Below the pieces are notes generated by a model, which was given only the letters and a program-made list of their open reading frames with translations, was not told the DNA's origin and made no database searches. The position numbers were made by a program, and so were the translations under genes. Positions 1-64,000 of a DNA stretch of 64,000 nucleotides are shown one piece after another. The DNA comes from a virus. Its lineage: Duplodnaviria; Caudoviricetes. Positions within the stretch are counted from its first letter, which is position 1, and each line of letters starts with the position of its first letter. Location: IMG/VR virus record IMGVR_UViG_3300032290_001086, one strand, 5' to 3'.

Positions 1-1136
1 TCGACCCAGTTCTAATCAGCCTAATCCGCCGTTCAATGCCTAAGCTAATTGCTTATGACATTTGCGGTGTTCAACCAATGAGCGGTCCTACTGGACTAAT
101 CTTCGCAATGCGTGCTCATCGTGGAACCGACCGTAATGGTGACGGCAACACTCCAAACGTATTCGATAACGAGACCTTCTTCAACGAAGTTCCTTCTGGT
201 TTCTCTGCTGCTGGCGGTGCATACTCTGCTGCAACTGGCGAGACTGCAACCAATCCATCAGTTCTAAACGCTGCTTCTCCTGGCAACTATGCTGCAGTAG
301 GTGGTATGAATACCAACTCTGCTGAAGCTCTAGGCGAATCAGGTTCTGAGTTCCGTGAAATGAGCTTCGGAATCGAGAAAGTAACTGTAACAGCAAAGAG
401 CCGTGCTCTAAAAGCTGAGTACACCCTAGAACTAGCACAAGACCTCAAGGCTATCCATGGTCTTGATGCTGAGACTGAGCTTGCAAATATTCTCTCAACA
501 GAGATTCTTGCAGAAATCAACCGTGAAGTAGTTCGTACAATCTACGTAACTGCTAAGCCTGGTGCTCAGAACAACGTAGCTAATGCTGGTTCTTTTGACC
601 TCGACGTTGATTCCAACGGTCGTTGGTCTGTAGAGAAGTGGAAGGGACTCATGTTCCAAATCGAGCGTGATGCAAACGCAATCGGCCACTCAACTCGTAG
701 AGGAAAGGGTAACTTCCTAATCTGTTCTGCAGACGTAGCAAGTGCTCTAGCTGCTGCTAAGCTTCTCGACTACACCCCACTTCTAAATCCAAACGAGACT
801 CCAGATGACACTGCATCTACTCTCGCTGGTACAATCAACGGTCGTATCAAGGTATATGTTGACCCATATTCCGCAAACATCTCTAACGACCATTATTATG
901 TAATGGGTTATAAGGGAACCAATGCATACGATGCAGGTCTCTTCTACTGCCCATACGTTCCTCTCCAGATGGTTCGTTCCATCGGTCAGGACACCTTCCA
1001 GCCTAAGATTGGCTTCAAGACCCGCTACGGCATGGTCGCAAACCCATTCGCTGGTGGAATCACTCAGCGTTCTGGCGCTCTAACTGCAAACGACAACGTT
1101 TACTACAGAAGAACCAGAGTTCTAAACCTAATGTGA
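1..1136 (+). CDS. gp23: Major capsid protein, 5'-truncated (frame open from nt 3: DPVLISLIRRSMPKLIAYD...)
   Basis: T4-like g23 motifs GVQPMSGPTGLIFAMR, KSRALKAEYTLELAQDLKAIHG, GLFYCPYVPL, FKTRYG. Confidence 0.98.
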   Translation, partial: DPVLISLIRRSMPKLIAYDICGVQPMSGPTGLIFAMRAHRGTDRNGDGNTPNVFDNETFFNEVPSGFSAAGGAYSAATGETATNPSVLNAASPGNYAAVGGMNTNSAEALGESGSEFREMSFGIEKVTVTAKSRALKAEYTLELAQDLKAIHGLDAETELANILSTEILAEINREVVRTIYVTAKPGAQNNVANAGSFDLDVDSNGRWSVEKWKGLMFQIERDANAIGHSTRRGKGNFLICSADVASALAAAKLLDYTPLLNPNETPDDTASTLAGTINGRIKVYVDPYSANISNDHYYVMGYKGTNAYDAGLFYCPYVPLQMVRSIGQDTFQPKIGFKTRYGMVANPFAGGITQRSGALTANDNVYYRRTRVLNLM

Positions 1137-1156
1137 GTTAAATCACAAATAACAAA

Positions 1157-1182
1157 AGGGGAGCCTTCGGGCTCCTTTTTTT
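1157..1182 (+). terminator. Rho-independent terminator after gp23
   Basis: GGAGCC-TTCG-GGCTCC followed by T7. Confidence 0.92.
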
Positions 1183-1206
1183 GTACCTAAATAAAAATAA
1201 AACGTC

Positions 1207-1743
1207 ATGGCAGCTAATTTTATTAATAATTCTGCTTGTCCAGTAAACTTTTTATCTGGAGTAGGATTTCAATTTCAACTAGTAAAATATCCTAAAGTAT
1301 CTTTTTATTGTCAGTCTGCTAATGTCCCTTCAATAAATTTAGCAGTAGCAGTTCAATCTACTAGATGGAATGCAGTACCCCATCCTGGAGATGAAATTTC
1401 ATTTGATGATTTAAATATAAGATTTTTAGTAGATGAAAAGTTACAAAATTACTCTACAATTCATAACTGGGTTAAAAATTTAGGTCATCCAGAATATGGG
1501 GGAGAAGTTAATGAATTACCAGGAGAAGATATTAATGATAAAACTTATAGTGATGGAATTCTGTTTATATTAGATTCAAACTTTAAAAGAAAATTCAAAG
1601 TTGTATTTAAAGACATGTTTCCAGTAAGTATAGGTGGATTAAATTTTGATTCTACTTACACAGACACAGAATATTTTGCAGTTGACGCAACTTTCAAGTA
1701 TACTATATACGATATCTACGACATTAATGACAAGAAACTATGA
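1207..1743 (+). CDS. gp3: Tail completion / tail tube terminator
   Basis: NFLSGVGFQF, FYCQSANVP, F.VDE.L.NY..IHNW motifs; follows g23; CTAAATA late promoter at 1187-1193. Confidence 0.8.
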   Translation: MAANFINNSACPVNFLSGVGFQFQLVKYPKVSFYCQSANVPSINLAVAVQSTRWNAVPHPGDEISFDDLNIRFLVDEKLQNYSTIHNWVKNLGHPEYGGEVNELPGEDINDKTYSDGILFILDSNFKRKFKVVFKDMFPVSIGGLNFDSTYTDTEYFAVDATFKYTIYDIYDINDKKL

Positions 1744-2171
1744 TTGATATTGACTTTATTAAGGATCATTGGGCTCAAGACTCCAAGATGGATGAAGACC
1801 TACTCGATCACGAATCTATTAAAATTCCACAATTACATAGCAAGTATTTAAATTGGCTCTCTGATGTAAGACTTATTAAAATTAAAAAAGAACAAGATTA
1901 CAAAAAATTGCTCAAACAAAAATTTGAATATTATACTGGAAAATCAGATGCAGAAGTATACAAACAAAAACCATTTGATTTAAAAATACTTAAACAAGAT
2001 GTTCAACTTTATATTGAATCGGACGATGAAATTCAGTCATCTTTAAATAAACTAAATTATTATAAAGAAATGATATTTTTATTAGAAAATATTCTGAGTA
2101 ATATTAGTACTAGAGGATTTCAAATTAAAAATAGTATTGATTGGCAAAAATTCATGCAAGGAACTATTTAA
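1740..2171 (+). CDS. uvsY: Recombination mediator UvsY
   Basis: ESIKIPQLHSKYL, EYYTGK, RGFQIKNSIDW; synteny with uvsW. Confidence 0.9.
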   Translation: MIDIDFIKDHWAQDSKMDEDLLDHESIKIPQLHSKYLNWLSDVRLIKIKKEQDYKKLLKQKFEYYTGKSDAEVYKQKPFDLKILKQDVQLYIESDDEIQSSLNKLNYYKEMIFLLENILSNISTRGFQIKNSIDWQKFMQGTI

Positions 2172-3640
2172 TGGCAGACGTTATTATCCAGAAAAAGAAC
2201 GAAACATATTTAACCGTAGAATGTGAACCACATATTAAATATGAGTTATCTGAATACTTCACATTTGATGTTCCAAATGCAAAATTTATGCCCCAATTTA
2301 AAAACAGATTGTGGGATGGAAAAATAAAACTATTCAGTCCAATGGATGGATCAATCTATTGTGGACTTTATAGTTATCTTACAGAGTGGCTATGTAGTAG
2401 GGGATATACATATCTCGATAAAGAAAATAAATTTTATGGAATGCCATCTGAGTCTTCTCATGATATAACTCCAGAAGGTCTTGTTGATTATGTAAAAACT
2501 TTAAATATTCCATTTAAAGTTAGAGACTATCAATACAAAGCAATATATCAAGCATTAAAAGATCAAAGAAAATTATTGCTTTCTCCTACTGCTTCTGGAA
2601 AATCTTTGATGATATATTCTATCGTTAGATATTACACAGATAAAAATTATAGAACTTTAATTATAGTTCCCACCACATCTCTTGTAGAACAATTAACTAA
2701 AGATTTTACTGAGTATGGTTGGAATTCAGATCATTATTGTCATAAAATTTATGCTGGAAAATTAAAGCAATCTACTAAACCAGTTACAATAACAACCTGG
2801 CAATCAATATATAAAATGCCAAAAACTTGGTATGAAACTTATGATGTTGTTATTGGAGATGAAGCTCATCAATTCAAAGCTAAGTCTTTAATTGGTATTA
2901 TGACAAAGTTGCACAACTGTAAGCATAGAATTGGATTCACTGGAACCCTAGATGGGACGAACGTAAACCAGCTAGTTTTGGAGGGATTATTTGGTCCAGT
3001 GAATAAAGTCATCAAAACTAAAAAATTAATTGAAAAAGGATACCTTTCTAATTTAAAGATAAACATACTTTTATTGCAACATGGGTATTCGTCATTTGAG
3101 TCGTATCAAGAGGAAATAGACTATATTTGTCGTCATGAAAGACGAAACAAATATATTAAAAATCTTGCTACAAATCAGAATGGAAATACTTTGGTATTAT
3201 TTTCCATGGTAGAAAAGCATGGTAGAGTGCTGTACGATTTAATAAATAGTGAAGTAGGTTCCACTAGAAAAGTATTCTTTGTATATGGTGGTGTTGATAC
3301 AGAAGAAAGAGAATTGATTCGCTCTTTAACAGAAAAAGAAACTGATGCCATCATTATTGCTTCTTACGGTACATTTTCCACTGGGATTAACATAAAAAAT
3401 TTACACAATGTTATTTTTGCTTCTCCTTCCAAATCAAGAATTAGAAATTTACAATCTATAGGTAGAGTTCTAAGAAAGGGTGAAAATAAATCAAAAGCTA
3501 AATTGTTTGATATTGCTGATGATTTTTCAAAAGGAGAAAAGAGAAATTATACATTAAATCATTTAATTGAACGAATTAAAACCTATTCACAGGAAAACTT
3601 TGAATATGAAATAATTCCCATAAACTTTAGTAAAGAATAA
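2171..3640 (+). CDS. uvsW: SF2 RNA-DNA helicase UvsW (ATG at 2171 preferred)
   Basis: SPTASGKS, DEAH, TGT and QSIGRVLR helicase motifs. Confidence 0.95.
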   Translation: MADVIIQKKNETYLTVECEPHIKYELSEYFTFDVPNAKFMPQFKNRLWDGKIKLFSPMDGSIYCGLYSYLTEWLCSRGYTYLDKENKFYGMPSESSHDITPEGLVDYVKTLNIPFKVRDYQYKAIYQALKDQRKLLLSPTASGKSLMIYSIVRYYTDKNYRTLIIVPTTSLVEQLTKDFTEYGWNSDHYCHKIYAGKLKQSTKPVTITTWQSIYKMPKTWYETYDVVIGDEAHQFKAKSLIGIMTKLHNCKHRIGFTGTLDGTNVNQLVLEGLFGPVNKVIKTKKLIEKGYLSNLKINILLLQHGYSSFESYQEEIDYICRHERRNKYIKNLATNQNGNTLVLFSMVEKHGRVLYDLINSEVGSTRKVFFVYGGVDTEERELIRSLTEKETDAIIIASYGTFSTGINIKNLHNVIFASPSKSRIRNLQSIGRVLRKGENKSKAKLFDIADDFSKGEKRNYTLNHLIERIKTYSQENFEYEIIPINFSKE

Positions 3641-3643
3641 ACT

Positions 3644-4042
3644 ATGGATGATTTTTACGGAATTTTAAAATTAGTAGACGGAACAGAACTAGTAGGTAAT
3701 GTACTTCCTTGCGAAGATAAGGATGGTTTCATTATTGAAAATCCATTTGAAGTTCTGGTAGAAAATGTAATGACTCCTTCAGGGGAAATGTATAAGGTTG
3801 ATTTACGAGCCTGGATTAAATTTTCAAAAGAAGATATATTTTTTATTGAAAAACAAAAAGTATTTACCGTTGCAGAAGCAGATGAGAAAATCCTAAGACT
3901 TTATAGAAGCACTCTAAAAAAGTATCTAAACCAATCAGATAACAATAGAGTTTCTTTAGATAAAGAATTAGGATTTAAAAATAAAATTAATGAAGCAAGA
4001 GAACTATTGGAGAAGTCCTTTAAACTTAATATAGATATTTAA
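3644..4042 (+). CDS. Conserved hypothetical protein (Sm-like fold candidate)
   Basis: ORF with ILKLVDGTELVG N-terminus between uvsW and gp55. Confidence 0.7.
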   Translation: MDDFYGILKLVDGTELVGNVLPCEDKDGFIIENPFEVLVENVMTPSGEMYKVDLRAWIKFSKEDIFFIEKQKVFTVAEADEKILRLYRSTLKKYLNQSDNNRVSLDKELGFKNKINEARELLEKSFKLNIDI

Positions 4043-4049
4043 GTAATAT

Positions 4050-4097
4050 TCTGACCCTTAACAGAGTCATTATACACAAATCCAGAGGTCTTGTCAA
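4050..4097 (-). promoter_or_regulatory. Perfect sigma70 promoter on minus strand followed by conserved 18-mer (candidate origin)
   Basis: TTGACA(4097-4092)-17 nt-TATAAT(4074-4069), then ACTCTGTTAAGGGTCAGA. Confidence 0.75.
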
Positions 4098-4162
4098 GGG
4101 GGTATTGCAAATCCTTGACAAGTGTGTTAAACTACTAACAGTTGAATAGAAGTTTATTTTGA

Positions 4163-4639
4163 ATGAAGAAAAAAGAACACTACGTAAATAACAAAGATTT
4201 TTTAGATGCTTTAGTTGTTTATAGAAATGAAGTAAAAAAATCAGTAGAAGAAGGAAGGAACAAGCCAAAAGTTCCAAACTATGTTGGAGAGTGTTTTCTT
4301 AAGATTGCAACCCACCTTTCGTATCGTCCTAACTTTGTGAACTATATGTTCAAAGATGATATGATTTGTGATGGTATTGAAAATTGTCTTCAATATATTG
4401 ACAACTTTGACCCAGAAAAATCTACTAACCCCTTTGCATATTTTACTCAAATTATTTACTTTGCATTTCTAAGAAGAATTCAAAAAGAAAAGAAACAGCT
4501 TGAAATCAAATCTAAACTATTAGAACGTTCTGGATTTGATGAAGTATTTGCTGCAGATGACTCTATTATGGGATTTAATATGTCTGATATGAACAGCATC
4601 AAAGAAAACTTAGAATATCGTAATTACAACAACCGATGA
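4163..4639 (+). CDS. gp55: Late-transcription sigma factor
   Basis: HYVNNKDF, RPNFVNY, NPFAYFTQIIYFAFLRRIQKEK. Confidence 0.96.
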   Translation: MKKKEHYVNNKDFLDALVVYRNEVKKSVEEGRNKPKVPNYVGECFLKIATHLSYRPNFVNYMFKDDMICDGIENCLQYIDNFDPEKSTNPFAYFTQIIYFAFLRRIQKEKKQLEIKSKLLERSGFDEVFAADDSIMGFNMSDMNSIKENLEYRNYNNR

Positions 4640-5688
4640 ACGCAGCTATTATTACAGACCAACATTTGGATGGAAGAAAAGGGTCTCAAGCTTTTTGGGA
4701 CTTTTTCATGAAATTCTATAATGAAATATTTTTTCCTACACTTGAAAAAAACAATATAAAAATTTTGTTTGATTTAGGAGATACTTTTGATAACAGAAAA
4801 AATATAGATTTTGCTGCTTGGTCTAGAATTAAAACTCAATATTATGATAGATTGCAAGAACTAGGTGTTCAAGTTCATATGATTGTTGGTAATCATACTG
4901 CATATTATAAGAACACTAATAGAATTAATACTCCAAGTTTATTATTAAATTCTTATGATAATATCACAATATACGATGAAATTTGTGATATTGATATTCT
5001 AGGTAATACCATTACAATGATTCCTTGGATTAATTCCGAAAATCAATCTAAAGTTATGTCTCATCTACAAAATACTAAATCTCAAGTATTGATGGGACAT
5101 TTAGAAATTACTGGATTTGAAGCACACCCAGGACATGTTTTTGAAGGTGGATTAGATAGAAGTATTTTCTCTAAATTTCCTCAAGTTTTTTCTGGTCACT
5201 TTCACCACAAATCAAGAGCAGAAAACATCTATTATCTAGGAAATCCTTATGAAATTACTTGGAGTGATTATAATGAAGAAAGAGGATTTCATTTGTATGA
5301 TTTAGATACTAGGAAATTAAAATTTATAAGAAACACATTTAGAATGTTTAAAAAGTTCTACTATGATGATAATAAAACTGATTATCTTTACGTAGACTTA
5401 ACTGAATACAAAGATTCTTATGTTAAAGTAATTGTAGAAAATAAATCAGACTCTTACATGTTTGATAAAGTAGTTGAAAAATTTTATTCTGTTGGCGTAC
5501 ATGATTTAAAAATAATTGAAGACAATTCAATGTTTAATTCTGATAGTGACGACACAGAAAGTATCGAGCATGAAGATACACTAACTACACTACAAAGATA
5601 CATAGAAGAAATGAAAGATAATTATGACAAGTCAAACTTGAAATCAATTATCAAATCAATATACATAGAAGCATGTGAAATACAATAA
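4636..5688 (+). CDS. gp47: Mre11/SbcD-like recombination nuclease
   Basis: DQH, DLGD, GNH and SGHFH phosphoesterase motifs. Confidence 0.95.
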   Translation: MNAAIITDQHLDGRKGSQAFWDFFMKFYNEIFFPTLEKNNIKILFDLGDTFDNRKNIDFAAWSRIKTQYYDRLQELGVQVHMIVGNHTAYYKNTNRINTPSLLLNSYDNITIYDEICDIDILGNTITMIPWINSENQSKVMSHLQNTKSQVLMGHLEITGFEAHPGHVFEGGLDRSIFSKFPQVFSGHFHHKSRAENIYYLGNPYEITWSDYNEERGFHLYDLDTRKLKFIRNTFRMFKKFYYDDNKTDYLYVDLTEYKDSYVKVIVENKSDSYMFDKVVEKFYSVGVHDLKIIEDNSMFNSDSDDTESIEHEDTLTTLQRYIEEMKDNYDKSNLKSIIKSIYIEACEIQ

Positions 5689-5963
5689 TGTACATTCTAA
5701 CACTCAAAGGAAGAAAACATGAAGGTGCATATGCAGTAGAAACTTCTGATGGATGTAAAGTTCTTCAGCTTTTTGTTGACTGCGATGATGCATTTCGTTA
5801 TATTGGGCTGTTGGAAGCAGATGGATTTCCAGAAATGGAATCTTTAGAAATAGAAGAAGAAGATGCTATTGCAGCATGTGAGAATTTCGGCTATAATTAC
5901 TGTGTTATTACCCCTGAAGATTTCGTAATTCCTCCAGAGACTGTTAGTTATGATTTTATTTAA
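5688..5963 (+). CDS. Conserved cyanophage hypothetical protein
   Basis: Coupled ORF between gp47 and gp46, ending ITPEDFVIPP. Confidence 0.75.
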   Translation: MYILTLKGRKHEGAYAVETSDGCKVLQLFVDCDDAFRYIGLLEADGFPEMESLEIEEEDAIAACENFGYNYCVITPEDFVIPPETVSYDFI

Positions 5964-7665
5964 AAATGTTACTTATTCCAACTTTCTTGCAGTAGGTAAT
6001 GTTCCAATATCAATAGATTTAAATTCAAATTCTACTACGTTGATAGTAGGTTCTAATGGAGCAGGTAAAAGTACAATTATAGAAGCTATAATTTTTGCTC
6101 TGTTTAATAAATCATTTAGAAAAGTAAATAAAAACCAATTAATTAATTCAATCAATGAAAAAGATTGTAAGGTAGAACTTGATTTTGTAATTGGTTCTAA
6201 AGAATATAAAATTATTCGTGGTCTTAAACCAAATATTTTTGAAATCTATATTGATGGAAAACCACTAGACCAACTTGCTGCAAATTCTGACCAACAAAAA
6301 TATCTTGAGCAAAATATTTTGAAATTGAATTACAAATCATTTACTCAGATTGTAATTCTTGGTTCTAGTACTTTTGTTCCATTCATGCAACTTCCTGCAG
6401 CACATCGCAGAGAAATCATTGAAGACCTTTTAGACATTCGTATTTTTTCAACGATGAATGTTATTCTAAAAGATAGAATTAAAACAAACAATGATAGCAT
6501 AAAGTCATACGATAATGAGATTGAATTCTTGAAAGAGAAAGTCAAAATGCAAAAGAATCATATTGATTATATTTCAAGTCAATCTCAAAAAAGTATTGAG
6601 GATAAAAAAACTCAAATTCAAGATTACGAAAATCAAATTGAAGACTGTGAGAAAGAATATGATAAAATTTGCACAGATTTGAGAAATAAAAATCAAGAAT
6701 TGGCAGACCTTCCTAAAATTAATATAAAAGATTTAGAAAAATATAAAACTAAGTTTCTAACTAAGTTGTCTGATTATGAAAATAATATAAATTTTTATAG
6801 TCAGAATGATACTTGTCCTACATGTCAACAAGAACTAACTACAGAAATTAAAACTAAACACATTAGTAAGTGCAACACTCAAATTGATAAATTGCAAAAA
6901 TCTATTGAAGAGGTAGAAACTAAGATAGAAGAATCTCAAAATATAATTAATAAATCTGAAAAAATTCTATCTGAGATTAATGAATTTACTGTTCAAATGG
7001 CATCCCAAAATTATAAATGTAAAGGTCTTTCAAAATTTATTGATTCGTTGAAAGATGAAATTGATAAAATATCAGAATCAGATAAGGACATTGCAATAGA
7101 AAAACAAAAATTAACTTCTCTTGCTTCTGAGGGATTGACACTCCAGAAAAAATTAGATAAGATGAAACATAATAAAAATCATTATGAAGTGGTTTCTAGT
7201 TTGTTAAAAGATACTGGGATTAAATCTAAAATTATTAAAAAATATCTTCCAGTAATGAATCAATTGATTAATAAGTATCTTCAATTAATGGATTTTTATG
7301 TCAACTTTAATCTTGATGAAAATTTTGAAGAGACTATAAAATCTAGGTTTAGAGATGATTTTAGTTACTCTTCTTTCTCTGAGGGAGAAAAAATGAGAAT
7401 TGATTTAGCTTTAATGTTTACTTGGAGAGCAATTGCAAAATTAAAAAATTCTGCAAACACTAATCTTCTTATTTTGGATGAAGTATTTGATAGTTCTCTT
7501 GATGGGGCAGGCACAGAAGATTTTCTGAGAATTATTCGTGGTGGAATTGATGAAGATACTAATATCTTTGTAATATCACATAAAGGAGATTTATTGCATG
7601 ATAAATTTGATAGAATCCTAAAATTTGAAAAAGTTAAAAACTTTAGTAAAGTAAAGGACATATAA
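5950..7665 (+). CDS. gp46: Rad50/SbcC-like recombination ATPase
   Basis: GSNGAGKS, CPTC zinc hook, FSEGEK, LILDE. Confidence 0.96.
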   Translation: MILFKNVTYSNFLAVGNVPISIDLNSNSTTLIVGSNGAGKSTIIEAIIFALFNKSFRKVNKNQLINSINEKDCKVELDFVIGSKEYKIIRGLKPNIFEIYIDGKPLDQLAANSDQQKYLEQNILKLNYKSFTQIVILGSSTFVPFMQLPAAHRREIIEDLLDIRIFSTMNVILKDRIKTNNDSIKSYDNEIEFLKEKVKMQKNHIDYISSQSQKSIEDKKTQIQDYENQIEDCEKEYDKICTDLRNKNQELADLPKINIKDLEKYKTKFLTKLSDYENNINFYSQNDTCPTCQQELTTEIKTKHISKCNTQIDKLQKSIEEVETKIEESQNIINKSEKILSEINEFTVQMASQNYKCKGLSKFIDSLKDEIDKISESDKDIAIEKQKLTSLASEGLTLQKKLDKMKHNKNHYEVVSSLLKDTGIKSKIIKKYLPVMNQLINKYLQLMDFYVNFNLDENFEETIKSRFRDDFSYSSFSEGEKMRIDLALMFTWRAIAKLKNSANTNLLILDEVFDSSLDGAGTEDFLRIIRGGIDEDTNIFVISHKGDLLHDKFDRILKFEKVKNFSKVKDI

Positions 7666-7687
7666 GTAATCCTTATGGACCAACCCA

Positions 7688-7716
7688 TTGACTTGGTGGG
7701 TTGGTCTTGGTATTAT
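7688..7716 (+). promoter_or_regulatory. sigma70-type early promoter
   Basis: TTGACT-17-TATTAT, with the -35 inside a GACCAACCCA/TGGGTTGGTC hairpin. Confidence 0.65.
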
Positions 7717-7739
7717 ATGGAGAACGAATTGAGGCTCTT

Positions 7740-9905
7740 ATGTCCGACATCCAACAGTCCAAAAGCATTCTTGCAAAACTTCTGGCAACTGAAAACCTAA
7801 CAGTAGAACATCGTTCGGTTTCAACCGCAAGTTTTGATACTCATAATCGTATTCTGACTCTTCCTATCTGGGACAAAACATCTAATGATGTATATGACCT
7901 TCTTGTTGGTCATGAAGTTGGTCATGCTCTCTATACTCCAGATTTGTATGGAAGCGACCTAAATCTTCCTCAGAGTTATCTGAATATTGTTGAGGATGCT
8001 CGTATTGAGAAGCTGATGAAACGAAAGTATCCTGGTCTTGCTCGTGCATTTTATCGTGGATATTCAGAACTGAATGACAAAGATTTCTTTGAGATTGATT
8101 CTATTGATATCAATACTTTAAAATTTATTGATAAAGTAAATCTATATTTTAAACTTGGCAATGTAAATAGTGGAGTATTTATTAATTTTACATCAGAAGA
8201 ACAAGTATTTGTAAACAAAATTGCTAAAGCAGAAACTTTTGAGGATGTAGTAGCTATTGTCAAAGAACTTGTTGAGCATACTGAGCAAGAAATGGAACTG
8301 CAAATTCAAATATCTCATGGAGATTCTGGAGAATCTGATGAAGAGAATGAGCAAATGGATTCCCAATCAATTGATTCTTCTGATAGTCAAGTAACTGAAA
8401 ATCAGAGTCAAAATTCTCCCGACAGTAGTTCTGATAAGAAAGAAGATTCTTCTTCTTCTGATAATGTTCAATCTTCATCTAACAATTCTGGAAAAGAAGC
8501 AGATTTTAATTCCAAGACAGATGATGCTTGGTCTAAAAATCAGAAGCAGCTTGCTTCAATGAATACAAATAATTATATTTATTTGTCACCTCCAGAAATT
8601 AATGTAGATACCCATATCATTAATTGGAGGGAGTTTGCCGAAGACCTTCCAAATATTTTTAAAGAGATTATTTCCAGTGCTTCGTATGGGTATAATGGAA
8701 AGGAGTATTATCGTAAAATGTTTAATACCGCAGATAGTTCTTATAAAAAATACAAAGAAGAGTGCAAGAAATCAGTCTCATATCTAATTAAAGAATTTGA
8801 GATGAAAAAGAAAGCAACTGAATATAATCGTTCAGCTACTGCTGCAACTGGTATTCTTGATACCAATAAGATGTATTCATACAAATGGAATGATGACATT
8901 TTCAAAAAAGTTACTGTAGTTCCTAAAGGTAAATCTCATGGACTTCTCATGCATGTAGATTGGTCTGGGTCTATGCAAGGAAATCTTGTTGGCACCATCA
9001 AGCAACTATTCAACCTAATTCAATTTTGTAAGAAAGTTCAAATTCCTTTTGAAGTTTATTCTTTTAACGACAAAAATGTAGCAAAAAATTATGCTCAAAT
9101 TTCTAGGAGCAAAAAGTTAAAGATTCAAGATAACCAGATTTATATTAGTGATGATTTTCTTCTGGTGAATTTGTTCAGCAGTAAAATGAATAGTGCTCAA
9201 CTAGAAAAGCAAATGCAATATGTTTGGAAACTTGCATATGCACTAGACCATCGAGTTTATTTAACTCATCAGTATTCTCATTATGATTTGGGAAGCACTC
9301 CTCTGAATGAATCTGTATTTGCTTCTATTCCTCTGTTTCATAAATTCAAATCTACTTATAAGGTAGACAAAGTAAATACAGTATTTCTTACTGATGGAGA
9401 ATCTAATTCAGTTTCTTACAATCGACCATCACATTCAGGTGCATCCAGGAATATTGTCCATGCTGGATGGAATTCTGCAAATGATATTCTTTGTTTTCAG
9501 GATAGAAAGAATAAAATTACAATGATGGATATTAATAAGAATGGAAGTATTGGAGTTACATCTTGTTTTGTAGATTATTATCGCCAGGTAACTGGTTCAA
9601 ATGTAGTTGGATTTAGGTTGATTGAATTTTATCAGGCAAAAACTTTCTTGACTCGTTATTTGAAACCTGAGTACTCTTCTTGGAGTGATGTATCAACTGA
9701 ATGGTTAAAGACAAAATCATTTACTTCAACCTCACTAGGGTATAACGAACTATATTTTATTCAAATTGATGATGGCATTTCTACTCAAACTGAAGAAACA
9801 GAACCTGCTCCTGTCACTAATGTTGCGGTAGCATTTAAAAAGCAAATGGGTAGGAAAGCGTTCAATAAAATCATCTTATCTAAATTCATCGAGCAAATCG
9901 CTTGA
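7740..9905 (+). CDS. CobT-like protein: HExxH peptidase-like domain, acidic linker and VWA domain
   Basis: HEVGH, NIVEDARIE, MIDAS DWSGS, FLTDGE; adjacent to a MoxR ATPase; ATG at 7740. Confidence 0.85.
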   Translation: MSDIQQSKSILAKLLATENLTVEHRSVSTASFDTHNRILTLPIWDKTSNDVYDLLVGHEVGHALYTPDLYGSDLNLPQSYLNIVEDARIEKLMKRKYPGLARAFYRGYSELNDKDFFEIDSIDINTLKFIDKVNLYFKLGNVNSGVFINFTSEEQVFVNKIAKAETFEDVVAIVKELVEHTEQEMELQIQISHGDSGESDEENEQMDSQSIDSSDSQVTENQSQNSPDSSSDKKEDSSSSDNVQSSSNNSGKEADFNSKTDDAWSKNQKQLASMNTNNYIYLSPPEINVDTHIINWREFAEDLPNIFKEIISSASYGYNGKEYYRKMFNTADSSYKKYKEECKKSVSYLIKEFEMKKKATEYNRSATAATGILDTNKMYSYKWNDDIFKKVTVVPKGKSHGLLMHVDWSGSMQGNLVGTIKQLFNLIQFCKKVQIPFEVYSFNDKNVAKNYAQISRSKKLKIQDNQIYISDDFLLVNLFSSKMNSAQLEKQMQYVWKLAYALDHRVYLTHQYSHYDLGSTPLNESVFASIPLFHKFKSTYKVDKVNTVFLTDGESNSVSYNRPSHSGASRNIVHAGWNSANDILCFQDRKNKITMMDINKNGSIGVTSCFVDYYRQVTGSNVVGFRLIEFYQAKTFLTRYLKPEYSSWSDVSTEWLKTKSFTSTSLGYNELYFIQIDDGISTQTEETEPAPVTNVAVAFKKQMGRKAFNKIILSKFIEQIA

Positions 9906-9958
9906 CTTCCACCCCTCTTTCCCCTATACTACTTTCATACCAAACGAGGTACTTAATT

Positions 9959-11062
9959 ATGACTGACCAACTGATTGAAAATCTTTCCGCTCTTTACGGT
10001 GAAACTGTTACTCGTCAACAACTAATTGAATATGCTGCAAATTCAAATACTTCTCTTGCAGTAATTTGCAAAACTCTAGAGCCAAATAAAACTGGTCGTG
10101 GAGTTTGGAATTTGACTGTAGCCGAAAAACTTGAAATTAATTTTAATACTATGACTGCATCTCCTGCATCTCCTGCAATCAGCTTCGTCCCCCAAAAAGA
10201 CAAGAATTACGTCTCGTTTGGTAACTTCAGTGATGTAAAGCGAATTGTTAAGTCTGGGATGTTCTATCCTGTTTTTATTACTGGTTTGTCTGGTAATGGT
10301 AAAACCGTAAGTGTCGAGCAGGCTTGTGCTCATCTGAAGCGTGAACTTATTCGTGTCAATATCACTATTGAAACCGATGAGGATGACCTTTTGGGTGGCT
10401 TTCGACTTGTTGATGGAGAAACTGTATGGCATGATGGTCCAGTAGTAAATGCACTGAAGCGTGGTGCTGTTCTGCTGCTTGACGAGATTGACCTTGCTTC
10501 CAACAAGATTATGTGTCTACAGTCTGTCTTGGAAGGTAAAGGTGTTTTCCTCAAGAAAATCAATCAGTACGTAACTCCTACTTCTGGATTCAATGTAATT
10601 GCTACTGCTAACACCAAAGGTAAGGGTTCTGATGATGGTCGCTTCATCGGCACCAACGTGATGAACGAAGCTTTCCTTGAGCGTTTCCCCATTACTTTTG
10701 AGCAACCATATCCTTCGATGGCAACTGAGAAAAAGATTCTCATGAATCTAATGAATACCTTTGAGGTTATCGACGAGGAGTTTGTAGACAAGCTAATTGT
10801 CTGGGCAGATACTATTCGTAAGACCTTCTATGATGGGGGTGTAGATGAAATCATTACCACTCGCCGTCTTGTTCACATCATTCAATCATTTGCGATTTTC
10901 AAGAACCGCAAGAAAGCTATCAATGTTTGTATCAATCGTTTTGATGATGATACCAAGAGTTCTTTCCTAGACCTCTACAAGAATATTGATGCTTCTGCTC
11001 TAGACACCAATGAGGAAAGTGTGGTAGAAACTAATGAAGAAACACTTGACAGTTCTATCTGA
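9959..11062 (+). CDS. cobS: CobS/MoxR-like AAA+ ATPase
   Basis: GLSGNGKT, LLLDEID, ATANTKG, AFLERF; ATG at 9959 behind TTGACT-17-TATACT. Confidence 0.9.
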   Translation: MTDQLIENLSALYGETVTRQQLIEYAANSNTSLAVICKTLEPNKTGRGVWNLTVAEKLEINFNTMTASPASPAISFVPQKDKNYVSFGNFSDVKRIVKSGMFYPVFITGLSGNGKTVSVEQACAHLKRELIRVNITIETDEDDLLGGFRLVDGETVWHDGPVVNALKRGAVLLLDEIDLASNKIMCLQSVLEGKGVFLKKINQYVTPTSGFNVIATANTKGKGSDDGRFIGTNVMNEAFLERFPITFEQPYPSMATEKKILMNLMNTFEVIDEEFVDKLIVWADTIRKTFYDGGVDEIITTRRLVHIIQSFAIFKNRKKAINVCINRFDDDTKSSFLDLYKNIDASALDTNEESVVETNEETLDSSI

Positions 11063-11122
11063 TTGATGTATACTAAGGGGAGTTCTTCTCCCCATTTTTT
11101 TATTTTATTGGAGATTTTAATT

Positions 11123-11437
11123 ATGCAATGGAAGTACAATGAAGAAAAAATTCTTAAAGATATTGAGGATTATGTCGTAAGTACTTATGGGAGTCATTAT
11201 TGTGGTCATGATGATGACTATCGTGATGTTCAGACTATTGACCTAATGGCAGCAAAGGGATTAGCACAAGATTTCTGTCAGGCTAATATTTTAAAATATG
11301 GAAGCCGTTATGGGGATAAAGACGGTCATAACAAGCGAGACCTAATGAAAGTGATTCATTATGCTATGCTCCTACTTCACTTCGATAAACACTATTCACG
11401 AACAAACAACGGTCTTCAGGAGTTCAAATCAGTATGA
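11123..11437 (+). CDS. Conserved hypothetical protein (DUF3310-like)
   Basis: SHY...FCQANILKY.SRYG.KDG..DL.K..HY pattern; ATG at 11123. Confidence 0.75.
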   Translation: MQWKYNEEKILKDIEDYVVSTYGSHYCGHDDDYRDVQTIDLMAAKGLAQDFCQANILKYGSRYGDKDGHNKRDLMKVIHYAMLLLHFDKHYSRTNNGLQEFKSV

Positions 11438-12099
11438 AAATTTCAGATAAAACTAAAAACATTCTAGAAAATTTTTCAGCAATTAATTCTTCTATTGTTG
11501 TAAAAAAAGGAAACCTAATTCAGACTGTTTCTCCACAAAAAAATATTAAAGCTACTTATGAGTGTGATGAAACATTTGATTCGGATTTTGCTTTCTATGA
11601 TTTGCTAGAGTTTCTTCGTGGTCTTACTATTTTGAAAAATCCAGATTTTGATTTTTCAAATGATAAGTATGTAATTATTAGTAGCGGAAATTCTAAGGTA
11701 AAGTATTACTATTGCGACCCATCTCTAATTACTACTAGTGATAAACAGCTCCCAGACCTTCAGACTGATGTAGAATTTCAGTTGTCTGATGACGTTCTCA
11801 ATTCTCTTCTAAAAGCATCGAAGGTGTATCAATTAAATGATATGTCTTTAGTTGGAGATGGAAACGAAATGATGCTAGTAGTATCTGATAGAGAAGATGT
11901 AACTTCCCATAGCTTCTCGGTTGGAGTTGGGAAGACTAATCGAAAGTTTACTGTAAATTTTAAGGTAGAAAATCTTAAAATTGTTCCAGATTCATATACA
12001 GTTAAGATTACATTTCCCAATATTTCTACCTTTATAAGTTCTACGCATAATCTAACTTATCTAATTGCTTTAGAACCAGATTCCGATATTGAGGATTGA
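11434..12099 (+). CDS. gp45: Sliding clamp
   Basis: NFSAINSSI, FYDL.EFL, YLIALEPDS; precedes gp44. Confidence 0.93.
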   Translation: MKISDKTKNILENFSAINSSIVVKKGNLIQTVSPQKNIKATYECDETFDSDFAFYDLLEFLRGLTILKNPDFDFSNDKYVIISSGNSKVKYYYCDPSLITTSDKQLPDLQTDVEFQLSDDVLNSLLKASKVYQLNDMSLVGDGNEMMLVVSDREDVTSHSFSVGVGKTNRKFTVNFKVENLKIVPDSYTVKITFPNISTFISSTHNLTYLIALEPDSDIED

Positions 12100-12104
12100 T
12101 TTTT

Positions 12105-13052
12105 ATGTCTCGTAATGATTTTTTGTGGGTTGAGTCTTACCGACCAACAACAATACAGGATTGTATTCTTCCTTTGGATATTAAAAAATCTTTTGAAGAT
12201 TTTGTTGCCAAAGGAGATATTCCAAACATGTTATTCTCTGGTCCTCCTGGTATCGGGAAGACCACAGTTGCTAAAGCATTGTGTAATGAATTAGGAGTAG
12301 ATTCATATGTTATCAACGGCTCAGATGAAGGAAGGTTTCTCGACACGGTTCGGAACAAAGCAAAAAACTTTGCATCGACCGTATCATTGGAAACAAATGG
12401 TAAACCAAAGGTCATCATTATTGATGAGGCTGACAACACAACCAGCGATGTACAACTCTTACTTCGGGCGAACATTGAGACGTTTCATCGCAACTGTAGG
12501 TTTATCTTCACCTGCAATTACAAAAACAAAATCATCGAACCACTACACTCAAGATGTGCAGTCTTCGATTTCTCTATCCAAGGAAAGAGCAAACCACTCG
12601 TCGCTTCCCAATTCTTTGACAGAGTACGGGAAATCTTGGCTAAGGAGGGTGTTACCTATGATGAAAAGGTAATTGCAGAAGTAATCAATACTTTCTTTCC
12701 AGATTGGCGAAGAATCCTAAATGAACTTCAAAGATATTCTGTTGGAGGAAGTATAGATAGTGGAATCCTAGCAAGTTTTTCTGATATCAATATGAAGAAC
12801 TTAATGGGGTACATGAAAGAAAAAGATTTTTCAAATGTTCGTAAATGGGTAGTTGAGAATTTGGATAATGATGTGAATAGACTTATTCGCATGGTTTATG
12901 AAAAACTTTATGTTACTTTAAAGCCACAATTTATTCCTCAAGCGGTAATAATCTTGGCAAACTATCAATCAAAAGTTCCTTTTGTTGCAGACCAAGAAAT
13001 TAATTTATTGGCTTGTTTCACCGAACTAATGCACGATTGTCAATTTAAATAA
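12105..13052 (+). CDS. gp44: Clamp loader large subunit
   Basis: WVESYRP, GPPGIGKTT, IDEAD, PLHSRC. Confidence 0.96.
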   Translation: MSRNDFLWVESYRPTTIQDCILPLDIKKSFEDFVAKGDIPNMLFSGPPGIGKTTVAKALCNELGVDSYVINGSDEGRFLDTVRNKAKNFASTVSLETNGKPKVIIIDEADNTTSDVQLLLRANIETFHRNCRFIFTCNYKNKIIEPLHSRCAVFDFSIQGKSKPLVASQFFDRVREILAKEGVTYDEKVIAEVINTFFPDWRRILNELQRYSVGGSIDSGILASFSDINMKNLMGYMKEKDFSNVRKWVVENLDNDVNRLIRMVYEKLYVTLKPQFIPQAVIILANYQSKVPFVADQEINLLACFTELMHDCQFK

Positions 13053-13053
13053 T

Positions 13054-13437
13054 ATGTACGAATTAAAAGATTATCTAAATTCTATAAATCAAACCAAAAA
13101 TAATTTAATGGATGGCGATGTAGAATATGAACGTAAATATAATTCATATGTAATAAACAAATGTTTGTCTGGGTTTTCCGACACAATCTTGTTTGCTAAT
13201 GAAATGAACTATTTCTGGCAACTTGACAAGAAGCTACAATATGATTTTTATATAAATATTATCAGACCAAAGAAAAGGTTCTCTCCTTGGTTAAAAAAGC
13301 AGAATGATAATTCATTAGAACTTATCAAACAATATTATGGATATAACGATGATAAAGCAAAATCTGCATTAAAAATACTTACTAGAGAACAACTTGAATT
13401 TATTAAATCTAAAATGAATCGTGGAGGAAAACAATGA
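13054..13437 (+). CDS. gp62: Clamp loader small subunit
   Basis: DYLNSINQTK, KKRFSPW, YYGYN; synteny. Confidence 0.9.
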   Translation: MYELKDYLNSINQTKNNLMDGDVEYERKYNSYVINKCLSGFSDTILFANEMNYFWQLDKKLQYDFYINIIRPKKRFSPWLKKQNDNSLELIKQYYGYNDDKAKSALKILTREQLEFIKSKMNRGGKQ

Positions 13438-13859
13438 ATACTAGTGACACTGAAGTAGCTTGGTCTCCTGACCAGATGGTTGAAGTGATTTTAAATGAAC
13501 CAGATGACTTTCTAAAAGTTAGAGAAACTCTTACTCGTATTGGCGTAGCATCACGCAAAGAAAAAAAGCTATATCAATCTTGTCATATTTTACATAAGCA
13601 AGGTAGATATTATATTGTACATTTTAAAGAGTTATTTGCTCTCGATGGAAAACGAGCAAATTTATTCCAGAACGATGTACAAAGAAAAAATAGAATTGCT
13701 CAACTTCTTCAAGATTGGGGCCTAGTCAAAATTGTTACTCAAGAACAAGTAGCAGACTCAGCTCCACTAAGTCAAATTAAAGTTCTTTCTTTTAAAGATA
13801 AGAATGATTGGACATTAGAATCCAAATACAATATCGGTAAGAAAAAACAACCAGAATAA
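13434..13859 (+). CDS. regA: Translational repressor RegA
   Basis: DDFLKVRETLTRIGVAS, LYQSCHILHKQGRYYIVHFKELF. Confidence 0.97.
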   Translation: MNTSDTEVAWSPDQMVEVILNEPDDFLKVRETLTRIGVASRKEKKLYQSCHILHKQGRYYIVHFKELFALDGKRANLFQNDVQRKNRIAQLLQDWGLVKIVTQEQVADSAPLSQIKVLSFKDKNDWTLESKYNIGKKKQPE

Positions 13860-13890
13860 AAAAAGGGGGTCTAAGACCCCCTTTCTTTTT
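13858..13890. terminator. Bidirectional terminator
   Basis: A-run, GGGGGTC-TAA-GACCCCC, T-run between convergent genes. Confidence 0.88.
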
Positions 13891-13972
13891 ATTTCATCGC
13901 CATTACCAACTGAGCTTGGTATAGGCGATTTTGTTTTTCAATTTGTTTGCGGATAAGATTCAACCAGTTCAT
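13889..13972 (-). CDS. 27-aa peptide MNWLNLIRKQIEKQNRLYQAQLVMAMK
   Basis: Translated by hand; ATGA overlap with the upstream DUF4278 stop; GGAGG SD. Confidence 0.7.
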   Translation of the reverse strand: MNWLNLIRKQIEKQNRLYQAQLVMAMK

Positions 13973-14127
13973 TTTGCGACCTCCTGATTTTTACAAGGAC
14001 GGTACGCAACTCCACGATAAGTATTTTGTGGATGTGCTGGAGCATGTGTTTTTGAATACCACTGACGATATTCTTCTTTAGGTGTATCAGTATTATACTT
14101 ACACCCTCTGTAGGTTGCTTGTGACAT
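13969..14127 (-). CDS. DUF4278-family small protein, 52 aa (IF17/GifB N-terminal-like)
   Basis: MSQATYRGCKY...NTYRGVAY: two YRGxxY motifs; AAGGAG SD; directly downstream of the glnA riboswitches. Confidence 0.85.
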   Translation of the reverse strand: MSQATYRGCKYNTDTPKEEYRQWYSKTHAPAHPQNTYRGVAYRPCKNQEVAK

Positions 14128-14156
14128 TAGGGGTCTCCTTAATTTTTAGGCTAAAG

Positions 14157-14255
14157 AGCGTTCCTTCAGTCGGCTTTTGCGTCGGTTTCCCGATGAACGA
14201 TCCGTTCCGAGTCGGCTTACTTCCGTTCGCTATTCGAGAATAGCGAATGAACGTA
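14157..14255 (-). ncRNA. Tandem glutamine (glnA-class) riboswitch aptamers
   Basis: Minus strand CGTTCATTCGCTATTCTCGAATAGCGAACGGAAGTAAGCCGACTCGGAACG-GAT-CGTTCATCGGGAAACCGACGCAAAAGCCGACTGAAGGAACG; CGUUC/GAACG P1 and CCGACUGAAGGAACG match the recalled glnA motif. Confidence 0.88.
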
Positions 14256-14277
14256 TTAGTATATATACAGATAAAAC

Positions 14278-14293
14278 TGTAATATTTGATACA
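14278..14293. promoter_or_regulatory. NtcA-binding box
   Basis: TGTA-ATATTTGA-TACA fits GTA-N8-TAC, centred about 30 nt upstream of the riboswitch 5' end. Confidence 0.7.
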
Positions 14294-14296
14294 ATT

Positions 14297-14617
14297 TTAA
14301 TCCCTTTGTCTCCAATCTTCTGGTTTATCTTCAGTGAAGAAATCTACAATATCATCTACAGTATCAAATCTACCGATTCCTTTTCTTTCGTTTCCAAGTC
14401 CGCCAATATCAAGTTGATTTAAAAAATCATCTAAGTCACCTTCTTGCATATCTGGGTTTTCAGCTTTTCTTCTTGCTTGACGTAAAATTGTTCCTGCAGC
14501 TCTATTTGCTTGTGCCAATTTCTCTGCCCAAATAATATCGTGCAATGACACTTCATTTCCTTGCACGATGTTCTTGCAAATTGCTTCTAGTCTAAGTCGA
14601 TAATTTGTAGAAAGCAT
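14297..14617 (-). CDS. Conserved cyanophage hypothetical protein
   Basis: MLST.YRLRLE.IC...LRQARR...DWRQRD; ATAAATA late promoter on minus strand near 14641-14647. Confidence 0.8.
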   Translation of the reverse strand: MLSTNYRLRLEAICKNIVQGNEVSLHDIIWAEKLAQANRAAGTILRQARRKAENPDMQEGDLDDFLNQLDIGGLGNERKGIGRFDTVDDIVDFFTEDKPEDWRQRD

Positions 14618-14697
14618 AATGTGTATACTGATTATACTATATTTATTTTCGGAAATCCGAACTGGACTTTTTGTAAAATGTATATATATAATTGTGA

Positions 14698-14753
14698 AGA
14701 GATGCCAAACGGGTCTCTAAAAACAATTCTCGCTTAACAAGGAGATTCAGAAA
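14698..14753 (+). promoter_or_regulatory. ROSE-like RNA thermometer candidate in the hsp20 5' UTR
   Basis: Two hairpins; TCTC-G-CTT/AAG-GAGA pairs UCGCU against the SD with a bulged G. Confidence 0.55.
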
Positions 14754-15257
14754 ATGAAATTTACCACTCAATCACTAGATTCATTTTGGAACGATTACGC
14801 TCCACTCGCTGTAGGTCTGGATGAAATGTTTAACCGATTAGATGCTATGCAGCATTCGGTAAACGTAAATTATCCGCCCTACAATATCGTCAAACATGAC
14901 AATAGTAACTACACAGTTGAAGTCGCTCTTGCAGGATTTACACCAGAAGAGATTGAAGTCTTTACAGAACAAAACATTCTCACAATTGCCAGTAAAGTTG
15001 AGGAACGAGATACTACAAGACAGTATGTACACCAAGGTCTGTCAAAGCGTTCCTTCACACGTAAGATTCAACTCTCCGATGAACATAGAGTATCCTCTGT
15101 GAATTTTGAGCATGGATTATTATCTGTAGACATCGAAAGAATTATTCCAGAACATCAAAAGAAAACAACTTGGTCTATTCCTGGAGTAAAATCAGATCCT
15201 CAATTTTTGACAGAGGATAGAGATTCAAATTTCCCAGGAGAGAACACAATTAAATAA
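14754..15257 (+). CDS. hsp20: Small heat-shock protein (IbpA-like)
   Basis: NYPPYNI, EVALAGF, H.GLSKRSF, GLLSV. Confidence 0.96.
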   Translation: MKFTTQSLDSFWNDYAPLAVGLDEMFNRLDAMQHSVNVNYPPYNIVKHDNSNYTVEVALAGFTPEEIEVFTEQNILTIASKVEERDTTRQYVHQGLSKRSFTRKIQLSDEHRVSSVNFEHGLLSVDIERIIPEHQKKTTWSIPGVKSDPQFLTEDRDSNFPGENTIK

Positions 15258-15291
15258 ATAGACTTGGGAAATCCCCAAATATCGTCGGCAC

Positions 15292-15330
15292 AGACCCACC
15301 CTGGCAACTATCAGGGATTGGGTCTTTTTT
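15292..15330 (+). terminator. Terminator hairpin, possibly the 3' end of a short late RNA
   Basis: AGACCCA-CCCTG...CAGGG-TGGGTCT followed by a T-run. Confidence 0.7.
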
Positions 15331-15389
15331 CTTGACATCACGGCAGAGATGTGCTAAACTACATAGAGATGTCTATTTGGAGTTATCCG

Positions 15390-15755
15390 ATGAATATTAA
15401 ATTAATTCAACTGGTCAATAATGATTATATTATCTGTGAGTATGAAGAGCTAGATGAAGAACCTTCTCTATACATGAAAAATCCATATAGAGTACTAGAT
15501 TTAAGTTATTGGGATTATAATGAACAAGACAAACATTTCCCTCCAGATAATGCAGTGTTTCTACGAACAACTGAAGAAAAAAACATTAAAGATGGAAATG
15601 AATGTGTAACTATTCAAACTGACTATGCTCAATTAGTTAGATACCCTATGTTTACCGAAGATGTAGATATTCTTCTGAATTCTGATAAGATTATGACGAT
15701 TGTTGAACCTTGTTCGGAAATCTTAACCCTTTATACACAACTAATCTCTAAATGA
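15390..15755 (+). CDS. Hypothetical protein upstream of the DNA polymerase
   Basis: ATG 15390 with GGAG SD; TTGACA-17-TAAACT promoter at 15332-15360. Confidence 0.75.
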   Translation: MNIKLIQLVNNDYIICEYEELDEEPSLYMKNPYRVLDLSYWDYNEQDKHFPPDNAVFLRTTEEKNIKDGNECVTIQTDYAQLVRYPMFTEDVDILLNSDKIMTIVEPCSEILTLYTQLISK

Positions 15756-18244
15756 AATTTTTCACTAATGTTCAATTAATTGGGGACTCTATCTATTATA
15801 GGGGTTATAATGATGGGGAACAAGAAACCTTTAAGGAAAGGTTTTCTCCAACATTATTTGTTCCTTCTCCAAAGAAAACAAAATATAAAACATTAGATGA
15901 TGTCTACGTAAGTCCTTTAAAATTTGACAGAGTAAAAGAAGCAAGAGAATTTATAAAAAAATATGATGGTGTAGATAATTTTCAAATCTATGGATATGAA
16001 AGATTTCTTTCCCAATATGTAGCGGACACTTTTCCAGAAGAAGAAATTAAATTTGATATTAGTCAACTGAAAATCTATTGTCTAGATATTGAGGTTGCCT
16101 GTGAAAATGGATTTCCTAATGTTGAAGCAGCATCAGAAGAGATGCTATGTATCACAGTTAAAGACTTAAATTCTAAGCAAGTATATGTTTGGGGAACCAG
16201 AGAATATGAAGTTTCACGAAAGGATGTAGAATTTAAGGTATTTTGGACTGAACAAGAAATGTTAAAGAATTTCATTTCTTGGTGGGTGGATAATACCCCA
16301 GATATTATTACTGGATGGAACGTATATCTTTACGATATACCTTATATCATGCGAAGACTCGATAGGGTTCTAAACGAAAAATATGCAAAGTCTATGTCTC
16401 CATGGAGTTTGATTTCCAGTAGGGAGATTGTGGTTCGTGGTAGAACTCAAATTGTATATGAGTTGACGGGAATTTCCTGCCTTGATTATTATGATTTGTA
16501 TCAGAAGTTTACGTATACCAATCAAGAATCATATAGGCTAGACCATATTGGAATGGTAGAATTGGGTGAAAAAAAATTAGACCATAGTGAATTTGAAAAC
16601 TTCAAACAATTTTACACAGAAAATTGGCAAAAATTTGTTGATTACAACATCCGAGACGTTGAACTAGTCGAGAAGCTAGATGATAAGATGAAGTTGATAG
16701 AACTTTGTCTCACTATGGCATATGACGCAAAACAAAATTATGAAGATGTTTATTCTCAAGTAAAGACCTGGGATAATATTATCTTCAATTATTTGAAAAA
16801 GAATAACATTGTAGTTCCACCCAAAAAATCAAATAAGAAAGATTATGCATATGAAGGGGCTTATGTAAAAGACCCAATTCTAGGAAAACATGATTGGGTA
16901 GTTTCATTTGACTTGAACTCTCTGTATCCACATCTAATCATGCAATATAATATTTCTCCAGAAACTCTTCTTGATGAACGCATGAATGGTATTTCAGTAG
17001 ATAAACTTCTGAATCGGAAAGTAGATACTTCTTCTTTGGATTGTACTACTGTATGTCCAAATGGTGCTATGTATTCTACTCATGAGCAAGGATTTCTTCC
17101 TAAACTTATGCAGAAGACATATGAGGATAGAACTATCTACAAAAAGAAAATGATTGCTGCTAAGCAGCAGTACGAGAAGACTCCAACAATTGAGTTGAAG
17201 AAAGAGATTGCTCGCTGTAATAACATTCAGATGGCACGTAAGATTCAATTGAACTCTGCTTATGGTGCTATTGGTAATGAATATTTTAGGTATTTTCTAA
17301 TCACCAATGCAGAGGCTATTACTCTTTCTGGACAGCTTTCTATTCGCTGGATTGAAAAGAAGCTAAATGAATATATGAATAATATTCTAAAAACCAAGGA
17401 AGAAGATTATGTTATTGCTATTGACACTGATTCTATTTACCTCAATATGGGTCCTTTTGTTGAAGCTATATTCAAGGGAAGAGAAAAAACTACTGAAAGC
17501 ATTGTTTCGTTCATTGATAAGGTCTGTAGGTTGGAATTTGAAAAGCATATTGAAAGTTCTTACAAAGACTTGGCACAATACGTCAATGCATACGAACAAA
17601 AAATGAACATGAAGAGGGAGAACATTGCAGATAAAGGTATCTGGACTGCCAAAAAAAGATATATCTTAAATGTATGGGATTCTGAAGGAGTTCGATATGC
17701 TGAGCCTAAGATGAAAATCATGGGGCTTGAAACTGCAAGGTCTTCTACTCCTTCTTATTACAGAGATAAATTAATGAAGGCTTTTAAAATCATTCTCGCA
17801 CAAGATAATGATGCAGTAATTGAATTTATTAAAAAAATTAAAGAAGAAACTAAGATTCAAGATGTAGTTGACATTTCTTTCCCAAGAGGTCTCAACAACC
17901 TTGACAAATACAAGAATTCTGCTAAACTGTATTCGGAGAGGACCCCCATCCAGGTACGAGGAGCTATTCTCTATAACCATCTCATCAAAAAGCTAAAGCT
18001 ATCAAACAAGTATCCTTATATTCAAGAAGGAGAAAAAATTAAGTTCATTTATTTGAAAGAACCAAATCCTATTGGAGAGAATGTGATTTCGTATTTTCAG
18101 ACTCTTCCAGAAGAATTTGGATTGCATAAGTATATTGATTACAATATGCAATTTCACACAAGCTTCTTAAAACCATTAGAAAATGTTTTGAATGCTATTG
18201 GATGGGTATCTGAAAAACGTGGTACATTGGAAGGATTTATTTAA
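15752..18244 (+). CDS. gp43: Family B DNA polymerase
   Basis: DIE exonuclease motif, [22 protein letters not shown]. Confidence 0.98.
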
Positions 18245-18264
18245 CATTTGTAACGGAGCAAACT

Positions 18265-19314
18265 ATGTCATTCTTAAATAGTGTAATTAAAGAATTAAAA
18301 AATGAATATGCAGGAATCGTTGACGAAGGAATTGCCGCAGGAGATTGCACAGGCTTTATTGATACTGGCAGTTATATCGTTAATGCTCTCATCAGCGGGA
18401 GCATTTACGGGGGCTTACCTGCTAATAAAATTACAGCTCTCGCTGGCGAAAGTAGTACTGGAAAAACTTTCTTTGCTCTTTCAATTGTAAAGCATTTTCT
18501 TCAATCAAATCCAGACGGTCAAGTTATCTACTTTGAGACTGAATCTGCAATCTCAAAGGATATGATGGTTACTCGTGGAATTGATACTAAACGTGTAGGT
18601 CTAGTTCCTGTAACTACAGTTCAAGAGTTTCGTACTCAATCTCTTAAAGTGGTTGAGGAGTATATGAAACTAAAGAAAGATGAACGTCCTCCACTAATGT
18701 TTGTGCTAGATTCTCTTGGTATGCTTTCTACCACTAAAGAAGTGGAAGATGCATCTGCAGGTAAAGAGACTCGTGATATGACTCGTGCTCAGATAATTAA
18801 GTCTGTATTTCGTATCCTGTCTCTAAAACTAGGTCAAGCAAATATTCCTCTAATTGTAACCAATCATACCTACGATGTAATTGGTTCAATGTATCCGTCT
18901 AAAGATATGGGTGGTGGTACAGGTCTTAAGTATTCTGCATCCACTATTATCTTCTTGTCTAAAGCAAAAGAGAAGGATGGAACTACTGTAGTTGGTAATA
19001 TTATTACATGCAGAGCACAGAAATCAAGGTTTACTAAGGAAAATTCAATGGTGCAAACCAGGCTGTTTTATGATGAACGAGGACTTGAACGCTATTATGG
19101 ATTACTGGAATTGGGTGAAAAGCACGGAGTTTTCACTAAATCTGGGACACGTTATGATATTGATGGTGGTAAGTATTATGGTAAGCAGATTCTTTCAGAC
19201 CCAGAACGATTCTTCACCCCCCAAGTAATGCAAGCTTTGGATGAATGTGCCAAAAAAGAATTTTCTTATGGTAGTATTGGTGTGCCAGATGAAGACGAAG
19301 GAGATGAATCTTGA
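18265..19314 (+). CDS. uvsX: RecA-like recombinase
   Basis: [28 protein letters not shown]. Confidence 0.96.
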
Positions 19315-20696
19315 TGGATAGAATTGAAATTAAAATTCTTTCAAATCTAATTTATAATGAAGCATTCACTAGGAAAGTAATTCCTTTTATTAAAGACTCA
19401 TATTTTGAATTGCTTTCTGAAAAAATTATATTTCAGGAGATTCATAAATTTGTTACAAACTATGATGATATTCCAACCAAGTCTGTTTTAAATATTGAAA
19501 TTGAAAACAGAAAAGATATTTCAGATGATGTATTTCAAACTTCATTGTCTGCAATAAATGAACTAAAGGAAGAGAAGTTTGATGAACAATGGCTATTAGA
19601 TACTACCGAAAAATGGTGTAAAGATAGAGCCATTTATTTGGCTCTACTAGACTCAGTTAAAATCGCAGACGGGAAGGATAAAACTAGAAGTAAGGATTCG
19701 ATTCCTTCTATCCTTTCCGATGCACTTGCAGTTTCATTTGATGACCATGTTGGTCATGATTACATTTCTGATTCCGACTCTCGATATGATTTCTATCACA
19801 AAAAAGAAGACAAAGTTCCCTTTGACCTTGAACTATTCAACAAAATTACAAAAGGTGGTCTGCCTAACAAGACTCTCAATATCGCTCTGGCTGGTACAGG
19901 TGTCGGGAAAAGTTTATTCATGTGCCATATGGCTAGCTCCGTCCTCCTGCAAGGGCGCAATGTTCTCTACATTACACTTGAAATGGCAGAGGAGCGGATT
20001 GCTGAAAGAATTGATGCGAATCTCTTGAATGTAAATATCAAAGATATTATGGATATTCCTAAAACTCTATACGAATCAAAGCTAACAAAGCTTGCAGAGA
20101 AAACTAGAGGAAGACTAATCATTAAGGAATATCCAACTGCATCTGCACATGTTGGACATTTTAAATCTCTGTTGAATGACCTCGCACTCAAAAAGGGATT
20201 TAAACCAGATATTATTTTTATTGACTATCTGAATATCTGTTCATCTTCTCGATACAAAGGAAGTATTGTTAACTCATATACTTTTGTAAAATCTATTGCG
20301 GAAGAGTTACGTGGTCTTGCTGTAGAATGTAATGTTCCTATTGTTTCTGCTACTCAAACAACTCGTAGTGGTTATGGCAACTCTGATGTTGAACTTACTG
20401 ATACCAGTGAATCTTTTGGTTTGCCAGCTACTGCTGACTTCATGTTTGCTCTTATTAGTACAGAAGAACTTGAGCAACTTGGTCAGATTATGGTAAAACA
20501 GTTAAAGAACCGATACAATGACCCAACCACATTCAAGAGGTTTGTGGTGGGGATTGACAGAGGGAAGATGAAGCTCTATAATGTAGAGGAAAGTGCTCAG
20601 AAAGGAATCACTGATTCTGGAAACAACTCAGATGATTCTGATTATGACACAAAATTCAAAAAACAAAGCCGAACTTTTGAAGGATTTAAAGTATGA
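19314..20696 (+). CDS. gp41: DnaB-like replicative helicase
   Basis: AGTGVGKS, TLEMAE, IDYLN, SATQTTR, SESFGLPATAD. Confidence 0.96.
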   Translation: MDRIEIKILSNLIYNEAFTRKVIPFIKDSYFELLSEKIIFQEIHKFVTNYDDIPTKSVLNIEIENRKDISDDVFQTSLSAINELKEEKFDEQWLLDTTEKWCKDRAIYLALLDSVKIADGKDKTRSKDSIPSILSDALAVSFDDHVGHDYISDSDSRYDFYHKKEDKVPFDLELFNKITKGGLPNKTLNIALAGTGVGKSLFMCHMASSVLLQGRNVLYITLEMAEERIAERIDANLLNVNIKDIMDIPKTLYESKLTKLAEKTRGRLIIKEYPTASAHVGHFKSLLNDLALKKGFKPDIIFIDYLNICSSSRYKGSIVNSYTFVKSIAEELRGLAVECNVPIVSATQTTRSGYGNSDVELTDTSESFGLPATADFMFALISTEELEQLGQIMVKQLKNRYNDPTTFKRFVVGIDRGKMKLYNVEESAQKGITDSGNNSDDSDYDTKFKKQSRTFEGFKV

Positions 20697-21133
20697 CAAA
20701 AAAACTAATTAGTCTAGATGCGTATCAGCAATTTGTTGGAGATACAACTAGCATTTACTCCAGCAACCCAGAAGAGTTTGTAAACAAAGTAAATGAACTT
20801 AGTCGTAAGTTGCCTGAAGACAACGTAAACGGGACTGGTGTTGACTTGAACCGACTTCTCACTGCTGCAATCGGTCTCACTGCTGAAGGTGGTGAATTTG
20901 CTGAAATTGTAAAGAAGATTGCATTTCAGGGTAAACCATATAACGACCAATCTCGTATTCATATGATTAAAGAGATGGGAGATGTGATGTGGTATATTGC
21001 TCAAGGTTGTATTGCTCTTGGAACTAATCTAGAAGAAGTCCTGGAAACTAACGTTGACAAACTCACTGCACGTTATCCTGAAGGTGCATTCCGAGTATTC
21101 CGTTCTGAAAATCGTCAAGAAGGAGACATTTGA
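20693..21133 (+). CDS. mazG: MazG-like nucleotide pyrophosphohydrolase
   Basis: AEGGEFAEIVKK, KEMGDVMWY, KLTARYP. Confidence 0.9.
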   Translation: MTKKLISLDAYQQFVGDTTSIYSSNPEEFVNKVNELSRKLPEDNVNGTGVDLNRLLTAAIGLTAEGGEFAEIVKKIAFQGKPYNDQSRIHMIKEMGDVMWYIAQGCIALGTNLEEVLETNVDKLTARYPEGAFRVFRSENRQEGDI

Positions 21134-21603
21134 TGTCTTTACGTGATGTCAGAGAGCACCCATTCAGAGATGGAATGAAAAGTGTAAATGACTCATTAAA
21201 AATGTTAGATGGGTTTTCTATGTTGGTTCCAGATTCTGAAATCAGTAGATACCAAAATTATTTGAATGCGGCTAAAAAATTTCTTCCATTATGTTCTGAC
21301 TTTATTGAAATAATTTATCATAATAAGAATTTTTATATATTCAAGATATTTGACCAGTTCATGTTTAAATATCCAAAGTCTAAACAAAATTTAGCAAATC
21401 CAAAAGAAATAACTGCTGCATTTATTGAATTTTATGTTAGACTTAGAAAACAACAAGTAAAAAAATTTGATAAAGAAAAGGACGATGGCTTTAAGTTTCT
21501 AGCAAGTAATACCACAAACATCTATAATACTCTTGTAGTTTATACAAATTTAATACGAGCAAGTTCCGTATTAATTGCAAATCCTGTAAGGTTTTCACAA
21601 TAA
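21133..21603 (+). CDS. Hypothetical protein
   Basis: Coupled ORF after mazG. Confidence 0.65.
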   Translation: MSLRDVREHPFRDGMKSVNDSLKMLDGFSMLVPDSEISRYQNYLNAAKKFLPLCSDFIEIIYHNKNFYIFKIFDQFMFKYPKSKQNLANPKEITAAFIEFYVRLRKQQVKKFDKEKDDGFKFLASNTTNIYNTLVVYTNLIRASSVLIANPVRFSQ

Positions 21604-21642
21604 AACACAACTAAATAATAGATGTAGAAACACTTTCTTTTG

Positions 21643-22845
21643 ATGAAAACTTTTAGACAATTTGTAACTGAAGCTAGAACACCAGCAGGAAAGGAAGCAG
21701 AAAAGAAAGGTCTAGTTCATCTTGGAAAAGGATATTATTCCAATTCAAAAGGTGAAATAGTTGCTAAAAGTGAAATGGGGGGACAAAAACTTGTTCCAAT
21801 TTCTAAATCAGAAAAAAATAAAATCAAACAAGGTCTTCCTATTTCTGGTCCTCAATCCGCAGCTGATGTAGCTAACTCTGTAAACGCAGCTCCCGCAGGT
21901 TCTCCGCCTGCAGGGGCTGCTTCTGCTGTATCTGCTCAAGAACCTATACAGCCATCCGAAGGAGAAGGGCCAGCTATAGTAATTACATTCGGAAGGTTTA
22001 ATCCTCCTTCTCAGGGACATGAAAAATTACTTGCTTCTGTACAAGAACAGGCAGAAGAGCTAGAAGCCGAATACAGAATATATCCAAGTCGTGCATCAGA
22101 TAAAAAGCAAAATCCACTAGACTTCAAAACCAAATATAATATTCTACAACATGTATTTCCAGATTACGCAGAAAATATTATAAACGACCCAGAAAATGGA
22201 GATAATATTTATGATATTTTACAAGGATTACATGATGAAGGATACGAGCATGTAATTATTGTATGTGGTGATGAGAATGTTAAAAAATATCAAAAGATAG
22301 CAGAAAAATATAATGGAAGTGTTTATGATTTTTATGGTGTAGAAGTAGTTGGTGCTGGAATGGAAGATCCAGATGTAGATAAGTCTGAGGGCATTACTAG
22401 TTCTATGATGAGAAAAGCTGCATTGGAAAATGATTATGAGACTTTTAAAAAAGGTCTTCCTGGAAATGCAAGCAAAAAAGAGTGCAGAGCAATTTATATG
22501 CAAGTTCGTAAGTCAATGAATCTTAAAGAAGAACTTTGGAAAATATCTCCTTCTTTAGATTTAGAAAATTTACGTGAAGAATATTATCAAGGAAATATAT
22601 TTAATCTAGGAGAAACTGTTATTGATTGCAATACCGGAATCGACGGAAAAATTATTACTCGTGGTTCTAATTATGTAATCTTTGTTGATGAGCAGAAAAA
22701 AATTCATAGAACATGGATTAAAGATTTGAGTTATCACCCGAAAGTGTTAGAAATAGGAACGGATGATTATAGACAATATGTTCAAAGACTTACTCCTGGA
22801 GAAAAAGTTCAATCTTTTACTACAGCTAAACGAAAAGATAAATAA
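21643..22845 (+). CDS. Cytidylyltransferase-like (HxGH-class) nucleotidyltransferase, late gene
   Basis: TFGRFNPPSQGH, ITSSMMR; CTAAATA upstream; N-terminus MKTFRQFVTEA. Confidence 0.85.
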   Translation: MKTFRQFVTEARTPAGKEAEKKGLVHLGKGYYSNSKGEIVAKSEMGGQKLVPISKSEKNKIKQGLPISGPQSAADVANSVNAAPAGSPPAGAASAVSAQEPIQPSEGEGPAIVITFGRFNPPSQGHEKLLASVQEQAEELEAEYRIYPSRASDKKQNPLDFKTKYNILQHVFPDYAENIINDPENGDNIYDILQGLHDEGYEHVIIVCGDENVKKYQKIAEKYNGSVYDFYGVEVVGAGMEDPDVDKSEGITSSMMRKAALENDYETFKKGLPGNASKKECRAIYMQVRKSMNLKEELWKISPSLDLENLREEYYQGNIFNLGETVIDCNTGIDGKIITRGSNYVIFVDEQKKIHRTWIKDLSYHPKVLEIGTDDYRQYVQRLTPGEKVQSFTTAKRKDK

Positions 22846-22872
22846 TAATAAATAAAGAACTTACAGAATAAA

Positions 22873-25455
22873 ATGGATTTATCTATTGTTTCACAGTTTA
22901 TGTCTCTAACTCCAGACATGATGTATAAAGCTACAAAACTTGTAGAGACTGCTAATGTACATTTTCCTGGAGATGTAGATTTACAAGAAAATTATTTGAG
23001 AGAAAATTTAATTGATACTACTCTAGAATATGCTCTTACCCTTCTAGAGAATCAGAAAGTAAGAGATTATATGAATGTTGCTGTATACACAGACGGTAGA
23101 ACATTCAGTGCCCCAACATTAGCAATTTATAATGTTGGCTCTATGCCAGAAATTAAACAAAGAATTCAATCTAAATTGAATTCAAAAACTGAAGCATTAG
23201 ATCCAGTTGGTCAAGAAGATGCTGATATTGATAATGATGGTAAGAAAAATGATAAGAATGATAAGTACATTCGCAAACGCAGATCCGCAGTAGCTGCTGC
23301 AATTTCTAAGCGTAGACAGCGTACTGAAGATGTAGATTACGTTGCTGAACTTTGGAAAGGTAGACACGGACAATCTGAAAAAGAATATCAGGCTGGACGT
23401 TCCGACGCAGGTAAAAGAATTTCTGGAGATGAAAAAACTGGACCAAACTATTACACTAAGGGTCGTGCAAGAGGAGCAACACCAGATGCTCCAACTGCTC
23501 CTGGTGCAAAGCCAAAGAATACTCCAAAACTTAGCAGCTCCGAAAAAGAATATCATCAATATAATAAGAGCGGTGCTAAGCGTAGAGCTGAATATAATAA
23601 AGTAGGTGGTTCTAAAGGTCTTCCTGAAGAGTTTGCTACAGAAGCCAAGAATAAGCAAGGTAAAGAGCAAGGTTCTGACGGCAAAGCTTGCTGGAAAGGT
23701 TATAAGTATGCTGGCACTGAAAATGGTAAAGATAAGTGTGTGAAGATGGAAGATGTTGCAGAAATCGCAACAGAATATTTTATGAACGAAGGACTCAACG
23801 AATACGGTATTGATATTCTAATTGAGGAGATGGGTCTAGATGATTTCTGTGATTTTGTGAATGAAATTTCCGATGAGTATATGCTCAGCGAAGCAAGAAC
23901 TTTAGTCGGAAAGAAAAAAACTGCAGCTACTGGTAAGGCCAGAGGAGTTTCTTTAAAAGCAGCTCCAGGTAAAACTACAAAAGCTGCGGTTGCAAAATAT
24001 GGAACCACCAGAAAACTATCTGGTTCAAGTTCTTCGGGGACTATTAAAAAGGTAGCTAAAAAGCAACCAGAAACTAAATCAACTCCAGTACAAACTAAAG
24101 AAAAAGCAAAAGGTGGTATTCTTGGAGCACTTAAAGCTAGAGCACAAAAGGATATTGCATCTGTTAGACAATCAGTAAACACAGCAAGACAAGTAGGTGC
24201 AAGACGTGCAGCAGAAGTTAAAGCAACTTATGATGCGGTTAGATCGAAAGGTAAGGAAGCAGAAAAATCAGCAGCAGCAACCAGGGCAAGAAGACAAGCA
24301 ACTGTTGCGGTTGGTAGAGCAGCTCAGCAAGCAGGTAGAACTGCAGTCAAGGCTGCAGGAGCTGCTGGTGCGGCTGCAGGAGAAGCAGTAAAGGCCAAAA
24401 AGTCTGGTAAGACTGCTGCTCAAGTGGCAGGAAGAGCTGCTGGAACTTTTGTTAAAAAAATGACAAAAGAAGAAAAAGAACTTTTAACTCAATACTTCAT
24501 TGAGGCTGAAATTGCATTTGATTATGATGAAGTTCAAGAAATTTTTGAATCATTAGACCAAGAGCATTTTGAATATTTTCTAGATGAAGCAATGTCTTTA
24601 GTTGTAGAAGATTCTCCATCTGCTATTGATGTTATTCAAGAAACTTTAAATAGATCTTATGATTTATCAAATTTTAATTTTACTGATTGGAGAACTTTAC
24701 TTGAAATTCATTCAAGTGATGAAGCTACCAGTAAATTTGTAAAGAAAACATCTTCTGCAACTTCTAACCGTCATGTTGAAATGAAAGGAAAGAAAAAAGA
24801 TGGTGTAATTATTAATCCTAAAGCATTCACCACTGTAGAGGAAGTTGAACAGATTGATGAAGTTTCTCCTCCAGGTGCTAAGTTCAAAAGAATGGCTAAG
24901 CACATCAAAGCTGGATATGCTGAAGATGGATTAACTAAAAAAGAAAAGGGAATTGCTTTTGCAACTGCATGGAAAGAATATAAGAAACAGCAAAAGGAAC
25001 AAGCAGATCCAGAAGCAGCTAAAACTGCAGCACAAGGTCAGCAAAAAATGAAAGTACAACAGCAAATGCAGAGAAAGCAACTAATGCTTCAACAGCAAAG
25101 GCTTCAAATGCAAAAGCAAGGTAAACTTCCAGTGGGTCACATGGAAGAAGTTGAGAACCTAGATGAACTCAATCGTTATGAAAAGGAAACTGGAACATCT
25201 TCTGGTTCTCTCAATATGCCAAAGGGAAGGCCAACCCAAAAAGGTGGAGAAACTAATCCTGCACTCAGATCAGTTAGACAAACCATGCGTAAGATGACTG
25301 GAACACCTGCAGGACAGCAGAAAAAAGTTCCTGGTAAAAAGCCACCTGCAGCGGGTGAATATGGTTCTGGTGTAAAATCTCCTGCTCAAAAAGTAGCACA
25401 ACGTCGTGCTACAGCACAAAGAGCACAAGATAATATGTCTTCTAGATTTGATTGA
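22873..25455 (+). CDS. Large low-complexity late protein, probable internal head protein
   Basis: Alternating acidic and K/A/R-rich blocks; ATAAATA late promoters upstream. Confidence 0.75.
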   Translation: MDLSIVSQFMSLTPDMMYKATKLVETANVHFPGDVDLQENYLRENLIDTTLEYALTLLENQKVRDYMNVAVYTDGRTFSAPTLAIYNVGSMPEIKQRIQSKLNSKTEALDPVGQEDADIDNDGKKNDKNDKYIRKRRSAVAAAISKRRQRTEDVDYVAELWKGRHGQSEKEYQAGRSDAGKRISGDEKTGPNYYTKGRARGATPDAPTAPGAKPKNTPKLSSSEKEYHQYNKSGAKRRAEYNKVGGSKGLPEEFATEAKNKQGKEQGSDGKACWKGYKYAGTENGKDKCVKMEDVAEIATEYFMNEGLNEYGIDILIEEMGLDDFCDFVNEISDEYMLSEARTLVGKKKTAATGKARGVSLKAAPGKTTKAAVAKYGTTRKLSGSSSSGTIKKVAKKQPETKSTPVQTKEKAKGGILGALKARAQKDIASVRQSVNTARQVGARRAAEVKATYDAVRSKGKEAEKSAAATRARRQATVAVGRAAQQAGRTAVKAAGAAGAAAGEAVKAKKSGKTAAQVAGRAAGTFVKKMTKEEKELLTQYFIEAEIAFDYDEVQEIFESLDQEHFEYFLDEAMSLVVEDSPSAIDVIQETLNRSYDLSNFNFTDWRTLLEIHSSDEATSKFVKKTSSATSNRHVEMKGKKKDGVIINPKAFTTVEEVEQIDEVSPPGAKFKRMAKHIKAGYAEDGLTKKEKGIAFATAWKEYKKQQKEQADPEAAKTAAQGQQKMKVQQQMQRKQLMLQQQRLQMQKQGKLPVGHMEEVENLDELNRYEKETGTSSGSLNMPKGRPTQKGGETNPALRSVRQTMRKMTGTPAGQQKKVPGKKPPAAGEYGSGVKSPAQKVAQRRATAQRAQDNMSSRFD

Positions 25456-25491
25456 ACTAAATATAGATAGATCTACTTTTAGGAGGACACC

Positions 25492-25665
25492 ATGGGAGCA
25501 CTTGTAGAATTAGTAAAACCATTACTACTAGCAGCTATGAACAGCTGCCATACAAAAAAATTAGTATGTGATTTACTTGACCGTTATGTTAACACTACAG
25601 ATAATGACATTGATAATGTAATTGCTACAACTGTAAGAACTGCGCTTCTTAGAGATTGTAAGTGA
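25492..25665 (+). CDS. Small hypothetical protein (57 aa)
   Basis: AGGAGG SD, CTAAATA promoter; MGALVELVKP...TDNDIDN. Confidence 0.75.
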   Translation: MGALVELVKPLLLAAMNSCHTKKLVCDLLDRYVNTTDNDIDNVIATTVRTALLRDCK

Positions 25666-25811
25666 TTGAATGTTTAATAGTTAACTTTGGGTTTACTATA
25701 TTATTAGCATTTTGTTTAGCTTTATCTGAATGGTTAGGTTCTAATTCAAAGATAAAATCAAATAGTATATACCAGTTAATTAACACATTTTTAAAACATT
25801 TAAATAAATGA
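25662..25811 (+). CDS. Small membrane protein (49 aa, holin-like)
   Basis: GTG start overlapping the upstream stop; TM helix then LSEWLG...KSNSIYQL. Confidence 0.55.
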   Translation: MIECLIVNFGFTILLAFCLALSEWLGSNSKIKSNSIYQLINTFLKHLNK

Positions 25812-25879
25812 CTCATGGGGAGGTGACTCCCCATTTTTTATAAATACTAATAGAAAAAATATTTTTCAGAGGATTTCTA

Positions 25880-26485
25880 ATGTCTCTATACGGAAGAACT
25901 GATTCAAATGCTAATAAAGCAAAAGTTGAGTCTACAATTTCAGCCTCATCCCAAGCTAAGACAATTGTGTTTGTTGATGAAACTGAAGCAGCTCTAAACG
26001 AAAACCGTCAGCGTGGTATTGATGGTCCTGGTTGGTGGTCATATTTTACATACACTGATGATGCAGGAAATACTCGCCATAAAGCAGAAAAGCTAGTAGC
26101 TCTTTCTAATCCAGATACAAATGCGAACGAAACTCAGTCTGACGATACTATTGCTGCAGACGCTGCATCTGCAGTAACAATTACTGCACAACCTGCAAAT
26201 GTAACTGGTGCTTCTACTCCTTACACTGGAACTTTCTCAGTTACTACTTCTACAACTGGTACTCCTGGAACACTTGCATACCAATGGCAGTATCAAACTG
26301 CAACTGGTACACGTTGGATTAATCTAACCAATGCTGGTGTGTTCTCTGACGCAACGACTGATACTCTTACTCTTACCTCTGCTGCTAAAGCAACATACAA
26401 TGGATATAAGTTCCGTGTGAAGATTACATCTGCTGGTGGTACTGAAGAAGTTACTTCATCAACAGCTACACTAACTTATGCATGA
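25880..26485 (+). CDS. Virion structural protein with C-terminal Ig-like domain
   Basis: TATAAATA at 25839; ITAQP...YQWQ...TLTL...YKFRV Ig-like pattern. Confidence 0.8.
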   Translation: MSLYGRTDSNANKAKVESTISASSQAKTIVFVDETEAALNENRQRGIDGPGWWSYFTYTDDAGNTRHKAEKLVALSNPDTNANETQSDDTIAADAASAVTITAQPANVTGASTPYTGTFSVTTSTTGTPGTLAYQWQYQTATGTRWINLTNAGVFSDATTDTLTLTSAAKATYNGYKFRVKITSAGGTEEVTSSTATLTYA

Positions 26486-26491
26486 TAACAA

Positions 26492-26854
26492 ATGAGATTT
26501 ACTGAATTGAATGAAGATAACTTTTTGTTATTTGCAATTAAAAATTATGATAATCCAAATGCAATGACAAAAGATGATTTTTTTGAGGACCTGAAAAAAT
26601 TTAAGTATATTAAAAGATTACTTAAGCGATACGATAAAACAGGTGTTCTTAAAACTCATCTTTTGTTAAATCATATAATTGTCATTTATAATATATTTGG
26701 TGATGCCGCAACTCCAATATTATTTTTTAAAGTGGACAAACAATATTGGTCTCCATTGAAATCGTTTATGGTCTTCTTGAATAGAATTGAGGAGGAAACA
26801 TTAAAAGAAGTACAAATAGATTCTTATTGTTTAGAGGAATTAACAAAGATATGA
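26492..26854 (+). CDS. Conserved T4-like hypothetical protein
   Basis: FAIKNYDNP, DLKKFKYIKRLL, LNHII. Confidence 0.8.
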   Translation: MRFTELNEDNFLLFAIKNYDNPNAMTKDDFFEDLKKFKYIKRLLKRYDKTGVLKTHLLLNHIIVIYNIFGDAATPILFFKVDKQYWSPLKSFMVFLNRIEEETLKEVQIDSYCLEELTKI

Positions 26855-27228
26855 AATATTATAAAGAAGAAGTTGCTGCGAATTCTGTTGGGACTGGTGC
26901 TGAAGTTTCACTTCCTCCTTCTGTAGAACCACCTGGGATTCCAGCATCAAAAAGAAAAAGAAGAGCGAAAAAGGTCAATGAAACTTATATTTTTGAAAGT
27001 GGAGGAAAAGTAATTGACCAACTTAAACAAATTGCAATGGCTGGCAATCAAGGTGTAATTGTGTTTGATAATGGAGAGAAGAAGCAAATGTCTGCAGTAA
27101 ATGCATCAAAGATTGTAGACTTATATAGAAATTTAAATGCAAGTAATAGAGTTAAAATGATAAAGTCAGTTAACTCTTCTTCTTCTGGTCTTGATAAAAT
27201 TATTAATTTTGCTTCATCGAGAGTATAA
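26851..27228 (+). CDS. Hypothetical protein
   Basis: ATGA-type overlap with the upstream gene. Confidence 0.7.
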   Translation: MKYYKEEVAANSVGTGAEVSLPPSVEPPGIPASKRKRRAKKVNETYIFESGGKVIDQLKQIAMAGNQGVIVFDNGEKKQMSAVNASKIVDLYRNLNASNRVKMIKSVNSSSSGLDKIINFASSRV

Positions 27229-27254
27229 ACGAGTAATTCATTCCAAGAACCATT

Positions 27255-27689
27255 ATGTTTGGATTAATGTCACGAACAGATTTTGCTAAATTAGATGTAT
27301 TAGAATCTAAATTAAATATCTATGAGTCTTTATCTAGAGAGATGCTAGATAAATTAGAAAACGCAGTAGATAAAATTTCAGAATCTAATCAACGAATTGC
27401 AAATATTTTAACCAAACATGATGAAAGAATTGACCAAAGTATTAAGACAGATGAACTTCTCATTAAAATGATTGATGAGGTTAAGACAAGCAATAGTAAA
27501 GAACATAAAGAAGTTCAAGAAAGAATATCAGCAGTAGAAAAAACAGTTGATGACCTACTCAAATTCCGATGGCAAGTCGCAGCAATTGCAGGGGCCGCTG
27601 TGCTGGTTGTCGGACTGGTCACTCCCTATATTGACAATATGTTGAATCACAGCTATAATGGAGGGAGCGAACAAGTACTTACGAAATGA
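27255..27689 (+). CDS. Coiled-coil protein with C-terminal TM segment
   Basis: Heptad region, then KFRWQVAAIAGAAVLVVG. Confidence 0.75.
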   Translation: MFGLMSRTDFAKLDVLESKLNIYESLSREMLDKLENAVDKISESNQRIANILTKHDERIDQSIKTDELLIKMIDEVKTSNSKEHKEVQERISAVEKTVDDLLKFRWQVAAIAGAAVLVVGLVTPYIDNMLNHSYNGGSEQVLTK

Positions 27690-28672
27690 ATTTTATTGAT
27701 TCTAAATATGTTAATTTGGTTTCGGGAAGACTAGATAAATTTAGCAGAAAGCACGAGAATCTCTATAACTTTAGGTGTCCTTACTGTGGAGATTCATCAA
27801 GGAATAAAAACAAAGCAAGAGGATTCTTCTTTACTAAAAGAACAGATGTATTCTACAGGTGTCATAACTGTGGAGTTGGAAGAACTCTAGCAAATTTTTT
27901 GAAAGATATTGATGTAAATCTTTATGATAATTATGTCATGGAGAGGTTTAAAAATGGAACTACAGGAAGAGGTTCCAACACACCAAATCCAAAGCTAGAC
28001 GTAGAATTCAAGAAGCCAGTATTTAATACTACACCGCTATCTAAGCTAGACAAAATATCAGAACTAAATAATACACACCCAGCCAAAGAATATCTCATTC
28101 AACGCAGAATACCAGAAAAACATTTTTCAAATCTTTATTTCGCTGAGGATTTCAATGCTTGGGCAAACACAGAAAGTAAATTTAAAGAATCTAGAATTGT
28201 CATCCCTCTCCTCTCCAAGTCAGGAAAATTGTTTGGATACCAAGGTAGGTCTCTTGACAAAAATTCAAAACTGCGTTATATTACTACCATGTTGGATGAC
28301 AGATATGCTAAAGTATTTGGACTTCATACTGTAGATTTTACTAAAACAATTTATGTCACGGAGGGTCCTTTTGACTCTCTTTTTCTGTCTAATGCTATTG
28401 CTATGTGTGGAGCAGATGTTCAACTAGATAAAATTGTATATAAAAGTAGAGTTTTTATTTTAGACAACGAACCTAGGAATACTGAAATTATTAAGCGTTA
28501 TGAAAAGTTGATTGATGCCAAAGAACAAATTGTAATCTGGCCAAGCACAATCAAAGAAAAAGACATTAATGATATGGTTATTTCTGGTTTAGACCCTGTG
28601 GAAATAATCACAAAAAATACAGTTCAGGGCGTAGAAGCAAAAATCAAGTTTAATCAATGGAAAAAAGTATGA
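27686..28672 (+). CDS. gp61: DNA primase
   Basis: CPYCGDS...CHNC zinc motif, EGPFDS, DNEPRN, KDINDM. Confidence 0.96.
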   Translation: MNFIDSKYVNLVSGRLDKFSRKHENLYNFRCPYCGDSSRNKNKARGFFFTKRTDVFYRCHNCGVGRTLANFLKDIDVNLYDNYVMERFKNGTTGRGSNTPNPKLDVEFKKPVFNTTPLSKLDKISELNNTHPAKEYLIQRRIPEKHFSNLYFAEDFNAWANTESKFKESRIVIPLLSKSGKLFGYQGRSLDKNSKLRYITTMLDDRYAKVFGLHTVDFTKTIYVTEGPFDSLFLSNAIAMCGADVQLDKIVYKSRVFILDNEPRNTEIIKRYEKLIDAKEQIVIWPSTIKEKDINDMVISGLDPVEIITKNTVQGVEAKIKFNQWKKV

Positions 28673-30966
28673 GCAACGGAACTAAAGTAAGGAAGCGTAA
28701 TGGAAGTCTTGAGCCACTTAATTTAGATAAAATTCATAATATGGTTGAATGTGCTTGCGGAGGATTAGCTGGAGTTAGTGCATCCCAAGTAGAAATTCAA
28801 TCAGGTCTTCAATTCTATGATGGAATCACTACTGATGAAATTCAAGAAATCCTGGTTAGGTCAGCTAGTGACCTTATCAGTCTCGATAATCCAAATTATC
28901 AGTATGTTGCTGCTCGTCTCTTGCTTTTCGGTTTATATAAGCAAGTCTTTGGAGCTAATTGGAAAAACGGGTTCCCAGACGTTCATGACCATCTTGTAGG
29001 TGGTGTTTCCCTAGGCGTGTATGACGGAGAACTTCTCGGCAAATATTCTATGGAAGAATGGGATAAAATCAATTCTTGGATTGACCATGAAAGAGATTAC
29101 TTATTCACTTATGCTGGTCTTCGTCAAGTAGTAGATAAGTATTTGGTTCAAGATAGGAGTTCAAAAACAATTTATGAAACTCCTCAATATATGTACATGT
29201 TAATTTCTGCAGTAATCTTTGCAGAATATCCAAAGGAAACAAGACTAGATTATGTCAAACGATATTACAACGCAATCTCCAAGCACAAAATCAACATCCC
29301 AACACCAATTATGGCAGGTGTTAGAACCACTCTTCGCCAATTTGCTTCTTGTGTTCTTGTTGATGTTGACGATTCTCTCAATTCTATCTTCAGCTCTGAC
29401 ATGGCTATTGGCCGTTATGTTGCACAGCGGGCTGGAATCGGTATTAATGCTGGTAGAATCCGAGGTATCAATAGCAAAATCCGTGGAGGAGAAGTTGCCC
29501 ATACAGGAGTTATTCCTTTCCTCAAAAAATTTGAAGCGACGGTCCGTTGTTGTACTCAAAACGGGATACGTGGTGGGTCTGCGACAGTTCACTTCCCTAT
29601 TTGGCACCAAGAAATAGAAGATATCATTGTATTAAAAAATAACAAAGGAACAGAAGATAATCGAGTTCGTAAGCTAGATTATAGTATTCAAATCTCAAAA
29701 CTTTTCTACGAGAGGTTTATCAATGGAGAACAAATTTCACTCTTCTCCCCCCACGACGTTCCTGGTTTGTATGATGCTTTTGGGACTGATTCATTTGACG
29801 ACATGTATGTGGCTGCAGAACGAAATGATTCTATTTCAAGAAAAACTATTGATGCACAAGAACTATTTTTAGACATTCTAAAAGAACGTGCAGAAACTGG
29901 TCGTATCTACATCATGAATATTGACCACTGCAATGCTCATAGTTCTTTCCTAGACAAGGTTAATATGTCAAATCTTTGTCAGGAAATCACTCTTCCAACC
30001 GACCCAATTCAACATATTGATGGAGAAGGAGAAATTGCACTTTGTATTCTTTCTGCAATTAATGTTGGTAAAGTAAACCATCATTCTGATATGGAAGAGT
30101 TATGTGACCTTTCTGTTCGTGCTCTAGATGAATTGATTGATTATCAAAAATATCCTGTAGATGCAGCAGAGTTTTCTACTAAAGCTAGACGCTCACTAGG
30201 TATTGGTTATATTGGACTTGCTCATTATCTAGCTCGCCATGGAGCAAAATATGAAGACCCATCTGCTTGGAAACTTGTTCATGACTTAACTGAAGCATTC
30301 CAATATTATCTTCTTAAAGCATCCAATCAGGTTGCAAAAGAAAAAGGTGCATGTGAATTCTTTACTCGCACAAAGTATTCGCAAGGAGTTCTTCCAATTG
30401 ATACTTATAAAAAAGATGTAGACGAAATCGTACCAAATAATCTTAACTATGATTGGGAAACTCTACGTGCCGAAATTCAAGCACATGGTCTGCGACATAG
30501 TACACTGTCCGCACAAATGCCATCGGAGAGCAGTTCCGTTGTGTCAAATGAAACCAATGGAATCGAGCCACCTAGAGATTACTTGTCCGTTAAGAAATCA
30601 AAGAAGGGTCCCCTTAAGCAAATTGTTCCAAGTTATCAAACTCTCAAAAAGAACTATACTCTTCTTTGGGATATGCCTAATAACGTTGGTTACATTAACA
30701 TTGTTTCTGTAATGCAAAAGTTTTTTGACCAAGCCATTTCTGGTAACTGGTCATATAATCCAGAGCATTATGATAATAATGAAGTTCCAGTATCTGTAAT
30801 GGCTCAAGACCTACTTATGACTTATAAGTATGGTTGGAAAACTTCTTACTATCACAACACATATGATAGTAAGTCTGATGGAGATACTGAAGATAAAGGA
30901 GAAGCGTTGACTCAATTACTAAATCAACTAGAAGATGAAGAAGATTGCGAAAGCTGCAAAATTTAA
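28669..30966 (+). CDS. nrdA: Class Ia ribonucleotide reductase alpha subunit
   Basis: ATP cone, PTPIMAG, SNLCQEI, MPSESSS, C-terminal CESC. Confidence 0.98.
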   Translation: MSNGTKVRKRNGSLEPLNLDKIHNMVECACGGLAGVSASQVEIQSGLQFYDGITTDEIQEILVRSASDLISLDNPNYQYVAARLLLFGLYKQVFGANWKNGFPDVHDHLVGGVSLGVYDGELLGKYSMEEWDKINSWIDHERDYLFTYAGLRQVVDKYLVQDRSSKTIYETPQYMYMLISAVIFAEYPKETRLDYVKRYYNAISKHKINIPTPIMAGVRTTLRQFASCVLVDVDDSLNSIFSSDMAIGRYVAQRAGIGINAGRIRGINSKIRGGEVAHTGVIPFLKKFEATVRCCTQNGIRGGSATVHFPIWHQEIEDIIVLKNNKGTEDNRVRKLDYSIQISKLFYERFINGEQISLFSPHDVPGLYDAFGTDSFDDMYVAAERNDSISRKTIDAQELFLDILKERAETGRIYIMNIDHCNAHSSFLDKVNMSNLCQEITLPTDPIQHIDGEGEIALCILSAINVGKVNHHSDMEELCDLSVRALDELIDYQKYPVDAAEFSTKARRSLGIGYIGLAHYLARHGAKYEDPSAWKLVHDLTEAFQYYLLKASNQVAKEKGACEFFTRTKYSQGVLPIDTYKKDVDEIVPNNLNYDWETLRAEIQAHGLRHSTLSAQMPSESSSVVSNETNGIEPPRDYLSVKKSKKGPLKQIVPSYQTLKKNYTLLWDMPNNVGYINIVSVMQKFFDQAISGNWSYNPEHYDNNEVPVSVMAQDLLMTYKYGWKTSYYHNTYDSKSDGDTEDKGEALTQLLNQLEDEEDCESCKI

Positions 30967-30977
30967 GGAGAACTTAC

Positions 30978-32141
30978 ATGCAATTTATTAAAAACACAAA
31001 TAGTGAAATAAAGGGAATGACTGTATTTAATAGTAACCATGTAGATACCAAAAAACAACCAATGTTTTTTGGTAAACCTCTGGGAGTTCAAAGATATGAT
31101 TCATACAAATATCCTATCTTTGAAAAATTAACTCAACAACAACTTGGATACTTCTGGAGACCTGAGGAGGTCTCCCTTCAAAAAGATAGAGCAGATTATC
31201 AAACTCTTCTTCCAGCACAAAAGCATATCTTTACTTCAAACCTGAAGTATCAAATTATGCTTGATTCCGTTCAAGGTCGTGGTCCTGGTCTTGCATTTCT
31301 TCCCTATTGTTCACTTCCTGAACTAGAAGCCTGTATGACTATTTGGGAAACTATGGAGATGATTCATAGTCGCTCATACACTTATATCATTAAGAATGTA
31401 TATTCAGATGTAACAGAAGTATTTGATACTATTCTTGATGATGAAAAGATTTTAGAACGTGCTACTAGTGTAACTCAAGCATATGATGAGTTAATTGAAT
31501 CTGCTCAACAGTGGGGTGGGGGTAAGCTCTGGGAACTTGGAGACCATACTACTGCAAATATTGAATTGAAAGAAGTAAAGAGAAAATTATATCGTGCAGT
31601 AATGAATGTGAATATCCTTGAGGGTATTCGTTTTTATGTTTCCTTTGCATGTTCTTTTGCATTCGGTGAACTAAAACTTATGGAAGGTTCTGCTAAGATT
31701 ATTGGTTTGATTGCTCGTGATGAATCTCAGCATTTAGTTATTACTCAAAATATTATCAAGAACTGGAAGAACGGTGATGACCCACAAATGTCGGAAATCA
31801 TGAAGGAAGAGGAGCAGAATGTGCGAGATATGTATCTTCGTGCAGTGAACGAAGAAAAGTCATGGGCAGAATATCTTTTCAAAGACGGCTCAATGATTGG
31901 TCTTAATGCAAAACTTCTTTCTTCATATGTAGAATGGATTACTAATCGTAGGATGAAAGCAATTGGTCTTTCTCCACTGTTTGATATTCCTATGTCAAAT
32001 AATCCACTACCTTGGACTGAACATTGGCTAAATTCTAAAATGATGCAAAATGCCCCGCAAGAAACAGAAATTGAAAGCTATGTTATTGGCGGCATTAAAC
32101 AAGACGTTAAAAAGGATACTTTTTCGGGGTTCAAACTCTAA
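30978..32141 (+). CDS. nrdB: Ribonucleotide reductase beta subunit
   Basis: FWRPEEV, EMIHSRSY, LEGIRFY, RDESQH. Confidence 0.98.
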   Translation: MQFIKNTNSEIKGMTVFNSNHVDTKKQPMFFGKPLGVQRYDSYKYPIFEKLTQQQLGYFWRPEEVSLQKDRADYQTLLPAQKHIFTSNLKYQIMLDSVQGRGPGLAFLPYCSLPELEACMTIWETMEMIHSRSYTYIIKNVYSDVTEVFDTILDDEKILERATSVTQAYDELIESAQQWGGGKLWELGDHTTANIELKEVKRKLYRAVMNVNILEGIRFYVSFACSFAFGELKLMEGSAKIIGLIARDESQHLVITQNIIKNWKNGDDPQMSEIMKEEEQNVRDMYLRAVNEEKSWAEYLFKDGSMIGLNAKLLSSYVEWITNRRMKAIGLSPLFDIPMSNNPLPWTEHWLNSKMMQNAPQETEIESYVIGGIKQDVKKDTFSGFKL

Positions 32142-32220
32142 GAAAATACCGCAAAAAATTAAAATACCAGACCCTTGGTTTTTATAAATAATATTATAAA
32201 AAATAAATACATTAACAAAA

Positions 32221-33174
32221 ATGGCATTTACTCAGAAACTTTACGAAGCATATGCTGCAGTATATGATGAAGAACTTAGAGTTTCTTTATCTGAAGAAGC
32301 AGAACTATTTGAAGATGTAGATTATCTTTATGATGAAGAACTAGAAGAGATTGTTGATGAAACAATCGAAGCTATGGTAGAAGAAGGTTATGACCTAGAT
32401 GAAATTGAAGAAGCTTTTGACGAAATTCTAGAAGAAGCTACAGTAACTACTGGTCGTGGAGGCTATACTAAGCTAAGCTCAGATAAGCGTTCTGCACCAG
32501 TAACTACTGGTCAAGGTACTGCAATGCGTCAGCAAGCAAGACGTACTGCAGTAGTTTCTGCTGCTCGTCAACGTCAAGCACAAGCAGTTAAGGATGCTCC
32601 AGGAGCAGCTGCAGCTCGTGTTAAGGGTGCAGTTCAGAGCGGTGTAGCAAAAGCTAGAAAGGCTGTAGACACCGCTGCTGGAGATTATGCTGCTAAAAAC
32701 AAACTAGTAACTGGCAAGAAAGGTCAAGCACTCAACAGAAGTGCTATCGGCATGAAGCAAGCATCCAAGGATCCTGCTGGCCGTAGAGGAGTTCGTTCTG
32801 CAGTTGTTGGTCATCTTGCAACCAGAGCTGCAAATAAGCTTCAGCGTGGAGTTGAAAAAGTTAAAGGTGCAGTTAAGTCTGCTGGTCAAGCTGCAGTAGC
32901 AAAAACTAAGTCTTCAAGTGATGCTGCTCAGGCTAAGATGCAAGCTGCAGGTTCTGCTACCAAGAAAGCTGGTAAGGGACTTCTTGGTAGAGTTGCAAGA
33001 AAGGTAGCTTCTGGTGCAGGTAAACTAGCATCCAGACTAGGGGAAGAAGTTGATGTATATGATGTAGTTCTTGATCACCTTCTATCTGAAGGGTATGCAG
33101 AAACTCCAGAAGCAGCACAAGCTATCATGGTTAATATGTCAGATGCATGGATCTCTGAGATTCTAGAAGATTGA
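32221..33174 (+). CDS. Late low-complexity protein (acidic-basic-acidic), probable internal head protein
   Basis: TATAAATA at 32183-32190; long K/A/R-rich core flanked by E-rich ends. Confidence 0.75.
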   Translation: MAFTQKLYEAYAAVYDEELRVSLSEEAELFEDVDYLYDEELEEIVDETIEAMVEEGYDLDEIEEAFDEILEEATVTTGRGGYTKLSSDKRSAPVTTGQGTAMRQQARRTAVVSAARQRQAQAVKDAPGAAAARVKGAVQSGVAKARKAVDTAAGDYAAKNKLVTGKKGQALNRSAIGMKQASKDPAGRRGVRSAVVGHLATRAANKLQRGVEKVKGAVKSAGQAAVAKTKSSSDAAQAKMQAAGSATKKAGKGLLGRVARKVASGAGKLASRLGEEVDVYDVVLDHLLSEGYAETPEAAQAIMVNMSDAWISEILED

Positions 33175-33196
33175 ATTTAAAGTAAAATAATGCACG

Positions 33197-33222
33197 AAGA
33201 GGTCCTATGGGACCTCTTTTTT
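33197..33222 (+). terminator. Rho-independent terminator
   Basis: AAGAGGTCC-TATG-GGACCTCTT followed by a T-run. Confidence 0.85.
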
Positions 33223-33297
33223 ATGCTTGTAATCCCCAGTAAAATCAAGTAAAAACCATAGGTTTTTAGTGCTTAATTCAAAAAGCCTGCTGAGGGG

Positions 33298-33346
33298 TTG
33301 ACAGGACGATTAAAACCTGCTAAAATTCACTCTGTTAGGGGTGAGA
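33298..33346 (+). promoter_or_regulatory. sigma70 promoter followed by conserved 18-mer (second copy, candidate origin)
   Basis: TTGACA-17-TAAAAT, then ACTCTGTTAGGGGTGAGA. Confidence 0.7.
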
Positions 33347-33380
33347 TAAATATCTGAGATAATACTTAAAGAGATATATA

Positions 33381-33719
33381 ATGAAACCTCAAAGTGCTAA
33401 AGCTAAAGGTAGGAATCTACAAAAATGGGTTAGAGAACAGCTTATAGAACAATTAGAAATACATCCTGAAGATATTGAATCTCGTTCTATGGGTGCTGGC
33501 GGGGAAGACCTAATTATGGCTAGAGCCGCTAGAAGTAAATTTCCTTTTTCTATTGAATGTAAAAATGTAGAAAAACTAAATGTATGGGAAGCTTATGAAC
33601 AAGCTAAAGCTAACTCAGGTGATTATGAACCTATTGTTGTTATGAAAAAGAATCACAAAAAACCTTTAGTCGTTGTTGATGCAGAATACTTTATCAAACT
33701 ATTTGGAGAACTAAAATGA
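33381..33719 (+). CDS. PD-(D/E)xK endonuclease, Holliday junction resolvase-like
   Basis: SAKAKGR.LQ, GEDL, IECKN. Confidence 0.8.
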   Translation: MKPQSAKAKGRNLQKWVREQLIEQLEIHPEDIESRSMGAGGEDLIMARAARSKFPFSIECKNVEKLNVWEAYEQAKANSGDYEPIVVMKKNHKKPLVVVDAEYFIKLFGELK

Positions 33720-34408
33720 AAATCGACTTACATAACTTTTTTAAACATTATGATGAAACCAATCCAAAGCATGTTGCTGCGGTAGAAGAATTTGAAAAAA
33801 CTCTTGAAAAGAAAGCACCAGAAGAAGTAGACGATACATCTAACTGGGTTAGAATTTTTAGAACTAATCCAGAAAAACCAAAATCGAATATTTTAGAAGT
33901 TCCATTCTTCCCACAAACCGATAATTACAGAGATGCTAACCGTACTTGTAACAGTTCTAGTTGTGCTATGTGTCTTGAGTATTTTAAACCTGGCACGTTA
34001 AAAGGACCAAAAGGAGATGATGCTTACGTTCAGAAAGTTTTCTCAATTGGTGATACAACTGACCATATGGTTCAAACCCGTGTGTTGGAGTCTTATGGTA
34101 TTAAGTCACACTTTAGCTATAATCTTACTTTTGATGGCCTTGACCGTGAGCTTGCTGCAGGCAGACCAGTTGTTATTGGCATTCTCCATAGGGGGACTTT
34201 ATCTTCTCCTACTGGTGGCCACATGGTTGTAGTAATTGGTAAGTTACCTAATGGCAATTATGTTGTGAATGACCCTTACGGCTCACTAAATGATAATTAT
34301 ACAGGACCAGTAACTAATGGCAAACATGCTGTATACACGAAGCAAGATTTAATGCGTAGGTGGTGTCCTAATCGTAATGACGGATGGGGTAGGGTTTTCC
34401 AACCCTGA
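33716..34408 (+). CDS. C39-like cysteine peptidase (putative cell-wall hydrolase)
   Basis: Q.DN...TCNSSSCAM, GGHMVVVIG, VNDPYG. Confidence 0.85.
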   Translation: MKIDLHNFFKHYDETNPKHVAAVEEFEKTLEKKAPEEVDDTSNWVRIFRTNPEKPKSNILEVPFFPQTDNYRDANRTCNSSSCAMCLEYFKPGTLKGPKGDDAYVQKVFSIGDTTDHMVQTRVLESYGIKSHFSYNLTFDGLDRELAAGRPVVIGILHRGTLSSPTGGHMVVVIGKLPNGNYVVNDPYGSLNDNYTGPVTNGKHAVYTKQDLMRRWCPNRNDGWGRVFQP

Positions 34409-34469
34409 TAAGTTTTATAAATATCCCAAGTAACTTGACAATCCAATACTGACATGGTACTATAGTATC

Positions 34470-34540
34470 TGGTGAATAGCTCAGTGGCAGAGCGGTCAGC
34501 GATTAACTGAATTGCGAAGGTTCGATTCCTTCTTCACCTA
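34470..34540 (+). tRNA. Aberrant tRNA-like gene (loop CGATTAA, nominal Asn-ATT, G33)
   Basis: Cloverleaf with good D and T arms, U1-U72 and G27-A43 mismatches; own promoter TTGACA-17-TACTAT at 34435-34463. Confidence 0.6.
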
Positions 34541-34659
34541 TTGGTAACACCAACTTATATCATAAGCGATTGAGTGTTATCATTTTGTGCCCAGGAAGGT
34601 GCTCACCGAGAGGTGAGTGTACCCCCCTTCTATTGGGATGTAGAGTTCTATTAATTTAA

Positions 34660-35022
34660 ATGCGTTTTATTTCAACCCTTCTTATTGCTTCAACCCTTAT
34701 TGGATTTACGCCCCAAAAAGCTGAAGCTGCCAGCGGATGTTCCCTGGCTTCACATTATGGTGTAGGTGATGGATATCACGGCCAAACCACCGCTAACGGT
34801 GAAAGATATAATGCATATGGTAAATCCGTTGCACATAGATGGCTTCCATTCGGAACTAGGTTACGTGTCACAAATCAACGAAATGGAAAGTCAGTTATCG
34901 TGCGAGTGAATGATAGGGGTCCATATGTCGGAGGACGAGACCTCGACCTGTCCTACGGGGCATTCTCTACTATTGCTTCCCCTGGACAGGGAGTGGCTAG
35001 TATCTGTTACTCACGAGTTTAA
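34660..35022 (+). CDS. rlpA: RlpA-like lytic transglycosylase with signal peptide
   Basis: ASHYG...TANGE...AHRWLPFGT...VRVNDRGPY...DLSYGAF. Confidence 0.92.
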   Translation: MRFISTLLIASTLIGFTPQKAEAASGCSLASHYGVGDGYHGQTTANGERYNAYGKSVAHRWLPFGTRLRVTNQRNGKSVIVRVNDRGPYVGGRDLDLSYGAFSTIASPGQGVASICYSRV

Positions 35023-35060
35023 CAGATAAATAATGGGGAGATTTGATTCTCCCCTTCCTC

Positions 35061-35357
35061 ATGAAAAATAATGGATTGCCAGATAACCAGAAAGATGTCG
35101 TTGACATTCTTGGCAAAGCAGGATATTTAAAAGCAGAGAATGATAAAATTAAAGTATCATTGGACTCTGCGAATACATTAAACATTCAACCAAAAGGAAC
35201 TCCATTTGGAGCAAAGGTAAGAGTAGAATCCGATGGGTCTATAACTCCAACTCTTACTTTTGACACAAAGAAGCTTAGAGATAAATCAAACTATGTTCCT
35301 CCTAAAGATTTAGTTGATGAAGCTCTAGAAAATTTTTGGGAGAATGACAATGTTTAA
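35061..35357 (+). CDS. Hypothetical protein
   Basis: ORF after ATAAATA late promoter. Confidence 0.65.
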   Translation: MKNNGLPDNQKDVVDILGKAGYLKAENDKIKVSLDSANTLNIQPKGTPFGAKVRVESDGSITPTLTFDTKKLRDKSNYVPPKDLVDEALENFWENDNV

Positions 35358-35793
35358 ACTCTTTGAAATTAAAGAAGGTAAGTTTAAAGTACTTCCAATA
35401 TTAAACCCTAAATATATCAAGGGATTCGTTGTTGTTTCTATCATCGCTATTATCATTGCTGGTCTTGCTGGACAATTCAAATTAGATGAGAAACAACTTT
35501 GGAAAATCTATACAGCACTAATTCAAAAATTAGGTCTGGAACAAAATCTTCCAGACATACCAGACCATCAAAAACAACTTGATGCTAAGGTAGAATTAGA
35601 AGTTGATAAAGCAATCTCAGATTATGAACGCTTGACAGGAGACTATGGGTATGTTAAGATACCAGCTCCACGGTACTCAGAAACCCCAGTTGACACTGAT
35701 GTGTGTTATACTGATGAGTGTCGAGCATTAGGAGGAGAAATCCGACTCTGTGCTCCATGGGTCCCAGACTGCCCCTTGACAAAGCAAGAATAG
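35344..35793 (+). CDS. Membrane-anchored hypothetical protein with Cys-rich C-terminus
   Basis: TM helix; CYTDECRALGGEIRLCAPW. Confidence 0.7.
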   Translation: MTMFKLFEIKEGKFKVLPILNPKYIKGFVVVSIIAIIIAGLAGQFKLDEKQLWKIYTALIQKLGLEQNLPDIPDHQKQLDAKVELEVDKAISDYERLTGDYGYVKIPAPRYSETPVDTDVCYTDECRALGGEIRLCAPWVPDCPLTKQE

Positions 35794-35816
35794 TCTGCTA
35801 TACTTAATACACAAAT

Positions 35817-35890
35817 GACTCAGTAGCTCAGTTGGATAGAGCATCTGCCTTCTAAGCAGTTGGTCGGGGGTTCAAGTCCCTCCTGAGTCG
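35817..35890 (+). tRNA. tRNA-Arg(TCT)
   Basis: Cloverleaf, loop CTTCTAA; promoter TTGACA-17-TATACT upstream. Confidence 0.95.
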
Positions 35891-35920
35891 TGACAACTGA
35901 ATAAATTAAGGCATGAAACA

Positions 35921-36178
35921 ATGTACAAAATCAGATGCAAATGTTGCAATTCCAATCTTGAAGTAGCAACTCCAAACAGGGGACAATCTTGTAAATGTCC
36001 CAACGAAACTTACATAAGGCTTGACAACAACGGATTACCTGTTATAATAGCTCAAGACATGAGCCAAGTAGAAATGGTAACAGGATTTACTAAACCAAAA
36101 CAAAAGCAATCAAAAATGATGGAACAATTGAACACTCCAAAAAGACGAATAAGAAGACTAGATTACGAAGTTCGTTAA
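35921..36178 (+). CDS. Small Cys-rich hypothetical protein
   Basis: CxCC...CxC; RRLDYEVR end. Confidence 0.7.
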   Translation: MYKIRCKCCNSNLEVATPNRGQSCKCPNETYIRLDNNGLPVIIAQDMSQVEMVTGFTKPKQKQSKMMEQLNTPKRRIRRLDYEVR

Positions 36179-36186
36179 TTTAGTCT

Positions 36187-36257
36187 GGGAGCATAGCTTA
36201 ATGGTAGAGCGGCCTGCTTATAACGGGTTGGTCTGGGTTCAATTCCCAGTGTTCCTA
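36187..36257 (+). tRNA. tRNA-Ile(TAT)
   Basis: GCCTG-CTTATAA-CGGGT anticodon arm. Confidence 0.9.
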
Positions 36258-36280
36258 TTAGGAATCGACGGGTTCCTAAA

Positions 36281-36462
36281 GAATGTGGCAGAACAATCCT
36301 TGTGGTTACTCACGGGATAACGCAATAGATTAGAGGTGGTGCTCGCTGTATCGTTGAGAAATCAAAGGTATAGAACTTCCAACCAAGAAGAATCTAGGTA
36401 CTTGGAAATACGGTTGTCAGTGTAACCTTCCAGGTTGTGGGTATGACAGATTCCCACCATTC
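36281..36462 (+). ncRNA. manA-like structured RNA
   Basis: GAATG/CATTC closing stem, GGTGGTGCTCGCTG core, terminal GTGGG..CCCAC; between tRNAs; match recalled, not searched. Confidence 0.65.
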
Positions 36463-36466
36463 ACCA

Positions 36467-36540
36467 CGGGATGTAGCTCAGTTTGGTAGAGCACTCGCTT
36501 TGGGAGCGAGGGGCCGTAGGTTCAAATCCTATCATCCCGA
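36467..36540 (+). tRNA. tRNA-Pro(TGG)
   Basis: CTCGC-TTTGGGA-GCGAG. Confidence 0.95.
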
Positions 36541-36722
36541 TTACCGTTTACAGAACTTCCCTTCTGACGGTAAATACCACTAGTATATTATTCAACATAG
36601 ACCACAATCGCCGTTGGATAGTTTATTAGTTTGACGTTGAACTGCAAAGTCAGCATACGGATAGAGGTTAGGTCCCTGAATACTACTGGAAATATTCGGG
36701 GGTATTCACACCTAATCCATCT

Positions 36723-36796
36723 GGGGAATTAGCTCAGTTGGTAGTAGCACTTGCTTTGCAAGCAAGATGTCATCGGTTCGAGTCCGATATTCTCCA
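36723..36796 (+). tRNA. tRNA-Ala(TGC)
   Basis: CTTGC-TTTGCAA-GCAAG; G3-U70. Confidence 0.95.
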
Positions 36797-36815
36797 TTCC
36801 CTTTATATTATTACT

Positions 36816-37049
36816 ATGGGAGACTCGGTTAAGTATCAAATTGAAAAATCCAGAGAAGCACTTCGTTCTGCACTTGAACTAGGTGCAACACATGAAGATG
36901 TATGGACTCTTTCTCAGATTGCATCTGCATTGAGTACTGTTGAAGCACTACTTGCTTCACAATCACAGAAAAATTACACATTAAAAAATCCATATTACAA
37001 TGGATATGTAAGTAGTGGTATTTCTGATGATGTTATTACATTTAAATAA
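36816..37049 (+). CDS. Hypothetical protein (true start ATG 36816)
   Basis: The 5' extension in the ORF track overlaps tRNA-Ala. Confidence 0.6.
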   Translation: MGDSVKYQIEKSREALRSALELGATHEDVWTLSQIASALSTVEALLASQSQKNYTLKNPYYNGYVSSGISDDVITFK

Positions 37050-37103
37050 ATAACATCAATACTCCTCAAGCCTATCTATAGAAGCTCAAACAGAGGAGTC
37101 ACT

Positions 37104-37175
37104 GCGGAGTTAGTTCAGCGGTAGAACGCTATCCTTCCAAGTTAGATGTCGTCGGTTCGATTCCGATACTCCGCT
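37104..37175 (+). tRNA. tRNA-Gly(TCC)
   Basis: GCGGAGT acceptor, loop CTTCCAA. Confidence 0.95.
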
Positions 37176-37196
37176 TCCCTCATATATGAGGTTATT

Positions 37197-37355
37197 ATGT
37201 CACTTATTTCTCAAACAGACCGTCAGATGGCTATTGAAGCTCTTGAATATTATGTTCAAAGGCTTAAAGATGATAACTGCACTCAAGCATCCATCAATGC
37301 ATTTCAAACACTTCTGAATTGGATTGAACTTGAACATTACAAACATGAACATTAA
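37197..37355 (+). CDS. Small hypothetical protein
   Basis: GAGG SD; MSLISQTDRQMAIEALEYY. Confidence 0.7.
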   Translation: MSLISQTDRQMAIEALEYYVQRLKDDNCTQASINAFQTLLNWIELEHYKHEH

Positions 37356-37521
37356 ACTTTGGTATTGTAAGCATATGAATCAGTGGAGGTGGACTCTAAC
37401 TGATGACTCTAGGCCAATTATTAAACAAGAATCTGGTCAACGTCCAAATCTTCGTGATGCAATGAATGATGTTGCAACTACTGTTGAATACTTATTAAAC
37501 ATTCATCCTGAAGAAATGTAA
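37345..37521 (+). CDS. Small hypothetical protein
   Basis: MNIKLWYCKHMNQWRWTL. Confidence 0.7.
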   Translation: MNIKLWYCKHMNQWRWTLTDDSRPIIKQESGQRPNLRDAMNDVATTVEYLLNIHPEEM

Positions 37522-37531
37522 TATTAATTAT

Positions 37532-37603
37532 CCTTGGGTAGTCTAGTGGCCAGGACACGCAGACAATGCAGTTGGAGTTTGGGTTCGATTCCCGACCTAA
37601 GGT
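37532..37603 (+). ncRNA. tRNA-like RNA with truncated anticodon arm
   Basis: Acceptor CCTTGGG/CCTAAGG, intact D arm, T arm with TTCGATT loop; anticodon arm only GCA-GACAA-TGC. Confidence 0.65.
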
Positions 37604-37742
37604 ACTAGTGGCACTGGAAAGATAAACCAGAATGCTGTAGTAAAGGGTGCAACAAGGAACGTTACATTAAACAAAGAATCCCCTCGGCCACATCGTAGAA
37701 AAAGCGAAACTGGCTTCATCATAAGTTGCTAAGTCGCTTAAC

Positions 37743-37859
37743 GTAGGTGGACATTCTTGCCCTTAAAATCGTAGGTGCCAAAACCGCTCTTCATCCCTAG
37801 TATTCTGTGGGTGAGTGAAAGTAAAGAGTGATAACATAGGTAAAGTTATCTCCACCTAC
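37743..37859 (+). ncRNA. Unassigned multibranched structured RNA
   Basis: 9-bp closing helix GTAGGTGGA/TCCACCTAC plus internal hairpins; abuts tRNA-Asn. Confidence 0.5.
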
Positions 37860-37864
37860 CACAA

Positions 37865-37936
37865 TGGCGTGTAGCATAACGGTAATGCAAACGACTGTTA
37901 ATCGTAGGACTGTAGGTTCGATTCCTACCACGCCAG
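37865..37936 (+). tRNA. tRNA-Asn(GTT)
   Basis: Loop CTGTTAA; TGGCGTG/CACGCCA acceptor. Confidence 0.92.
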
Positions 37937-37970
37937 TTGCCGATAAATATGAGTATCGGTGAATACTAAA

Positions 37971-38237
37971 ATGAAATACAAAATTTCTTCAATGTACTGT
38001 TTTTATCAGGACGAAATTGTAGACATGTATTTCATCAATAATGTGCCATTTACATTTGAAGATATTCCTCAGATAATGCAGGATGACCCATATATTCAAA
38101 TGGAAGCGGCTAATAATCCTGAATATTCTCCAGAGGATTTATACAAAACATCTTTTTATCTAATAGATGAAGAATGTCACCCATGTCTATTTCCAGTAGA
38201 CTTGGAGAATCCTGAGGATATGCCACCAGTAGATTAG
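37971..38237 (+). CDS. Hypothetical protein
   Basis: ORF between tRNAs; ATAAATA upstream. Confidence 0.7.
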   Translation: MKYKISSMYCFYQDEIVDMYFINNVPFTFEDIPQIMQDDPYIQMEAANNPEYSPEDLYKTSFYLIDEECHPCLFPVDLENPEDMPPVD

Positions 38238-38238
38238 T

Positions 38239-38310
38239 GCCTCTTTAGCTCAGTGGTAGAGCACTCGCCTTGTAAGCGAGCGGTCATCAGTTCAAATCTG
38301 ATAGGGGGCT
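38239..38310 (+). tRNA. tRNA-Thr(TGT)
   Basis: CTCGC-CTTGTAA-GCGAG. Confidence 0.95.
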
Positions 38311-38331
38311 TAAGTCTAACACTTAAAACTA

Positions 38332-38544
38332 ATGTATGAAAACCAAACAGAATTTGAATTGCATCTATTAGCATTCGGAAAAAGAGTAGAGTATATTCTT
38401 GCTGCAGAAATGGCAGGTAGAATGAATGCTAATGATGCGTATAAAGAAATCAAATTGCTATTTGAAAATCTTAAACAGTTTCGTAAATTAGAAAAGAAAC
38501 AAGACCACCCATTAGATTACGACCAAATTCCTGAACGATATTAA
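38332..38544 (+). CDS. Hypothetical protein
   Basis: ORF track; FG.RVE...E..G.....AY..IK pattern. Confidence 0.7.
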   Translation: MYENQTEFELHLLAFGKRVEYILAAEMAGRMNANDAYKEIKLLFENLKQFRKLEKKQDHPLDYDQIPERY

Positions 38545-38546
38545 TC

Positions 38547-39128
38547 ATGACTATTTCACAAGGACTAGTTGACAAAGAACACGAAGAGGCTGGATTTGAA
38601 ATAATCCACCTCTCTTTTCGTAAGAGAGAATCATGCCATCTTTATGGCGGCCCAGTAAACTATTACGTTGGTAACATTGTATTTCGTCTTACAGATGAAG
38701 ATGCTATCAATCGTATGAAGTATTACATGCAAGAGAATGAAGACATTCGTGTAGCAACAGACCTAGAGTTGATGGAGAAGTATTACGAAGACCTTCACTT
38801 TGTATTTGGTGAATCAGAAGAACTTGATGAGGAACATGATGGTGAAAAATATACACCACTTGATATTCGTAACAAGAATGGTATCAAGGATGAAGATGTA
38901 TTCATTCGTGCCCATCGTCGCAACATGGCACCGCTCCATGGATTCGTTGAATACATTGAGAAATTCAATTGTTATCGAATGCACGAATACTTCCAGGACA
39001 CCCCAGTGGTTCATGGTATAATGCAGTATCTCCAAGACATGAAAGATGGTAAACCGAATCCTAGCCGCACTGTCTACCATGAGCAGTTCATCAACACCCT
39101 TGAAAACCTCTGCTGGTGGTGGGACTAG
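38547..39128 (+). CDS. Hypothetical protein
   Basis: 193-aa ORF ending WWWD. Confidence 0.7.
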   Translation: MTISQGLVDKEHEEAGFEIIHLSFRKRESCHLYGGPVNYYVGNIVFRLTDEDAINRMKYYMQENEDIRVATDLELMEKYYEDLHFVFGESEELDEEHDGEKYTPLDIRNKNGIKDEDVFIRAHRRNMAPLHGFVEYIEKFNCYRMHEYFQDTPVVHGIMQYLQDMKDGKPNPSRTVYHEQFINTLENLCWWWD

Positions 39129-39252
39129 ACAATGTGCCAAGTGCAAGACCAAACAACCCCTTGACAGCACCCACTACCAAGTGGTAAAATACTTTCGTTC
39201 TGGATTTTCGTATTATTGCAACGAATGTAATAAACCAAAACCTAGAGATTAA
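39046..39252 (+). CDS. Small CxxC...CxxC zinc-binding protein (start uncertain)
   Basis: CAKC...CNEC. Confidence 0.5.
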   Translation: MVNRILAALSTMSSSSTPLKTSAGGGTRQCAKCKTKQPLDSTHYQVVKYFRSGFSYYCNECNKPKPRD

Positions 39253-39337
39253 TAAATTCAATAAATATTGATATCACCCAAGTCTCGGAGTAGACTATAA
39301 ACTCTGCCCTGGTCGGGAGCAACCCCTTAAAATTCAA

Positions 39338-39535
39338 ATGGAACAAACAAACTATCGTTCTTTCAAGTTATCAAATGTTTGTGCTGAAATTGAAAGTGTG
39401 ATTACCACACTTAACCAAATTCAATCCCAAATGAATTTGAAAAATTATACTAAACTTCATGAAACGATTCAGAAACTTAAAGAACACAAACAGTATATTT
39501 GGCAAATATACAAAGATTTAGAAGTCTTGGAATGA
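39338..39535 (+). CDS. Small helical hypothetical protein inserted in the RNA array
   Basis: ORF track. Confidence 0.55.
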   Translation: MEQTNYRSFKLSNVCAEIESVITTLNQIQSQMNLKNYTKLHETIQKLKEHKQYIWQIYKDLEVLE

Positions 39536-39574
39536 CTTAAAAAATACCCTGGTGGAGTCAATATGACCCAAATA

Positions 39575-39678
39575 GTCCTCGTCGGATTGGACATAAAATA
39601 TGCCGACTGGTGCGGATGTGGAGGATACTCCCGCCGAGTTTCCAATTTTCTCGTAATCAAAATTGGTGGCGAGCCTGC
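39575..39678 (+). ncRNA. wcaG RNA motif
   Basis: TGGTGCGG...CCCGCCGAGTTTCC...TGGCGAGCCTG with two UGGYG elements and pseudoknot CCAATTTT/AAAATTGG. Confidence 0.75.
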
Positions 39679-39788
39679 AAATGGGGGTTGACAATCTCCA
39701 ACAAATGCCCTATACTGGGTGAGTGAAACCGAACTATGTTACGGTTTCCAACAATATAAATAAAATCTGTAGTTAATCATTTAAAATT

Positions 39789-40667
39789 ATGATGATTCGT
39801 TCATTTCTAACTGCTGGTGTAGTTGCTGCTTCTATTGCAGCTCCTGCGATGGCACAAGTCACCAGTGTATCCCAACTGCGTGATGTACAGCCAACCGAAT
39901 GGTCATACCAGGCTATTTCAAACCTAGTATCTCGTTATGGTTGTGTTGCTGGTTTCCCAGATGGTACTTTCCGTCCTGGTGAACCTGCTACTCGTGCTCA
40001 ACTTGCGGCTCTTACAAATGCTTGTCTAGACCGTATTACTGAGTTCCAAACTGCTGCTGATGCACAACTAGCTGCTGCTCTACGTGCAGAGTTTGCAAAA
40101 GAACTAGGTGCAACTAATGCTCGTGTATCTGCACTAGAAGTTGCTGCTGCTCAGAAAGCACAGGGCGTAGGTAACTACGTTGGTCTTGGTGTTCTTCTGA
40201 ACAAGCAAGGTGTTGATGGTGGTGGTTATACTGAGAATCGTACTATTTCTGGTGCTACTCTTCAAGCACGTTATGCTGTGAAGAACTTCCGTAACCAGAA
40301 TGCAGTTTCAGTTCGTCCTTACCTAAATGCAGTTGCTGGTCCTAACAGCGACATCGGCACTGCTGGTGGTGCTCTAGTTTCTTATGACTGGTCTATTGCT
40401 CGCAAGGCTGGTGTAAGTGCTGCTAACATCTATGGTGGTGTTGGTTATCAAGTTCCTTTCTCTAACGATACACAGGCTAACTATCAGTCTGCTGTTGGTG
40501 AAAAAGGTCAAGTTGTTCTAGCTCTTGGTGTGGAAGGTCGTATTACTAACTCACTAGTGGGTTTTGCTGACCTAAAGTTCCCTACCACAAATGCTGGTAA
40601 TGCTTATGGTGGCAGTGATGCTGCTTACAGTCCTGTGTTTACTACTGGTCTGGGTTTCAAGTTCTGA
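39789..40667 (+). CDS. SLH-domain outer-membrane beta-barrel (porin-like) protein
   Basis: Signal peptide; SQLRDVQPTEWSYQA...RYGCVAGFPDGTF cyanobacterial porin SLH; C-terminal GLGFKF; promoter TTGACA-17-TATACT at 39688-39716. Confidence 0.88.
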   Translation: MMIRSFLTAGVVAASIAAPAMAQVTSVSQLRDVQPTEWSYQAISNLVSRYGCVAGFPDGTFRPGEPATRAQLAALTNACLDRITEFQTAADAQLAAALRAEFAKELGATNARVSALEVAAAQKAQGVGNYVGLGVLLNKQGVDGGGYTENRTISGATLQARYAVKNFRNQNAVSVRPYLNAVAGPNSDIGTAGGALVSYDWSIARKAGVSAANIYGGVGYQVPFSNDTQANYQSAVGEKGQVVLALGVEGRITNSLVGFADLKFPTTNAGNAYGGSDAAYSPVFTTGLGFKF

Positions 40668-40741
40668 TTTTCTGACATTCGGGGGTTGACAAAACCCCTT
40701 TTTTCATATATAATATTGTAATAATTCTTAATTAATTTATA

Positions 40742-40945
40742 ATGACTGTAACAACTAATGAGTATGGCCAGCAGAACATGTGGCCTAAAGAACCTGAAAT
40801 GGTTTATCAAGAATACAATCGTAAGGGTCTTATGACTCCTATGCAAACTACGGAGATGTATAATGGACGCTGGGCTATGGTCGGTATTATTGCTGGGCTC
40901 ATTTCTTATACTGTCTCTGGTAAACTCTTCTTCTTCATCTTCTGA
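40742..40945 (+). CDS. hli: High-light inducible protein
   Basis: E.YNGRWAMVG chlorophyll-binding motif; promoter TTGACA-17-TATAAT at 40686-40714. Confidence 0.9.
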   Translation: MTVTTNEYGQQNMWPKEPEMVYQEYNRKGLMTPMQTTEMYNGRWAMVGIIAGLISYTVSGKLFFFIF

Positions 40946-40958
40946 CAAATGATTGACA

Positions 40959-41045
40959 ATGCCTGAACTTTTATTTACAATTACAGGAGTCAGCTTCTTA
41001 GTGTTGCTGGCATATTCCGTAGAAAAAATTTGTGAGACTTATTGA
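40959..41045 (+). CDS. 28-aa single-TM peptide
   Basis: [28 protein letters not shown]; stop overlaps the petF start. Confidence 0.55.
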
Positions 41046-41338
41046 TGGCTACTTACAACGTTACACTTCAATCCCCTGACGGCACAGAAAATACTTTCAC
41101 TTGTGCTGATGACCAATACATTCTTGAAGCTGCTGATGAGGCTGGCATCGACCTTCCCTCATCCTGTCGTGCTGGTGCTTGTTCTGCTTGTGCTGGAAAA
41201 CTACTTAGCGGTACAGTAGATAATGAAGAACAATCTTTCCTTGATGATGAACAACTTGAAGCTGGTTGGGTTCTTACTTGCGTAGCATATCCAACTAGTG
41301 ATTGTACAATTTTAACCGAACAAGAAGAAAATCTTTAA
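41045..41338 (+). CDS. petF: Plant-type [2Fe-2S] ferredoxin
   Basis: [10 protein letters not shown]...LTCVAYP. Confidence 0.97.
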
Positions 41339-41353
41339 TTTAGGAGAACTATT

Positions 41354-41473
41354 ATGAAATTTGGATTTACCCCTGAAGCTGAAATTCTAAATGCTCGTCT
41401 AGCAATGTTAGGATTTGTAGTTGCAATCGGCACTTACTTTACTACAGGACAAATTATTCCTGGAGTTTGGTGA
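41354..41473 (+). CDS. hli: High-light inducible protein (39 aa)
   Basis: FGFTPEAEILNARLAMLGF...TGQIIPG; AGGAG SD. Confidence 0.92.
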   Translation: MKFGFTPEAEILNARLAMLGFVVAIGTYFTTGQIIPGVW

Positions 41474-41511
41474 ACTGAATAAATACAGGAGGTTCAATAC
41501 CTCCTTTTTTT

Positions 41512-42144
41512 ATGTCTATAAAATTAACTGATGCTGCGAAACACACTGAAGGATATATGCATCAAATGGATGCATGGGAATATCTCCAGCAAAATACTCC
41601 ACCTAAAGTATTAGAAGAATTTGCAAAGCGATTTAGAAATGAATATAAATCTGTAGATTCTAGTGTAATTCCTCAAGCTGGAGTCAGATTAATTAAAGAA
41701 TTTGAAGGTTGTCATTTAAGTGCATATTACGACCCTCTTACTGGGGGACTTCCTATTACAATTGGTTGGGGAAGTACGAAAGATTTAAATGGTAAACCGT
41801 TTAAAATTACAGACAAAATTACTCAACAGCAAGCAGACCAACTGTTTGAATATCAATTAAGAAATCAATATCTTTCTCCACTTACTAAAATTCCATATTG
41901 GAATGAAATGAATGAAGAAATGCGTGGTGCATTACTTTCATTTGTATATAATCTTGGTGCTAACTTTTATGGCTCAGATGGATTTGGTACAATCACCAAA
42001 GTATTAAAAGATAAATCTTGGCACATGGTTCCTGAAGCACTTTATCGTTATCGCAATCCAGGATCCAGTGTAGAGAAAGGACTTGCTAGAAGACGTAGAG
42101 CTGAAGGTGCTTTATGGGAAACAGGATTATCTAAGATAAAATAA
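41512..42144 (+). CDS. GH24 lysozyme (endolysin)
   Basis: IKEFEG...YYDP...TIGWG, ALLSFVYNLG, GLARRRRAE. Confidence 0.93.
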   Translation: MSIKLTDAAKHTEGYMHQMDAWEYLQQNTPPKVLEEFAKRFRNEYKSVDSSVIPQAGVRLIKEFEGCHLSAYYDPLTGGLPITIGWGSTKDLNGKPFKITDKITQQQADQLFEYQLRNQYLSPLTKIPYWNEMNEEMRGALLSFVYNLGANFYGSDGFGTITKVLKDKSWHMVPEALYRYRNPGSSVEKGLARRRRAEGALWETGLSKIK

Positions 42145-42291
42145 TTTTCTTCCTTTTTTTGCTGGTCTTTTTATAAAACGAATAACCTCTGTCGATTGTT
42201 TTTTCGGTAGAGGTCTTCTATTTTCTAGAAATATTCCATCATTTGTTATAAGCCTTATGAGTATTAATAACTCAATGGTGATTATTTTCAT
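42127..42291 (-). CDS. Small basic hypothetical protein (54 aa)
   Basis: Translated by hand: MKIITIELLILIRLITNDGIFLENRRP... Confidence 0.55.
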   Translation of the reverse strand: MKIITIELLILIRLITNDGIFLENRRPLPKKQSTEVIRFIKRPAKKGRKLFYLR

Positions 42292-42397
42292 CCTTACTTT
42301 CTAAGTAGTCTAGCATCATAATATAGACTATACAACCTATTGTTCCTAATAAAACTATTCCTAGTCCTATTGCAACTCCCCATGGAAATTGATTCAT
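42272..42397 (-). CDS. Small TM protein (41 aa)
   Basis: MNQFPWGVAIGLGIVLLGTIGCIVYIM; coupled to the upstream ORF. Confidence 0.6.
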   Translation of the reverse strand: MNQFPWGVAIGLGIVLLGTIGCIVYIMMLDYLESKDENNHH

Positions 42398-42594
42398 TTT
42401 TTTTCTACTGCGTCGAGAATTCTATCCAATTTTCTTTCTTGTTCTTCTTTTACTTCCTGAAGAGTCTTTTCAATTTGAATAATTTTTTGCTCTTGGATAG
42501 TAGTCTTTTGTTGTAGCCCCCAGAAACTGGTAAATCCACCAATAATTGCAGCACCTAATAGTGAAGTTGCGATAGTTCCCATATTAAGTTCCAT
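42394..42594 (-). CDS. TM plus coiled-coil small protein
   Basis: Hydrophobic N-terminus then heptads. Confidence 0.6.
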   Translation of the reverse strand: MELNMGTIATSLLGAAIIGGFTSFWGLQQKTTIQEQKIIQIEKTLQEVKEEQERKLDRILDAVEKK

Positions 42595-42796
42595 TGTTTG
42601 ATTTACTTTCTTCTTTATGTATCCAAGTTTTTAATTCGTGTAAATATTCTCTGAGAATATTTGCTTTTTGTTGATGCCACACATCACCAGTTTTCAAAAA
42701 TATTCTAGTGTGATTATCTATAGCTTTTAATGTATTGTGGATGGGAGCATTCCAAGGTTCTCTTATAGGAGTATTAAATGTCCTTCTCTCGTCCAT
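42584..42796 (-). CDS. Hypothetical protein
   Basis: NTPIREPWNAPIH...IDNH. Confidence 0.7.
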   Translation of the reverse strand: MDERRTFNTPIREPWNAPIHNTLKAIDNHTRIFLKTGDVWHQQKANILREYLHELKTWIHKEESKSNNGT

Positions 42797-42938
42797 GTAA
42801 GTTCTGCTCCATGTAGGTATATAATTTTTCTTTCAGCTCACCAAATACATCCCACATTTCGTCAGACCCAGTTTTTTCTTGGTACGCATTACATGCTAAA
42901 ATTAAATAATCAATATCTGTTGAGTTAAGTCTGTACAT
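42774..42938 (-). CDS. Hypothetical protein
   Basis: MYRLNSTDIDYLILAC; CTAAATA late promoter on minus strand near 42960. Confidence 0.6.
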   Translation of the reverse strand: MYRLNSTDIDYLILACNAYQEKTGSDEMWDVFGELKEKLYTYMEQNLHGREKDI

Positions 42939-43073
42939 AGATCTTTTCCAACTCAATTATATTTAGGCAAACCCCCTTGACAGCCTTTGTAATCTATGCT
43001 ACTATAAATAAATGTTAAGGGATGGAAACATTCCTTAACAAACATTCATAAACTCTTACGAACTTTTAAAACT

Positions 43074-44875
43074 ATGACTGCTACCATCGCTCAACGCAAT
43101 GGAAGTAATACATGGGAACAGTTCTGTGAGTGGGTAACATCTACCAACAACCGTCTGTATGTCGGTTGGTTTGGAACTCTTATGATTCCTACCCTTCTCG
43201 CTGCTACTATCTGTTTCATCGTTGCTTTCATTGCTGCTCCTCCCGTAGACATACTGCTTTAATCTGTGTCCTTCATCCGTAAGGATGATGTTAAAACTGG
43301 GTGAATTGCTGGAAACCGAAAGGCAATCAGCAGCCAAGTCCAAAGTACACTTTGGAAAGGTTCAGAGACTACCTGAGGGGTTTAGTCCCCTTAATAACAG
43401 GCTAGAGTGCCCAGCCCCTTTAATCTAATTAAAGGGTGAAGATATAGTCCAAATCTCACAGTTGACTTTTATTCGCACTTGTTGTATAAATATAACAGTA
43501 GGTGCGAAAACAAAATGCTCGATTTAACGGAATCACAAATTACTTGGATTGCGGGAATTTTAGAAGGTGAAGGATACTTTGGAATAGATAATCGTTCTAA
43601 AGACCGTTATGACTCTTCTAAAGCACCACCAGCACCATATATTCGTCTTGTTATGACTGATGAAGATGTGGTTGCTAAACTAAGTAATTTTGTAGACAAA
43701 CCCTATTTTGTACCCAATAGAAAAACACTCAAAGGAAAACCAGTCTATGTCCTTCATATAGGAAATAGAGAAAAAGTTCTTTTCATTTTGGAAAAAATAC
43801 TTCCCCATATGGGAAATAGAAGAAGTGAAAGAATTAAAGAATGTATTTCTTATATTAATGAGTGGAAAGAGTGGGTAGAAAATGGTGGGAGAGTAGAAAA
43901 CGCAAAACGAGCAAATCAAATAGGTCAACTGAAACGGTCTAAGTCGCAAGATATGACTGTTTTACTGGGATAAGAGACGGGATTCGTGAACCAGTTGCTG
44001 GTTCTCTAATGTACGGAAACAACATCATTTCTGGTGCTGTTGTTCCTTCTAGCAATGCTATCGGTCTGCACTTCTATCCCATCTGGGAAGCCAACTCGCT
44101 TGACGAATGGCTATATAATGGTGGACCATTCCAATTGGTCGTATTCCACTTTCTAATTGGTATCTATGCCTACATGGGTCGTGAATGGGAACTTTCTTAC
44201 CGTCTTGGTATGCGTCCCTGGATTTGCGTTGCTTACTCTGCTCCTGTTGCTGCTGCTTCTGCGGTCTTCCTTGTATATCCTTTCGGTCAAGGTTCCTTCT
44301 CTGATGCAATGCCTCTTGGAATCTCAGGAACGTTTAACTACATGCTCGTCTTCCAAGCAGAACACAACATTCTTATGCATCCGTTCCATATGCTTGGGGT
44401 TGCTGGGGTATTTGGTGGCTCTCTCTTTAGTGCTATGCACGGAAGTCTGGTTACGAGTAGCCTTGTTCGTGAAACCACAGAAGTAGAATCTCAGAACTAC
44501 GGCTACAAGTTCGGTCAAGAAGAAGAGACTTATAACATCGTTGCTGCTCACGGTTATTTTGGTCGCCTTATTTTCCAATATGCTTCCTTTAATAACTCAC
44601 GTTCGCTGCACTTCTTCCTTGCTGCTTGGCCTGTAGTTGGTATCTGGTTTACTGCTCTTGGTGTTAGCACCATGGCATTCAACCTCAATGGTTTCAACTT
44701 TAACCAGTCGATTACCGATAGTCAGAATCGTGTCATCCCCACCTGGGCAGACATTCTGAATCGTGGTGGTCTTGGAATGGAAGTGATGCATGAGCGAAAC
44801 GCTCACAACTTCCCCCTCGACCTGGCTGCTGCTGAGATGACTCCTGTTGCTCTTACTGCACCAGCCATCGGCTGA
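43074..44875 (+). CDS. psbA: Photosystem II D1, two exons 43074-43252 and 43975-44875 (1080 nt spliced)
   Basis: Splicing restores APPVDI-DGIREPV; full D1 through HNFPLDLA; Glu130 (high-light form). Confidence 0.97.
43253..43974 (+). mobile_element. Group I intron in psbA codon 60 (after nt 179)
   Basis: Exon GACAU pairs with IGS GUGUC (U-G wobble); P AATTGCTGGAAA, Q AATCAGCAG, R TCAGAGACTA, S AAGATATAGTCC; terminal G. Confidence 0.93.
43515..43973 (+). CDS. Intron-encoded LAGLIDADG homing endonuclease
   Basis: [12 protein letters not shown] motif, MTDEDVV, ILPHMG.RR; TATAAATA at 43485. Confidence 0.85.
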
Positions 44876-44896
44876 GGTACTTGACAAATCTTTCCG

Positions 44897-44925
44897 AACC
44901 ACCTACAATACGTAGGTGGTTTTTT
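44897..44925 (+). terminator. psbA terminator overlapping a sigma70 promoter (44881-44909)
   Basis: AACCACCTAC/GTAGGTGGTT plus T-run; TTGACA-17-TACAAT. Confidence 0.85.
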
Positions 44926-44945
44926 ATTATCTATGAATAAACATA

Positions 44946-45344
44946 ATGCAAATTAATTTTCAATCTCAAAGTAAAAAAACTGGAATGGAATTTGAAAATC
45001 TTGTAGAAGAACATTTACGAGATTCCAGAAAATCAGTTCTACATAAAAATTTTAAATTTGATTCAATTGGAATAGATGTTGACTTCGTAGCAACAGATGG
45101 TCTAATAACTGAATACATCGAGGTAAAAGGTGGACTTTCTGGAGATAAAAAGAGACCAGGAGCCCAACGTACAGACAGTGTTAAAAAAGCTATCGCAAAT
45201 GGAGCTTTATTAAAGTCTATGAAACCTGATGCATACTTTGTAATTTATTTTTCTGCGAGACCAAAACCAGGAAGTTCTTCTGATTTGATGTTACAGAATG
45301 CATTAGATGCAGGATTTGTAGATGACATTCGTTATTTGACTTGA
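44946..45344 (+). CDS. PD-(D/E)xK nuclease-like protein
   Basis: G..FE, IDVDFV, IEVKGG. Confidence 0.75.
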   Translation: MQINFQSQSKKTGMEFENLVEEHLRDSRKSVLHKNFKFDSIGIDVDFVATDGLITEYIEVKGGLSGDKKRPGAQRTDSVKKAIANGALLKSMKPDAYFVIYFSARPKPGSSSDLMLQNALDAGFVDDIRYLT

Positions 45345-45392
45345 CAAATTTTTAATCCTGTGCTAAGATTCAATTGCGTTAATACATAACAC

Positions 45393-45614
45393 ATGGAAGA
45401 ACAAATTGTAGATATTGATGCTTCTGTCGTATCTGAAGAACAAGAATTAAATTTAGAACCTCCAGTGAAAACTAAAGAGGAAGCTAGAATTGATATGCAA
45501 CGAATGAAACAATTAAATAGAGAACTTAAAAAAATTAAACGATATATGAGAAGTCCTATTCACCTTGTTCGGAAAATGGATGCCGAACAAAAAATGAAAG
45601 ATTTACCTCAGTAA
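45393..45614 (+). CDS. Hypothetical protein
   Basis: ORF behind TTGACA-17-TAAGAT. Confidence 0.65.
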   Translation: MEEQIVDIDASVVSEEQELNLEPPVKTKEEARIDMQRMKQLNRELKKIKRYMRSPIHLVRKMDAEQKMKDLPQ

Positions 45615-45635
45615 TTATTACTTAAATTATTCTTA

Positions 45636-45667
45636 AGGTTCTAATTTCTATATATAAATTAGAACCT
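45636..45667. repeat. 12-bp perfect inverted repeat upstream of the HNH gene
   Basis: AGGTTCTAATTT-CTATATAT-AAATTAGAACCT. Confidence 0.85.
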
Positions 45668-45684
45668 ATTATTTTTTCATCATC

Positions 45685-46062
45685 ATGCCTTATAAAAATA
45701 AAGAACAGCAACGAGAAGCCCAGAAACGGTGGGCACAAAAACAATCGGATGAGTTCAAAAAAATTAAATATCAACGTGAATACGATAACAAAAAATTAAT
45801 GGTAGAAAAACTTAATAATTTTAAGCTTGAAAAGGGTTGCTGTGAATTGTGTGGAGAGTCTCATCCTGCTTGCTGTTTTGACTTTCACCATGTAAATGAA
45901 CTAAATAAAAAAACAGAGGTGTCAAAGCTTGCCTCTAAAGGATATAAGTGGAAAACTATTCAAGAAGAAATTGACAAATGTATTATGCTTTGTGCCCTTT
46001 GTCATAGAAAAATTCATGCTGGATTATTAGTATTAATGGAGAATAGCACCGATGGTCGGTAA
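45685..46062 (+). CDS. HNH endonuclease (free-standing)
   Basis: CELCG...FDFHH...KC.MLCALCHRKIH. Confidence 0.88.
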   Translation: MPYKNKEQQREAQKRWAQKQSDEFKKIKYQREYDNKKLMVEKLNNFKLEKGCCELCGESHPACCFDFHHVNELNKKTEVSKLASKGYKWKTIQEEIDKCIMLCALCHRKIHAGLLVLMENSTDGR

Positions 46063-46120
46063 ATCGTCTTGAAAACGATGCCAGGTTAATAGCCTGATAG
46101 TTCGATTCTATTATTCTCCG
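46038..46120 (+). tRNA. tRNA-Ser(TGA)
   Basis: ATCGT-CTTGAAA-ACGAT, long variable arm, G73. Confidence 0.88.
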
Positions 46121-46138
46121 CTTGTTCATACTTTAATT

Positions 46139-46294
46139 ATGGATGAAAAATTTTACAAAGAATTCTGCGAAAGAATTCAACATAGTATGCAAATTTCAAT
46201 TAAACATGGACACAATGAATATGCACTAGGACTTAGAAAGTCTATGGTAATTGTTAATGAATTGAGACATAAGTATCATAATGATACTAAATAA
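46139..46294 (+). CDS. Small hypothetical protein (51 aa)
   Basis: Translated by hand: MDEKFYKEFCERIQHS... Confidence 0.5.
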   Translation: MDEKFYKEFCERIQHSMQISIKHGHNEYALGLRKSMVIVNELRHKYHNDTK

Positions 46295-46318
46295 TAACAC
46301 TCTATCAAAAATACTATT

Positions 46319-46510
46319 ATGAAGCAATGCCCTGCATGTAAAGTAGTTATTGAAGATGGAGTAGCAAAATTTTCACATGGAAAACCTGGAGATTTAGAAT
46401 TTCTTGCAAAAAGAGTTTGTCAGTACAGAAAAGTAGATGCTCCTTGTATAAATCCATGTTATAATGAAGAACAAGAATATCCACCTGGATATGAAGATTT
46501 AATTTTTTAA
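46319..46510 (+). CDS. Small Cys-rich hypothetical protein
   Basis: CPAC...RVCQY...CIN. Confidence 0.65.
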   Translation: MKQCPACKVVIEDGVAKFSHGKPGDLEFLAKRVCQYRKVDAPCINPCYNEEQEYPPGYEDLIF

Positions 46511-46520
46511 AAAACACAGT

Positions 46521-46715
46521 ATGACAACTAATCAAGAAAAAACTGAAGAACTTGAAATTGAACTAGATGATAATACTGCTGCTATTGTACATCTTATGGC
46601 AGAGGAACGTGGTATTACAGTAGAAGAATTAATCCAACAGGTTTTGGATGACGCCATTCAAAATGGATATTTTAATGATACAAATAATATTACAGTGGAT
46701 GACCCACTAGACTAA
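46521..46715 (+). CDS. Small protein, ribbon-helix-helix-like
   Basis: IELDD.....MAEERGITVEELI. Confidence 0.6.
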   Translation: MTTNQEKTEELEIELDDNTAAIVHLMAEERGITVEELIQQVLDDAIQNGYFNDTNNITVDDPLD

Positions 46716-46875
46716 TGAATCTTTACTTTTATTTTTTAGTTACTGTAGCTTTAATCTGTTATCTTTGTGTTATAGATTCAAATGTAACAGATTGGATTAA
46801 TATTAAAATTAATCATTTTTTAGTTTATCTTCAACTTCAATATATAAAAATGAAGTGGAAGTTTAAACGTTTCTA

Positions 46876-46957
46876 GGGTAGGTGTCCGAGTGGTTAATGG
46901 AGGTGGACTGTAAATCCACTGGCTCTGCCTACGGGGGTTCAAATCCCTCCCTGCCCA
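46876..46957 (+). tRNA. tRNA-Tyr(GTA)
   Basis: GTGGA-CTGTAAA-TCCAC, long variable arm. Confidence 0.95.
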
Positions 46958-47017
46958 TCTCTTGATTTTTTCTTTGCCGTGTGCTATGATATGCAGGCAT
47001 AGAAATCTCATACCAAA

Positions 47018-47254
47018 ATGGATGTAGTAATTTACAGTAAGGAGAACTGCCCTTACTGCGACAAAATTAAAACTGTTTTTAATATTCAAAATATTAAGTT
47101 TGTAGAATACAAACTAGACCAAGATTTTACCCGAGAAAATTTTATCTCTGAATTTGGAGTAGGGTCTACTTTTCCTAGGGTTATTATTGATGGCACGTTG
47201 ATTGGTGGTGCTTCGGAAACTGTTCGTTATATTCAGGAGAACAATCTAGTATGA
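47018..47254 (+). CDS. nrdC: Glutaredoxin
   Basis: CPYC, TFPRV, IGG. Confidence 0.92.
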   Translation: MDVVIYSKENCPYCDKIKTVFNIQNIKFVEYKLDQDFTRENFISEFGVGSTFPRVIIDGTLIGGASETVRYIQENNLV

Positions 47255-47961
47255 ATGCCGTATGTGAAATTTCTTCTTTCATTGATATACTGATTGATGA
47301 CTTTGTAATTAATCGAAAGAAGCCTAAAGCAAATTTTATTAAATTTCTACACTCTGAAAATATTGATAGGAGAACTATTAATACCTTTGTAGAAACTAAG
47401 TCTGATTACATTGAATCTCAAATCAAAGAACTTGAACTAGCTATGAGTGGGTTGGACCCTCAAGTTAAGGAAGGTTATGGAAATTTTAGAAAGCCAGAAC
47501 TTAGAGAATTCAAAGAAATGCTTGAGCAGATTGTAGATGATTTGTATTCATATAAAGATAGCAAACGAATTATTCGCAAGAGAAGGAATATATCTCCAGA
47601 CAAACTCATTAAGTACATGAAATTGTATGAGACTGAGATTGAGATTGGTGGTCTTCCATACAAGACTCTTTCTGCAACTGAAATCATAAGTGCTAAACAT
47701 GTGTTTCTTTATAATGTAGAAACTAGAGAACTTACATATTATACTGGAAGATGTCTAGGTGTAAAGCGTACTATGGTTACTGGATTTGATTCTGAAAAAT
47801 CATGGGTTCGTAAACTGAGAAAGCCTGAGGAATTTCTACCAGAAGTTAATTCTTGTACAAAGTATAACATTGAACATATGAGTGGTCATCTTACTACTAA
47901 ACCAAAGGTTCCTACAGGAAGAACTAATACAAAACAAATTATTCTCAAGGTAGTTAAATGA
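47251..47961 (+). CDS. Conserved hypothetical protein
   Basis: KLRKPEEFL...GRTN...ILKV ending. Confidence 0.75.
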   Translation: MNAVCEISSFIDILIDDFVINRKKPKANFIKFLHSENIDRRTINTFVETKSDYIESQIKELELAMSGLDPQVKEGYGNFRKPELREFKEMLEQIVDDLYSYKDSKRIIRKRRNISPDKLIKYMKLYETEIEIGGLPYKTLSATEIISAKHVFLYNVETRELTYYTGRCLGVKRTMVTGFDSEKSWVRKLRKPEEFLPEVNSCTKYNIEHMSGHLTTKPKVPTGRTNTKQIILKVVK

Positions 47962-48125
47962 GTTCAATTCCAGAAAAGTACCTAAATAAAAATGTAAGAG
48001 CAATGCTAAGTGGGAGGAGACAGACTTTTCAACAAAAGCCTAGCTTCCATTTTTCTAAGGTAGTTTCATTTCTTCAAAAAATCTACCGAGTGGAAGTTAA
48101 AATCTTCATTCAGGATAATACTTAG
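47958..48125 (+). CDS. Small hypothetical protein
   Basis: Translated by hand: MSSIPEKYLNKNVRAML... Confidence 0.5.
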   Translation: MSSIPEKYLNKNVRAMLSGRRQTFQQKPSFHFSKVVSFLQKIYRVEVKIFIQDNT

Positions 48126-48146
48126 AAACGGTAGAGGAGTAGAACC

Positions 48147-48383
48147 ATGTCAAGCTTACTAGTTCTAATTTCAGTTTTAGCGGTTGGTTTTGTTTTAATA
48201 GGTATGAGTTTTATGGTTGGGATGGTATTTGGATGGTTCGCTAATGAATATTTTAATCCTGTTACATCTGGAAACCCTAGTTCACATCCAGAAATGTATG
48301 ATGAAAATGGAAACTACATTACTGAAGAATTAATTGCTGTTCGTTTTGAAGAAGAAGAGGATGAGGATGATGACGAGGATTAA
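48147..48383 (+). CDS. Small TM protein with acidic tail
   Basis: TM then HPEMYDENG. Confidence 0.75.
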   Translation: MSSLLVLISVLAVGFVLIGMSFMVGMVFGWFANEYFNPVTSGNPSSHPEMYDENGNYITEELIAVRFEEEEDEDDDED

Positions 48384-48386
48384 CAC

Positions 48387-49265
48387 ATGATACTAGTTGA
48401 TATGAATCAGTGCATGATTAGTAACTTAATGATGCAGATTAAAATTGATGATGAACTTGATGAAAATATGGTTCGCCATATGGTTTTAACATCAGTTAAG
48501 TCATACAAGAAAAAGTTCAGTGCTGAATATGGAAAATTAGTTCTTTGCTACGATAGTAAGCATTATTGGAGAAAAGAATTTTTTCCGTACTATAAACAAA
48601 ACAGAAAAAAAGATAGAGAAAAATCATCACATAATTGGTCTCAAATTTTTGATATTCTCAATAAAATAAGAGACGAAATACGTGATAACTTTCCATACAT
48701 TGTGATGGAAAGTTATGGTGCAGAAGCAGATGATATAATAGCAACTCTATCTAAATATACTTCAATCAAGAATATTAAATTACAAAAACAAGATATTCCT
48801 ATAGAAAAGGTTCTAATACTTTCTGGCGATAAAGATTTTATCCAATTAAAAAAATATCCTTGTGTTTCTCAATATAATCCGCTACAGAAAAAATATGTCA
48901 GTGGAATAGATGCAAAATCTTATATTAAGGAACATATAATCAAGGGAGATAGGTCTGACGGCATTCCAAACTTTTTATCTCCTTCAGATACTTTTGTTTC
49001 TGGCAAAAGACAGAAACCTATTAGTAAGAAAAATATTGAAAAGTGGATTCAATCTGACCCAGAATCATATTGTAATACTGAACAACTTTCTAATTATCAT
49101 AGGAATTTAAAACTTATTGATTTTAGTATGATTCCCAATGAAATTGAAACTAAAATTATTGATGAATACGAACGCTTAAATAGTATTAAGCCAAACCATT
49201 TGTCGATAAATTATTTTATCAGCAACAAATTAGTCACACTATTAAATGAAATGGAGGATTTTTAA
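48387..49265 (+). CDS. rnh: T4 RNase H (5'-3' flap nuclease)
   Basis: EADDII, SGDKDF, GDRSDGIPN. Confidence 0.95.
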   Translation: MILVDMNQCMISNLMMQIKIDDELDENMVRHMVLTSVKSYKKKFSAEYGKLVLCYDSKHYWRKEFFPYYKQNRKKDREKSSHNWSQIFDILNKIRDEIRDNFPYIVMESYGAEADDIIATLSKYTSIKNIKLQKQDIPIEKVLILSGDKDFIQLKKYPCVSQYNPLQKKYVSGIDAKSYIKEHIIKGDRSDGIPNFLSPSDTFVSGKRQKPISKKNIEKWIQSDPESYCNTEQLSNYHRNLKLIDFSMIPNEIETKIIDEYERLNSIKPNHLSINYFISNKLVTLLNEMEDF

Positions 49266-49268
49266 ACC

Positions 49269-49721
49269 ATGGCTGAATTACCAGTTGAGAGACTTCTTTT
49301 ATCAGAAGTTCTACAAAAAATTTCTAACGCAAAAACAAAAGCAGAAAAAGTAGCTCTACTACAGAAGTATAAAACACCTGCACTACAATCTATTCTTATT
49401 TGGAATTTTGATGATAGTGTAAAGTCTTTACTTCCTGAAGGCGATGTTCCATACACTGTAAATGAAGCTCCAGTAGATACTGAGCATACAAGACTTCTAC
49501 ATGAATATAGAACTCTTTATAACTTTGTAAAGGGTGGAAATGATGGTCTACCTAATTCAAAACGAGAGACCATGTTTATTCAACTTTTAGAAAGTCTTCA
49601 TAAAGATGAAGCTGCGGTTATTTGCTTAGTCAAAGATAAAAAATTAGGCAAGAGATATAAAATTACCAAGAATGCTATAGAAGAAGCATATCCAGAAATT
49701 CAGTGGGGAAATAGGTCGTGA
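49269..49721 (+). CDS. Conserved hypothetical protein
   Basis: LPEGDVPY, KRETMFIQLLE. Confidence 0.8.
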   Translation: MAELPVERLLLSEVLQKISNAKTKAEKVALLQKYKTPALQSILIWNFDDSVKSLLPEGDVPYTVNEAPVDTEHTRLLHEYRTLYNFVKGGNDGLPNSKRETMFIQLLESLHKDEAAVICLVKDKKLGKRYKITKNAIEEAYPEIQWGNRS

Positions 49722-49722
49722 C

Positions 49723-49980
49723 ATGTGTAAAATCGTACATCAAGATTGCAATAAATCTCTAGCAAAAGATAAAACCCTTCCATTGAATTCTTATATTGTC
49801 ACATACGTACTTGACAATGAGACAAAATATGATATAGTAGTATGTAACAAACGAGCACAAATCTTTGACCTGTATTGGGATACGTACCGAGAAGGTCTAA
49901 AAGATATTCGTTGGACTGATGGAAAAGTCAACCCAAAATTTTGGGGAGTTGAACCAAAAGAAACTAAAAAGAAAAAGTAA
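49723..49980 (+). CDS. Conserved hypothetical protein
   Basis: IFD.YWD.Y...G.VNPK.W. Confidence 0.75.
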   Translation: MCKIVHQDCNKSLAKDKTLPLNSYIVTYVLDNETKYDIVVCNKRAQIFDLYWDTYREGLKDIRWTDGKVNPKFWGVEPKETKKKK

Positions 49981-49982
49981 TT

Positions 49983-50735
49983 ATGAAACCAATTAAAGCA
50001 AAAGACCTACTTGAACTTGATACAAGACTTGAAGTTGTAAAACTTCAAGGATATCCAATTCCAGAACAAGTCATTTGGCAAGCAGGTAAAGGTGATTATT
50101 CTGAAGTTCCTATTCATACAGTGAAGGTTCCTCCCAACCAAGAATGCGGTGAGTGGATTGTTGAACAACTACTTGCAAACGAACGTGGACATTGGGGACC
50201 TATTGAGCATCCTCAGATTACATTTTCTTGTGCTGGCTTTGTTCACAATGTAATTGTTCAAGCAAGAACTCATCGTATTGGAACAAGTTGGGATGTTCAA
50301 TCTCAGCGATACACTGGAAAACGTGTAGTTAAAGTTGCTAACGGTCAACTTCCTATTGAAGATGTATTTTATGTTCGCCCAGAAGGTTTCTATACCAATC
50401 GTAAAGGGAAGAAATATGAATGGACTCAAGAACATAGAGCGAGAAAACTTGGACGTATTCTAAGTGAATGTCAAGAGTATGCTGAGTATTATGAGCAAGG
50501 AATGTGTGAAGAGCATATTCGTGACTACCTTCCTCAAGCAATCCGTCAAAACTTTGTAGTGTCCTTTAACCTTCGTTCTATGCTTCACTTTATGGACCTT
50601 CGTTCTAAGCTTGATGCTCAAGTTGAAATTCAAGCATTATGTGATGCATTTATCCCTGAGCTTGAGAAGTGGGCTCCCAACGTCTGGAAATATTATGAAG
50701 AAAAACGTCTGCATAGGGCACGGCTGAGTCCCTGA
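49983..50735 (+). CDS. thyX: Flavin-dependent thymidylate synthase
   Basis: GHWGPIEH, QARTHR...SQRY, DAQVEI. Confidence 0.93.
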   Translation: MKPIKAKDLLELDTRLEVVKLQGYPIPEQVIWQAGKGDYSEVPIHTVKVPPNQECGEWIVEQLLANERGHWGPIEHPQITFSCAGFVHNVIVQARTHRIGTSWDVQSQRYTGKRVVKVANGQLPIEDVFYVRPEGFYTNRKGKKYEWTQEHRARKLGRILSECQEYAEYYEQGMCEEHIRDYLPQAIRQNFVVSFNLRSMLHFMDLRSKLDAQVEIQALCDAFIPELEKWAPNVWKYYEEKRLHRARLSP

Positions 50736-50765
50736 TGCTATACTAGAATTATCTAAACTTACATT

Positions 50766-51314
50766 ATGAACATCTTTTATTTGAATTACAATCCAGTTGT
50801 GTGTGCTCAAGAGCATTGTGATAAGCATGTTGTTAAAATGATTGTTGAATATGCACAACTTCTTTCTACCGCTCATCGAGTTCTTGACGGTATTGGTTAT
50901 GTTGAACTTTCTGAAAAGAATCGTAAAGTCAAACGATTCAAACTCGATGAACCACGAGAATCAAATCTCTATAAAGCTTGTCATATTAACCACCCTTCTG
51001 CTGTCTGGGCTAGGAGTTCTAAATCACATTACAAGTGGCTATACGAACTCTTTGAACAGTGCTGTATTGAATACACCAGGAGATATGGCAAGTTTCATGC
51101 TACTGAATCTTTGAGAGCATATCTAAAATATTCTCCCAATAATCTTCCTGACTTTGGTTGGCAAGACCCCCCTCCTGCCATGCCCGATAAATACAAAGTA
51201 GCTGATTCAATTCAGTCTTACAAAAATTATTACATTGGGGACAAAGTTTCATTTGCGAAATGGAAATCTCCATCAACAATTCCTGAATGGTTTAAAACAA
51301 ATGCCAACATATAG
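50766..51314 (+). CDS. Pyrimidine dimer DNA glycosylase-like protein
   Basis: MNIFYL, DKHVVKM, HINHPS.VW, EYTRRYGK. Confidence 0.8.
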   Translation: MNIFYLNYNPVVCAQEHCDKHVVKMIVEYAQLLSTAHRVLDGIGYVELSEKNRKVKRFKLDEPRESNLYKACHINHPSAVWARSSKSHYKWLYELFEQCCIEYTRRYGKFHATESLRAYLKYSPNNLPDFGWQDPPPAMPDKYKVADSIQSYKNYYIGDKVSFAKWKSPSTIPEWFKTNANI

Positions 51315-51531
51315 ATTTAGAGATAATAACACGGGTGAACATTTTGATAAATGGATGTACATGGCTGAACGAGAAACGTACTTGGCGGAAAATCCTCACC
51401 TTACACAAGTCCCCACAGGACTTAATGTAGTTGGTGGGGTTGGAGAAATGAAAAACCAAGCTCCAGATACTTTTAAAGACGTTCTTCGTCGCATCAAATC
51501 AAACCATGCACATTCAACTATAGACGTATGA
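51301..51531 (+). CDS. Small conserved protein (MPTY..., FmdB-like)
   Basis: ATG at 51301, MPTYRF. Confidence 0.7.
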   Translation: MPTYRFRDNNTGEHFDKWMYMAERETYLAENPHLTQVPTGLNVVGGVGEMKNQAPDTFKDVLRRIKSNHAHSTIDV

Positions 51532-52283
51532 CCAGTTCACGCAGAAGAAAACCCGACCAATCATTTGCTGATATTCCAGCTAAAAAAATGAGAAGAAAAA
51601 GACCAATTGATAATGAGCACATGAGGAATATTTCTCCTCTTACTCCAGCTCAAGAAAAGGTATTTGAGGAATATTCTAATGAAAAGAATCTTTTTCTTTA
51701 TGGTGCTGCAGGCACTGGTAAAACTTTCGTTAGTTTATATCTTGCTCTCAAGGATGTCTTGAATGAAAAAACTCCATATGACAAAGTTTATATGGTTCGT
51801 TCTTTAGTATCCACTAGAGAAATTGGATTTCTTCCTGGAGACCATGAAGACAAGTCAAGTCTTTATCAAATTCCATATAAGAACATGGTGAAGTACATGT
51901 TTGAAATGCCAGATGAAGCATCGTTTGAAGCTTTATACGGCAATCTCAAAGGTCAAGGAACAATTAGTTTCTGGAGTACTTCTTTTATTCGTGGTACAAC
52001 ACTTGACAACTGTGTTATAATTGTAGATGAAAGTCAGAATCTTAACTTCCATGAGTTAGATTCGATTATCACTCGTGTTGGTCAGGACACTAAAATTATT
52101 TTCTGTGGCGATGTAAATCAAACAGACTTAATTAAAACCAACGAAAGAAATGGCATTTTAAATTTTATGAGTATTCTTCAAACAATGGAAGAATTTTCTA
52201 TGATTGAATTTGGTATTGAAGATATCGTTCGTTCTGGTCTTATCAAGAGTTATCTAATTAGTAAAATGAATTTAGGACTGTAA
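51528..52283 (+). CDS. phoH: PhoH family ATPase
   Basis: GAAGTGKT, GFLPG, RGTTL, DESQN, VRSG. Confidence 0.96.
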   Translation: MTSSRRRKPDQSFADIPAKKMRRKRPIDNEHMRNISPLTPAQEKVFEEYSNEKNLFLYGAAGTGKTFVSLYLALKDVLNEKTPYDKVYMVRSLVSTREIGFLPGDHEDKSSLYQIPYKNMVKYMFEMPDEASFEALYGNLKGQGTISFWSTSFIRGTTLDNCVIIVDESQNLNFHELDSIITRVGQDTKIIFCGDVNQTDLIKTNERNGILNFMSILQTMEEFSMIEFGIEDIVRSGLIKSYLISKMNLGL

Positions 52284-52951
52284 TGTTTGTACATTTAAAT
52301 AATGCTTCTTTGATTGATTTACAAGCTGAAACAACAGGTAACGGAAGGTACTATGTCACCCCTGCAGGTGATAAGTATCCTTCCGTTACTACTGTTATTG
52401 GGGCAAAATCAAAAAAATCTATTCTCCAATGGAGAAAAAGAGTAGGAGAAAAAGAAGCTAATCGTATTTCTTCCAGAGCTGCACTTAGGGGAACTAATCT
52501 TCATCTAATAAATGAAGATTACCTAAATAATATATTCAATGAAGAGAAGTACAAGGATAAAGTGCTTCCTCTATACATGTTTAAATGTTTAAAACCTTTT
52601 CTAGATAAAATTAATAATATCCATACTCTAGAGGGGGCATTGTATAGCGATAAATTAAAGCTTGCTGGAAGAGTCGATTGCATTGCAGAATACGAGAATG
52701 AGCTTGCAATTATAGATTTCAAAACATCTACTGAACCAAAGAAGCGAGAATGGATTGACAATTACATAGCTCAGGAATGTGCATACGCAATGATGTATTA
52801 TGAACGTACTGGGATTAAAGTAAAGAAACTCGTAACTCTAATTGCATGTGAGGATGGAGAAATTCAAGTCTTTCAGGAATATGACATTAAGAAATATATG
52901 AGCGTGTTATTAGATTACATTAGAGAATGGAAAATGCAAACTAATCCCTAG
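52283..52951 (+). CDS. PD-(D/E)xK exonuclease
   Basis: YPSVTTV, RGT.LH, AGRVDC, IDFKT. Confidence 0.9.
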   Translation: MFVHLNNASLIDLQAETTGNGRYYVTPAGDKYPSVTTVIGAKSKKSILQWRKRVGEKEANRISSRAALRGTNLHLINEDYLNNIFNEEKYKDKVLPLYMFKCLKPFLDKINNIHTLEGALYSDKLKLAGRVDCIAEYENELAIIDFKTSTEPKKREWIDNYIAQECAYAMMYYERTGIKVKKLVTLIACEDGEIQVFQEYDIKKYMSVLLDYIREWKMQTNP

Positions 52952-52957
52952 GTTCTA

Positions 52958-53263
52958 ATGGAGAATACAAAACAAATAAAATTAAAACAACCTGTTATTC
53001 CTAACACTGAAACTTTTGAACAATTTATTGAAGACAAATTTATGACAGCTACAAAATTTTCTATGGAAGTTGAAGAAATTGTTCGCTCTAATCAGGGCGG
53101 ACTTAATTATATTGAAGCAGTTCTTGTTTACTGCGAAAAATATAATATTGAATTGGAGAACGTGTCAAAATTAATTTCAAAACCGTTAAAGGAAAAAATT
53201 AAAGTTGATGCACAACGAATGAACTTTATGAAAAAATCATCGAGAGCAAGACTTCCTCTATGA
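52958..53263 (+). CDS. gp33: Late transcription coactivator
   Basis: YIEAV...ISKPLKEKI...NF; synteny with gp59 and gp32. Confidence 0.88.
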   Translation: MENTKQIKLKQPVIPNTETFEQFIEDKFMTATKFSMEVEEIVRSNQGGLNYIEAVLVYCEKYNIELENVSKLISKPLKEKIKVDAQRMNFMKKSSRARLPL

Positions 53264-53844
53264 ATGGTTTTGAAGTTTATAGATTATATCTATCTATAAA
53301 ATTACATTTTACAAAAGAAGATTTTGATTTTTTTCTATGTAACGGAAAAGCTAGAGCATCAGTTCAATCTTTTGAAAAAAGAAAAGATTGTTATTTTTTT
53401 AAAAAGTTAGCAACAAAATTTTCAAGGGATGAACTCATCCAATATTTTGTTGCTAACTTTATTGATAATGAGCATACTTGGATTGGAAGTATTTCAAAGA
53501 TTGAAAATTCTAAAGTTTATCCTACTTGGAAAAAAAGAATTCAAAGTATGTCATTTATCTTTGAGAGTGAGATTATAGAATTATTAAATGAACATAGCTT
53601 TGAAGATATATTTACAGTTACTGGTACACACCCACCATTAATAACAAAATATATGTCTGGAAGAGTGAGTTTAGAAACTCTTGTTATATTAAATAAGTTA
53701 TTAAATTACATTCCTGATTTTAATAAAAAAATAACTGAGCCTATTATATGGCCAGATTTAAAAAGAAAGGTAGTAAAATACGAACCTTTCATATCTATAG
53801 AGAGAACTAAATACAAGAAGATACTCTTAGATAAAGTAAATTAA
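53260..53844 (+). CDS. gp59: Helicase loader
   Basis: YL.IKLHF, RKD.YFFKKL, SLETLVIL. Confidence 0.9.
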   Translation: MNGFEVYRLYLSIKLHFTKEDFDFFLCNGKARASVQSFEKRKDCYFFKKLATKFSRDELIQYFVANFIDNEHTWIGSISKIENSKVYPTWKKRIQSMSFIFESEIIELLNEHSFEDIFTVTGTHPPLITKYMSGRVSLETLVILNKLLNYIPDFNKKITEPIIWPDLKRKVVKYEPFISIERTKYKKILLDKVN

Positions 53845-54179
53845 TGTCTTTCTTTGAACAAGATTTAATTAAAAGTGAGTTAGAAGAAATGATGAATCTC
53901 TACATGGAGATACGTGAAAGCTTGGCTAACCCATTGAGTCAAACATTAGAAACTAAAAAAGAGTGTCTAGGTAAATTAGAGAGATTGGTAGAGTTACAAG
54001 AATTATTATACTTTAGAGCAAAATATTCAGAAGATTCTGAAGCAAAAGAATTTGCATCTACATTGAGAGACTCTGCAGTATTCTTAGGAATACCTCCAGG
54101 AACTGATTTGTCTGAAATATTTACACATATGAAACAAGACATCGCCAGTGCTCTGGAGAAGCTTGACAAGCCGACCTAA
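53844..54179 (+). CDS. Conserved cyanophage protein (DUF1825-like)
   Basis: MSFF...Q..LYFR...S.D.EA. Confidence 0.65.
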   Translation: MSFFEQDLIKSELEEMMNLYMEIRESLANPLSQTLETKKECLGKLERLVELQELLYFRAKYSEDSEAKEFASTLRDSAVFLGIPPGTDLSEIFTHMKQDIASALEKLDKPT

Positions 54180-54260
54180 CCCTGCTATACTAGTCATGTA
54201 TTCGGTGGACAACGCTGAATCCAAACAATCCAATTAATCCAACTAATACGGAGAATCCAA

Positions 54261-55154
54261 ATGTCATTTGCAACTCTAAAGCGTAATTCATCTTCAGTCT
54301 TTGATAAGCTAACTAAAGAGATTGAAAAAAGTGCTTCATCTGAAGGTGGTTCAGATGAACGTCTCTGGAAGCCAGAAGTAGACAAAGCTGGAAATGGTTA
54401 TGCTGTAATTCGATTCCTACCTGCTACAGAAGAAGGTGGTATTCCCTGGGCCAAACTATACTCCCATGCATTCCAAGGTCCTGGTGGATGGTATATCGAA
54501 AACTCACTCACCACACTAAATCAGAAAGACCCAGTAGGAGAACTCAATCGCCAGCTCTGGAATAGTGGTAGTGAAAAGGATAAAGAAACTGCACGTAAGC
54601 AGAAGCGTAAGCTGTCATACTACAGCAATATCTACGTACTAAAAGACCCTGCAAATCCAGATAACGAAGGTAAAGTATTTCTATACAAGTACGGCAAGAA
54701 GATTCACGATAAAATCATCGAAGCAATGCAACCAGCATTTGCAGATGAAACTCCAGTAAACCCATTTGACCTTTGGGATGGTGCTGATTTCAAACTAAAG
54801 ATTCGTAAGGTAGATGGCTATTGGAATTATGATAAGTCTGAGTTTGCATCTACTGGAACTCTAGGTAACTTTGACGATGACCAACTAGAAAAAATCTACA
54901 ACAAGATTCATACTCTTGAAGAGTTTACTTCTGGAAGTAACTTCAAAACTTACGAAGAACTAGAGCGTAGGCTTCAATCAGTTCTAAGTCCTTCTAAGGT
55001 ATCCGCATTTAAAGCTGATGCCGAAACAATGGAGGAAGAGGAACAAATGGTAGAAGAAGTCTCTCGTCCAACTGTAGCTTCTCGTGTAAGCTCTACTAAT
55101 GATGATGAAGATGATACCCTAAGTTACTTCGCTCGACTAGCTGAAGAAGACTGA
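54261..55154 (+). CDS. gp32: Single-stranded DNA-binding protein
   Basis: GNGYAVIRFLP, WYIENSLTT, NYDKSEF, acidic tail. Confidence 0.97.
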   Translation: MSFATLKRNSSSVFDKLTKEIEKSASSEGGSDERLWKPEVDKAGNGYAVIRFLPATEEGGIPWAKLYSHAFQGPGGWYIENSLTTLNQKDPVGELNRQLWNSGSEKDKETARKQKRKLSYYSNIYVLKDPANPDNEGKVFLYKYGKKIHDKIIEAMQPAFADETPVNPFDLWDGADFKLKIRKVDGYWNYDKSEFASTGTLGNFDDDQLEKIYNKIHTLEEFTSGSNFKTYEELERRLQSVLSPSKVSAFKADAETMEEEEQMVEEVSRPTVASRVSSTNDDEDDTLSYFARLAEED

Positions 55155-55172
55155 ATTAATTAGTAAAACAAT

Positions 55173-55197
55173 GGGGGGCGTAAGCCCCCCTTTTTTT
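55173..55197 (+). terminator. Terminator between gp32 and convergent gp53
   Basis: GGGGGGC-GTAA-GCCCCCC followed by T7. Confidence 0.9.
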
Positions 55198-55879
55198 ATT
55201 TTATATCTGGAAGTCTGACACCAAGTTCATCTATATTATACTCAGTATCATATGCAAATAGTTTTGCAATTTCTTCTTTCATCTTTGTTAGATATTTTTT
55301 TTGAATTAAAAATATATCTTTTTTATTTTCATTTTTATCATATTCAAATTCTCTGAATGTAACTCTACGTAATACTTGGGGAGCTGCTAAAGTTTTAACA
55401 ACTTGACCATCTTTAAATGTAAATGTGTACTGGTTTCCCCTTGAGTCTTTTGGATAATAATTAGGATTATTTTGTTCTGTTCTACCTTCGTTCAGTTCAA
55501 TGATAACTCCACCAGGAAGAACTACTGCTCCAGCAGTATTTTTAATCTGAAAGGTTTCCCAATGTTTGATATTATTTTGTCTTGGACCATATTGCTTTTC
55601 TATTGAAACATCTAATTCGACCGCATCAACTGGCCAATCATTGTTAATATCAATAATATTATTTAAAAGTAAAATAGTCCAATACCATTCTGTAGATCCA
55701 TACTTATCATATGAGATAGATTCTGGAGTTTCTCCATCTTTGATAGTATATTTAAATGAGTTAATGTATAACGCATTTATGTTATCTCTAAATCTTACTC
55801 TTCGGAATAAATTTTTTGATAACTTTGCTCCTCCCTTTACTTGAGGATAATAAATGTTTGGCTGTGAATCAAAGAACAT
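55196..55879 (-). CDS. gp53: Baseplate wedge protein
   Basis: LysM-like Y.IKDGETPE.IS...YG...W.ILL.NNI. Confidence 0.88.
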   Translation of the reverse strand: MFFDSQPNIYYPQVKGGAKLSKNLFRRVRFRDNINALYINSFKYTIKDGETPESISYDKYGSTEWYWTILLLNNIIDINNDWPVDAVELDVSIEKQYGPRQNNIKHWETFQIKNTAGAVVLPGGVIIELNEGRTEQNNPNYYPKDSRGNQYTFTFKDGQVVKTLAAPQVLRRVTFREFEYDKNENKKDIFLIQKKYLTKMKEEIAKLFAYDTEYNIDELGVRLPDIK

Positions 55880-55880
55880 T

Positions 55881-56873
55881 TTAGTATCCTCCCTCTCCTG
55901 TTCCGAACTCTGTTACCTCTACACCAGTAATAATTTCTGTTTCTTTGAAGTCTAATGTCAAGTTATATGCAACTGGTGCTGGTCCTAATTTGTTTGAATA
56001 ATGTGTAGCCCATACTCCATCTGGAGTGTAATCAATACTTACATTTGTAAGCACACAGGGTTTAATTTTGGGTAAACTTTTAATATCATTATTGTTATTA
56101 TTGTATACCCAATTCAAGTTAAAGATTCTTGGTACAGATAACCATCTGTCACTAAGTTCATTAAATGAGTTTCCTTCTTCTCCTTCAAATGCAGAAGTTC
56201 CACTATAATTAGGGAGTGCATGATATCTTAATGCTTTAATAATATTATCAATTTTAATTTGCTCGGATTCACTTCTAGGAACTAATTTCCAGGTGAAGTT
56301 AAAGTTTCTCATGCTTACTCCGCCGAAAATTTGTTCCTTATATGGATTTAAAACTTTTCCAGCGATACCTTGAGTCAATGCTTCACCACTAATACCAATA
56401 CTTTTTTCACTTAATTGTTTTAATAACATTCCAGCAAGACCATTTTGTGCCAAGGTCTGTAAGTTTGTTCCAATTGCATCCGTATTAGAATCGGTAAATC
56501 CTTTTGCAATAGAAGGTAAAATCTTTCCAATAGCTCCAATACTTTGCTCTCCCCAATCCATTGAATCTGAGTAATTTACTTTTTCTGGAATTGGTAGTAG
56601 AATCGTAGCTAAAGATTTTTTTGCTTTTGCTCCAGAAGACAATTGAACATTACTTAGTGTTCCTTTGTAAGAGGAGGATGTCCCTGGAGTGGAACTGCTA
56701 GATTCGGATGCAGCCATTCCTCCCAATCCAGATTGTGTGATTGGAGTGAAGTCTACAATATCAATCTTTAATAGGTCATACTTAGCAACAGTATCTGGCC
56801 AATATAAGTTTTTGAACTGTTGACCTCCTTGACCTTCTGCAGGTGGGGCGTAACTTTTTGAACCAGTACTCAT
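55881..56873 (-). CDS. gp48: Baseplate tail tube cap
   Basis: NPY.EQIF.G...R.F.FTWKL.PRS..E; L.FKETE. Confidence 0.85.
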   Translation of the reverse strand: MSTGSKSYAPPAEGQGGQQFKNLYWPDTVAKYDLLKIDIVDFTPITQSGLGGMAASESSSSTPGTSSSYKGTLSNVQLSSGAKAKKSLATILLPIPEKVNYSDSMDWGEQSIGAIGKILPSIAKGFTDSNTDAIGTNLQTLAQNGLAGMLLKQLSEKSIGISGEALTQGIAGKVLNPYKEQIFGGVSMRNFNFTWKLVPRSESEQIKIDNIIKALRYHALPNYSGTSAFEGEEGNSFNELSDRWLSVPRIFNLNWVYNNNNNDIKSLPKIKPCVLTNVSIDYTPDGVWATHYSNKLGPAPVAYNLTLDFKETEIITGVEVTEFGTGEGGY

Positions 56874-56909
56874 AAATAGTAGGTATAGATTGACATTTAT
56901 AAACTATTT

Positions 56910-57347
56910 ATGAGTACTTTAAAGGGAAAATTTTCTCCTAGAAATATTCATAAGTACAGAGGTGATTATAGAAATATAATTTACAGATCTTCATGGGAAC
57001 TTAAATTCATGAAGTATTGCGATGAAAGAGCTACTGTACTTGAGTGGGGAAGTGAAGAAATAGTAATTCCTTATAGATCTCCTTTAGATAATAGAATTCA
57101 CAGATATTTTGTCGATTTTTATGTGAAAATAAAAGATTCAAATAATAACATTACAAAATATTTAATTGAGATTAAGCCAAAAAAACAAACAGTAGAACCA
57201 AAGATTTCAAACAGAAAAACAAAAAGTTACATTTATGAAGTAACTGAATACGTAAAAAATCAAGCAAAGTGGTCTGCGGCTGAGGATTTTTGTCGAGATA
57301 GAAATTGGAAGTTTATGATACTCACCGAAAAGGAATTAAAGGTATGA
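56910..57347 (+). CDS. gp4: Head completion nuclease
   Basis: YRSSWE, W.SEE, YFVDF, EIKP, NQAKW. Confidence 0.92.
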   Translation: MSTLKGKFSPRNIHKYRGDYRNIIYRSSWELKFMKYCDERATVLEWGSEEIVIPYRSPLDNRIHRYFVDFYVKIKDSNNNITKYLIEIKPKKQTVEPKISNRKTKSYIYEVTEYVKNQAKWSAAEDFCRDRNWKFMILTEKELKV

Positions 57348-57946
57348 CATCATCTTTCAGAAATATGGTTCCACGATCTCCTTCCAATATAAGAGGAGGA
57401 GATAATATAAGTACTGGATTTGGTACTCCAGATCTTAGTGGTAATATTTTTTCAGACGTTAAAAAATTAGCCAGAGGAAGAGAAAGAAGCTATTCTTGGT
57501 ATCGTGATACAATAAGGATGGTTTCTAAGAAAAGTGATATTTACAAAACCTTATCTACTTGTAATGAAACTCTATCTCCAGTTGGAAGTAAATTATATTT
57601 TTTTGAATATAATGCAACCTGGGCAAAAAAATTAAAGTATTATGATGAGTTTCCTTTAGTATACATGCTCCAGGGGGGACCAAAATTTTTTGGAGCTAAT
57701 TTACATTATCTTACATATGCAAGAAGAGTTCAAGTAATAGAAAGTATTTTGAATGGAACACCAACAATTCCTAAACAGTGCTTTCATAATTATGTTTATG
57801 AAGGTCTTGAAACACCATTATTTGAAATAAATACTGATGATTGGAAAACCGCAATCTTCATACCAAATGAAAGTTTTGTTACAAGGAGAAGAGGATTGTA
57901 TCAACGAGTAAGTAAGTCTTTTGTTTGGGGAGATAGTAGCCAATGA
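57344..57946 (+). CDS. gp2: DNA end protector
   Basis: YYDEFPLV...GANLHYL. Confidence 0.85.
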   Translation: MTSSFRNMVPRSPSNIRGGDNISTGFGTPDLSGNIFSDVKKLARGRERSYSWYRDTIRMVSKKSDIYKTLSTCNETLSPVGSKLYFFEYNATWAKKLKYYDEFPLVYMLQGGPKFFGANLHYLTYARRVQVIESILNGTPTIPKQCFHNYVYEGLETPLFEINTDDWKTAIFIPNESFVTRRRGLYQRVSKSFVWGDSSQ

Positions 57947-58785
57947 CAACTAGAGCTTTTGATAGAAATATTGGAACTCTTAAAGAGTTCAAGTCTTATG
58001 TATCTAAATTTGGATACAGTATTAATAACTTTTATGATGTTCATTTTGACTTAACCAATTCCACTGGAGTTTTAAATAATATACTCAAAAGAGTTCCTGG
58101 GGGTGGTCAGCCAAATGCCAATGATCCATCCAACATGACTGGATTGATGAGATTCTATGCAGAAGAATGTTCTATTCCAGGATTTCAAATTTCCACAGGA
58201 GAATATCGTATTAATAATTCTCCCCAATTAAAATATGCATATGGAATTGTAAATAATGAAATTACATTTTCATTTATTGGGGATGCAAATTCAGAGATTA
58301 GAAAAACTTTTGATGCATGGCAAAGTTATATCTATGCACACAATGTTCCAAATTCACGACAAGCTACATCAGGAGTTTTAAATGTAAATCGCAAGCAAAA
58401 TTTAGGCAGAACTAGATATAGAGATGAATATGTTACTGATATTTTAGTTGTCAAGTTTGAAAAAGCTAATCAATTTGAGGTTACTAGTAAAGGTAATACT
58501 ATATTAAGTGATTTAGAAAGATCTGGAACATATATGAAATCTACTGACATAATTCCAGATTATAAACCAAAATCTTTACAGGAGAATATAAGTAATTTTG
58601 AAAAAGCAAAACCATTATATTCTGTACGATTAATGAATGCATTCCCTACAAATATTTCTTCAATCGGACTTTCTAGTGGTGCTTCAGAAATTGTAAAAGT
58701 GCAAGTTACATTTGAATATGAGACTGCAGTTACAAGTGCCCATAATAATGGAACCGTACAAGGAAGCATAGAAACAATTATCTAA
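57943..58785 (+). CDS. Tail tube initiator / tube-like baseplate protein (gp54/gp19-like)
   Basis: C.IPG, F..WQ..I, NAFP.NI, V.FEYE tube-fold motifs. Confidence 0.7.
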   Translation: MTTRAFDRNIGTLKEFKSYVSKFGYSINNFYDVHFDLTNSTGVLNNILKRVPGGGQPNANDPSNMTGLMRFYAEECSIPGFQISTGEYRINNSPQLKYAYGIVNNEITFSFIGDANSEIRKTFDAWQSYIYAHNVPNSRQATSGVLNVNRKQNLGRTRYRDEYVTDILVVKFEKANQFEVTSKGNTILSDLERSGTYMKSTDIIPDYKPKSLQENISNFEKAKPLYSVRLMNAFPTNISSIGLSSGASEIVKVQVTFEYETAVTSAHNNGTVQGSIETII

Positions 58786-58827
58786 AAGTAACCTAAATAA
58801 TTTCAAATTATGTTATAGTTTTATACT

Positions 58828-59538
58828 ATGCCTTTACCAAAATTAGTTGCCCCAACATATGAGTTGGAACTTCCTTCAACTGGAGATACAATTAAATATA
58901 GACCATTTCTAGTAAAAGAAGAAAAAATTCTTCTTCTTGCTATGGAATCTGAAGATGAAAAACAAATGACCAATGCAGTGAAAACTATTTTAAAGAACTG
59001 CATTTCTTCAAAAATTAAAGTAGATGATTTAGCAACATTTGATATCGAGTATCTATTTTTAAATATTCGTGCAAAGTCTGTTGGAGAAGAAATTGAATTA
59101 AATGTTCCATGTCCAGATGATAATCAAACTGTGGTTCCAGTTAAAATTAATGTAGAAGATATTAAGGTACAAAAATCAAAAGATCATAATAGAATTATTG
59201 AATTGAATGATTCGGTGTCTGTAGTCATGAAATATCCTAGTATGGAAACTTTTGTGAAGACTAATCTTTCTTCTAATGGAACTGCAGAAGATGTATTTGA
59301 AATTGCTGCATCTTGTATTGAGCAGGTTGTAGAAGGTGAAGATGTATATGAAACCAAGAGTTTCTCTAAAAAAGAAATTAATGATTTCCTTGATAGCTTA
59401 GACACGGCACAGTTCTTAAAAATTCAACAGTTTTTTGAAACTATGCCAAAACTTTCTCACACTATTAAAGTGACAAATCCAAATACTGATGTTACAAGTG
59501 ATGTAGTAATTGAAGGTCTAGCAAGTTTTTTCGCATAG
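58828..59538 (+). CDS. gp26: Baseplate hub assembly protein
   Basis: MPLPK...YRPFLVKEEK...FDIEYLFL.IRAKSVGE...EGLASFF. Confidence 0.92.
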   Translation: MPLPKLVAPTYELELPSTGDTIKYRPFLVKEEKILLLAMESEDEKQMTNAVKTILKNCISSKIKVDDLATFDIEYLFLNIRAKSVGEEIELNVPCPDDNQTVVPVKINVEDIKVQKSKDHNRIIELNDSVSVVMKYPSMETFVKTNLSSNGTAEDVFEIAASCIEQVVEGEDVYETKSFSKKEINDFLDSLDTAQFLKIQQFFETMPKLSHTIKVTNPNTDVTSDVVIEGLASFFA

Positions 59539-59720
59539 CCCTAGCTCATGAAACCTTAGAAAATTATTTTAGAATTAATTTTATATTGATACAACATCAT
59601 AAGTGGAATCTAAGTGAGCTAGAATTAATGATACCATGGGAACGAGAAGTTTATGTTCAAATGTTAATTGATTATATTGAAGACGAAAATAACAGACAAA
59701 AAACAACGCAGTCATTATAA
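59526..59720 (+). CDS. gp51: Baseplate hub assembly catalyst, start-less, in the -1 frame of gp26
   Basis: HETLENYFRINF.LIQHHKWNLSELELMIPWEREVY; no ATG before the conserved block. Confidence 0.8.
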   Translation, partial: FFRIALAHETLENYFRINFILIQHHKWNLSELELMIPWEREVYVQMLIDYIEDENNRQKTTQSL

Positions 59721-59723
59721 TAG

Positions 59724-62700
59724 ATGGCACAACTCAAACCTTCAATGAAATCATTTGGCCAAGCATTAACTGGTCAAAAATTAAAATCCTCTTATATTAA
59801 TCAATCAGCTTTTACTTCAAGTACTGCTGTAATGAGTGCTCCTGGAATGTCAACACCAGGAGCATTTTCTGCTGCAGAGTTAGGTGAATTATCTTCCATT
59901 AAAAAGAATTTAGTTTCGTTGGTTGCCATCGAAAAAAAGTATAATGATTTTCTTGGTGATAAAATTATAAAATTTGCAAGATCAGAAGAAAGAACAAAAC
60001 TTAAAAAGAGAGAATCTTCACAAGAAACCAAAGATAAAACAGAAAAGAAAGCAAAAGTTAATCCTGTTGTAAAAGGAGCCATGAAAGGTCTTGACGGACT
60101 TGTTGGCTTTTTTGGAGATTTATTTAAATGGTTTATTGGATATAAAATTGTAGAGTGGGTATCAAAACCAGAAAATTTAAAAAAGATTCAAGACTTTGCT
60201 AAATTATTTGTAGGAATATTTAAATTTATTAGCAACGTTGTAGGATTTGGCGTTGACAAAATAATGTCAGGTCTTAGCCATTTAGTTGATGGTGGTGGAA
60301 TTACAAGAGTATTTGGCGCTCTTGAAATGATCGTTGGATTCTTCACTTTAAAGTGGTTATTGAATCCGACCAAAATAATTTCTGATATTAAAATGATCGG
60401 GACATTATTTACAAAAATAATTCCGAACGCAATTAATGGAGTATTAAATTTCTTTACTAATTTAATACCTTCAGTTGCAACACAAGCTGTAGATACTGCA
60501 GTAAACGAAGGGTTGAAAGGAGCAGCTGCTGCAGGAACAGAAGCTGTTAAAACCGCTGCAGGACAGGTCACAGAGCAGGCAGCAAAGTCTGGAGGCAAAG
60601 CAGCAGCAGAGGGTGCTGCTAAGGGTGCTGCAAAAGGAGCAGGAGCAGTCGCAGCAAAAGGTGCCGCAAAGGGAGCAGCCAAGGGTGCAGGTAAGTCGTT
60701 ACTGAAAAAACTTCCTGTTATAGGAGCAGTCACAGGAGGAATCTTTGCAGTAGATAGAGCATCTAAAGGTGATTGGGTTGGAGCTGGGATGGAGGCTGCA
60801 TCTGGTGTAGCTTCTTTGTTACCTGGATGGGGAACTGCAGCATCAATAGGTATTGACGCAGCATTGGTAGCAAGAGATCTTGCCAAGGAAAAGGAAAAAG
60901 AAGATAAAAAAATTCCAAAATTAGCAAAAGGTGGTATTGTAACTAAACCTACTAAAGCAATAGTAGGAGAAGCTGGACCAGAAGCAATTCTTCCTTTAGA
61001 TAAATTAACTTCATTTACAGGAAAAGGTATTGAATCAGATGTAGGAAAAATAATTCCTAAATTTATGAAGATGTTGACGATTCCTTTCACTTTAGTTGGT
61101 GCTGGAATTATTGCATTAATGTCATCTTCATTAGCAGTAATTCCTGGCATCGGACCATTGATGCTGCCATTGATTTCTAGTATTGCTTCCACTTTTGGCA
61201 TTCCTCCTTCTATAGTTAAAGGAGTATCCAAGTTTGTAAAAAATCCAATAGAAGCAGTAAAGGGAGGAGCTAGTAATATATCTAAATTGTTTGGGGATAC
61301 TTCTCCTAGAGTATCAAAACAAAAGGGAGGAAAATTTACCCCATCAAACGATACTTCAGTTAGAGGATTGCTTGCTAATATTTTGGGAGCATTGGCAAGT
61401 AAAAATTCAGATCAACCAGTACCAAGTACACCTTCACCTTCTGGTGGATCTCCTTCTGGTGGATCTCCTTCTGGTACTGGTGGTTCAAGTCCTCCTCCAG
61501 GAGCAGGTACAGCAACTGCCACGGACAATGCAAAAGAATCAATAAAAAAGGCTGGTGGATTGCGAGAGGATGGAACTCTGAAAGGAGTTCAAGGTACTTT
61601 TATAGACAAGGGTAGGGGAGGAAAAGAATATTCTCCTGGAGGTGGTCTAAAAGCAGTAATTAATGGAAACCGAAAGTATTGGTATGATGCTACTGGAAAT
61701 GTATTTAAATGGGAAAAACCAGGAGATCCTTTAACAGATATTACATCAACTAAATTATTTGATTCAAAAACTTTAGGAGGTCCATTAGTAAGAATTCCTA
61801 GCACAGGAGAAGTTAAAATTCTAAAAGGATTGTTTGGTGGAGATCAAACTGCAGTTGGAATGTATAATTATGCAGTAGGTAAAGTATTAAAATCTAGACC
61901 TACGAAAGGACCCAAAGGAACATCTGGTTCGGATGTTTGGGAAGCTCCAACTGAAGGAATTTATGGAAAACCTGCAAAATTTAATAGTGGTGGTAGAGTA
62001 AAGGGCTCTGGTATTGGAGATAAACAGCCTGCATTACTTGAACCAGAAGAGTATGTATTGAATAAAAATTTAGTTAAAGCTATGGGTGGACCGAAGGTTT
62101 TAGATCCTTTAAATTTCAATCTTCATCCTAGATTTGGTACATCTAAAATTGCACAGATTCAAAGAAATGAAGAAAAAGCAAGTGGTGATGGAAGACCAAG
62201 AACAAGAATGCTTCAAATTGGAGGAGCAGCAATATTAGAAGGTGCGAAAAAAATAGCTGGAATGGGAAAGGGACAAGGTAATATGTGTGCCGCAACCACC
62301 AGAGCTGCATTAAGAGCTGCTGGACATCCTGATGCAGGAAAGGTTACTCAGAAAGGGGATTTAGACGCAGAAGGAACAAAATACAATGGAGTTAATTTTG
62401 CTGCATCTTTTGCAGGAAGTGATATGGGATCTATTATTAAAAATACTTCAGGATTGCAGGCTGGTGATGTTGTGTTGTGGAAAGGAGGAAATGGTTATCC
62501 TTCTGGGGCTATTACTCACGTTGGTATTAAAGGAGAAGGAAATGATCTTTGGCATCATGGCAGATCAGCTGGATTTAGAAAAGCTAGTATGTACACTAGT
62601 TCTGGAGGACAGACATTTGCAGCAGGAGTAAGATTAGGAGGAACTGGTACTGTAGGTGGTGGTCCTGGATCTACTTCAGAAACCCAAGAATCTGAAGTTT

Positions 62701-63035
62701 CTTGGGCAGATATTACTAAGAGTTTAGGAAGTTTATATAAAGGTTTAACTGGAACTCCTTCTCAAACAATTCCTCCTGCTCCTACGTTACCTCTTGCTCC
62801 TGCTCCAACCACATCTATTCCTTCATCATCTACTAGATTACAACAAGCACAACAAACTTCAAATCAAAATAAAGCAACACAACAAGCTTCTACAACAAAA
62901 CCATCTGGAGGTAATGTAGTCAGTCTTTCTCAAGGAACTAATGTAATCAATCAAACTCAGGTTGAAACTTTAGCTCCAGCTCTTGGAAATACTATTCCTC
63001 CCACACCTTTAACTGTATTCCCTGCAACTCCATAA
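59724..63035 (+). CDS. Tape-measure-like tail protein with C-terminal NlpC/P60-CHAP-like domain
   Basis: Amphipathic repeats, GEAGPEAI, LEPEEYV, CAATT...GDVVLW...HVGI. Confidence 0.75.
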   Translation: MAQLKPSMKSFGQALTGQKLKSSYINQSAFTSSTAVMSAPGMSTPGAFSAAELGELSSIKKNLVSLVAIEKKYNDFLGDKIIKFARSEERTKLKKRESSQETKDKTEKKAKVNPVVKGAMKGLDGLVGFFGDLFKWFIGYKIVEWVSKPENLKKIQDFAKLFVGIFKFISNVVGFGVDKIMSGLSHLVDGGGITRVFGALEMIVGFFTLKWLLNPTKIISDIKMIGTLFTKIIPNAINGVLNFFTNLIPSVATQAVDTAVNEGLKGAAAAGTEAVKTAAGQVTEQAAKSGGKAAAEGAAKGAAKGAGAVAAKGAAKGAAKGAGKSLLKKLPVIGAVTGGIFAVDRASKGDWVGAGMEAASGVASLLPGWGTAASIGIDAALVARDLAKEKEKEDKKIPKLAKGGIVTKPTKAIVGEAGPEAILPLDKLTSFTGKGIESDVGKIIPKFMKMLTIPFTLVGAGIIALMSSSLAVIPGIGPLMLPLISSIASTFGIPPSIVKGVSKFVKNPIEAVKGGASNISKLFGDTSPRVSKQKGGKFTPSNDTSVRGLLANILGALASKNSDQPVPSTPSPSGGSPSGGSPSGTGGSSPPPGAGTATATDNAKESIKKAGGLREDGTLKGVQGTFIDKGRGGKEYSPGGGLKAVINGNRKYWYDATGNVFKWEKPGDPLTDITSTKLFDSKTLGGPLVRIPSTGEVKILKGLFGGDQTAVGMYNYAVGKVLKSRPTKGPKGTSGSDVWEAPTEGIYGKPAKFNSGGRVKGSGIGDKQPALLEPEEYVLNKNLVKAMGGPKVLDPLNFNLHPRFGTSKIAQIQRNEEKASGDGRPRTRMLQIGGAAILEGAKKIAGMGKGQGNMCAATTRAALRAAGHPDAGKVTQKGDLDAEGTKYNGVNFAASFAGSDMGSIIKNTSGLQAGDVVLWKGGNGYPSGAITHVGIKGEGNDLWHHGRSAGFRKASMYTSSGGQTFAAGVRLGGTGTVGGGPGSTSETQESEVSWADITKSLGSLYKGLTGTPSQTIPPAPTLPLAPAPTTSIPSSSTRLQQAQQTSNQNKATQQASTTKPSGGNVVSLSQGTNVINQTQVETLAPALGNTIPPTPLTVFPATP
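61434..61474 (+). repeat. 15-nt tandem repeat encoding a PSGGS linker
   Basis: CCTTCTGGTGGATCT repeated about 2.6 times. Confidence 0.75.
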
Positions 63036-63036
63036 G

Positions 63037-64000
63037 ATGGCTATTTCTTCACCAATAAAACCATCTCCATTTTTAGTACCTGCAAGGCTTAAAGAACTTA
63101 AAGCCATAAATGTTTTGTCTAAAAAATTATATGAACATAAAAGAGATAGATTTTTGTTAGAGAAACGTTTATATAAACTTGAGCAAAAATCTCTAGAGAA
63201 AAGACAACTACAAGAAAGAGAGTCTTCTCAAGAATCTAAGAAAAAATTATCTTTAAAATCATCTGCTAAAAGATTTGTAAGGAATAAAGCAGTTGGATTA
63301 GGATCATTTTTATTTGATTTATTACAATTTTTTATTACGTATAAAGTAGTAGAATGGGTATCGAAACCAGAGAATAAGAAAAAAGTTTTAGCTATTACTA
63401 AAGCATTAAAGGGAATTTTTGATTTCCTTAGCTGGTTTGTGACTGGAACTATAGACAATGCATTTAGTGGATTGCATAGTGTTTTATTTGGAGAAACTTT
63501 ATTAGAAAGATTTTTAGGATTTTTTAAATTAGTAGTAGGTCTTCTTGGATTTAGATACTTACTGCGTCCTGGAAAACTGTTTAAAGATTTAGGATTTGTT
63601 ATAAAAAATAGTGGTAAAATATTAGATGTATTTACCTCTTTTAGAAAAGCTGGAATAAAAGAAGGGTCTGAAAAATTATTACAAACTCTTCCAAAAACTG
63701 CAGAAGTTTTCAAAAGAGGATTAACCAGAGGAATTACAAGAGGACTACTAAAGGTATTTGGAAAAGGTGGAGTTAGATTATTATCAAAAATATTTGGACC
63801 TGCTTTTAGAGCAGTAAAAAATATCATACTGGGTCCAATTAAAACTTTTGCAAAAACAACTGTAAAGGGTATTCCTATTGTAGGACCTTTATTAGATCTC
63901 GGAATTAATTTAGCTTTAGGAGATCCAATAGATAAGGCCATTGTAAAGGCTGCAGGTTCTGCATTAGGAATGGGTCTTGGTGGATTGATAGGATCCGCAT
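63037..64000 (+). CDS. Second tape-measure-like protein, 3'-truncated
   Basis: ATG 63037, open to the window end; YKVVEWVSKPEN matches the previous gene. Confidence 0.8.
   Translation, partial: MAISSPIKPSPFLVPARLKELKAINVLSKKLYEHKRDRFLLEKRLYKLEQKSLEKRQLQERESSQESKKKLSLKSSAKRFVRNKAVGLGSFLFDLLQFFITYKVVEWVSKPENKKKVLAITKALKGIFDFLSWFVTGTIDNAFSGLHSVLFGETLLERFLGFFKLVVGLLGFRYLLRPGKLFKDLGFVIKNSGKILDVFTSFRKAGIKEGSEKLLQTLPKTAEVFKRGLTRGITRGLLKVFGKGGVRLLSKIFGPAFRAVKNIILGPIKTFAKTTVKGIPIVGPLLDLGINLALGDPIDKAIVKAAGSALGMGLGGLIGSA

Follow-up and report, generated by a model that had tools for sequence, protein, structure and literature searches.

The T4-like cyanophage analyzed here, a freshwater phage, has lost the tetranucleotide GATC from most of its genes and retains it in a few blocks, where its density is normal. 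This raises the question of what sets these blocks apart. A reading made from the sequence alone had tied the difference to expression timing: GATC nearly absent from early and middle genes and normal in many late genes, with a penalty falling only on genes transcribed before replication. We considered this proposal across a 64,000-nucleotide stretch of the phage genome (the window) and in related genomes. The gene names that had been assigned without database searches were upheld by PHROGs, which recovered gp23, uvsY, uvsW, gp55, gp47, gp46, cobS, gp45/44/62, regA, hsp20, gp43, uvsX, gp41, mazG, gp61, nrdA/B, psbA, rnh, phoH, gp33, gp59, gp32, gp53, gp48, gp4, gp2, and gp26. ARAGORN placed 11 tRNAs in the window.

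Both the depletion and its regional pattern are borne out by counting. The window holds 46 GATC sites in 64 kb where about 200 are expected, whether the expectation is taken from mononucleotide composition (206) or from dinucleotide-preserving shuffles (231 +/- 12). Five of these sites fall in the depleted zone (163–169 expected) and 41 in four blocks that together span 11.8 kb (~40–41 expected), all within late-type units (Table 1). The roughly 25 sites that had been estimated by eye for 56.9–64 kb are exactly 25 (56,986–63,992; 22 expected by synonymous shuffle for the baseplate block from 56.9 kb on), and the clusters described at the same time are present at 22,366–25,470 (8 sites), 32,770–33,150 (3), and 1,764–2,729 (5), along with the lone site at 42,062. 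Block edges fall inside genes, namely uvsW and the gene at 32,221.

Table 1 Features of the window and their GATC content (positions count from the first nucleotide of the window).
Feature	Position	Strand	GATC sites and remarks
gp23 (5' end cut by window edge) and tail-tube-family gene, late	3..1739	+	0 versus 4.6 (synonymous shuffle); PHROGs
Block 1: uvsY and 5' part of uvsW	1740..2760	+	Sites 1764, 1806, 2349, 2561, 2729
GATC-free zone I: uvsW 3' part, gp55, gp47, gp46, peptidase-like gene, cobS, gp45/44/62, regA, hsp20, gp43, uvsX, gp41, mazG	2761..22300	+	Only two single sites, 14199 and 15195
Lone GATC retained in the depleted zone	14199..14202	.	Inside conserved non-coding element
Block 2: end of cytidylyltransferase-like gene and 860-aa ORF of unknown function behind late-type motif	22366..25473	+	8 sites
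GATC-free zone II: late-type unit 25,880–27,228, gp61, nrdA, nrdB, 5' half of ORF at 32,221	25500..32700	+	
Block 3: variable 3' half of 317-aa ORF behind TATAAATA motif	32770..33153	+	3 sites
GATC-free zone III: RusA-like gene, lysin-like gene, tRNA island, psbA with endonuclease genes, rnh, phoH, gp33, gp59, gp32	33200..55190	+	Single sites 42062, 42940
Baseplate block R1: gp53 and gp48 (minus strand), then gp4, gp2, tube-like gene, gp26, 1103-aa ORF, next ORF	55196..64000	.	26 sites, normal density; continues past window end

For a per-gene test, synonymous codons were shuffled inside each gene, and orthology and promoter motifs were the sole basis for expression class. The early/late contrast survives this codon-aware treatment. 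The 64 genes outside late-type units, which are classed as expressed before replication, contain 3 GATC as compared to 113 expected (P ~1e-44); nrdA alone has none versus 9.95, and one lone site in this part of the window lies in a conserved non-coding element. By the same class assignment, early and middle genes carry at most one GATC each. The 21 genes of late-type units contain 41 versus 58 expected.

Loss of the word is written into codon choice. Before a C-initial codon, Asp is encoded by GAC 89 times and by GAT 6 times in the depleted zone, as compared to 189 GAC and 688 GAT elsewhere, in agreement with the codon usage claimed earlier. Ile following a G-ending codon uses ATC in only 1 of 124 cases in the depleted zone. 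GATC was thus removed through synonymous changes conditioned by the adjacent codon. A GATC-normal sister phage, G006, aligns collinearly with the window at ~82% identity, and the alignment allows individual sites to be followed. In the depleted zone, a single G006 site survives out of the 145 that are aligned, and none of the 10 in stretches of at least 90% local identity; in zone I, every aligned G006 site except 14199 is a one-letter variant in the window (GACC, AATC, GATT etc.), and between 47 and 55 kb none of 23 aligned sites from G006 and L010 is present. In the blocks, 17 sites are common to both phages, 16 are found only in G006, and 18 only in the window. From these alignments, GATC removal is targeted, and the codon-context bias is consistent with this. 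At position 888, the window and the GATC-free G001 have GACC where every GATC-normal relative has GATC; at site 32770, which is likewise GATC in every GATC-normal relative, the GATC-free G002 has GACC. The retained site at 14199 is embedded in a 16-mer, ATGAACGATCCGTTCC, that is identical in a GATC-free relative (L011).

Relatives fall into two discrete classes, with observed/expected GATC ratios of either 0.00–0.1 or 0.9–1.8, which demonstrates a polymorphism between lineages. The GATC-free class includes G001 (0 versus 337 expected), G002 (0 versus 202), and G005 (0 versus 134); the GATC-normal class includes G006 (383 versus 376), G008 (587 versus 579), and S-CREM1 (933 versus 635). Avoidance across the whole genome is therefore seen in G001, G002, and G005, and not within the window with its four normal blocks. 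The closest long relatives, G001 (105 kb) and G002 (63 kb), lack GATC in canonical late genes as well: none is present in the scaffold, sheath, terminase, neck, and baseplate-wedge genes of G001 or in the gp4–gp26 block of G002. The block 1 region has no GATC in the GATC-free relatives L091 and L099. Every GATC-free locus centred on uvsW with enough flanking sequence lacks GATC in its head genes and its early genes alike, and none of the uvsW-centred loci pairs a GATC-free side with a GATC-normal one. In G003, a complete GATC-poor genome, leftover sites are not in excess in late genes, and in a GATC-poor contig of marine origin the GATC patch lies in a gene for an accessory oxygenase. Dam-type methyltransferases (PF02086, PF05869) were not found in the freshwater relatives searched.

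The proposal based on expression class stands in one part and not in another. Every multi-site block does belong either to the gp23 operon or to a unit with a late-type ATAAATA motif at its head, and since late-type units make up about one third of the window, random placement would put all four blocks there about 1 time in 100. The sequence-only reading had itself cautioned that some late genes seem to lack GATC, and this holds more strongly than it was put: late-type segments outside the blocks have 1 site where 13–17 are expected (P 3e-5 to 1e-6). Five such segments (gp23; 25,880–27,228; 33,381–34,408; 39,789–40,667; and the 5' half of the gene at 32,221) are devoid of GATC as compared to a summed 17.4 in GATC-normal relatives, which carry 2–5 sites in gp23 and 5–9 in 33,381–34,408. 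Late genes are not exempt in general. Other palindromes are also unrelaxed inside the GATC-bearing blocks (CCGG 1 versus 10 expected, CGCG 0 versus 10, GCGC 1 versus 10), and all three are avoided by GATC-depleted and GATC-normal relatives alike. Among relatives, the early/late pattern recurs at a single junction (L350, L009/L351) and is absent in G001, G002, G005, G003, and the GATC-free uvsW-centred loci. A penalty on pre-replication genes only is unsupported because of the GATC-free sister lineages, the GATC-free late segments, the unrelaxed palindromes, and recombination tracts within the blocks.

A pattern that follows recombination blocks had been named beforehand as the outcome that would speak against the temporal account, and it is found in part, for 22.8–24.2 kb and for uvsY. 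Identity to G006 is 91–98% in 22.8–24.2 kb as compared to 72–86% in the flanks, with jumps to 91–98% across 22,988–24,188 and at 25,458. Block 2 sites 22366, 23200, 23282, and 25006 are common to G006, and the protein of the 860-aa ORF is 88% identical to the G006 copy as compared to 59% to the copy in G001/G002. Likewise, uvsY (bases 1801–2100) matches G006 at 91% identity, as compared to 83% for GATC-free relatives, and sites 1764 and 1806 also occur in G006. High identity to the GATC-normal sister together with common GATC positions marks these stretches as recombination tracts, and these comparisons demonstrate recombinant ancestry for blocks 1 and 2. A third block, block 3, shows incongruence: the protein of the gene at 32,221 has its nearest counterparts in GATC-normal phages (88%), and the G006 copy is only 68% identical. 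Exchange also runs in the reverse direction: where G006 is more similar to the window, its own GATC density is lower, dropping from 4.2/kb to 0.36/kb.

The baseplate block is a different case. At the gp32 / gp53–gp48 / gp4 junction, the same GATC step is shared by the window, L350, and L009/L351, three lineages with 78–83% mutual identity. An assembly chimera of reads from GATC-free and GATC-normal strains would mimic such a step, and the source metagenome does contain related strains. In the X1 run, from which the window probably derives, a unitig spans 54,346–57,880 with a depth of ~47–50x on both sides of the junction. An independent lake run from another study, X2, yields one 6.7-kb contig over 51,083–57,789 at 99.5% identity (35 differences) and an even depth of ~20x. 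With the same step also present in relatives from other samples, a chimera has a negligible probability, and we rejected it on the strength of the X2 contig and the even depth. Contigs of co-occurring strains diverge from the window at 55,300–55,775. The junction is real and active, and the mosaic is older than the 0.5–1.8% divergence between the X1 and X2 strains. Proteins of block R1 are as little as 38–56% identical to those of G002 in several genes. The best tree of the block nests the GATC-normal sister within the three-lineage group (support 89/97), although a tree that holds the group together is not rejected (AU p = 0.23). No donor of the block closer than ~80% was found.

Substitution patterns around the junction bear on whether GATC is still excluded. 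To its right, GATC turns over like control words, with 0.30–0.42 of sites in common as compared to 0.32–0.37 for the controls. Along 20 kb of depleted sequence, the window's own branch has gained 1 new GATC as compared to ~15.5 neutral gains predicted from control words. L350, L009, and L011 likewise show exclusion there, and it has therefore persisted through ~8–10% divergence per lineage. A single recent event does not explain the baseplate step. These data weigh against the idea that the depletion is a relic, in which the phage gained a new host-recognition module, moved recently to a host without restriction at GATC, and now carries a neutral word in a depleted zone not yet refilled. Such a move would account for a GATC-rich part that is the baseplate (host-range) module, and the exchange with the GATC-normal sister at 91–98% identity would imply that both phages share hosts. 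Single sites may be new gains, and the reverse recombinant, with GATC-rich early genes and a GATC-free baseplate, occurs in 0 of ~160 loci, as expected if restriction kills such phages. Nonetheless, the deficit of new sites, its extension to the other three lineages, and the age of the mosaic make a relic improbable.

Selection that depends on block or time is harder to set aside, and we regard it as unlikely rather than remote. Under this hypothesis, the lineages of the window, L350, and L009 would suffer from GATC only in DNA needed early. A cut or block in the baseplate module or in certain other late units would be tolerated or repaired before need, and GATC would therefore drift neutrally there. 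The GATC-free late genes would then reflect recent descent from fully GATC-free phages. A single junction position in three lineages ~20% apart is consistent with this, as are the behavior of GATC along the same branches (neutral to the right, excluded to the left), the confinement of multi-site blocks to late-type units, and the descent of the block within the three lineages, which the AU test does not reject. At identities of at least 88% to GATC-normal relatives, moreover, sites survive in 4 of 5 cases in the blocks as compared to 1 of 17 elsewhere. Arguing against it are the five late-type segments without sites, gp23 among them, a sister lineage with no GATC in any late gene, the unrelaxed palindromes, the coincidence of blocks 1 and 2 with high-identity tracts from a GATC-normal phage, the complete GATC-poor genome without a late-gene excess, and the marine patch in an accessory gene.

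Taken as a whole, restriction-site avoidance combined with gene exchange with GATC-tolerant relatives fits better than an expression-timing rule, and lineage-specific, restriction-type elimination of GATC within a recombination mosaic is the explanation we favor, with somewhat better than even confidence. GATC would be under restriction-type selection in some freshwater T4-like cyanophage lineages and not in others. The selected lineages have lost the word through synonymous substitutions of one letter, completely so in the closest long relatives, and the window's phage comes from such a lineage. Recombination with co-occurring GATC-normal relatives would therefore have left a patchwork genome, in which the four blocks bear the GATC-normal signature (GATC present; CCGG, CGCG, and GCGC avoided) and the remainder the GATC-free signature. 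The blocks probably lie in late units since variable virion and host-interaction modules would be swapped and retained, and the link to expression class would thus be a by-product. Repeated import may maintain the baseplate block as GATC-rich. It counts against this explanation that genome-wide selection should have purged the block unless it was re-imported in each lineage.

The agent is most likely a GATC-specific host restriction enzyme, cutting either unmethylated (MboI/DpnII type) or methylated sites (DpnI type). A different agent could be a phage-encoded GATC-specific nuclease directed against host or competitor DNA, or an early-acting GAUC-specific ribonuclease. An exact zero in 105 kb and in 63 kb is unusually absolute, and for a palindrome such as GATC action at the RNA level is possible on sequence alone. 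No candidate gene was identified, however, and the depleted zone does tolerate one conserved GATC. The group-wide removal of other classical restriction palindromes points to ordinary restriction pressure, and we consider a different agent very unlikely.

Earlier work on restriction-site avoidance in phage genomes reportedly includes that of Sharp in 1986. As in known cases, a short palindrome has been lost here by synonymous changes, even to complete elimination, several palindromes are affected at once (GATC, CCGG, CGCG, GCGC, ATCGAT, TTCGAA), and the degree varies between related phages. Near-complete site elimination has been described in about one tenth of phage genomes, and all 46 phages with a matching host-encoded enzyme avoided GATC (Rusinov et al. 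2018, PMC6286503). Unlike in these cases, avoidance is regional and not genome-wide in the window's phage, and relatives at 80–97% identity are all-or-none.

T4-like phages, cyanomyoviruses included, exchange modules and have mosaic genomes. The window shares with such mosaics its sharp shifts in identity to different relatives, breakpoints both at module edges and inside genes, and a baseplate block of another type than that of its closest replication-module relative. It differs in that a four-letter word makes the ancestry of each tract visible, and in the recurrence of the hybrid layout in three diverged lineages.

In phage T5, the first-step-transfer DNA is said to lack EcoRI sites that the rest of the genome has (Davison and Brunel, 1979). 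The T5 logic, avoidance confined to the part of the genome that acts before an anti-restriction function works, resembles the expression-timing idea. T5, however, injects a fixed end first, whereas T4-like genomes are circularly permuted; here depletion extends over most of the genome, several late genes included, and sister lineages avoid GATC everywhere. Three lineages ~80% identical, with neutral GATC to the right of the junction and exclusion to the left, nonetheless make a block-specific exemption possible, at a probability we would place low. In that event, the window, L350, and the L009 group would have experienced strong selection on the site in most of the genome and its long absence in the baseplate module and a few late units, a tentative and rather unlikely scenario. 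If true, how much a restriction site costs a T4-like phage with a circularly permuted genome would depend on where, or when, the DNA is needed, and these phages would have a T5-like regional immunity without ordered DNA entry.

The window carries 46 GATC sites as compared to 231 +/- 12 in shuffles, and the segregation of this word described in the sequence-only reading is real. Synonymous codons were shuffled gene by gene, with protein sequence and codon usage held constant, the per-class comparison proposed in that reading. The 64 genes outside late-type units retain 3 GATC where 113 are expected, as compared to 41 against 58 expected in the 21 genes within such units; synonymous shuffling rules out an amino-acid or codon-usage artefact as the cause of the GATC lack. 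Splitting the window by position affords a sharper contrast than splitting it by gene class (see table), with GATC-bearing block 1 (uvsY and 5' uvsW), block 2 (an 860-aa ORF), block 3 (the gene at 32,221) and a baseplate block set against the remaining depleted zone. The claim that Asp before C is written GAC stands as a strong signature: codons for Asp preceding a C-initial codon in the depleted zone are GAC in 89 cases and GAT in 6, versus 189 and 688 in other contexts. Ile following a G-ending codon is ATC in 1 of 124 cases.

GATC content of window regions and relatives, and positions of methyltransferase genes in marine relatives
Feature	Position	Length or description	GATC found	GATC expected	Mean GATC in GATC-normal relatives
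Four blocks	1.74-2.76, 22.3-25.5, 32.7-33.2, 56.9-64 kb	11.8 kb	41	~40	
All outside four blocks		52.2 kb	5	~165	
gp23			0		3.4
Late-type segment	33,381-34,408		0		7.0
Late-type segment	25,880-27,228		0		1.9
Late-type segment	39,789-40,667		0		2.3
Late-type segment	5' half of gene at 32,221		0		2.0
G001		closest long relative, gp43 86% identical, 105 kb	0	337	
G002		overlaps G001, 63 kb	0	202	
G005		39.6 kb contig	0	134	
G006		sister, 116 kb	383	376	
G008		complete, 172 kb	587	579	
S-CREM1		GenBank phage	933	635	
D12-class methyltransferase gene	G010:C1:4524-5375	marine relative			
D12-class methyltransferase gene	G011:C1:18387-19073	marine relative			
D12-class methyltransferase gene	G014:C1:123-875	marine relative			

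Annotation with PHROGs, Pfam and ARAGORN identifies the window as a T4-like cyanomyovirus segment, and its sequence originates from freshwater metagenomes. Genes run in the order gp23, a tube-family gene, uvsY, uvsW, gp55, gp47, gp46, cobS, gp45/44/62, regA, hsp20, gp43, uvsX, gp41, mazG, the 860-aa ORF, gp61, nrdA/B, a tRNA island, psbA with endonuclease genes, rnh, phoH, gp33, gp59 and gp32, followed by gp53 and gp48 on the minus strand and then gp4, gp2, gp26 and large baseplate-region ORFs. Pfam assigned no function to the 860-aa, 317-aa and 1103-aa ORFs. A megablast of the window against GenBank returned no close phage, an exact 47-mer had no match in IMG/VR, and the nearest GenBank phages, S-PM2 and S-CREM1, are only ~72-79% identical to it. 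psbA seems split, with a 288-aa piece at 44,009-44,875 and two HNH-type endonuclease ORFs close by (43479-46062).

Across ~340 related IMG/VR loci, observed/expected GATC ratios lie either near 0 or at 0.9-1.8. The GATC-free relatives G001 and G002 together span scaffold, sheath, terminase, neck and baseplate-wedge genes and gp4-gp26 homologues, and their lack of GATC, late genes included, shows avoidance to be genome-wide in this sister lineage with every late gene covered. None of 80 uvsW-centred loci joins a GATC-free side to a GATC-normal side, and all GATC-free loci in this set with enough flank are free in head genes and early genes alike. Loci centred on gp32 and gp26 recovered almost only GATC-normal phages. 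G003, which is complete and GATC-poor, retains 56 leftover GATC, scattered without clear class pattern.

The GATC-normal sister G006 (IMGVR_UViG_3300020151_001495, aligned to 1-64000) is collinear with the entire window at ~82% identity. Within the depleted zone, the window keeps 1 of 145 aligned G006 GATC sites, and 0 of 10 at a local identity of >=90%; lost sites read GACC, AATC, GATT or a similar word. In the four blocks, 17 GATC are shared, 16 are found in G006 only and 18 in the window only, and GATC there behaves neutrally. The same contrast between blocks and depleted zone is obtained against all GATC-normal relatives and includes the late gene gp23 (positions 861 and 888). Additionally, GATC density in G006 itself falls from 4.2/kb below 82% identity to the window to 0.36/kb at >=93%, which suggests that GATC-free tracts pass into GATC-normal genomes too. 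The only GATC common to the window (14199-14202) and the GATC-free locus L011 lies inside an identical 16-mer, ATGAACGATCCGTTCC (14193-14208); this lone site is evidently tolerated under sequence constraint.

The sequence-only reading had set recent recombination blocks against temporal class as the basis of the pattern, and several lines of evidence mark the three smaller blocks as ancestry tracts. Block 2 is 91-98% identical to G006 over 22,988-24,188 and once more at 25,458, up from 72-86%, with 4 GATC shared, and the ORF protein is 88% identical to the G006 copy and 59% to that of G001. In block 1, uvsY is closer to G006 (91% identity) than to GATC-free relatives (83%), with sites 1764 and 1806 common with G006. 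The block 3 gene has its nearest counterparts in other GATC-normal phages (88%), the G006 copy being distant (68%); the GATC at 32,770 is conserved in all of those phages and reads GACC in G002. Blocks 1 and 3 start or end within genes. In the unit beginning at the 32,183 late-type promoter, GATC is confined to 32,770-33,150, and the following 1.2 kb has none versus 5-9 in GATC-normal phages.

Other palindromes were compared in the window and in the relatives G001, G002, G006, L009-L011 and L103-L106. CCGG, CGCG, GCGC, ATCGAT and TTCGAA are almost eliminated in the blocks, in the remainder of the window (found/expected over the whole window: 1/60, 0/60, 4/60, 0/22 and 0/22, respectively) and in both classes of freshwater relatives, and so give no separation of GATC-free from GATC-normal phages. 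Judged by these words, the blocks show precisely the GATC-normal signature, and late genes are not in general exempt from site avoidance. The more distant G003 retains CCGG and GGCC.

These data bear directly on the idea that GATC is penalised only in genes transcribed before replication. As a description, the tie to expression class is partly supported, in that late-type ATAAATA motifs head the GATC-bearing units. As a mechanism it is not supported: the five late-type segments in the table and two smaller ones contain 0 GATC versus a sum of 17.4 in GATC-normal relatives (P ~3e-8), and late genes of G001 and G002 are equally free. Late-type DNA beyond the blocks is as GATC-empty as early genes, and the earlier caveat that gp23 and 25.9-27.2 kb lack GATC is borne out.

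Among the freshwater relatives searched, neither the GATC-free nor the GATC-normal class yielded a Dam-type gene. Each of three marine GATC-depleted T4-like cyanophage contigs has a D12-class (Dam-like) adenine methyltransferase, with none seen in the freshwater relatives; a Dam-like gene within a GATC-poor genome is paradoxical. One of these marine contigs, L404 (G010), has 7 GATC in its first 0.72 kb and 8 in the other 39 kb. This sole cluster (1-931) falls in a small ORF and in an accessory gene, the leading member of five tandem 2OG-Fe(II) oxygenase paralogues, which also speaks against a temporal-class mechanism.

The step at the gp32/gp53 junction, left of the baseplate block, is not an assembly chimera, which is ruled out by contigs from two metagenome runs. 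A unitig from the probable source run covers 54,346-57,880 with zero differences to the window, and in an independent lake-water run, which belongs to another study, a single contig covers 51,083-57,789 with 35 differences and even depth. Contigs of co-occurring strains depart from the window sequence at 55,300-55,775, which marks this junction as an active breakpoint in nature. Divergence of the lake-water strain from the window is 1.0-1.8% in 57.8-64 kb as compared to ~0.5% in 46.9-57.8 kb, and this strain lacks 12 bases at 60654, in the 1103-aa baseplate-region ORF.

The same step recurs at the same junction in two further lineages, L009/L351 (78% identical to the window) and L350 (82% identical; left of the junction 6 kb hold 0 GATC, right of it 11 kb hold 26). 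With the remaining 23 arrangements of A, C, G, T as turnover controls, 20 kb of depleted zone should have gained ~15.5 new GATC along the branch to the window and gained 1, while turnover in the baseplate block is exactly that of controls. The shared step and these turnover data would both fit a baseplate block that genuinely escapes the selection seen by other DNA, a rival reading that we keep as live though improbable. Trees of the block place a GATC-normal sister within the three-lineage group, and common descent is not rejected (AU p = 0.23). The alternative, re-import of the block in each lineage, would fit a host-range module under diversifying selection. That the whole pattern is a pure relic of past GATC selection is very unlikely because exclusion has lasted through ~8-10% divergence per lineage.

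We regard restriction-type GATC elimination within a recombination mosaic as the best, and somewhat probable, reading. Mosaic T4-like genomes are well documented. That phages avoid restriction sites, up to complete elimination and with GATC among the words avoided, is also well documented (PMC6286503). The nearest precedent for regional avoidance is the first-step-transfer DNA of T5, which relies on ordered DNA entry, unlike permuted T4-like genomes. Our literature search turned up no earlier description of cyanophages avoiding GATC, several matches being to the company name GATC Biotech. Three elements are new: close cyanophage relatives are polymorphic for GATC in an all-or-none manner, the word serves as a tract marker, and the hybrid layout is recurrent.

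Phages 80-97% identical differ all-or-none in GATC, which makes the word a natural ancestry tag; each tract that has recombined between lineages adapted to restriction and lineages not so adapted is thus directly legible in the sequence, in both directions. Sets of avoided words could likewise act as host-range fingerprints. These phages are a clean system for asking, in the field, at what pace a large phage genome is reshaped by restriction pressure, how frequently host-range modules are exchanged and whether the exchanged modules avoid being purged. Should the step shared by three lineages be a real regional tolerance, restriction sites would be unequal in cost during T4-like infection.

Follow-up and report, generated by a model that had tools for sequence, protein, structure and literature searches.

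The minus strand of a 64,000-nt stretch of viral DNA (hereafter the window), whose source is a new T4-like cyanomyovirus, carries at positions 13858–14293 a cassette in which an NtcA-type box, a pair of glnA-type glutamine riboswitch units, two short ORFs and a terminator follow one another. This cassette is probably a host-derived, nitrogen-status-responsive and mobile small-protein unit with a nested glutamine riboswitch. We give an even chance to a wider reading, namely that the widespread cyanophage "tandem" glutamine riboswitch is a single nested, P3-strand-exchanged, cooperative two-site sensor controlling a split and permuted host protein. As part of the same reading, the exchange of P3 strands between the two aptamer copies would amount to an intramolecular domain-swapped dimer. 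The regulatory logic is already known from hosts, and the phage form is a new variant of it. Riboswitches are, to our knowledge, thought to be rare in phages. Here cyanophages appear to have copied the whole host logic, in which NtcA reports on 2-oxoglutarate and RNA on glutamine. This concerns the ways in which phages sense, and alter, the nitrogen state of the sea's most abundant phototrophs.

Every element described beforehand in the original prediction was found in this interval. The genomic context of the cassette differs among DSL-LC03, DSL-LC02, S-PM2, S-SRM01 and S-CREM1, and the cassette probably moves as a unit between genomic contexts. The bidirectional terminator expected at its end was located as a terminator-like hairpin at 13858–13888; it would be a bidirectional intrinsic terminator, common to the cassette and the convergent regA. 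Elsewhere in the window, a candidate small RNA at 15253–15330 that might pair with GCCGAC was rejected: the window contains 5 copies of GUCGGC (4 expected), and the candidate was missing downstream of hsp20 in the syntenic phage S-CREM1.

A perfect NtcA-type palindrome, TGTA-N8-TACA, occupies 14278–14293 on the minus strand (core GTA-N8-TAC, 14279–14292), as had been proposed for a site about 30 nt upstream of the aptamers. The box ends 24 nt upstream of the first aptamer's CGUUC (14253); measured from the box centre, the distance is 32.5 nt. TGTAN8TACA was observed 2 times in the window (1.13 expected), so that a single occurrence is not significant, and GTAN8TAC was observed 16 times (10.5 expected). 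The box is significant only because it is kept in homologous loci. A perfect GTA-N8-TAC was present upstream of 69 of the 91 homologous phage cassettes, compared with approximately 3% expected, at a distance of 24–25 or 44–48 nt from the aptamer. The host counterparts carried a perfect box in 17 of 18 loci, located 7 or 17–20 nt before a glutamine-II aptamer. The predicted two-layer arrangement of NtcA-type box and glutamine riboswitch is thus conserved both in the phage cassettes and in the homologous host genes. In one instance, the 14-mer GTATCGGTTGCTAC was identical in the box of a phage locus (L005) and that of a host locus (L298).

A putative -10 element (TATATA or TATACT) was read from the sequence at 14258–14267 on the minus strand, in a region whose aligned counterpart in the long-form loci is the conserved TTGACTATATA segment. 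It has no -35 hexamer, the box lying in its place, and a sigma-70 scan found no canonical promoter at the box/-10 region. Transcription would begin from a promoter in which the NtcA-type palindrome replaces the -35 hexamer. In most relatives, which are of the long form, the box is followed after about 15 nt by a consensus TTGACT-N17-TATAAT promoter, and the box centre is estimated near -50.5, which is not a classical repressor position. In the window, the centre would lie near -31.5 if transcription begins just 5' of the aptamer, as estimated from the sequence. The position of an NtcA site relative to the transcription start sets whether it activates (-41.5) or represses. By analogy with gifA, gifB and the host homologues, which NtcA represses, we infer that the phage cassette would likewise be repressed by host NtcA when high 2-oxoglutarate makes this regulator active.

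The opposite sign, in which the box activates and the host nitrogen-stress regulator drives the cassette at high 2-oxoglutarate, is unlikely. It would agree with the 1–16 NtcA sites per cyanomyovirus genome that Sullivan et al. (2010; PMC3037559) proposed to promote phage genes, with the missing -35 hexamer, a feature of NtcA-activated promoters, and with the long-form loci, in which the box stands upstream of a complete promoter. However, only 11–15 nt separate the box from the likely -10 element, compared with roughly 22 nt in class II NtcA activation, and in the homologous host genes the box covers either the -10 region or the start site, where binding represses (PMC6212724). An activator working at high 2-oxoglutarate would moreover counteract a glutamine ON switch, and the gene would almost never be expressed.

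The first gene of the cassette, ORF1 (13969–14127, minus strand), encodes the predicted 52-aa protein with two YRGxxY motifs, TYRGCKY and TYRGVAY, in which Y6, R7, G8 and Y11 were invariant in the alignment. A Shine-Dalgarno sequence, AAGGAG, lies 7 nt upstream. ORF1 matched Pfam DUF4278 (PF14105) at E = 3e-4, but its 21.5 bits fall short of the gathering score of 25.3; 15 of 17 phage homologues matched the same family at E ≤ 0.01 (best, 1.7e-7). Judged from its sequence, ORF1 is read as a diverged, shortened member of DUF4278, and it ends after the second YRG motif. ORF2 (13889–13972, minus strand) encodes a 27-aa basic helix peptide and overlaps ORF1 at an ATGA; its own Shine-Dalgarno sequence, AGGAGG (13980–13985, minus strand), lies inside the 3' end of ORF1, 7 nt upstream of ORF2. 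In relatives, a conserved GGAGG precedes the (A/G)TGA overlap by 6–9 nt, and the -4 overlap was present in 57 of 116 loci. In three subfamilies, differences in ORF2 fell mostly on third codon positions and were more often synonymous. The translationally coupled 27-aa peptide of the original prediction is borne out by these differences and by the conserved GGAGG; by the same sequence evidence, ORF2 is a real, coupled gene, whose translation would proceed through coupling, by way of the overlapping ATGA and a Shine-Dalgarno sequence of its own. ORF1 and ORF2 matched phrog_5049 (E = 3.2e-10) and phrog_545 (E = 3.4e-7), respectively, both families without known function, and a search of NCBIfam returned no match for either ORF.

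The closest known counterparts of the two proteins are found in the hosts. The ORF2 profile matched 24 of 151 Cyanobiaceae genomes, and a glutamine-II aptamer (RF01704) lay directly upstream in 18 of 23 host loci with a match to this profile. Over 23 aa, ORF2 and the N-terminus of a host protein encoded behind a glutamine-II riboswitch are 65% identical, and ORF2 carries the N-terminal helix signature N-x-L-x-x-I-R/K ... A-Q-L of the host "Downstream-peptide" proteins. On this likeness, ORF2 is homologous to the N-terminal helix of picocyanobacterial proteins downstream of glutamine-II riboswitches. The "Downstream-peptide" genes of Prochlorococcus and Synechococcus (e.g., PMM1846/Yfr6; Klähn et al. 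2018) resemble the phage cassette in their order of NtcA box, glutamine riboswitch and small protein, and their proteins combine the same modules, an N-terminal basic helix and YRG motifs. They differ in having a single glutamine-II (pseudoknot) aptamer, whereas the phage has a nested pair of glnA-type units, and in having the helix followed by YRG in one chain, whereas in the phage YRG (ORF1) precedes the helix (ORF2) and the two are split. Because helix and YRG part share one chain in the hosts, the phage ORF1/ORF2 pair is a split, permuted version of the host protein; ORF1 (YRG, DUF4278) and ORF2 (basic helix) would represent the two host modules, separated and with their order swapped. Fused YRG-helix forms also occur in some phages (S-CREM1 type), and in some loci the helix alone lies directly behind the riboswitch. 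A homologue search with the fused 48-aa form returned only 19 near-identical phage proteins. The unannotated 27-aa ORF would be the phage counterpart of the long-unexplained marine picocyanobacterial "downstream peptide", and would offer another, independent way into what this family does. From the regulation of the cassette, its proteins may serve to tune nitrogen assimilation in the infected host.

As described above, the notion of a split factor held for the helix and the YRG part, which are joined in hosts and in some phages; its link to glutamine synthetase (GS) had no support in the sequence. That ORF1 and ORF2 together form a split IF17-like GS inactivating factor that shuts down the host enzyme is rather unlikely. 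Synechocystis gifB shares with the phage a glnA-type aptamer and a DUF4278 N-terminal domain, and gifB/gifA are likewise controlled in two layers, by 2-oxoglutarate via NtcA and by glutamine via RNA. In favour of a split factor, DUF4278 forms the N-terminus of IF17, the name IF17-like has been given to DUF4278 proteins that hosts encode behind glutamine riboswitches (PMC6212724, PMC6316151), ORF2 resembles IF7 in being a basic helix, and regulation of this kind would fit a factor produced under ample nitrogen. However, GS inactivation by IF17 resides in its IF7-like C-terminus and the DUF4278 N-terminus is dispensable (PMC6316151); the phage proteins lack the GS-inactivating domain, whose conserved arginine-rich helix binds GS, and neither ORF resembles it. 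Comparison of the ORF2 family, as an IF7-like candidate, with the C-termini of 8 IF17 homologues by hhalign gave a probability of 0.3% (E = 0.2), and hhalign also rejected a match of ORF2 to another class of C-terminal extensions carried by DUF4278 proteins of cyanobacteria. Among 301 sampled cyanobacterial genomes, the ORF2 family had no match beyond three picocyanobacterial loci, and marine picocyanobacteria are reported to lack IF-type inactivation of GS (PMC6316151). Synechocystis gifB further differs from the phage pair in having a single aptamer. The gifB box was placed near -30 in the original prediction; the NtcA site at -30.5 is that of gifA, and that of gifB is at -7.5 (PMC6316151).

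An Infernal search (cmscan) of the leader against the Rfam Glutamine family (RF01739) gave a match at 14155–14255 with 41.4 bits, above the gathering score of 35. To reach this score, the 5' half of the first unit (unit A) had to be joined to the 3' half of the second (unit B) across a 46-nt insert. The first unit reads ...CCGACUCGGAACG and lacks GAA, as noted beforehand. In every locus, unit A had AGUA without GAA and unit B had GAA without AGUA. The missing GAA does not point to a defective first aptamer; it is one side of a pattern of complementary defects consistent with nesting.

Along the minus strand, the outer P1 opens with CGUUC (14249–14253), which pairs with GAACG (14159–14163) in the cmscan alignment and likewise in RNAalifold; it shows no covariation because its strands are invariant. 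The 9-bp P2a hairpin with a CUCG loop (14226–14247) was taken from the minimum-energy fold, and its columns covary in relatives. It is followed by J2/3, CGGAAGUA (14218–14225), which equals the Rfam consensus and contains the loop-E strand AGUA (14218–14221), found only in the first unit of all loci. Element A, AGCCGACU (14210–14217), is the 5' strand of a long-range P3 and covaries with element B, of identical sequence (14168–14175), which is the 3' strand. The inner P1 hairpin, GAACG-GAU-CGUUC (14195–14207), is built from unit A's 3' strand and unit B's 5' strand and was predicted by both the single-sequence fold and RNAalifold, with a 3-nt linker in nearly all loci; because its strands are invariant, its support consists of energy and topology only. 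The P2b hairpin, UCGG-GAAA-CCGA (14182–14193), was obtained in the predicted fold and in RNAalifold, and its columns covary. In most relatives, an ORF of 49–69 aa takes the place of P2b within the inner aptamer; under the wider reading it would encode a further protein, its stop codon falling in the core of the aptamer. The inner J2/3, CGCAAA (14176–14181), lacks AGUA, as do all second units. Behind element B, GAAG and the outer P1 3' strand GAACG occupy 14159–14167, with the loop-E GAA at 14165–14167.

The pairing of the two elements was examined in relatives. In an alignment of 31 sequences, the pair at columns 47–92 was UA in 15, GC in 13 and AU in 3, with none unpaired, and the local hairpin pairs were broken in 16 of the 31. 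In 144 distinct sequences comprising 21 A/B combinations, position a8 paired with b1 in 142, a1 with b8 in 143 and a5 with b4 in 143; each of these used 3–4 pair types, and the observed pairing was reached in 0 of 2000 shuffles. The local P3 closing pairs were unpaired in 40 of the 144, and changes were compensated across units, never within a unit. This covariation shows that the two AGCCGACU elements pair together as a long-range P3, a duplex that retains two C.A mismatches. RNAalifold returned a nested topology independently.

The best reading of these results is an outer, consensus glnA-type aptamer around an inner, permuted one. The long-range P3 would set the AGUA of unit A beside the GAA of unit B and so form loop E of the outer aptamer, whose P1 would be CGUUC (14253–14249) with GAACG (14163–14159). 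The enclosed aptamer would be circularly permuted and without loop E, its P1 capped by the GAU linker. Covariation cannot tell this nested form from side-by-side kissing units because all four P1 strands are invariant, and the choice of nesting over kissing units rests on junction geometry, covariance-model score and energy. The glutamine pocket consists of P1 CGUUC/GAACG and ACG of J2/3 (Huang et al. 2019, describing the structure of Ren et al.). Both units, outer and inner, have these pocket elements, which were invariant across relatives, and glutamine may be bound at both junctions. A loop E (AGUA opposite GAA) adjoining P3 was found only in the composite outer unit; neither single unit has both strands.

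Two self-contained glutamine-I aptamers in ordinary tandem, each with its own P1, P2 and P3, are improbable. Tandem glutamine riboswitches are reported to be common (157 doublets) and are classed as pseudo-cooperative (PMC9481103; PMC2864571), single units in relatives aligned at 33–36 bits (cmscan), and the P1 strands allow either pairing. Against this stand the split loop E, the unpaired local P3 closing pairs compensated only across units, the covariation between units at three positions and the higher score of the composite alignment. Given the complementary loop-E defects and the inter-unit covariation, neither unit is structurally complete by itself. Least probable of all is that the palindrome upstream is a site of another CRP-family or phage factor or an element of promoter architecture: GTA-N8-TAC is short and in the window no commoner than chance, and its promoter distance differs between short and long forms, but its conserved positions are exactly the NtcA consensus, and the same motif precedes the host homologues, with some phage 14-mers identical to a host box.

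With respect to output, the nested riboswitch is followed by an expression platform at 14135–14158, in which CUCUUUA (14152–14158) can pair with the Shine-Dalgarno region UAAGGAG (14135–14141) and does so in the window's minimum-energy fold. As a conserved anti-Shine-Dalgarno switch this pairing was rejected, since it is not kept in DSL-LC02, S-PM2 and the marine subfamily. The ON/OFF direction was therefore taken from host switches: glutamine binding would stabilise the outer P1 and turn on translation of ORF1, as in the hosts. If the nested reading is true, the sensor would respond cooperatively to glutamine through one expression platform.

A pattern for the A-B junction with 24 specified bases matched 5 contigs only in the prokaryote genome collection. 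At least one of these is a phage genome and the others are short contigs from metagenome bins; all 5 matches are apparently on phage DNA. A shorter, 16-nt junction pattern was rejected: it gave chance matches in prokaryote genomes, with its single Synechococcus match inside a coding region.

The tandem glycine riboswitch is similar to the phage element in having two homologous, coupled ligand junctions in one leader with one expression platform. Its aptamers stand side by side and are joined by tertiary contacts, whereas those of the phage would share a Watson-Crick helix through strand exchange and be nested. The covariation suggests that strand exchange, which nests one aptamer inside another, is another route to a two-site RNA sensor. 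In the literature searched, to which Ames & Breaker 2011 (where it may already be described) did not belong, we found no description of the nested architecture and, for tandem glutamine riboswitches, no mention of P3 strand exchange or a split loop E. The catalogued tandem glutamine riboswitches (Weinberg 2010; Sherlock et al. 2022) belong to the same RNA family and have the same doublet arrangement; they have so far been treated as independent, pseudo-cooperative units. The glnA annotation of S-CREM1 (99 nt, 44 bits) covers both units, as does the match in the window.

The window is derived from a T4-like cyanomyovirus, and the cassette lies between regA (13434-13859, plus strand; Pfam Translat_reg, E = 2e-45) and a conserved phage gene matching phrog_507 (14297-14617, minus strand), past which hsp20 and the gp43 DNA polymerase gene are located. 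The DNA identity of the polymerase gene to any phage in the GenBank phage collection was 72% or less, and the nearest cassette relative was found in Synechococcus phage DSL-LC03 (86% over 69% of the cassette length). The original prediction was confirmed as an observation, and all the parts that it named were found on the minus strand: an NtcA-type palindrome, TGTA-N8-TACA (14293-14278); two glnA-type units between 14253 and 14159; ORF1 (14127-13969; 52 aa, with TYRGCKY and TYRGVAY motifs and AAGGAG 7 nt upstream); ORF2 (13972-13889; 27 aa, with AGGAGG 7 nt upstream and an ATGA start/stop overlap with ORF1); and a bidirectional terminator (13858-13888). In the Rfam check, the riboswitch scored 41.4 bits with the Glutamine model against a gathering score of 35.

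Neither unit was aligned alone by cmscan, which joined the 5' half of the first unit (unit A) to the 3' half of the second (unit B), because their defects are complementary. In unit A, CGGAAGUA is present and the consensus GAAG is reduced to CG; in unit B, GAAG (or AAAG) is present and the consensus CGGAAGUA is replaced by CGCAAA. All loci showed this pattern, with unit A invariably first. The loop-E motif of the glutamine riboswitch class consists of AGUA facing GAA (Huang et al. 2019, PMC6698751, on the structure of Ren et al.). Both units contain an 8-nt element, usually AGCCGACU, which Rfam reads as a 2-bp P3 hairpin. In the relatives, the last base of the unit A element (a8) covaried with the first base of the unit B element (b1) as U-A, G-C or A-U. 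Among 31 aligned distinct leaders of the short form, a8-b1 was UA in 15, GC in 13 and AU in 3, with none unpaired, and the local hairpin pairs were broken in 16 of the 31. A second scan with the element sequence unconstrained gave 144 distinct sequences with 21 A/B combinations, in which the elements were read as an antiparallel duplex, A(1-8):B(8-1). Pairing was observed at a8-b1 in 142/144 (UA, GC, AU, UG), at a1-b8 in 143/144 (AU, GC, GU, CG) and at a5-b4 in 143/144 (GC, GU, AU); a2-b7 and a7-b2 were near-invariant G-C pairs, and a3-b6 and a6-b3 were conserved C.A mismatches, at times Watson-Crick. The observed pairing was reached by 0 of 2000 shuffles, and the pair changes occurred on several distinct sequence backgrounds and therefore do not reflect one inherited event.

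In the proposed architecture, the inter-unit P3 would set AGUA, 5' of element A, facing GAA, 3' of element B, at one helix end, in what would be the consensus geometry. The three-way junction by this loop E would be complete only with the first CGUUC paired to the last GAACG, and this outer aptamer is the one scored by cmscan. The leftover CG-GAACG-GAU-CGUUC-A-P2b-ACGCAAA would make up another junction, circularly permuted, at the opposite end of P3, with P1 capped by a 3-nt linker and both loop-E strands absent. The outer-P1/inner-P1 topology was given by RNAalifold and by a single-sequence fold; RNAalifold placed the long-range helix in another register, one without covariation support. Alternatively, the two units may lie side by side in kissing contact, and covariation alone does not discriminate this arrangement, because none of the four P1 strands varies. 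In the known structure, glutamine sits in the P1 groove alongside the G of J2/3, with P3 pointing away from the site (PMC6698751); for this reason, both junctions of the nested form could bind ligand. Because the A-B junction was present in only 5 contigs of a 185,579-species prokaryote collection (one of 189 kb, a viral genome according to IMG/VR, and the rest short and from metagenome bins), the double form looks phage-specific. In PMC2864571 and PMC9481103, tandem glutamine riboswitches are treated as units that act independently and give pseudo-cooperative control.

A conserved ORF of 49-69 aa, with the pattern ME.L.LTCLQAQ ... C.(I/W)DAKAD, occupies the inner aptamer's P2 loop in most relatives (L003:1620-1772, L005:1366-1533, L001 at about 1579-1734, and 91 IMG/VR loci); the window lacks it and has P2b (14182-14193) in its place. 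The AUG of this ORF lies 3-5 nt past CGUUCA, and in 85/91 loci its stop is a U(G/A)A spanning the element B end and the loop-E strand, so that the aptamer core encodes its C-terminal residues. Differences by codon position (third 5354, first 3117, second 1405) indicate that the embedded ORF is coding; it matched phrog_504 only weakly. In the window (14226-14247) and in L097, the outer unit has a long hairpin of the UUCGCUAUUCGCAAAUAGCGAA type as its P2; in many relatives (compared in L004, L011 and others), the inner unit has it as P2; the two P2 positions appear interchangeable. A small RNA candidate (15253-15330), with GUCGGC to pair with GCCGAC of both elements, was rejected: GUCGGC was counted 5 times in the window (4.0 expected), and the motif is absent downstream of hsp20 in the syntenic S-CREM1.

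Taken alone, TGTA-N8-TACA showed no excess over chance in the window (2 matches against 1.13 expected). GTA-N8-TAC was present upstream of the homologous cassette in 5/5 isolate phages, despite differing genomic neighbourhoods. With the aptamer junction as search pattern, 120 IMG/VR loci were retrieved, and the box was counted over the 91 with a recognisable first P1 strand and sufficient upstream sequence. A perfect GTA-N8-TAC lay within 90 nt in 69 of them (~3% expected), which bore out conservation of the box across cyanophages. The distance from the TAC end to CGUUC in phage loci fell into two classes. The 44-48 nt class (long form, 53 loci) has its box centre near -50.5 and a near-consensus TTGACT-N17-TATAAT between box and aptamer; the 24-25 nt class (8 loci, the window among them) lacks the ~20 bp bearing the -10. 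At this place in the window, a scan found no sigma-70-type promoter. If the -10 is TATATA/TATACT (14267-14258) and the start lies just before CGUUC, the box centre in the window would be near -31.5. Repressing NtcA sites lie at -30.5 in gifA and at -7.5 in gifB (PMC6316151); the -30 site earlier ascribed to gifB is that of gifA.

In long-form promoters (for example, L044 and L011), a conserved inverted repeat (GTGTTA-GTAT-TAACAC or GGTC-TATAAT-GACC) holds the -10 hexamer in its loop, and after TTGACT comes TATATA or AAATA, similar to a T4-type late promoter motif. These loci may have two promoters, or an operator. About 30 IMG/VR loci (for example, L007, L019, L022 and L035) have the 3' end of a conserved ORF (...WELMDIVKNDDVV...LLELRKD...) upstream of the first unit, which seems to overlap coding sequence, because neither the CGUUC strand nor an NtcA box is visible upstream of it.

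By sequence comparison, ORF1 is a short, diverged DUF4278 protein: it matched phrog_5049 and was below the Pfam cut-off for DUF4278, which 15/17 phage homologues matched. The coupled peptide proved to be a real gene, as judged from its overlap, GGAGG, codon pattern and match to phrog_545. An ORF of 27-38 aa starting with (A/G)TGA over the ORF1 stop was present in 57/116 loci, with GGAGG 6-9 nt upstream of its start. It forms three subfamilies, each with differences concentrated at third codon positions (for example, 880 against 397 and 188) and with more synonymous than non-synonymous codon changes. The family pattern is N-[WF]-L-x-x-I-[KR]...K...A-Q-L-x-M-A (alignment A1). S-CREM1 and ~19 protein clusters carry the helix as an in-frame fusion that follows the first YRG motif, and a few loci have the riboswitch and then the helix alone. 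In a marine MA(K/Q)VTYRG subfamily (L075, L081, L101, L118), a hydrophobic, probably membrane-embedded peptide of ~28 aa (...IIYAE..LL..) takes the place of the basic helix after ORF1; in L085, L108, L119 and L007, two DUF4278 ORFs, chained by the same -4 overlap, precede the helix ORF.

The A1 profile matched 72 clusters among 1.84 billion representative proteins, mostly of 27-43 aa; one 127-aa match has the helix-YRG unit twice. Matches were found in 3/301 genomes sampled across the cyanobacterial phylum and in 24/151 Cyanobiaceae genomes. In 18/23 scanned hit loci, a glutamine-II (Downstream-peptide) aptamer above the gathering score ended ~15 nt before the ORF. Host ORFs open with the helix, and many go on ...MAKAYRG...YRG...; the first 23 residues of ORF2 showed 65% identity to one host ORF behind such an aptamer. 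This riboswitch context, the helix/YRG order and the 65% identity identify ORF2 as the phage counterpart of the conserved "downstream peptide", and ORF1 plus ORF2 as a form of the host helix+YRG protein that is split and has its order swapped. A perfect GTA-N8-TAC was present in 17/18 picocyanobacterial helix(+YRG) loci, 7 or 17-20 nt before the glutamine-II aptamer, which extends the single case, MED4, noted by Klähn et al. (PMC6212724). The host box (scanned in L252-L254 and L285-L304) was mostly GTAGCAACCGCTAC, and the box of phage L005 was identical to that of host L298.

The original prediction proposed a split glutamine synthetase (GS)-modulating factor. GS inactivation by IF17 resides in its IF7-like C-terminus, and its N-terminal DUF4278 adds to stability and is not needed to inactivate GS (PMC6316151). 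Against IF17 homologues from 30 cyanobacterial loci, the ORF2 family showed no similarity to the IF7-like domain (probability 0.3%), nor to the second C-terminal extension class of cyanobacterial DUF4278 proteins (probability 0.4%). GS as the target is therefore possible but unsupported. The two-layer circuit itself was largely supported by the comparative evidence. From its regulation, the cassette is predicted to be expressed at high glutamine and low 2-oxoglutarate; should its products reduce nitrogen assimilation, the two layers would then switch it off, and we speculate that this would form a negative feedback loop. The regulatory logic and glnA RNAs in cyanophages are already known; the cassette-wide box conservation, the ORF2 identity and, most importantly, the evidence for a double aptamer that is nested and P3-exchanged are new.

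Many cyanobacterial DUF4278 proteins of 120-140 aa (L260, L264, L266, L268, L270, L272, L274, L277-L282) have another conserved helix pair (...H..N....L..R...A...GD..L...LE.E) instead of the IF7-like C-terminus, so that "DUF4278 = IF17" is not general. Elsewhere, the window contains a manA RNA (36258-36467, 107.7 bits), a wcaG RNA (39573-39680, 51.1 bits), a group I intron (43243-43472, 85.5 bits), nine tRNA genes clustered at 34470-38310 and a tenth at 46876-46957.

Follow-up and report, generated by a model that had tools for sequence, protein, structure and literature searches.

A 64-kb stretch of T4-like cyanophage DNA (hereafter the window, meaning all of the DNA analysed) carries the full-length form of the cyanophage wcaG RNA, a chain of four modules on the + strand. 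A module consists of a small H-type pseudoknot, whose third loop is A-rich, an invariant UGGY and a hairpin, in this order. Units 3 and 4 form the published motif, while units 1 and 2 represent a real and recurrent second module type that Rfam does not model. What is new here is that the UGGY motifs and the nucleotides behind them complement the 3' ends of particular tRNAs, which, judged by sequence, would give this orphan RNA a concrete candidate partner.

Results

Four modules make up the wcaG RNA of the window

The window contains tRNA genes, a manA RNA, a glutamine riboswitch, a group I intron and a single wcaG RNA, and the phage has a GC content of 35%. The original prediction, made from the letters of this DNA, had placed four units of pseudoknot, UGGY and hairpin at 39260-39690. 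The units sit exactly there, on the + strand, our reading agreeing with it base for base, and the structural reading is right and holds across loci (Table 1). Its further proposals, that only the last part matches the described wcaG motif and that the stems covary, hold as well: the Rfam family covers units 3 and 4, and compensatory changes occur in units 1 to 4 among nine distinct relatives of the window locus. The loci were taken from viral contigs, 14 relatives of the window locus being found via the 65-aa ORF that lies inside the array.

UGG is invariant in all units regardless of the sequence of their stems. G.U pairs, gene direction and T-runs all point to an RNA on the + strand. The energies of the nested folds are ordinary (z -0.35 to -2.0), so that the support for the array is comparative and not thermodynamic.

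Table 1. Positions of the array modules, their tRNA-complementary tails and the flanking elements in the window
Feature	Position	Strand	Description	Basis
T4-late-promoter-like AATAAATA	39260-39267	+	candidate; 13 nt upstream of unit 1	read from sequence
Unit 1 (type B)	39280-39314	+		R1 match, 32.9 bits, E 7e-6
Unit 1 S1	39281-84/39293-96	+	AGTC/GACT	read from sequence
Unit 1 S2	39286-91/39301-06	+	CGGAGT/ACTCTG, 6 bp, one G.U	read from sequence
Unit 1 loop, spacer and UGGUC	39310-14 (UGGUC)	+	loop of 8 nt, UCGGAGUA; CCC spacer	
Unit 1 tail UGGU-CGGGAGC	39310-39320	+	9 contiguous Watson-Crick pairs, tRNA-Pro (..UCCCG-A-CCA)	
Hairpin h1, after unit 1	39315-26	+	GGG AGCAA CCCC	fold; 92.6% paired in relatives
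65-aa ORF	39338-39535	+	between units 1 and 2; small hypothetical protein family	
Unit 2 (type B)	39522-39554	+		R1 match, 37.7 bits, E 6e-7
Unit 2 S1	39522-26/39534-38	+	loop UUGGAAU	
Unit 2 S2	39528-29/39545-46	+	2 bp only; then CCC and UGGUG (39550-54)	
Unit 2 tail UGGU-GGAGUCA	39550-39560	+	8 contiguous, tRNA-Ala (CUCC-A-CCA)	
Hairpin h2	39554-69	+	GGAGUCA AUA UGACCC	fold; recurs upstream of most wcaG cores
wcaG core (RF01761)	39573-39680	+	model positions 1-98, end to end	51.1 bits; gathering score 42
Unit 3	S1 39575-78/39589-92; S2 39581-85/39603-07	+	UGGUG 39608-12	
Unit 3 tail UGGU-GCGGAUG	39608-39618	+	11/11, tRNA-Leu(CAG) and tRNA-Leu(GAG) (CAUCCGC-A-CCA)	
P2 hairpin	39612-34	+	between units 3 and 4	
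Unit 4	S1 39635-38/39650-53; S2 39642-49/39659-66	+	S1 CGAG/CUCG; UGGCG 39667-71	
Unit 4 tail UGGC-GAGCCUG	39667-39677	+	8 contiguous, 10/11 overall, tRNA-Arg(CCG) (CAUGCUC-G-CCA)	
Sigma-70-type promoter	39688-39716	+	TTGACA-17-TATACT	11/12 consensus matches

Units 1 and 2 belong to a recurrent module type of their own

No Rfam family matches units 1 or 2 even at E<=10, and the wcaG model (RF01761) finds nothing at that threshold in 39260-39572; these units need a model of their own. We collected 68 distinct units of this kind, termed type B, from viral contigs outside the phage lineage of the window. Their layout is a hairpin of 4-5 bp with a loop of 7-8 nt (nYGGnnn), an A-rich tail, a purine, CCC or YAC, and UGGUS. 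Although the hairpin was a criterion for selecting the units, it is built from four pair types at each position. A second contact was not selected for: loop position 2 pairs with tail position -4 (4 nt before UGG), as CG in 55/68 units and UA in 13/68, and is unpaired in none. Since this loop-to-tail pair covaries, the type-B unit is a minimal H-type pseudoknot.

The 68 units were made into a covariance model, R1. A search of this sort had been suggested along with the original prediction, and in the 64-kb window it is significant at units 1 and 2 alone, the next-best match having an E of 0.26. In a complete 172-kb relative, R1 finds just the two corresponding sites. With two sites in the window and two in the complete genome, a dispersed repeat was rejected.

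Covariation is also seen within the lineage of the window. S1 of unit 1 is 100% paired in the nine relatives, with compensatory AU/UA and AU/CG changes at two of its pairs, and its hairpin occurs as AGUC/GACU, AGAC/GUCU and CGUC/GACG. The first S2 pair of unit 1 is CG in six of these relatives and UA in three. In unit 2, the first S2 pair is UA in six and CG in three, and the second is G.U in 9/9.

The published motif is the 3' half of the array

The wcaG motif was first described by Weinberg et al. 2010 (PMC2864571). The supplement to that paper noted the duplicated UGGYG and suggested a dimeric protein as a possible partner, and the accompanying Stockholm file annotates one pseudoknot; the flanks in the original alignment already hold further UGGUC/UGGUG units, which the text does not describe (PMC2864571). 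Our literature search found no later paper on wcaG structure.

Units 3 and 4 of the window are a full-length member of RF01761, with P1, P2, P3, the pseudoknot over P3 and both conserved UGGYG motifs. P1 (S2 of unit 3) and P3 (S2 of unit 4) show compensatory changes in the nine distinct relatives, and the stems of both units covary. The main helices of P1, P2 and P3 are 97-100% paired in these relatives. The basal helix of P2 is 100% paired and varies from GC to GU only; at the two distal pairs of P2, pairing is 67%. The pseudoknot over P3 is S1 of unit 4, to which the SS_cons_1 annotation of the Stockholm file was assigned by hand; it has at least 3 bp in 97.5% of 40 distinct unit-4 sequences, with seven pair types. 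P1 has a pseudoknot stem too, of at least 3 bp in 74% of 54 distinct sequences versus 47 +/- 5% with shuffled partners.

The window thus differs from the family as described in that the motif is only the 3' half of an array with two unmodelled units upstream and an ORF inside, in that P1 also has a pseudoknot stem, in that a promoter parts the array from its supposed target gene, and in that the tails complement tRNA ends. The published context of wcaG, the 5' UTR of exopolysaccharide/sugar-nucleotide or high-light genes (PMC2864571), was not found here either: the downstream ORF encodes an SLH-domain, porin-like protein and lies behind its own promoter.

Arrays vary in length and accept genes between their units

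An ORF of 65 aa had been proposed as an insertion between units 1 and 2, and this proved correct. The ORF is a real gene: it is open in 9/9 distinct relatives, and its variable sites fall 25/18/44 on the three codon positions, a third-position bias. All of its 18 homologue clusters are unnamed or hypothetical and none has a Pfam domain; the ORF itself has no PHROG match and no Pfam match above the cut-off. Its TGA stop (39533-35) lies inside unit 2. Read-through or frameshifting at unit 2 was considered and rejected, as the frame is open to 39691 in the window only, and the relatives L120-L123 carry an in-frame TGA in the P2 region.

Type-B units are found upstream in 59 of the 62 distinct wcaG loci with enough upstream sequence. 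In 31 loci the array is contiguous, mostly as B-B-A-A or B-A-A-A. In the other 28 it is split, after unit 1 or unit 2 and never between two core units, and the gap always holds an ORF, of 58-89 aa or, in one case, of 246 aa. These cargo ORFs fall into several families with no evident likeness when compared by eye. Synechococcus phage Sf-FS3 has two B units ~760 nt upstream of its core, with two annotated genes between. The number of units per array ranges from 2 to 6. Locus L073 shares nearly the same units 3-4 and the porin-like downstream gene with the window and has one B unit directly before the core, with neither the ORF nor unit 2. Because both are missing there, the ORF and unit 2 behave as an inserted cassette.

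The array ends a transcription unit

The TAAATA of the candidate late promoter is kept in 5/7 sequence types of the window lineage. It was rejected as a general feature, since just 5/53 loci of other lineages have a TAAATA no more than 60 nt away from their first unit. In most loci the first unit overlaps with the stop codon of the ORF in front of it; 27/53 arrays are preceded by a gene for a phrog_481 protein, the last codons of which are encoded by the first unit. As neither the window nor a complete relative has this gene, phrog_481 was rejected as an obligatory partner. A few arrays begin directly after a tRNA. A tRNA lies within a few hundred nucleotides of 11/69 arrays, approximately as expected from the locally high density of tRNAs.

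At the 3' boundary, both hexamers of the sigma-70-type promoter are invariant in 15/15 aligned sequences. Because the downstream gene has this promoter of its own, we take the array to be the 3' end of a transcription unit and not a leader of that gene. Behind 55 of 65 other arrays there is a hairpin terminator with a T-run, and most of these 65 have a -35-like TTG hexamer (TTGACA or TTGCAT) in the terminator loop and TATAAT behind the T-run. The corresponding stem-loop of the window is weak and has no T-run; it is good in relatives (GGGGG..CCCCC). What lies downstream varies even among close relatives, being either the porin-like SLH protein or a tRNA-like T-arm sequence, where the tRNA gene call is a reading of the T-arm and not the output of a tRNA finder. 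In L073 and L015 a tRNA-Gly stands ahead of the porin-like gene.

T4-like phages are known to have composite terminator/early-promoter elements (PeSLs) that likewise consist of a hairpin with a -35 box in its loop, a T-run and a -10 box (PMC2839356, PMC4122927). This likeness concerns the boundary element only and not the array.

wcaG arrays are confined to phages in the genomes searched

Each of four phage genomes (170-216 kb) has one wcaG. Neither the wcaG model nor R1 found a match in any of 151 picocyanobacterial genomes, a family that was reached through a ferredoxin relative and is thus an inferred host, with the four phage genomes serving as positive control.

The tails complement tRNA 3' ends

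Since UGG is complementary to CCA, and Y can pair with a purine discriminator base, we took the UGGY of each unit together with the 7 nt behind it and compared these 11 nt with tRNA ends to which CCA had been added. As a host-type set we used the 38 tRNAs of a Synechococcus lacustris MAG, again an inferred host. All four tails have extended partners, and that of unit 3 is complementary over its entire length (Table 1). The unit 1 tail fits the phage's own tRNA-Pro(UGG), encoded at 36467-36540, and host-type tRNA-Pro(CGG), over 9 nt; 13 other loci have CGGGAUG in this place and match tRNA-Pro(CGG) at 11/11 positions. The unit 2 tail fits the phage tRNA-Ala (8 nt) as well as the host-type tRNA-Ala. 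Against the phage's own tRNAs, the unit 4 and unit 3 tails reach 6 and 5 contiguous nucleotides.

Random tails of the same composition reach at least 8 nt in 6.1% of trials, at least 9 nt in 2.4% and 11 nt in 0.23%. At the 1826 other TGG sites of the window, 8 nt are reached in 1.0% and 9 nt in 0.33%, and 11 nt at none. Taking all loci together, there are 40 distinct tails, of which 15 reach at least 9 nt and four are perfect 11-mers, to Leu-CAG/GAG, Pro-CGG, Pro-GGG and Ala-GGC. The tRNA ends concerned are kept family-wide, in 143/151, 120/151 and 55/61 genomes; the first of these counts, in picocyanobacterial genomes, is for tRNA-Leu(CAG/GAG) and the last for tRNA-Arg(CCG), whose matching end is invariant in those 55 genomes.

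Three features argue that the match is to mature tRNA and not a matter of DNA homology. One is the family-wide retention of these ends, and another is that CCA is encoded in just 2/38 host-type and 0/10 phage tRNA genes. Moreover, the array has an A opposite the U of G.U wobbles in the tRNA, namely at U70 of tRNA-Ala (an identity base, met by the unit 2 tail), U71 of tRNA-Arg(CCG) (met by the unit 4 tail) and U69 of tRNA-Pro(GGG), and hence the tails complement the 3' strand of the acceptor stem and are not copies of the 5' strand. CUG, CUC, CCG, CCC, CGG and GCC, the codons read by the fully matched tRNAs, account for 18-66% of their codon families in the host-type genome, as against 1-7% in the phage.

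Other tails do not follow this pattern. The commonest unit-4 variant, GUGCAUG (33 loci), reaches just 5 contiguous nucleotides, and 10/11 with a U.U mismatch, to tRNA-Arg(CCG). Its perfect partner, CAUGCAC-G, occurs in 3/61 genomes and in none of them after a tRNA T-stem sequence, so that here the prediction failed. It failed likewise for the commonest unit-2 tail, which stops at 8 nt; the predicted partner UGACUCC-A is absent among the host ends listed. The extra units of longer arrays match over 7 nt at most. Finally, the 7-nt tails are not free, since each is also the 5' arm of a hairpin of the array (h1, h2 or P2).

Discussion

Possible docking of tRNA 3' ends

Our preferred reading, which we put forward tentatively and at slightly short of an even chance, is that the array is a multivalent docking RNA for tRNA 3' ends. 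The UGGY of each module would dock the single-stranded NCCA end of a tRNA, the pseudoknot helix would stack on the new 4-bp UGGY-NCCA helix, and the following 4-7 nt might let the RNA invade the upper end of the acceptor stem. In this way a single RNA could carry as many as four tRNAs, which would probably be uncharged. Such docking might sequester the tRNA, sense it or mark it. Acceptor stems are stable, and a helix of just four base pairs is weak unless further contacts help it; both points count against docking.

There are precedents for this kind of recognition. T-box leaders and the L15 loop of RNase P RNA recognise the NCCA end of tRNA by UGGN or GGU. The single-stranded, helix-flanked UGGY of the array is similar in that it complements R73-C-C-A. 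Unlike either system, the array continues its complementarity into the acceptor stem and is encoded by a phage. It is not a T-box: no Rfam match to that class was found at E<=10 in 39100-39800, it has no Stem I or specifier and four sites per RNA, and it is not the leader of an aminoacyl-tRNA synthetase. In their fold, the units resemble the preQ1-I and SAM-II aptamers, which likewise combine a short P1 with an A-rich third loop and form a short P2 from the loop and the 3' tail. Rfam gives no match to these, and the array has four or more copies whose stems differ while UGGY stays the same.

A more specific version of tRNA docking is that the array is a phage-made trap, withdrawing host tRNAs for the dominant G/C-ending codons from translation or stress signalling. 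Its targets would be Leu-CAG/GAG (CUG, CUC), Pro-CGG/GGG (CCG, CCC), Arg-CCG (CGG) and Ala-GGC (GCC). A phage with 35% GC would keep translating under such a trap because it makes hardly any use of such codons and encodes tRNAs of its own for AGA, CCA and GCA. We consider this version unlikely. The fit of units 1 and 2 to the phage's own tRNA-Pro and tRNA-Ala counts against docking of host tRNAs.

Other readings of the array

The original prediction had also ventured a function, a multivalent protein sponge or a nuclease-blocking array. The multivalent platform fits, because the units tolerate ORFs between them and vary in number from 2 to 6; by sequence, however, the likeliest ligand would be the 3' ends of tRNAs and not a protein. 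If a protein were bound, UGGY(S) between two helices would be its site, and the array would titrate or recruit it. The dimeric protein suggested for the duplicated UGGYG by Weinberg et al. (PMC2864571) agrees with this, as does the beads-on-a-string organisation of the arrays. Further points in its favour are that the manA RNA of the same phages has a conserved GUGGUG hairpin loop and that RegA, a phage RNA-binding repressor, is encoded in 4/4 phage genomes. Such a site would nevertheless leave the position-specific 7-nt complementarity to particular tRNA ends unexplained, and the phrog_481 protein, missing as it is from the complete relative, is no obligatory partner. The array also recalls the CsrB/RsmZ sponges in its short motif repeated on hairpins and in type-B loops such as ACGGAUG, which resemble their GGA loops. 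In the array, however, not all units have GGA, some showing GGG or GGU instead. CsrA (PF02599) was found in 0/151 genomes of the host family and 0/4 phages by a search that was positive in E. coli, B. subtilis and T. maritima, and a CsrA sponge was rejected on this ground. Overall, we regard binding of a protein as unlikely.

The pseudoknots might instead act as punctuation that blocks nucleases and stabilises mRNA, standing at ORF ends and before the terminator, where they would stop RNase J, RNase E and 3' exonucleases. The overlap of the first unit with the upstream stop codon and the terminator at the end of the array in 55/65 loci would suit such a role, as would the A-rich third loops, which are typical of mechanically stable H-type pseudoknots. 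Yet a roadblock needs neither an invariant UGGY nor tRNA-specific tails, the fold energies are ordinary, and a genome of 170-216 kb has a single array. We judge this role to be improbable.

In the published reading, wcaG would control the downstream gene in cis, as a tandem riboswitch or otherwise, consistent with the terminator behind most arrays and with the sugar-nucleotide and high-light genes of the published context. Here and at most other loci, however, a consensus promoter stands between the array and that gene, which itself differs among close relatives. The units are kept although ORFs of up to ~800 nt separate them, and some arrays start directly after a tRNA. It is quite improbable that regulation of this kind explains the array. 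Least likely is a recombination repeat acting at the DNA level, like the PeSL elements that shuffle cassettes in T4-like phages (PMC2839356, PMC4122927), or a remnant of a tRNA gene, in either case with no RNA function: the coming and going of ORF cassettes between units would suit it, but all stems have compensatory changes and G.U pairs, and the complementarity takes in CCA, which tRNA genes do not encode.

Implications

To our knowledge, no ligand has been assigned to wcaG, which has been listed since 2010 among the orphan riboswitch candidates. Because the published motif turns out to be half of a modular array, because a promoter cuts this array off from the next gene, and because its modules end in complements of tRNA ends, the experiment of choice shifts from metabolite screens to tRNA binding assays. 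If docking is real, wcaG would be the first phage RNA to act in trans by reading the acceptor ends of tRNAs, and it would link the tRNA islands of cyanophages, their mismatch in codon usage and the take-over of the host in viruses that are among the most abundant in oceans and lakes.

Reading frames that overlap the array

The frame of the 65-aa ORF lying between the first two units of the wcaG array (39338-39691) stays open for a further 52 codons past its TGA, running across units 2-4. This extension is not conserved, since the relatives L120-L123 carry an in-frame TGA in the region of the P2 hairpin. In phage Syn9 the annotated CDS gp208 covers the wcaG match (163184-163278), beginning 56 nt before it and ending 8 nt after it, and is probably not a gene. 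The unit order of the Syn9 array differs, with a GAGUCA..GACCC hairpin in last place, and this array has no canonical type-B unit, the type represented by units 1 and 2 in the window.

In L056 (a fetched locus, 6821-7075) and many other loci, the C-terminus of phrog_481, a conserved cyanophage protein, reads ..DDEDTDGL, ..EDTESL or ..DSVSSQN. Which ending is present varies with the type-B RNA unit that overlaps the last codons, and the C-terminal peptide seems to be dictated by the overlapping RNA unit.

Features around the array and at the Syn9 locus
Feature	Coordinates	Remark
68-aa ORF	39046-39252	CxxC...CxxC zinc-ribbon at C-terminus
manA RNA	36258-36467	Rfam match, 107.7 bits
Perfect 7-bp hairpin, GAAACCG/CGGTTTC	39725-31/42-48	between sigma-70-type promoter and porin-like gene
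T4-late consensus TATAAATA	39755-62	between sigma-70-type promoter and porin-like gene
Downstream gene, 292-aa product	39789-40667	S-layer-homology domain PF00395, E 1e-10
Syn9 gp208, annotated CDS	L134 829-987 = DQ149023 163128-163286	covers wcaG match

Neighbouring features and host

Upstream of the array, the 68-aa ORF overlaps the end of a 193-aa ORF (38547-39128) and has weak PHROG matches to endonuclease VII and HNH; its 3' end is kept in relatives and in phage S-CREM1. Downstream, the hairpin and the T4-late consensus are both kept in relatives retaining the porin-like gene, whose product has a signal-peptide-like N-terminus and resembles cyanobacterial outer-membrane porins.

The manA RNA, with a 3' end of ..UUCACCA-C, is directly adjoined on either side by tRNA genes (36187-36257 and 36467-36540), and tRNA processing would therefore cut it out. 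The conserved hairpin loop of the Rfam manA consensus, GUGGUG, contains the UGGUG that also occurs in the wcaG units.

The nearest relative of the phage ferredoxin in genome_contigs (83% identity) lies on CAZRFN010000182.1 (L136). This 1.5-kb contig was assigned to an Acidibacter MAG and probably represents a phage fragment placed in the wrong bin. The matches that follow it come from freshwater Synechococcus, suggesting a host from fresh or estuarine water.
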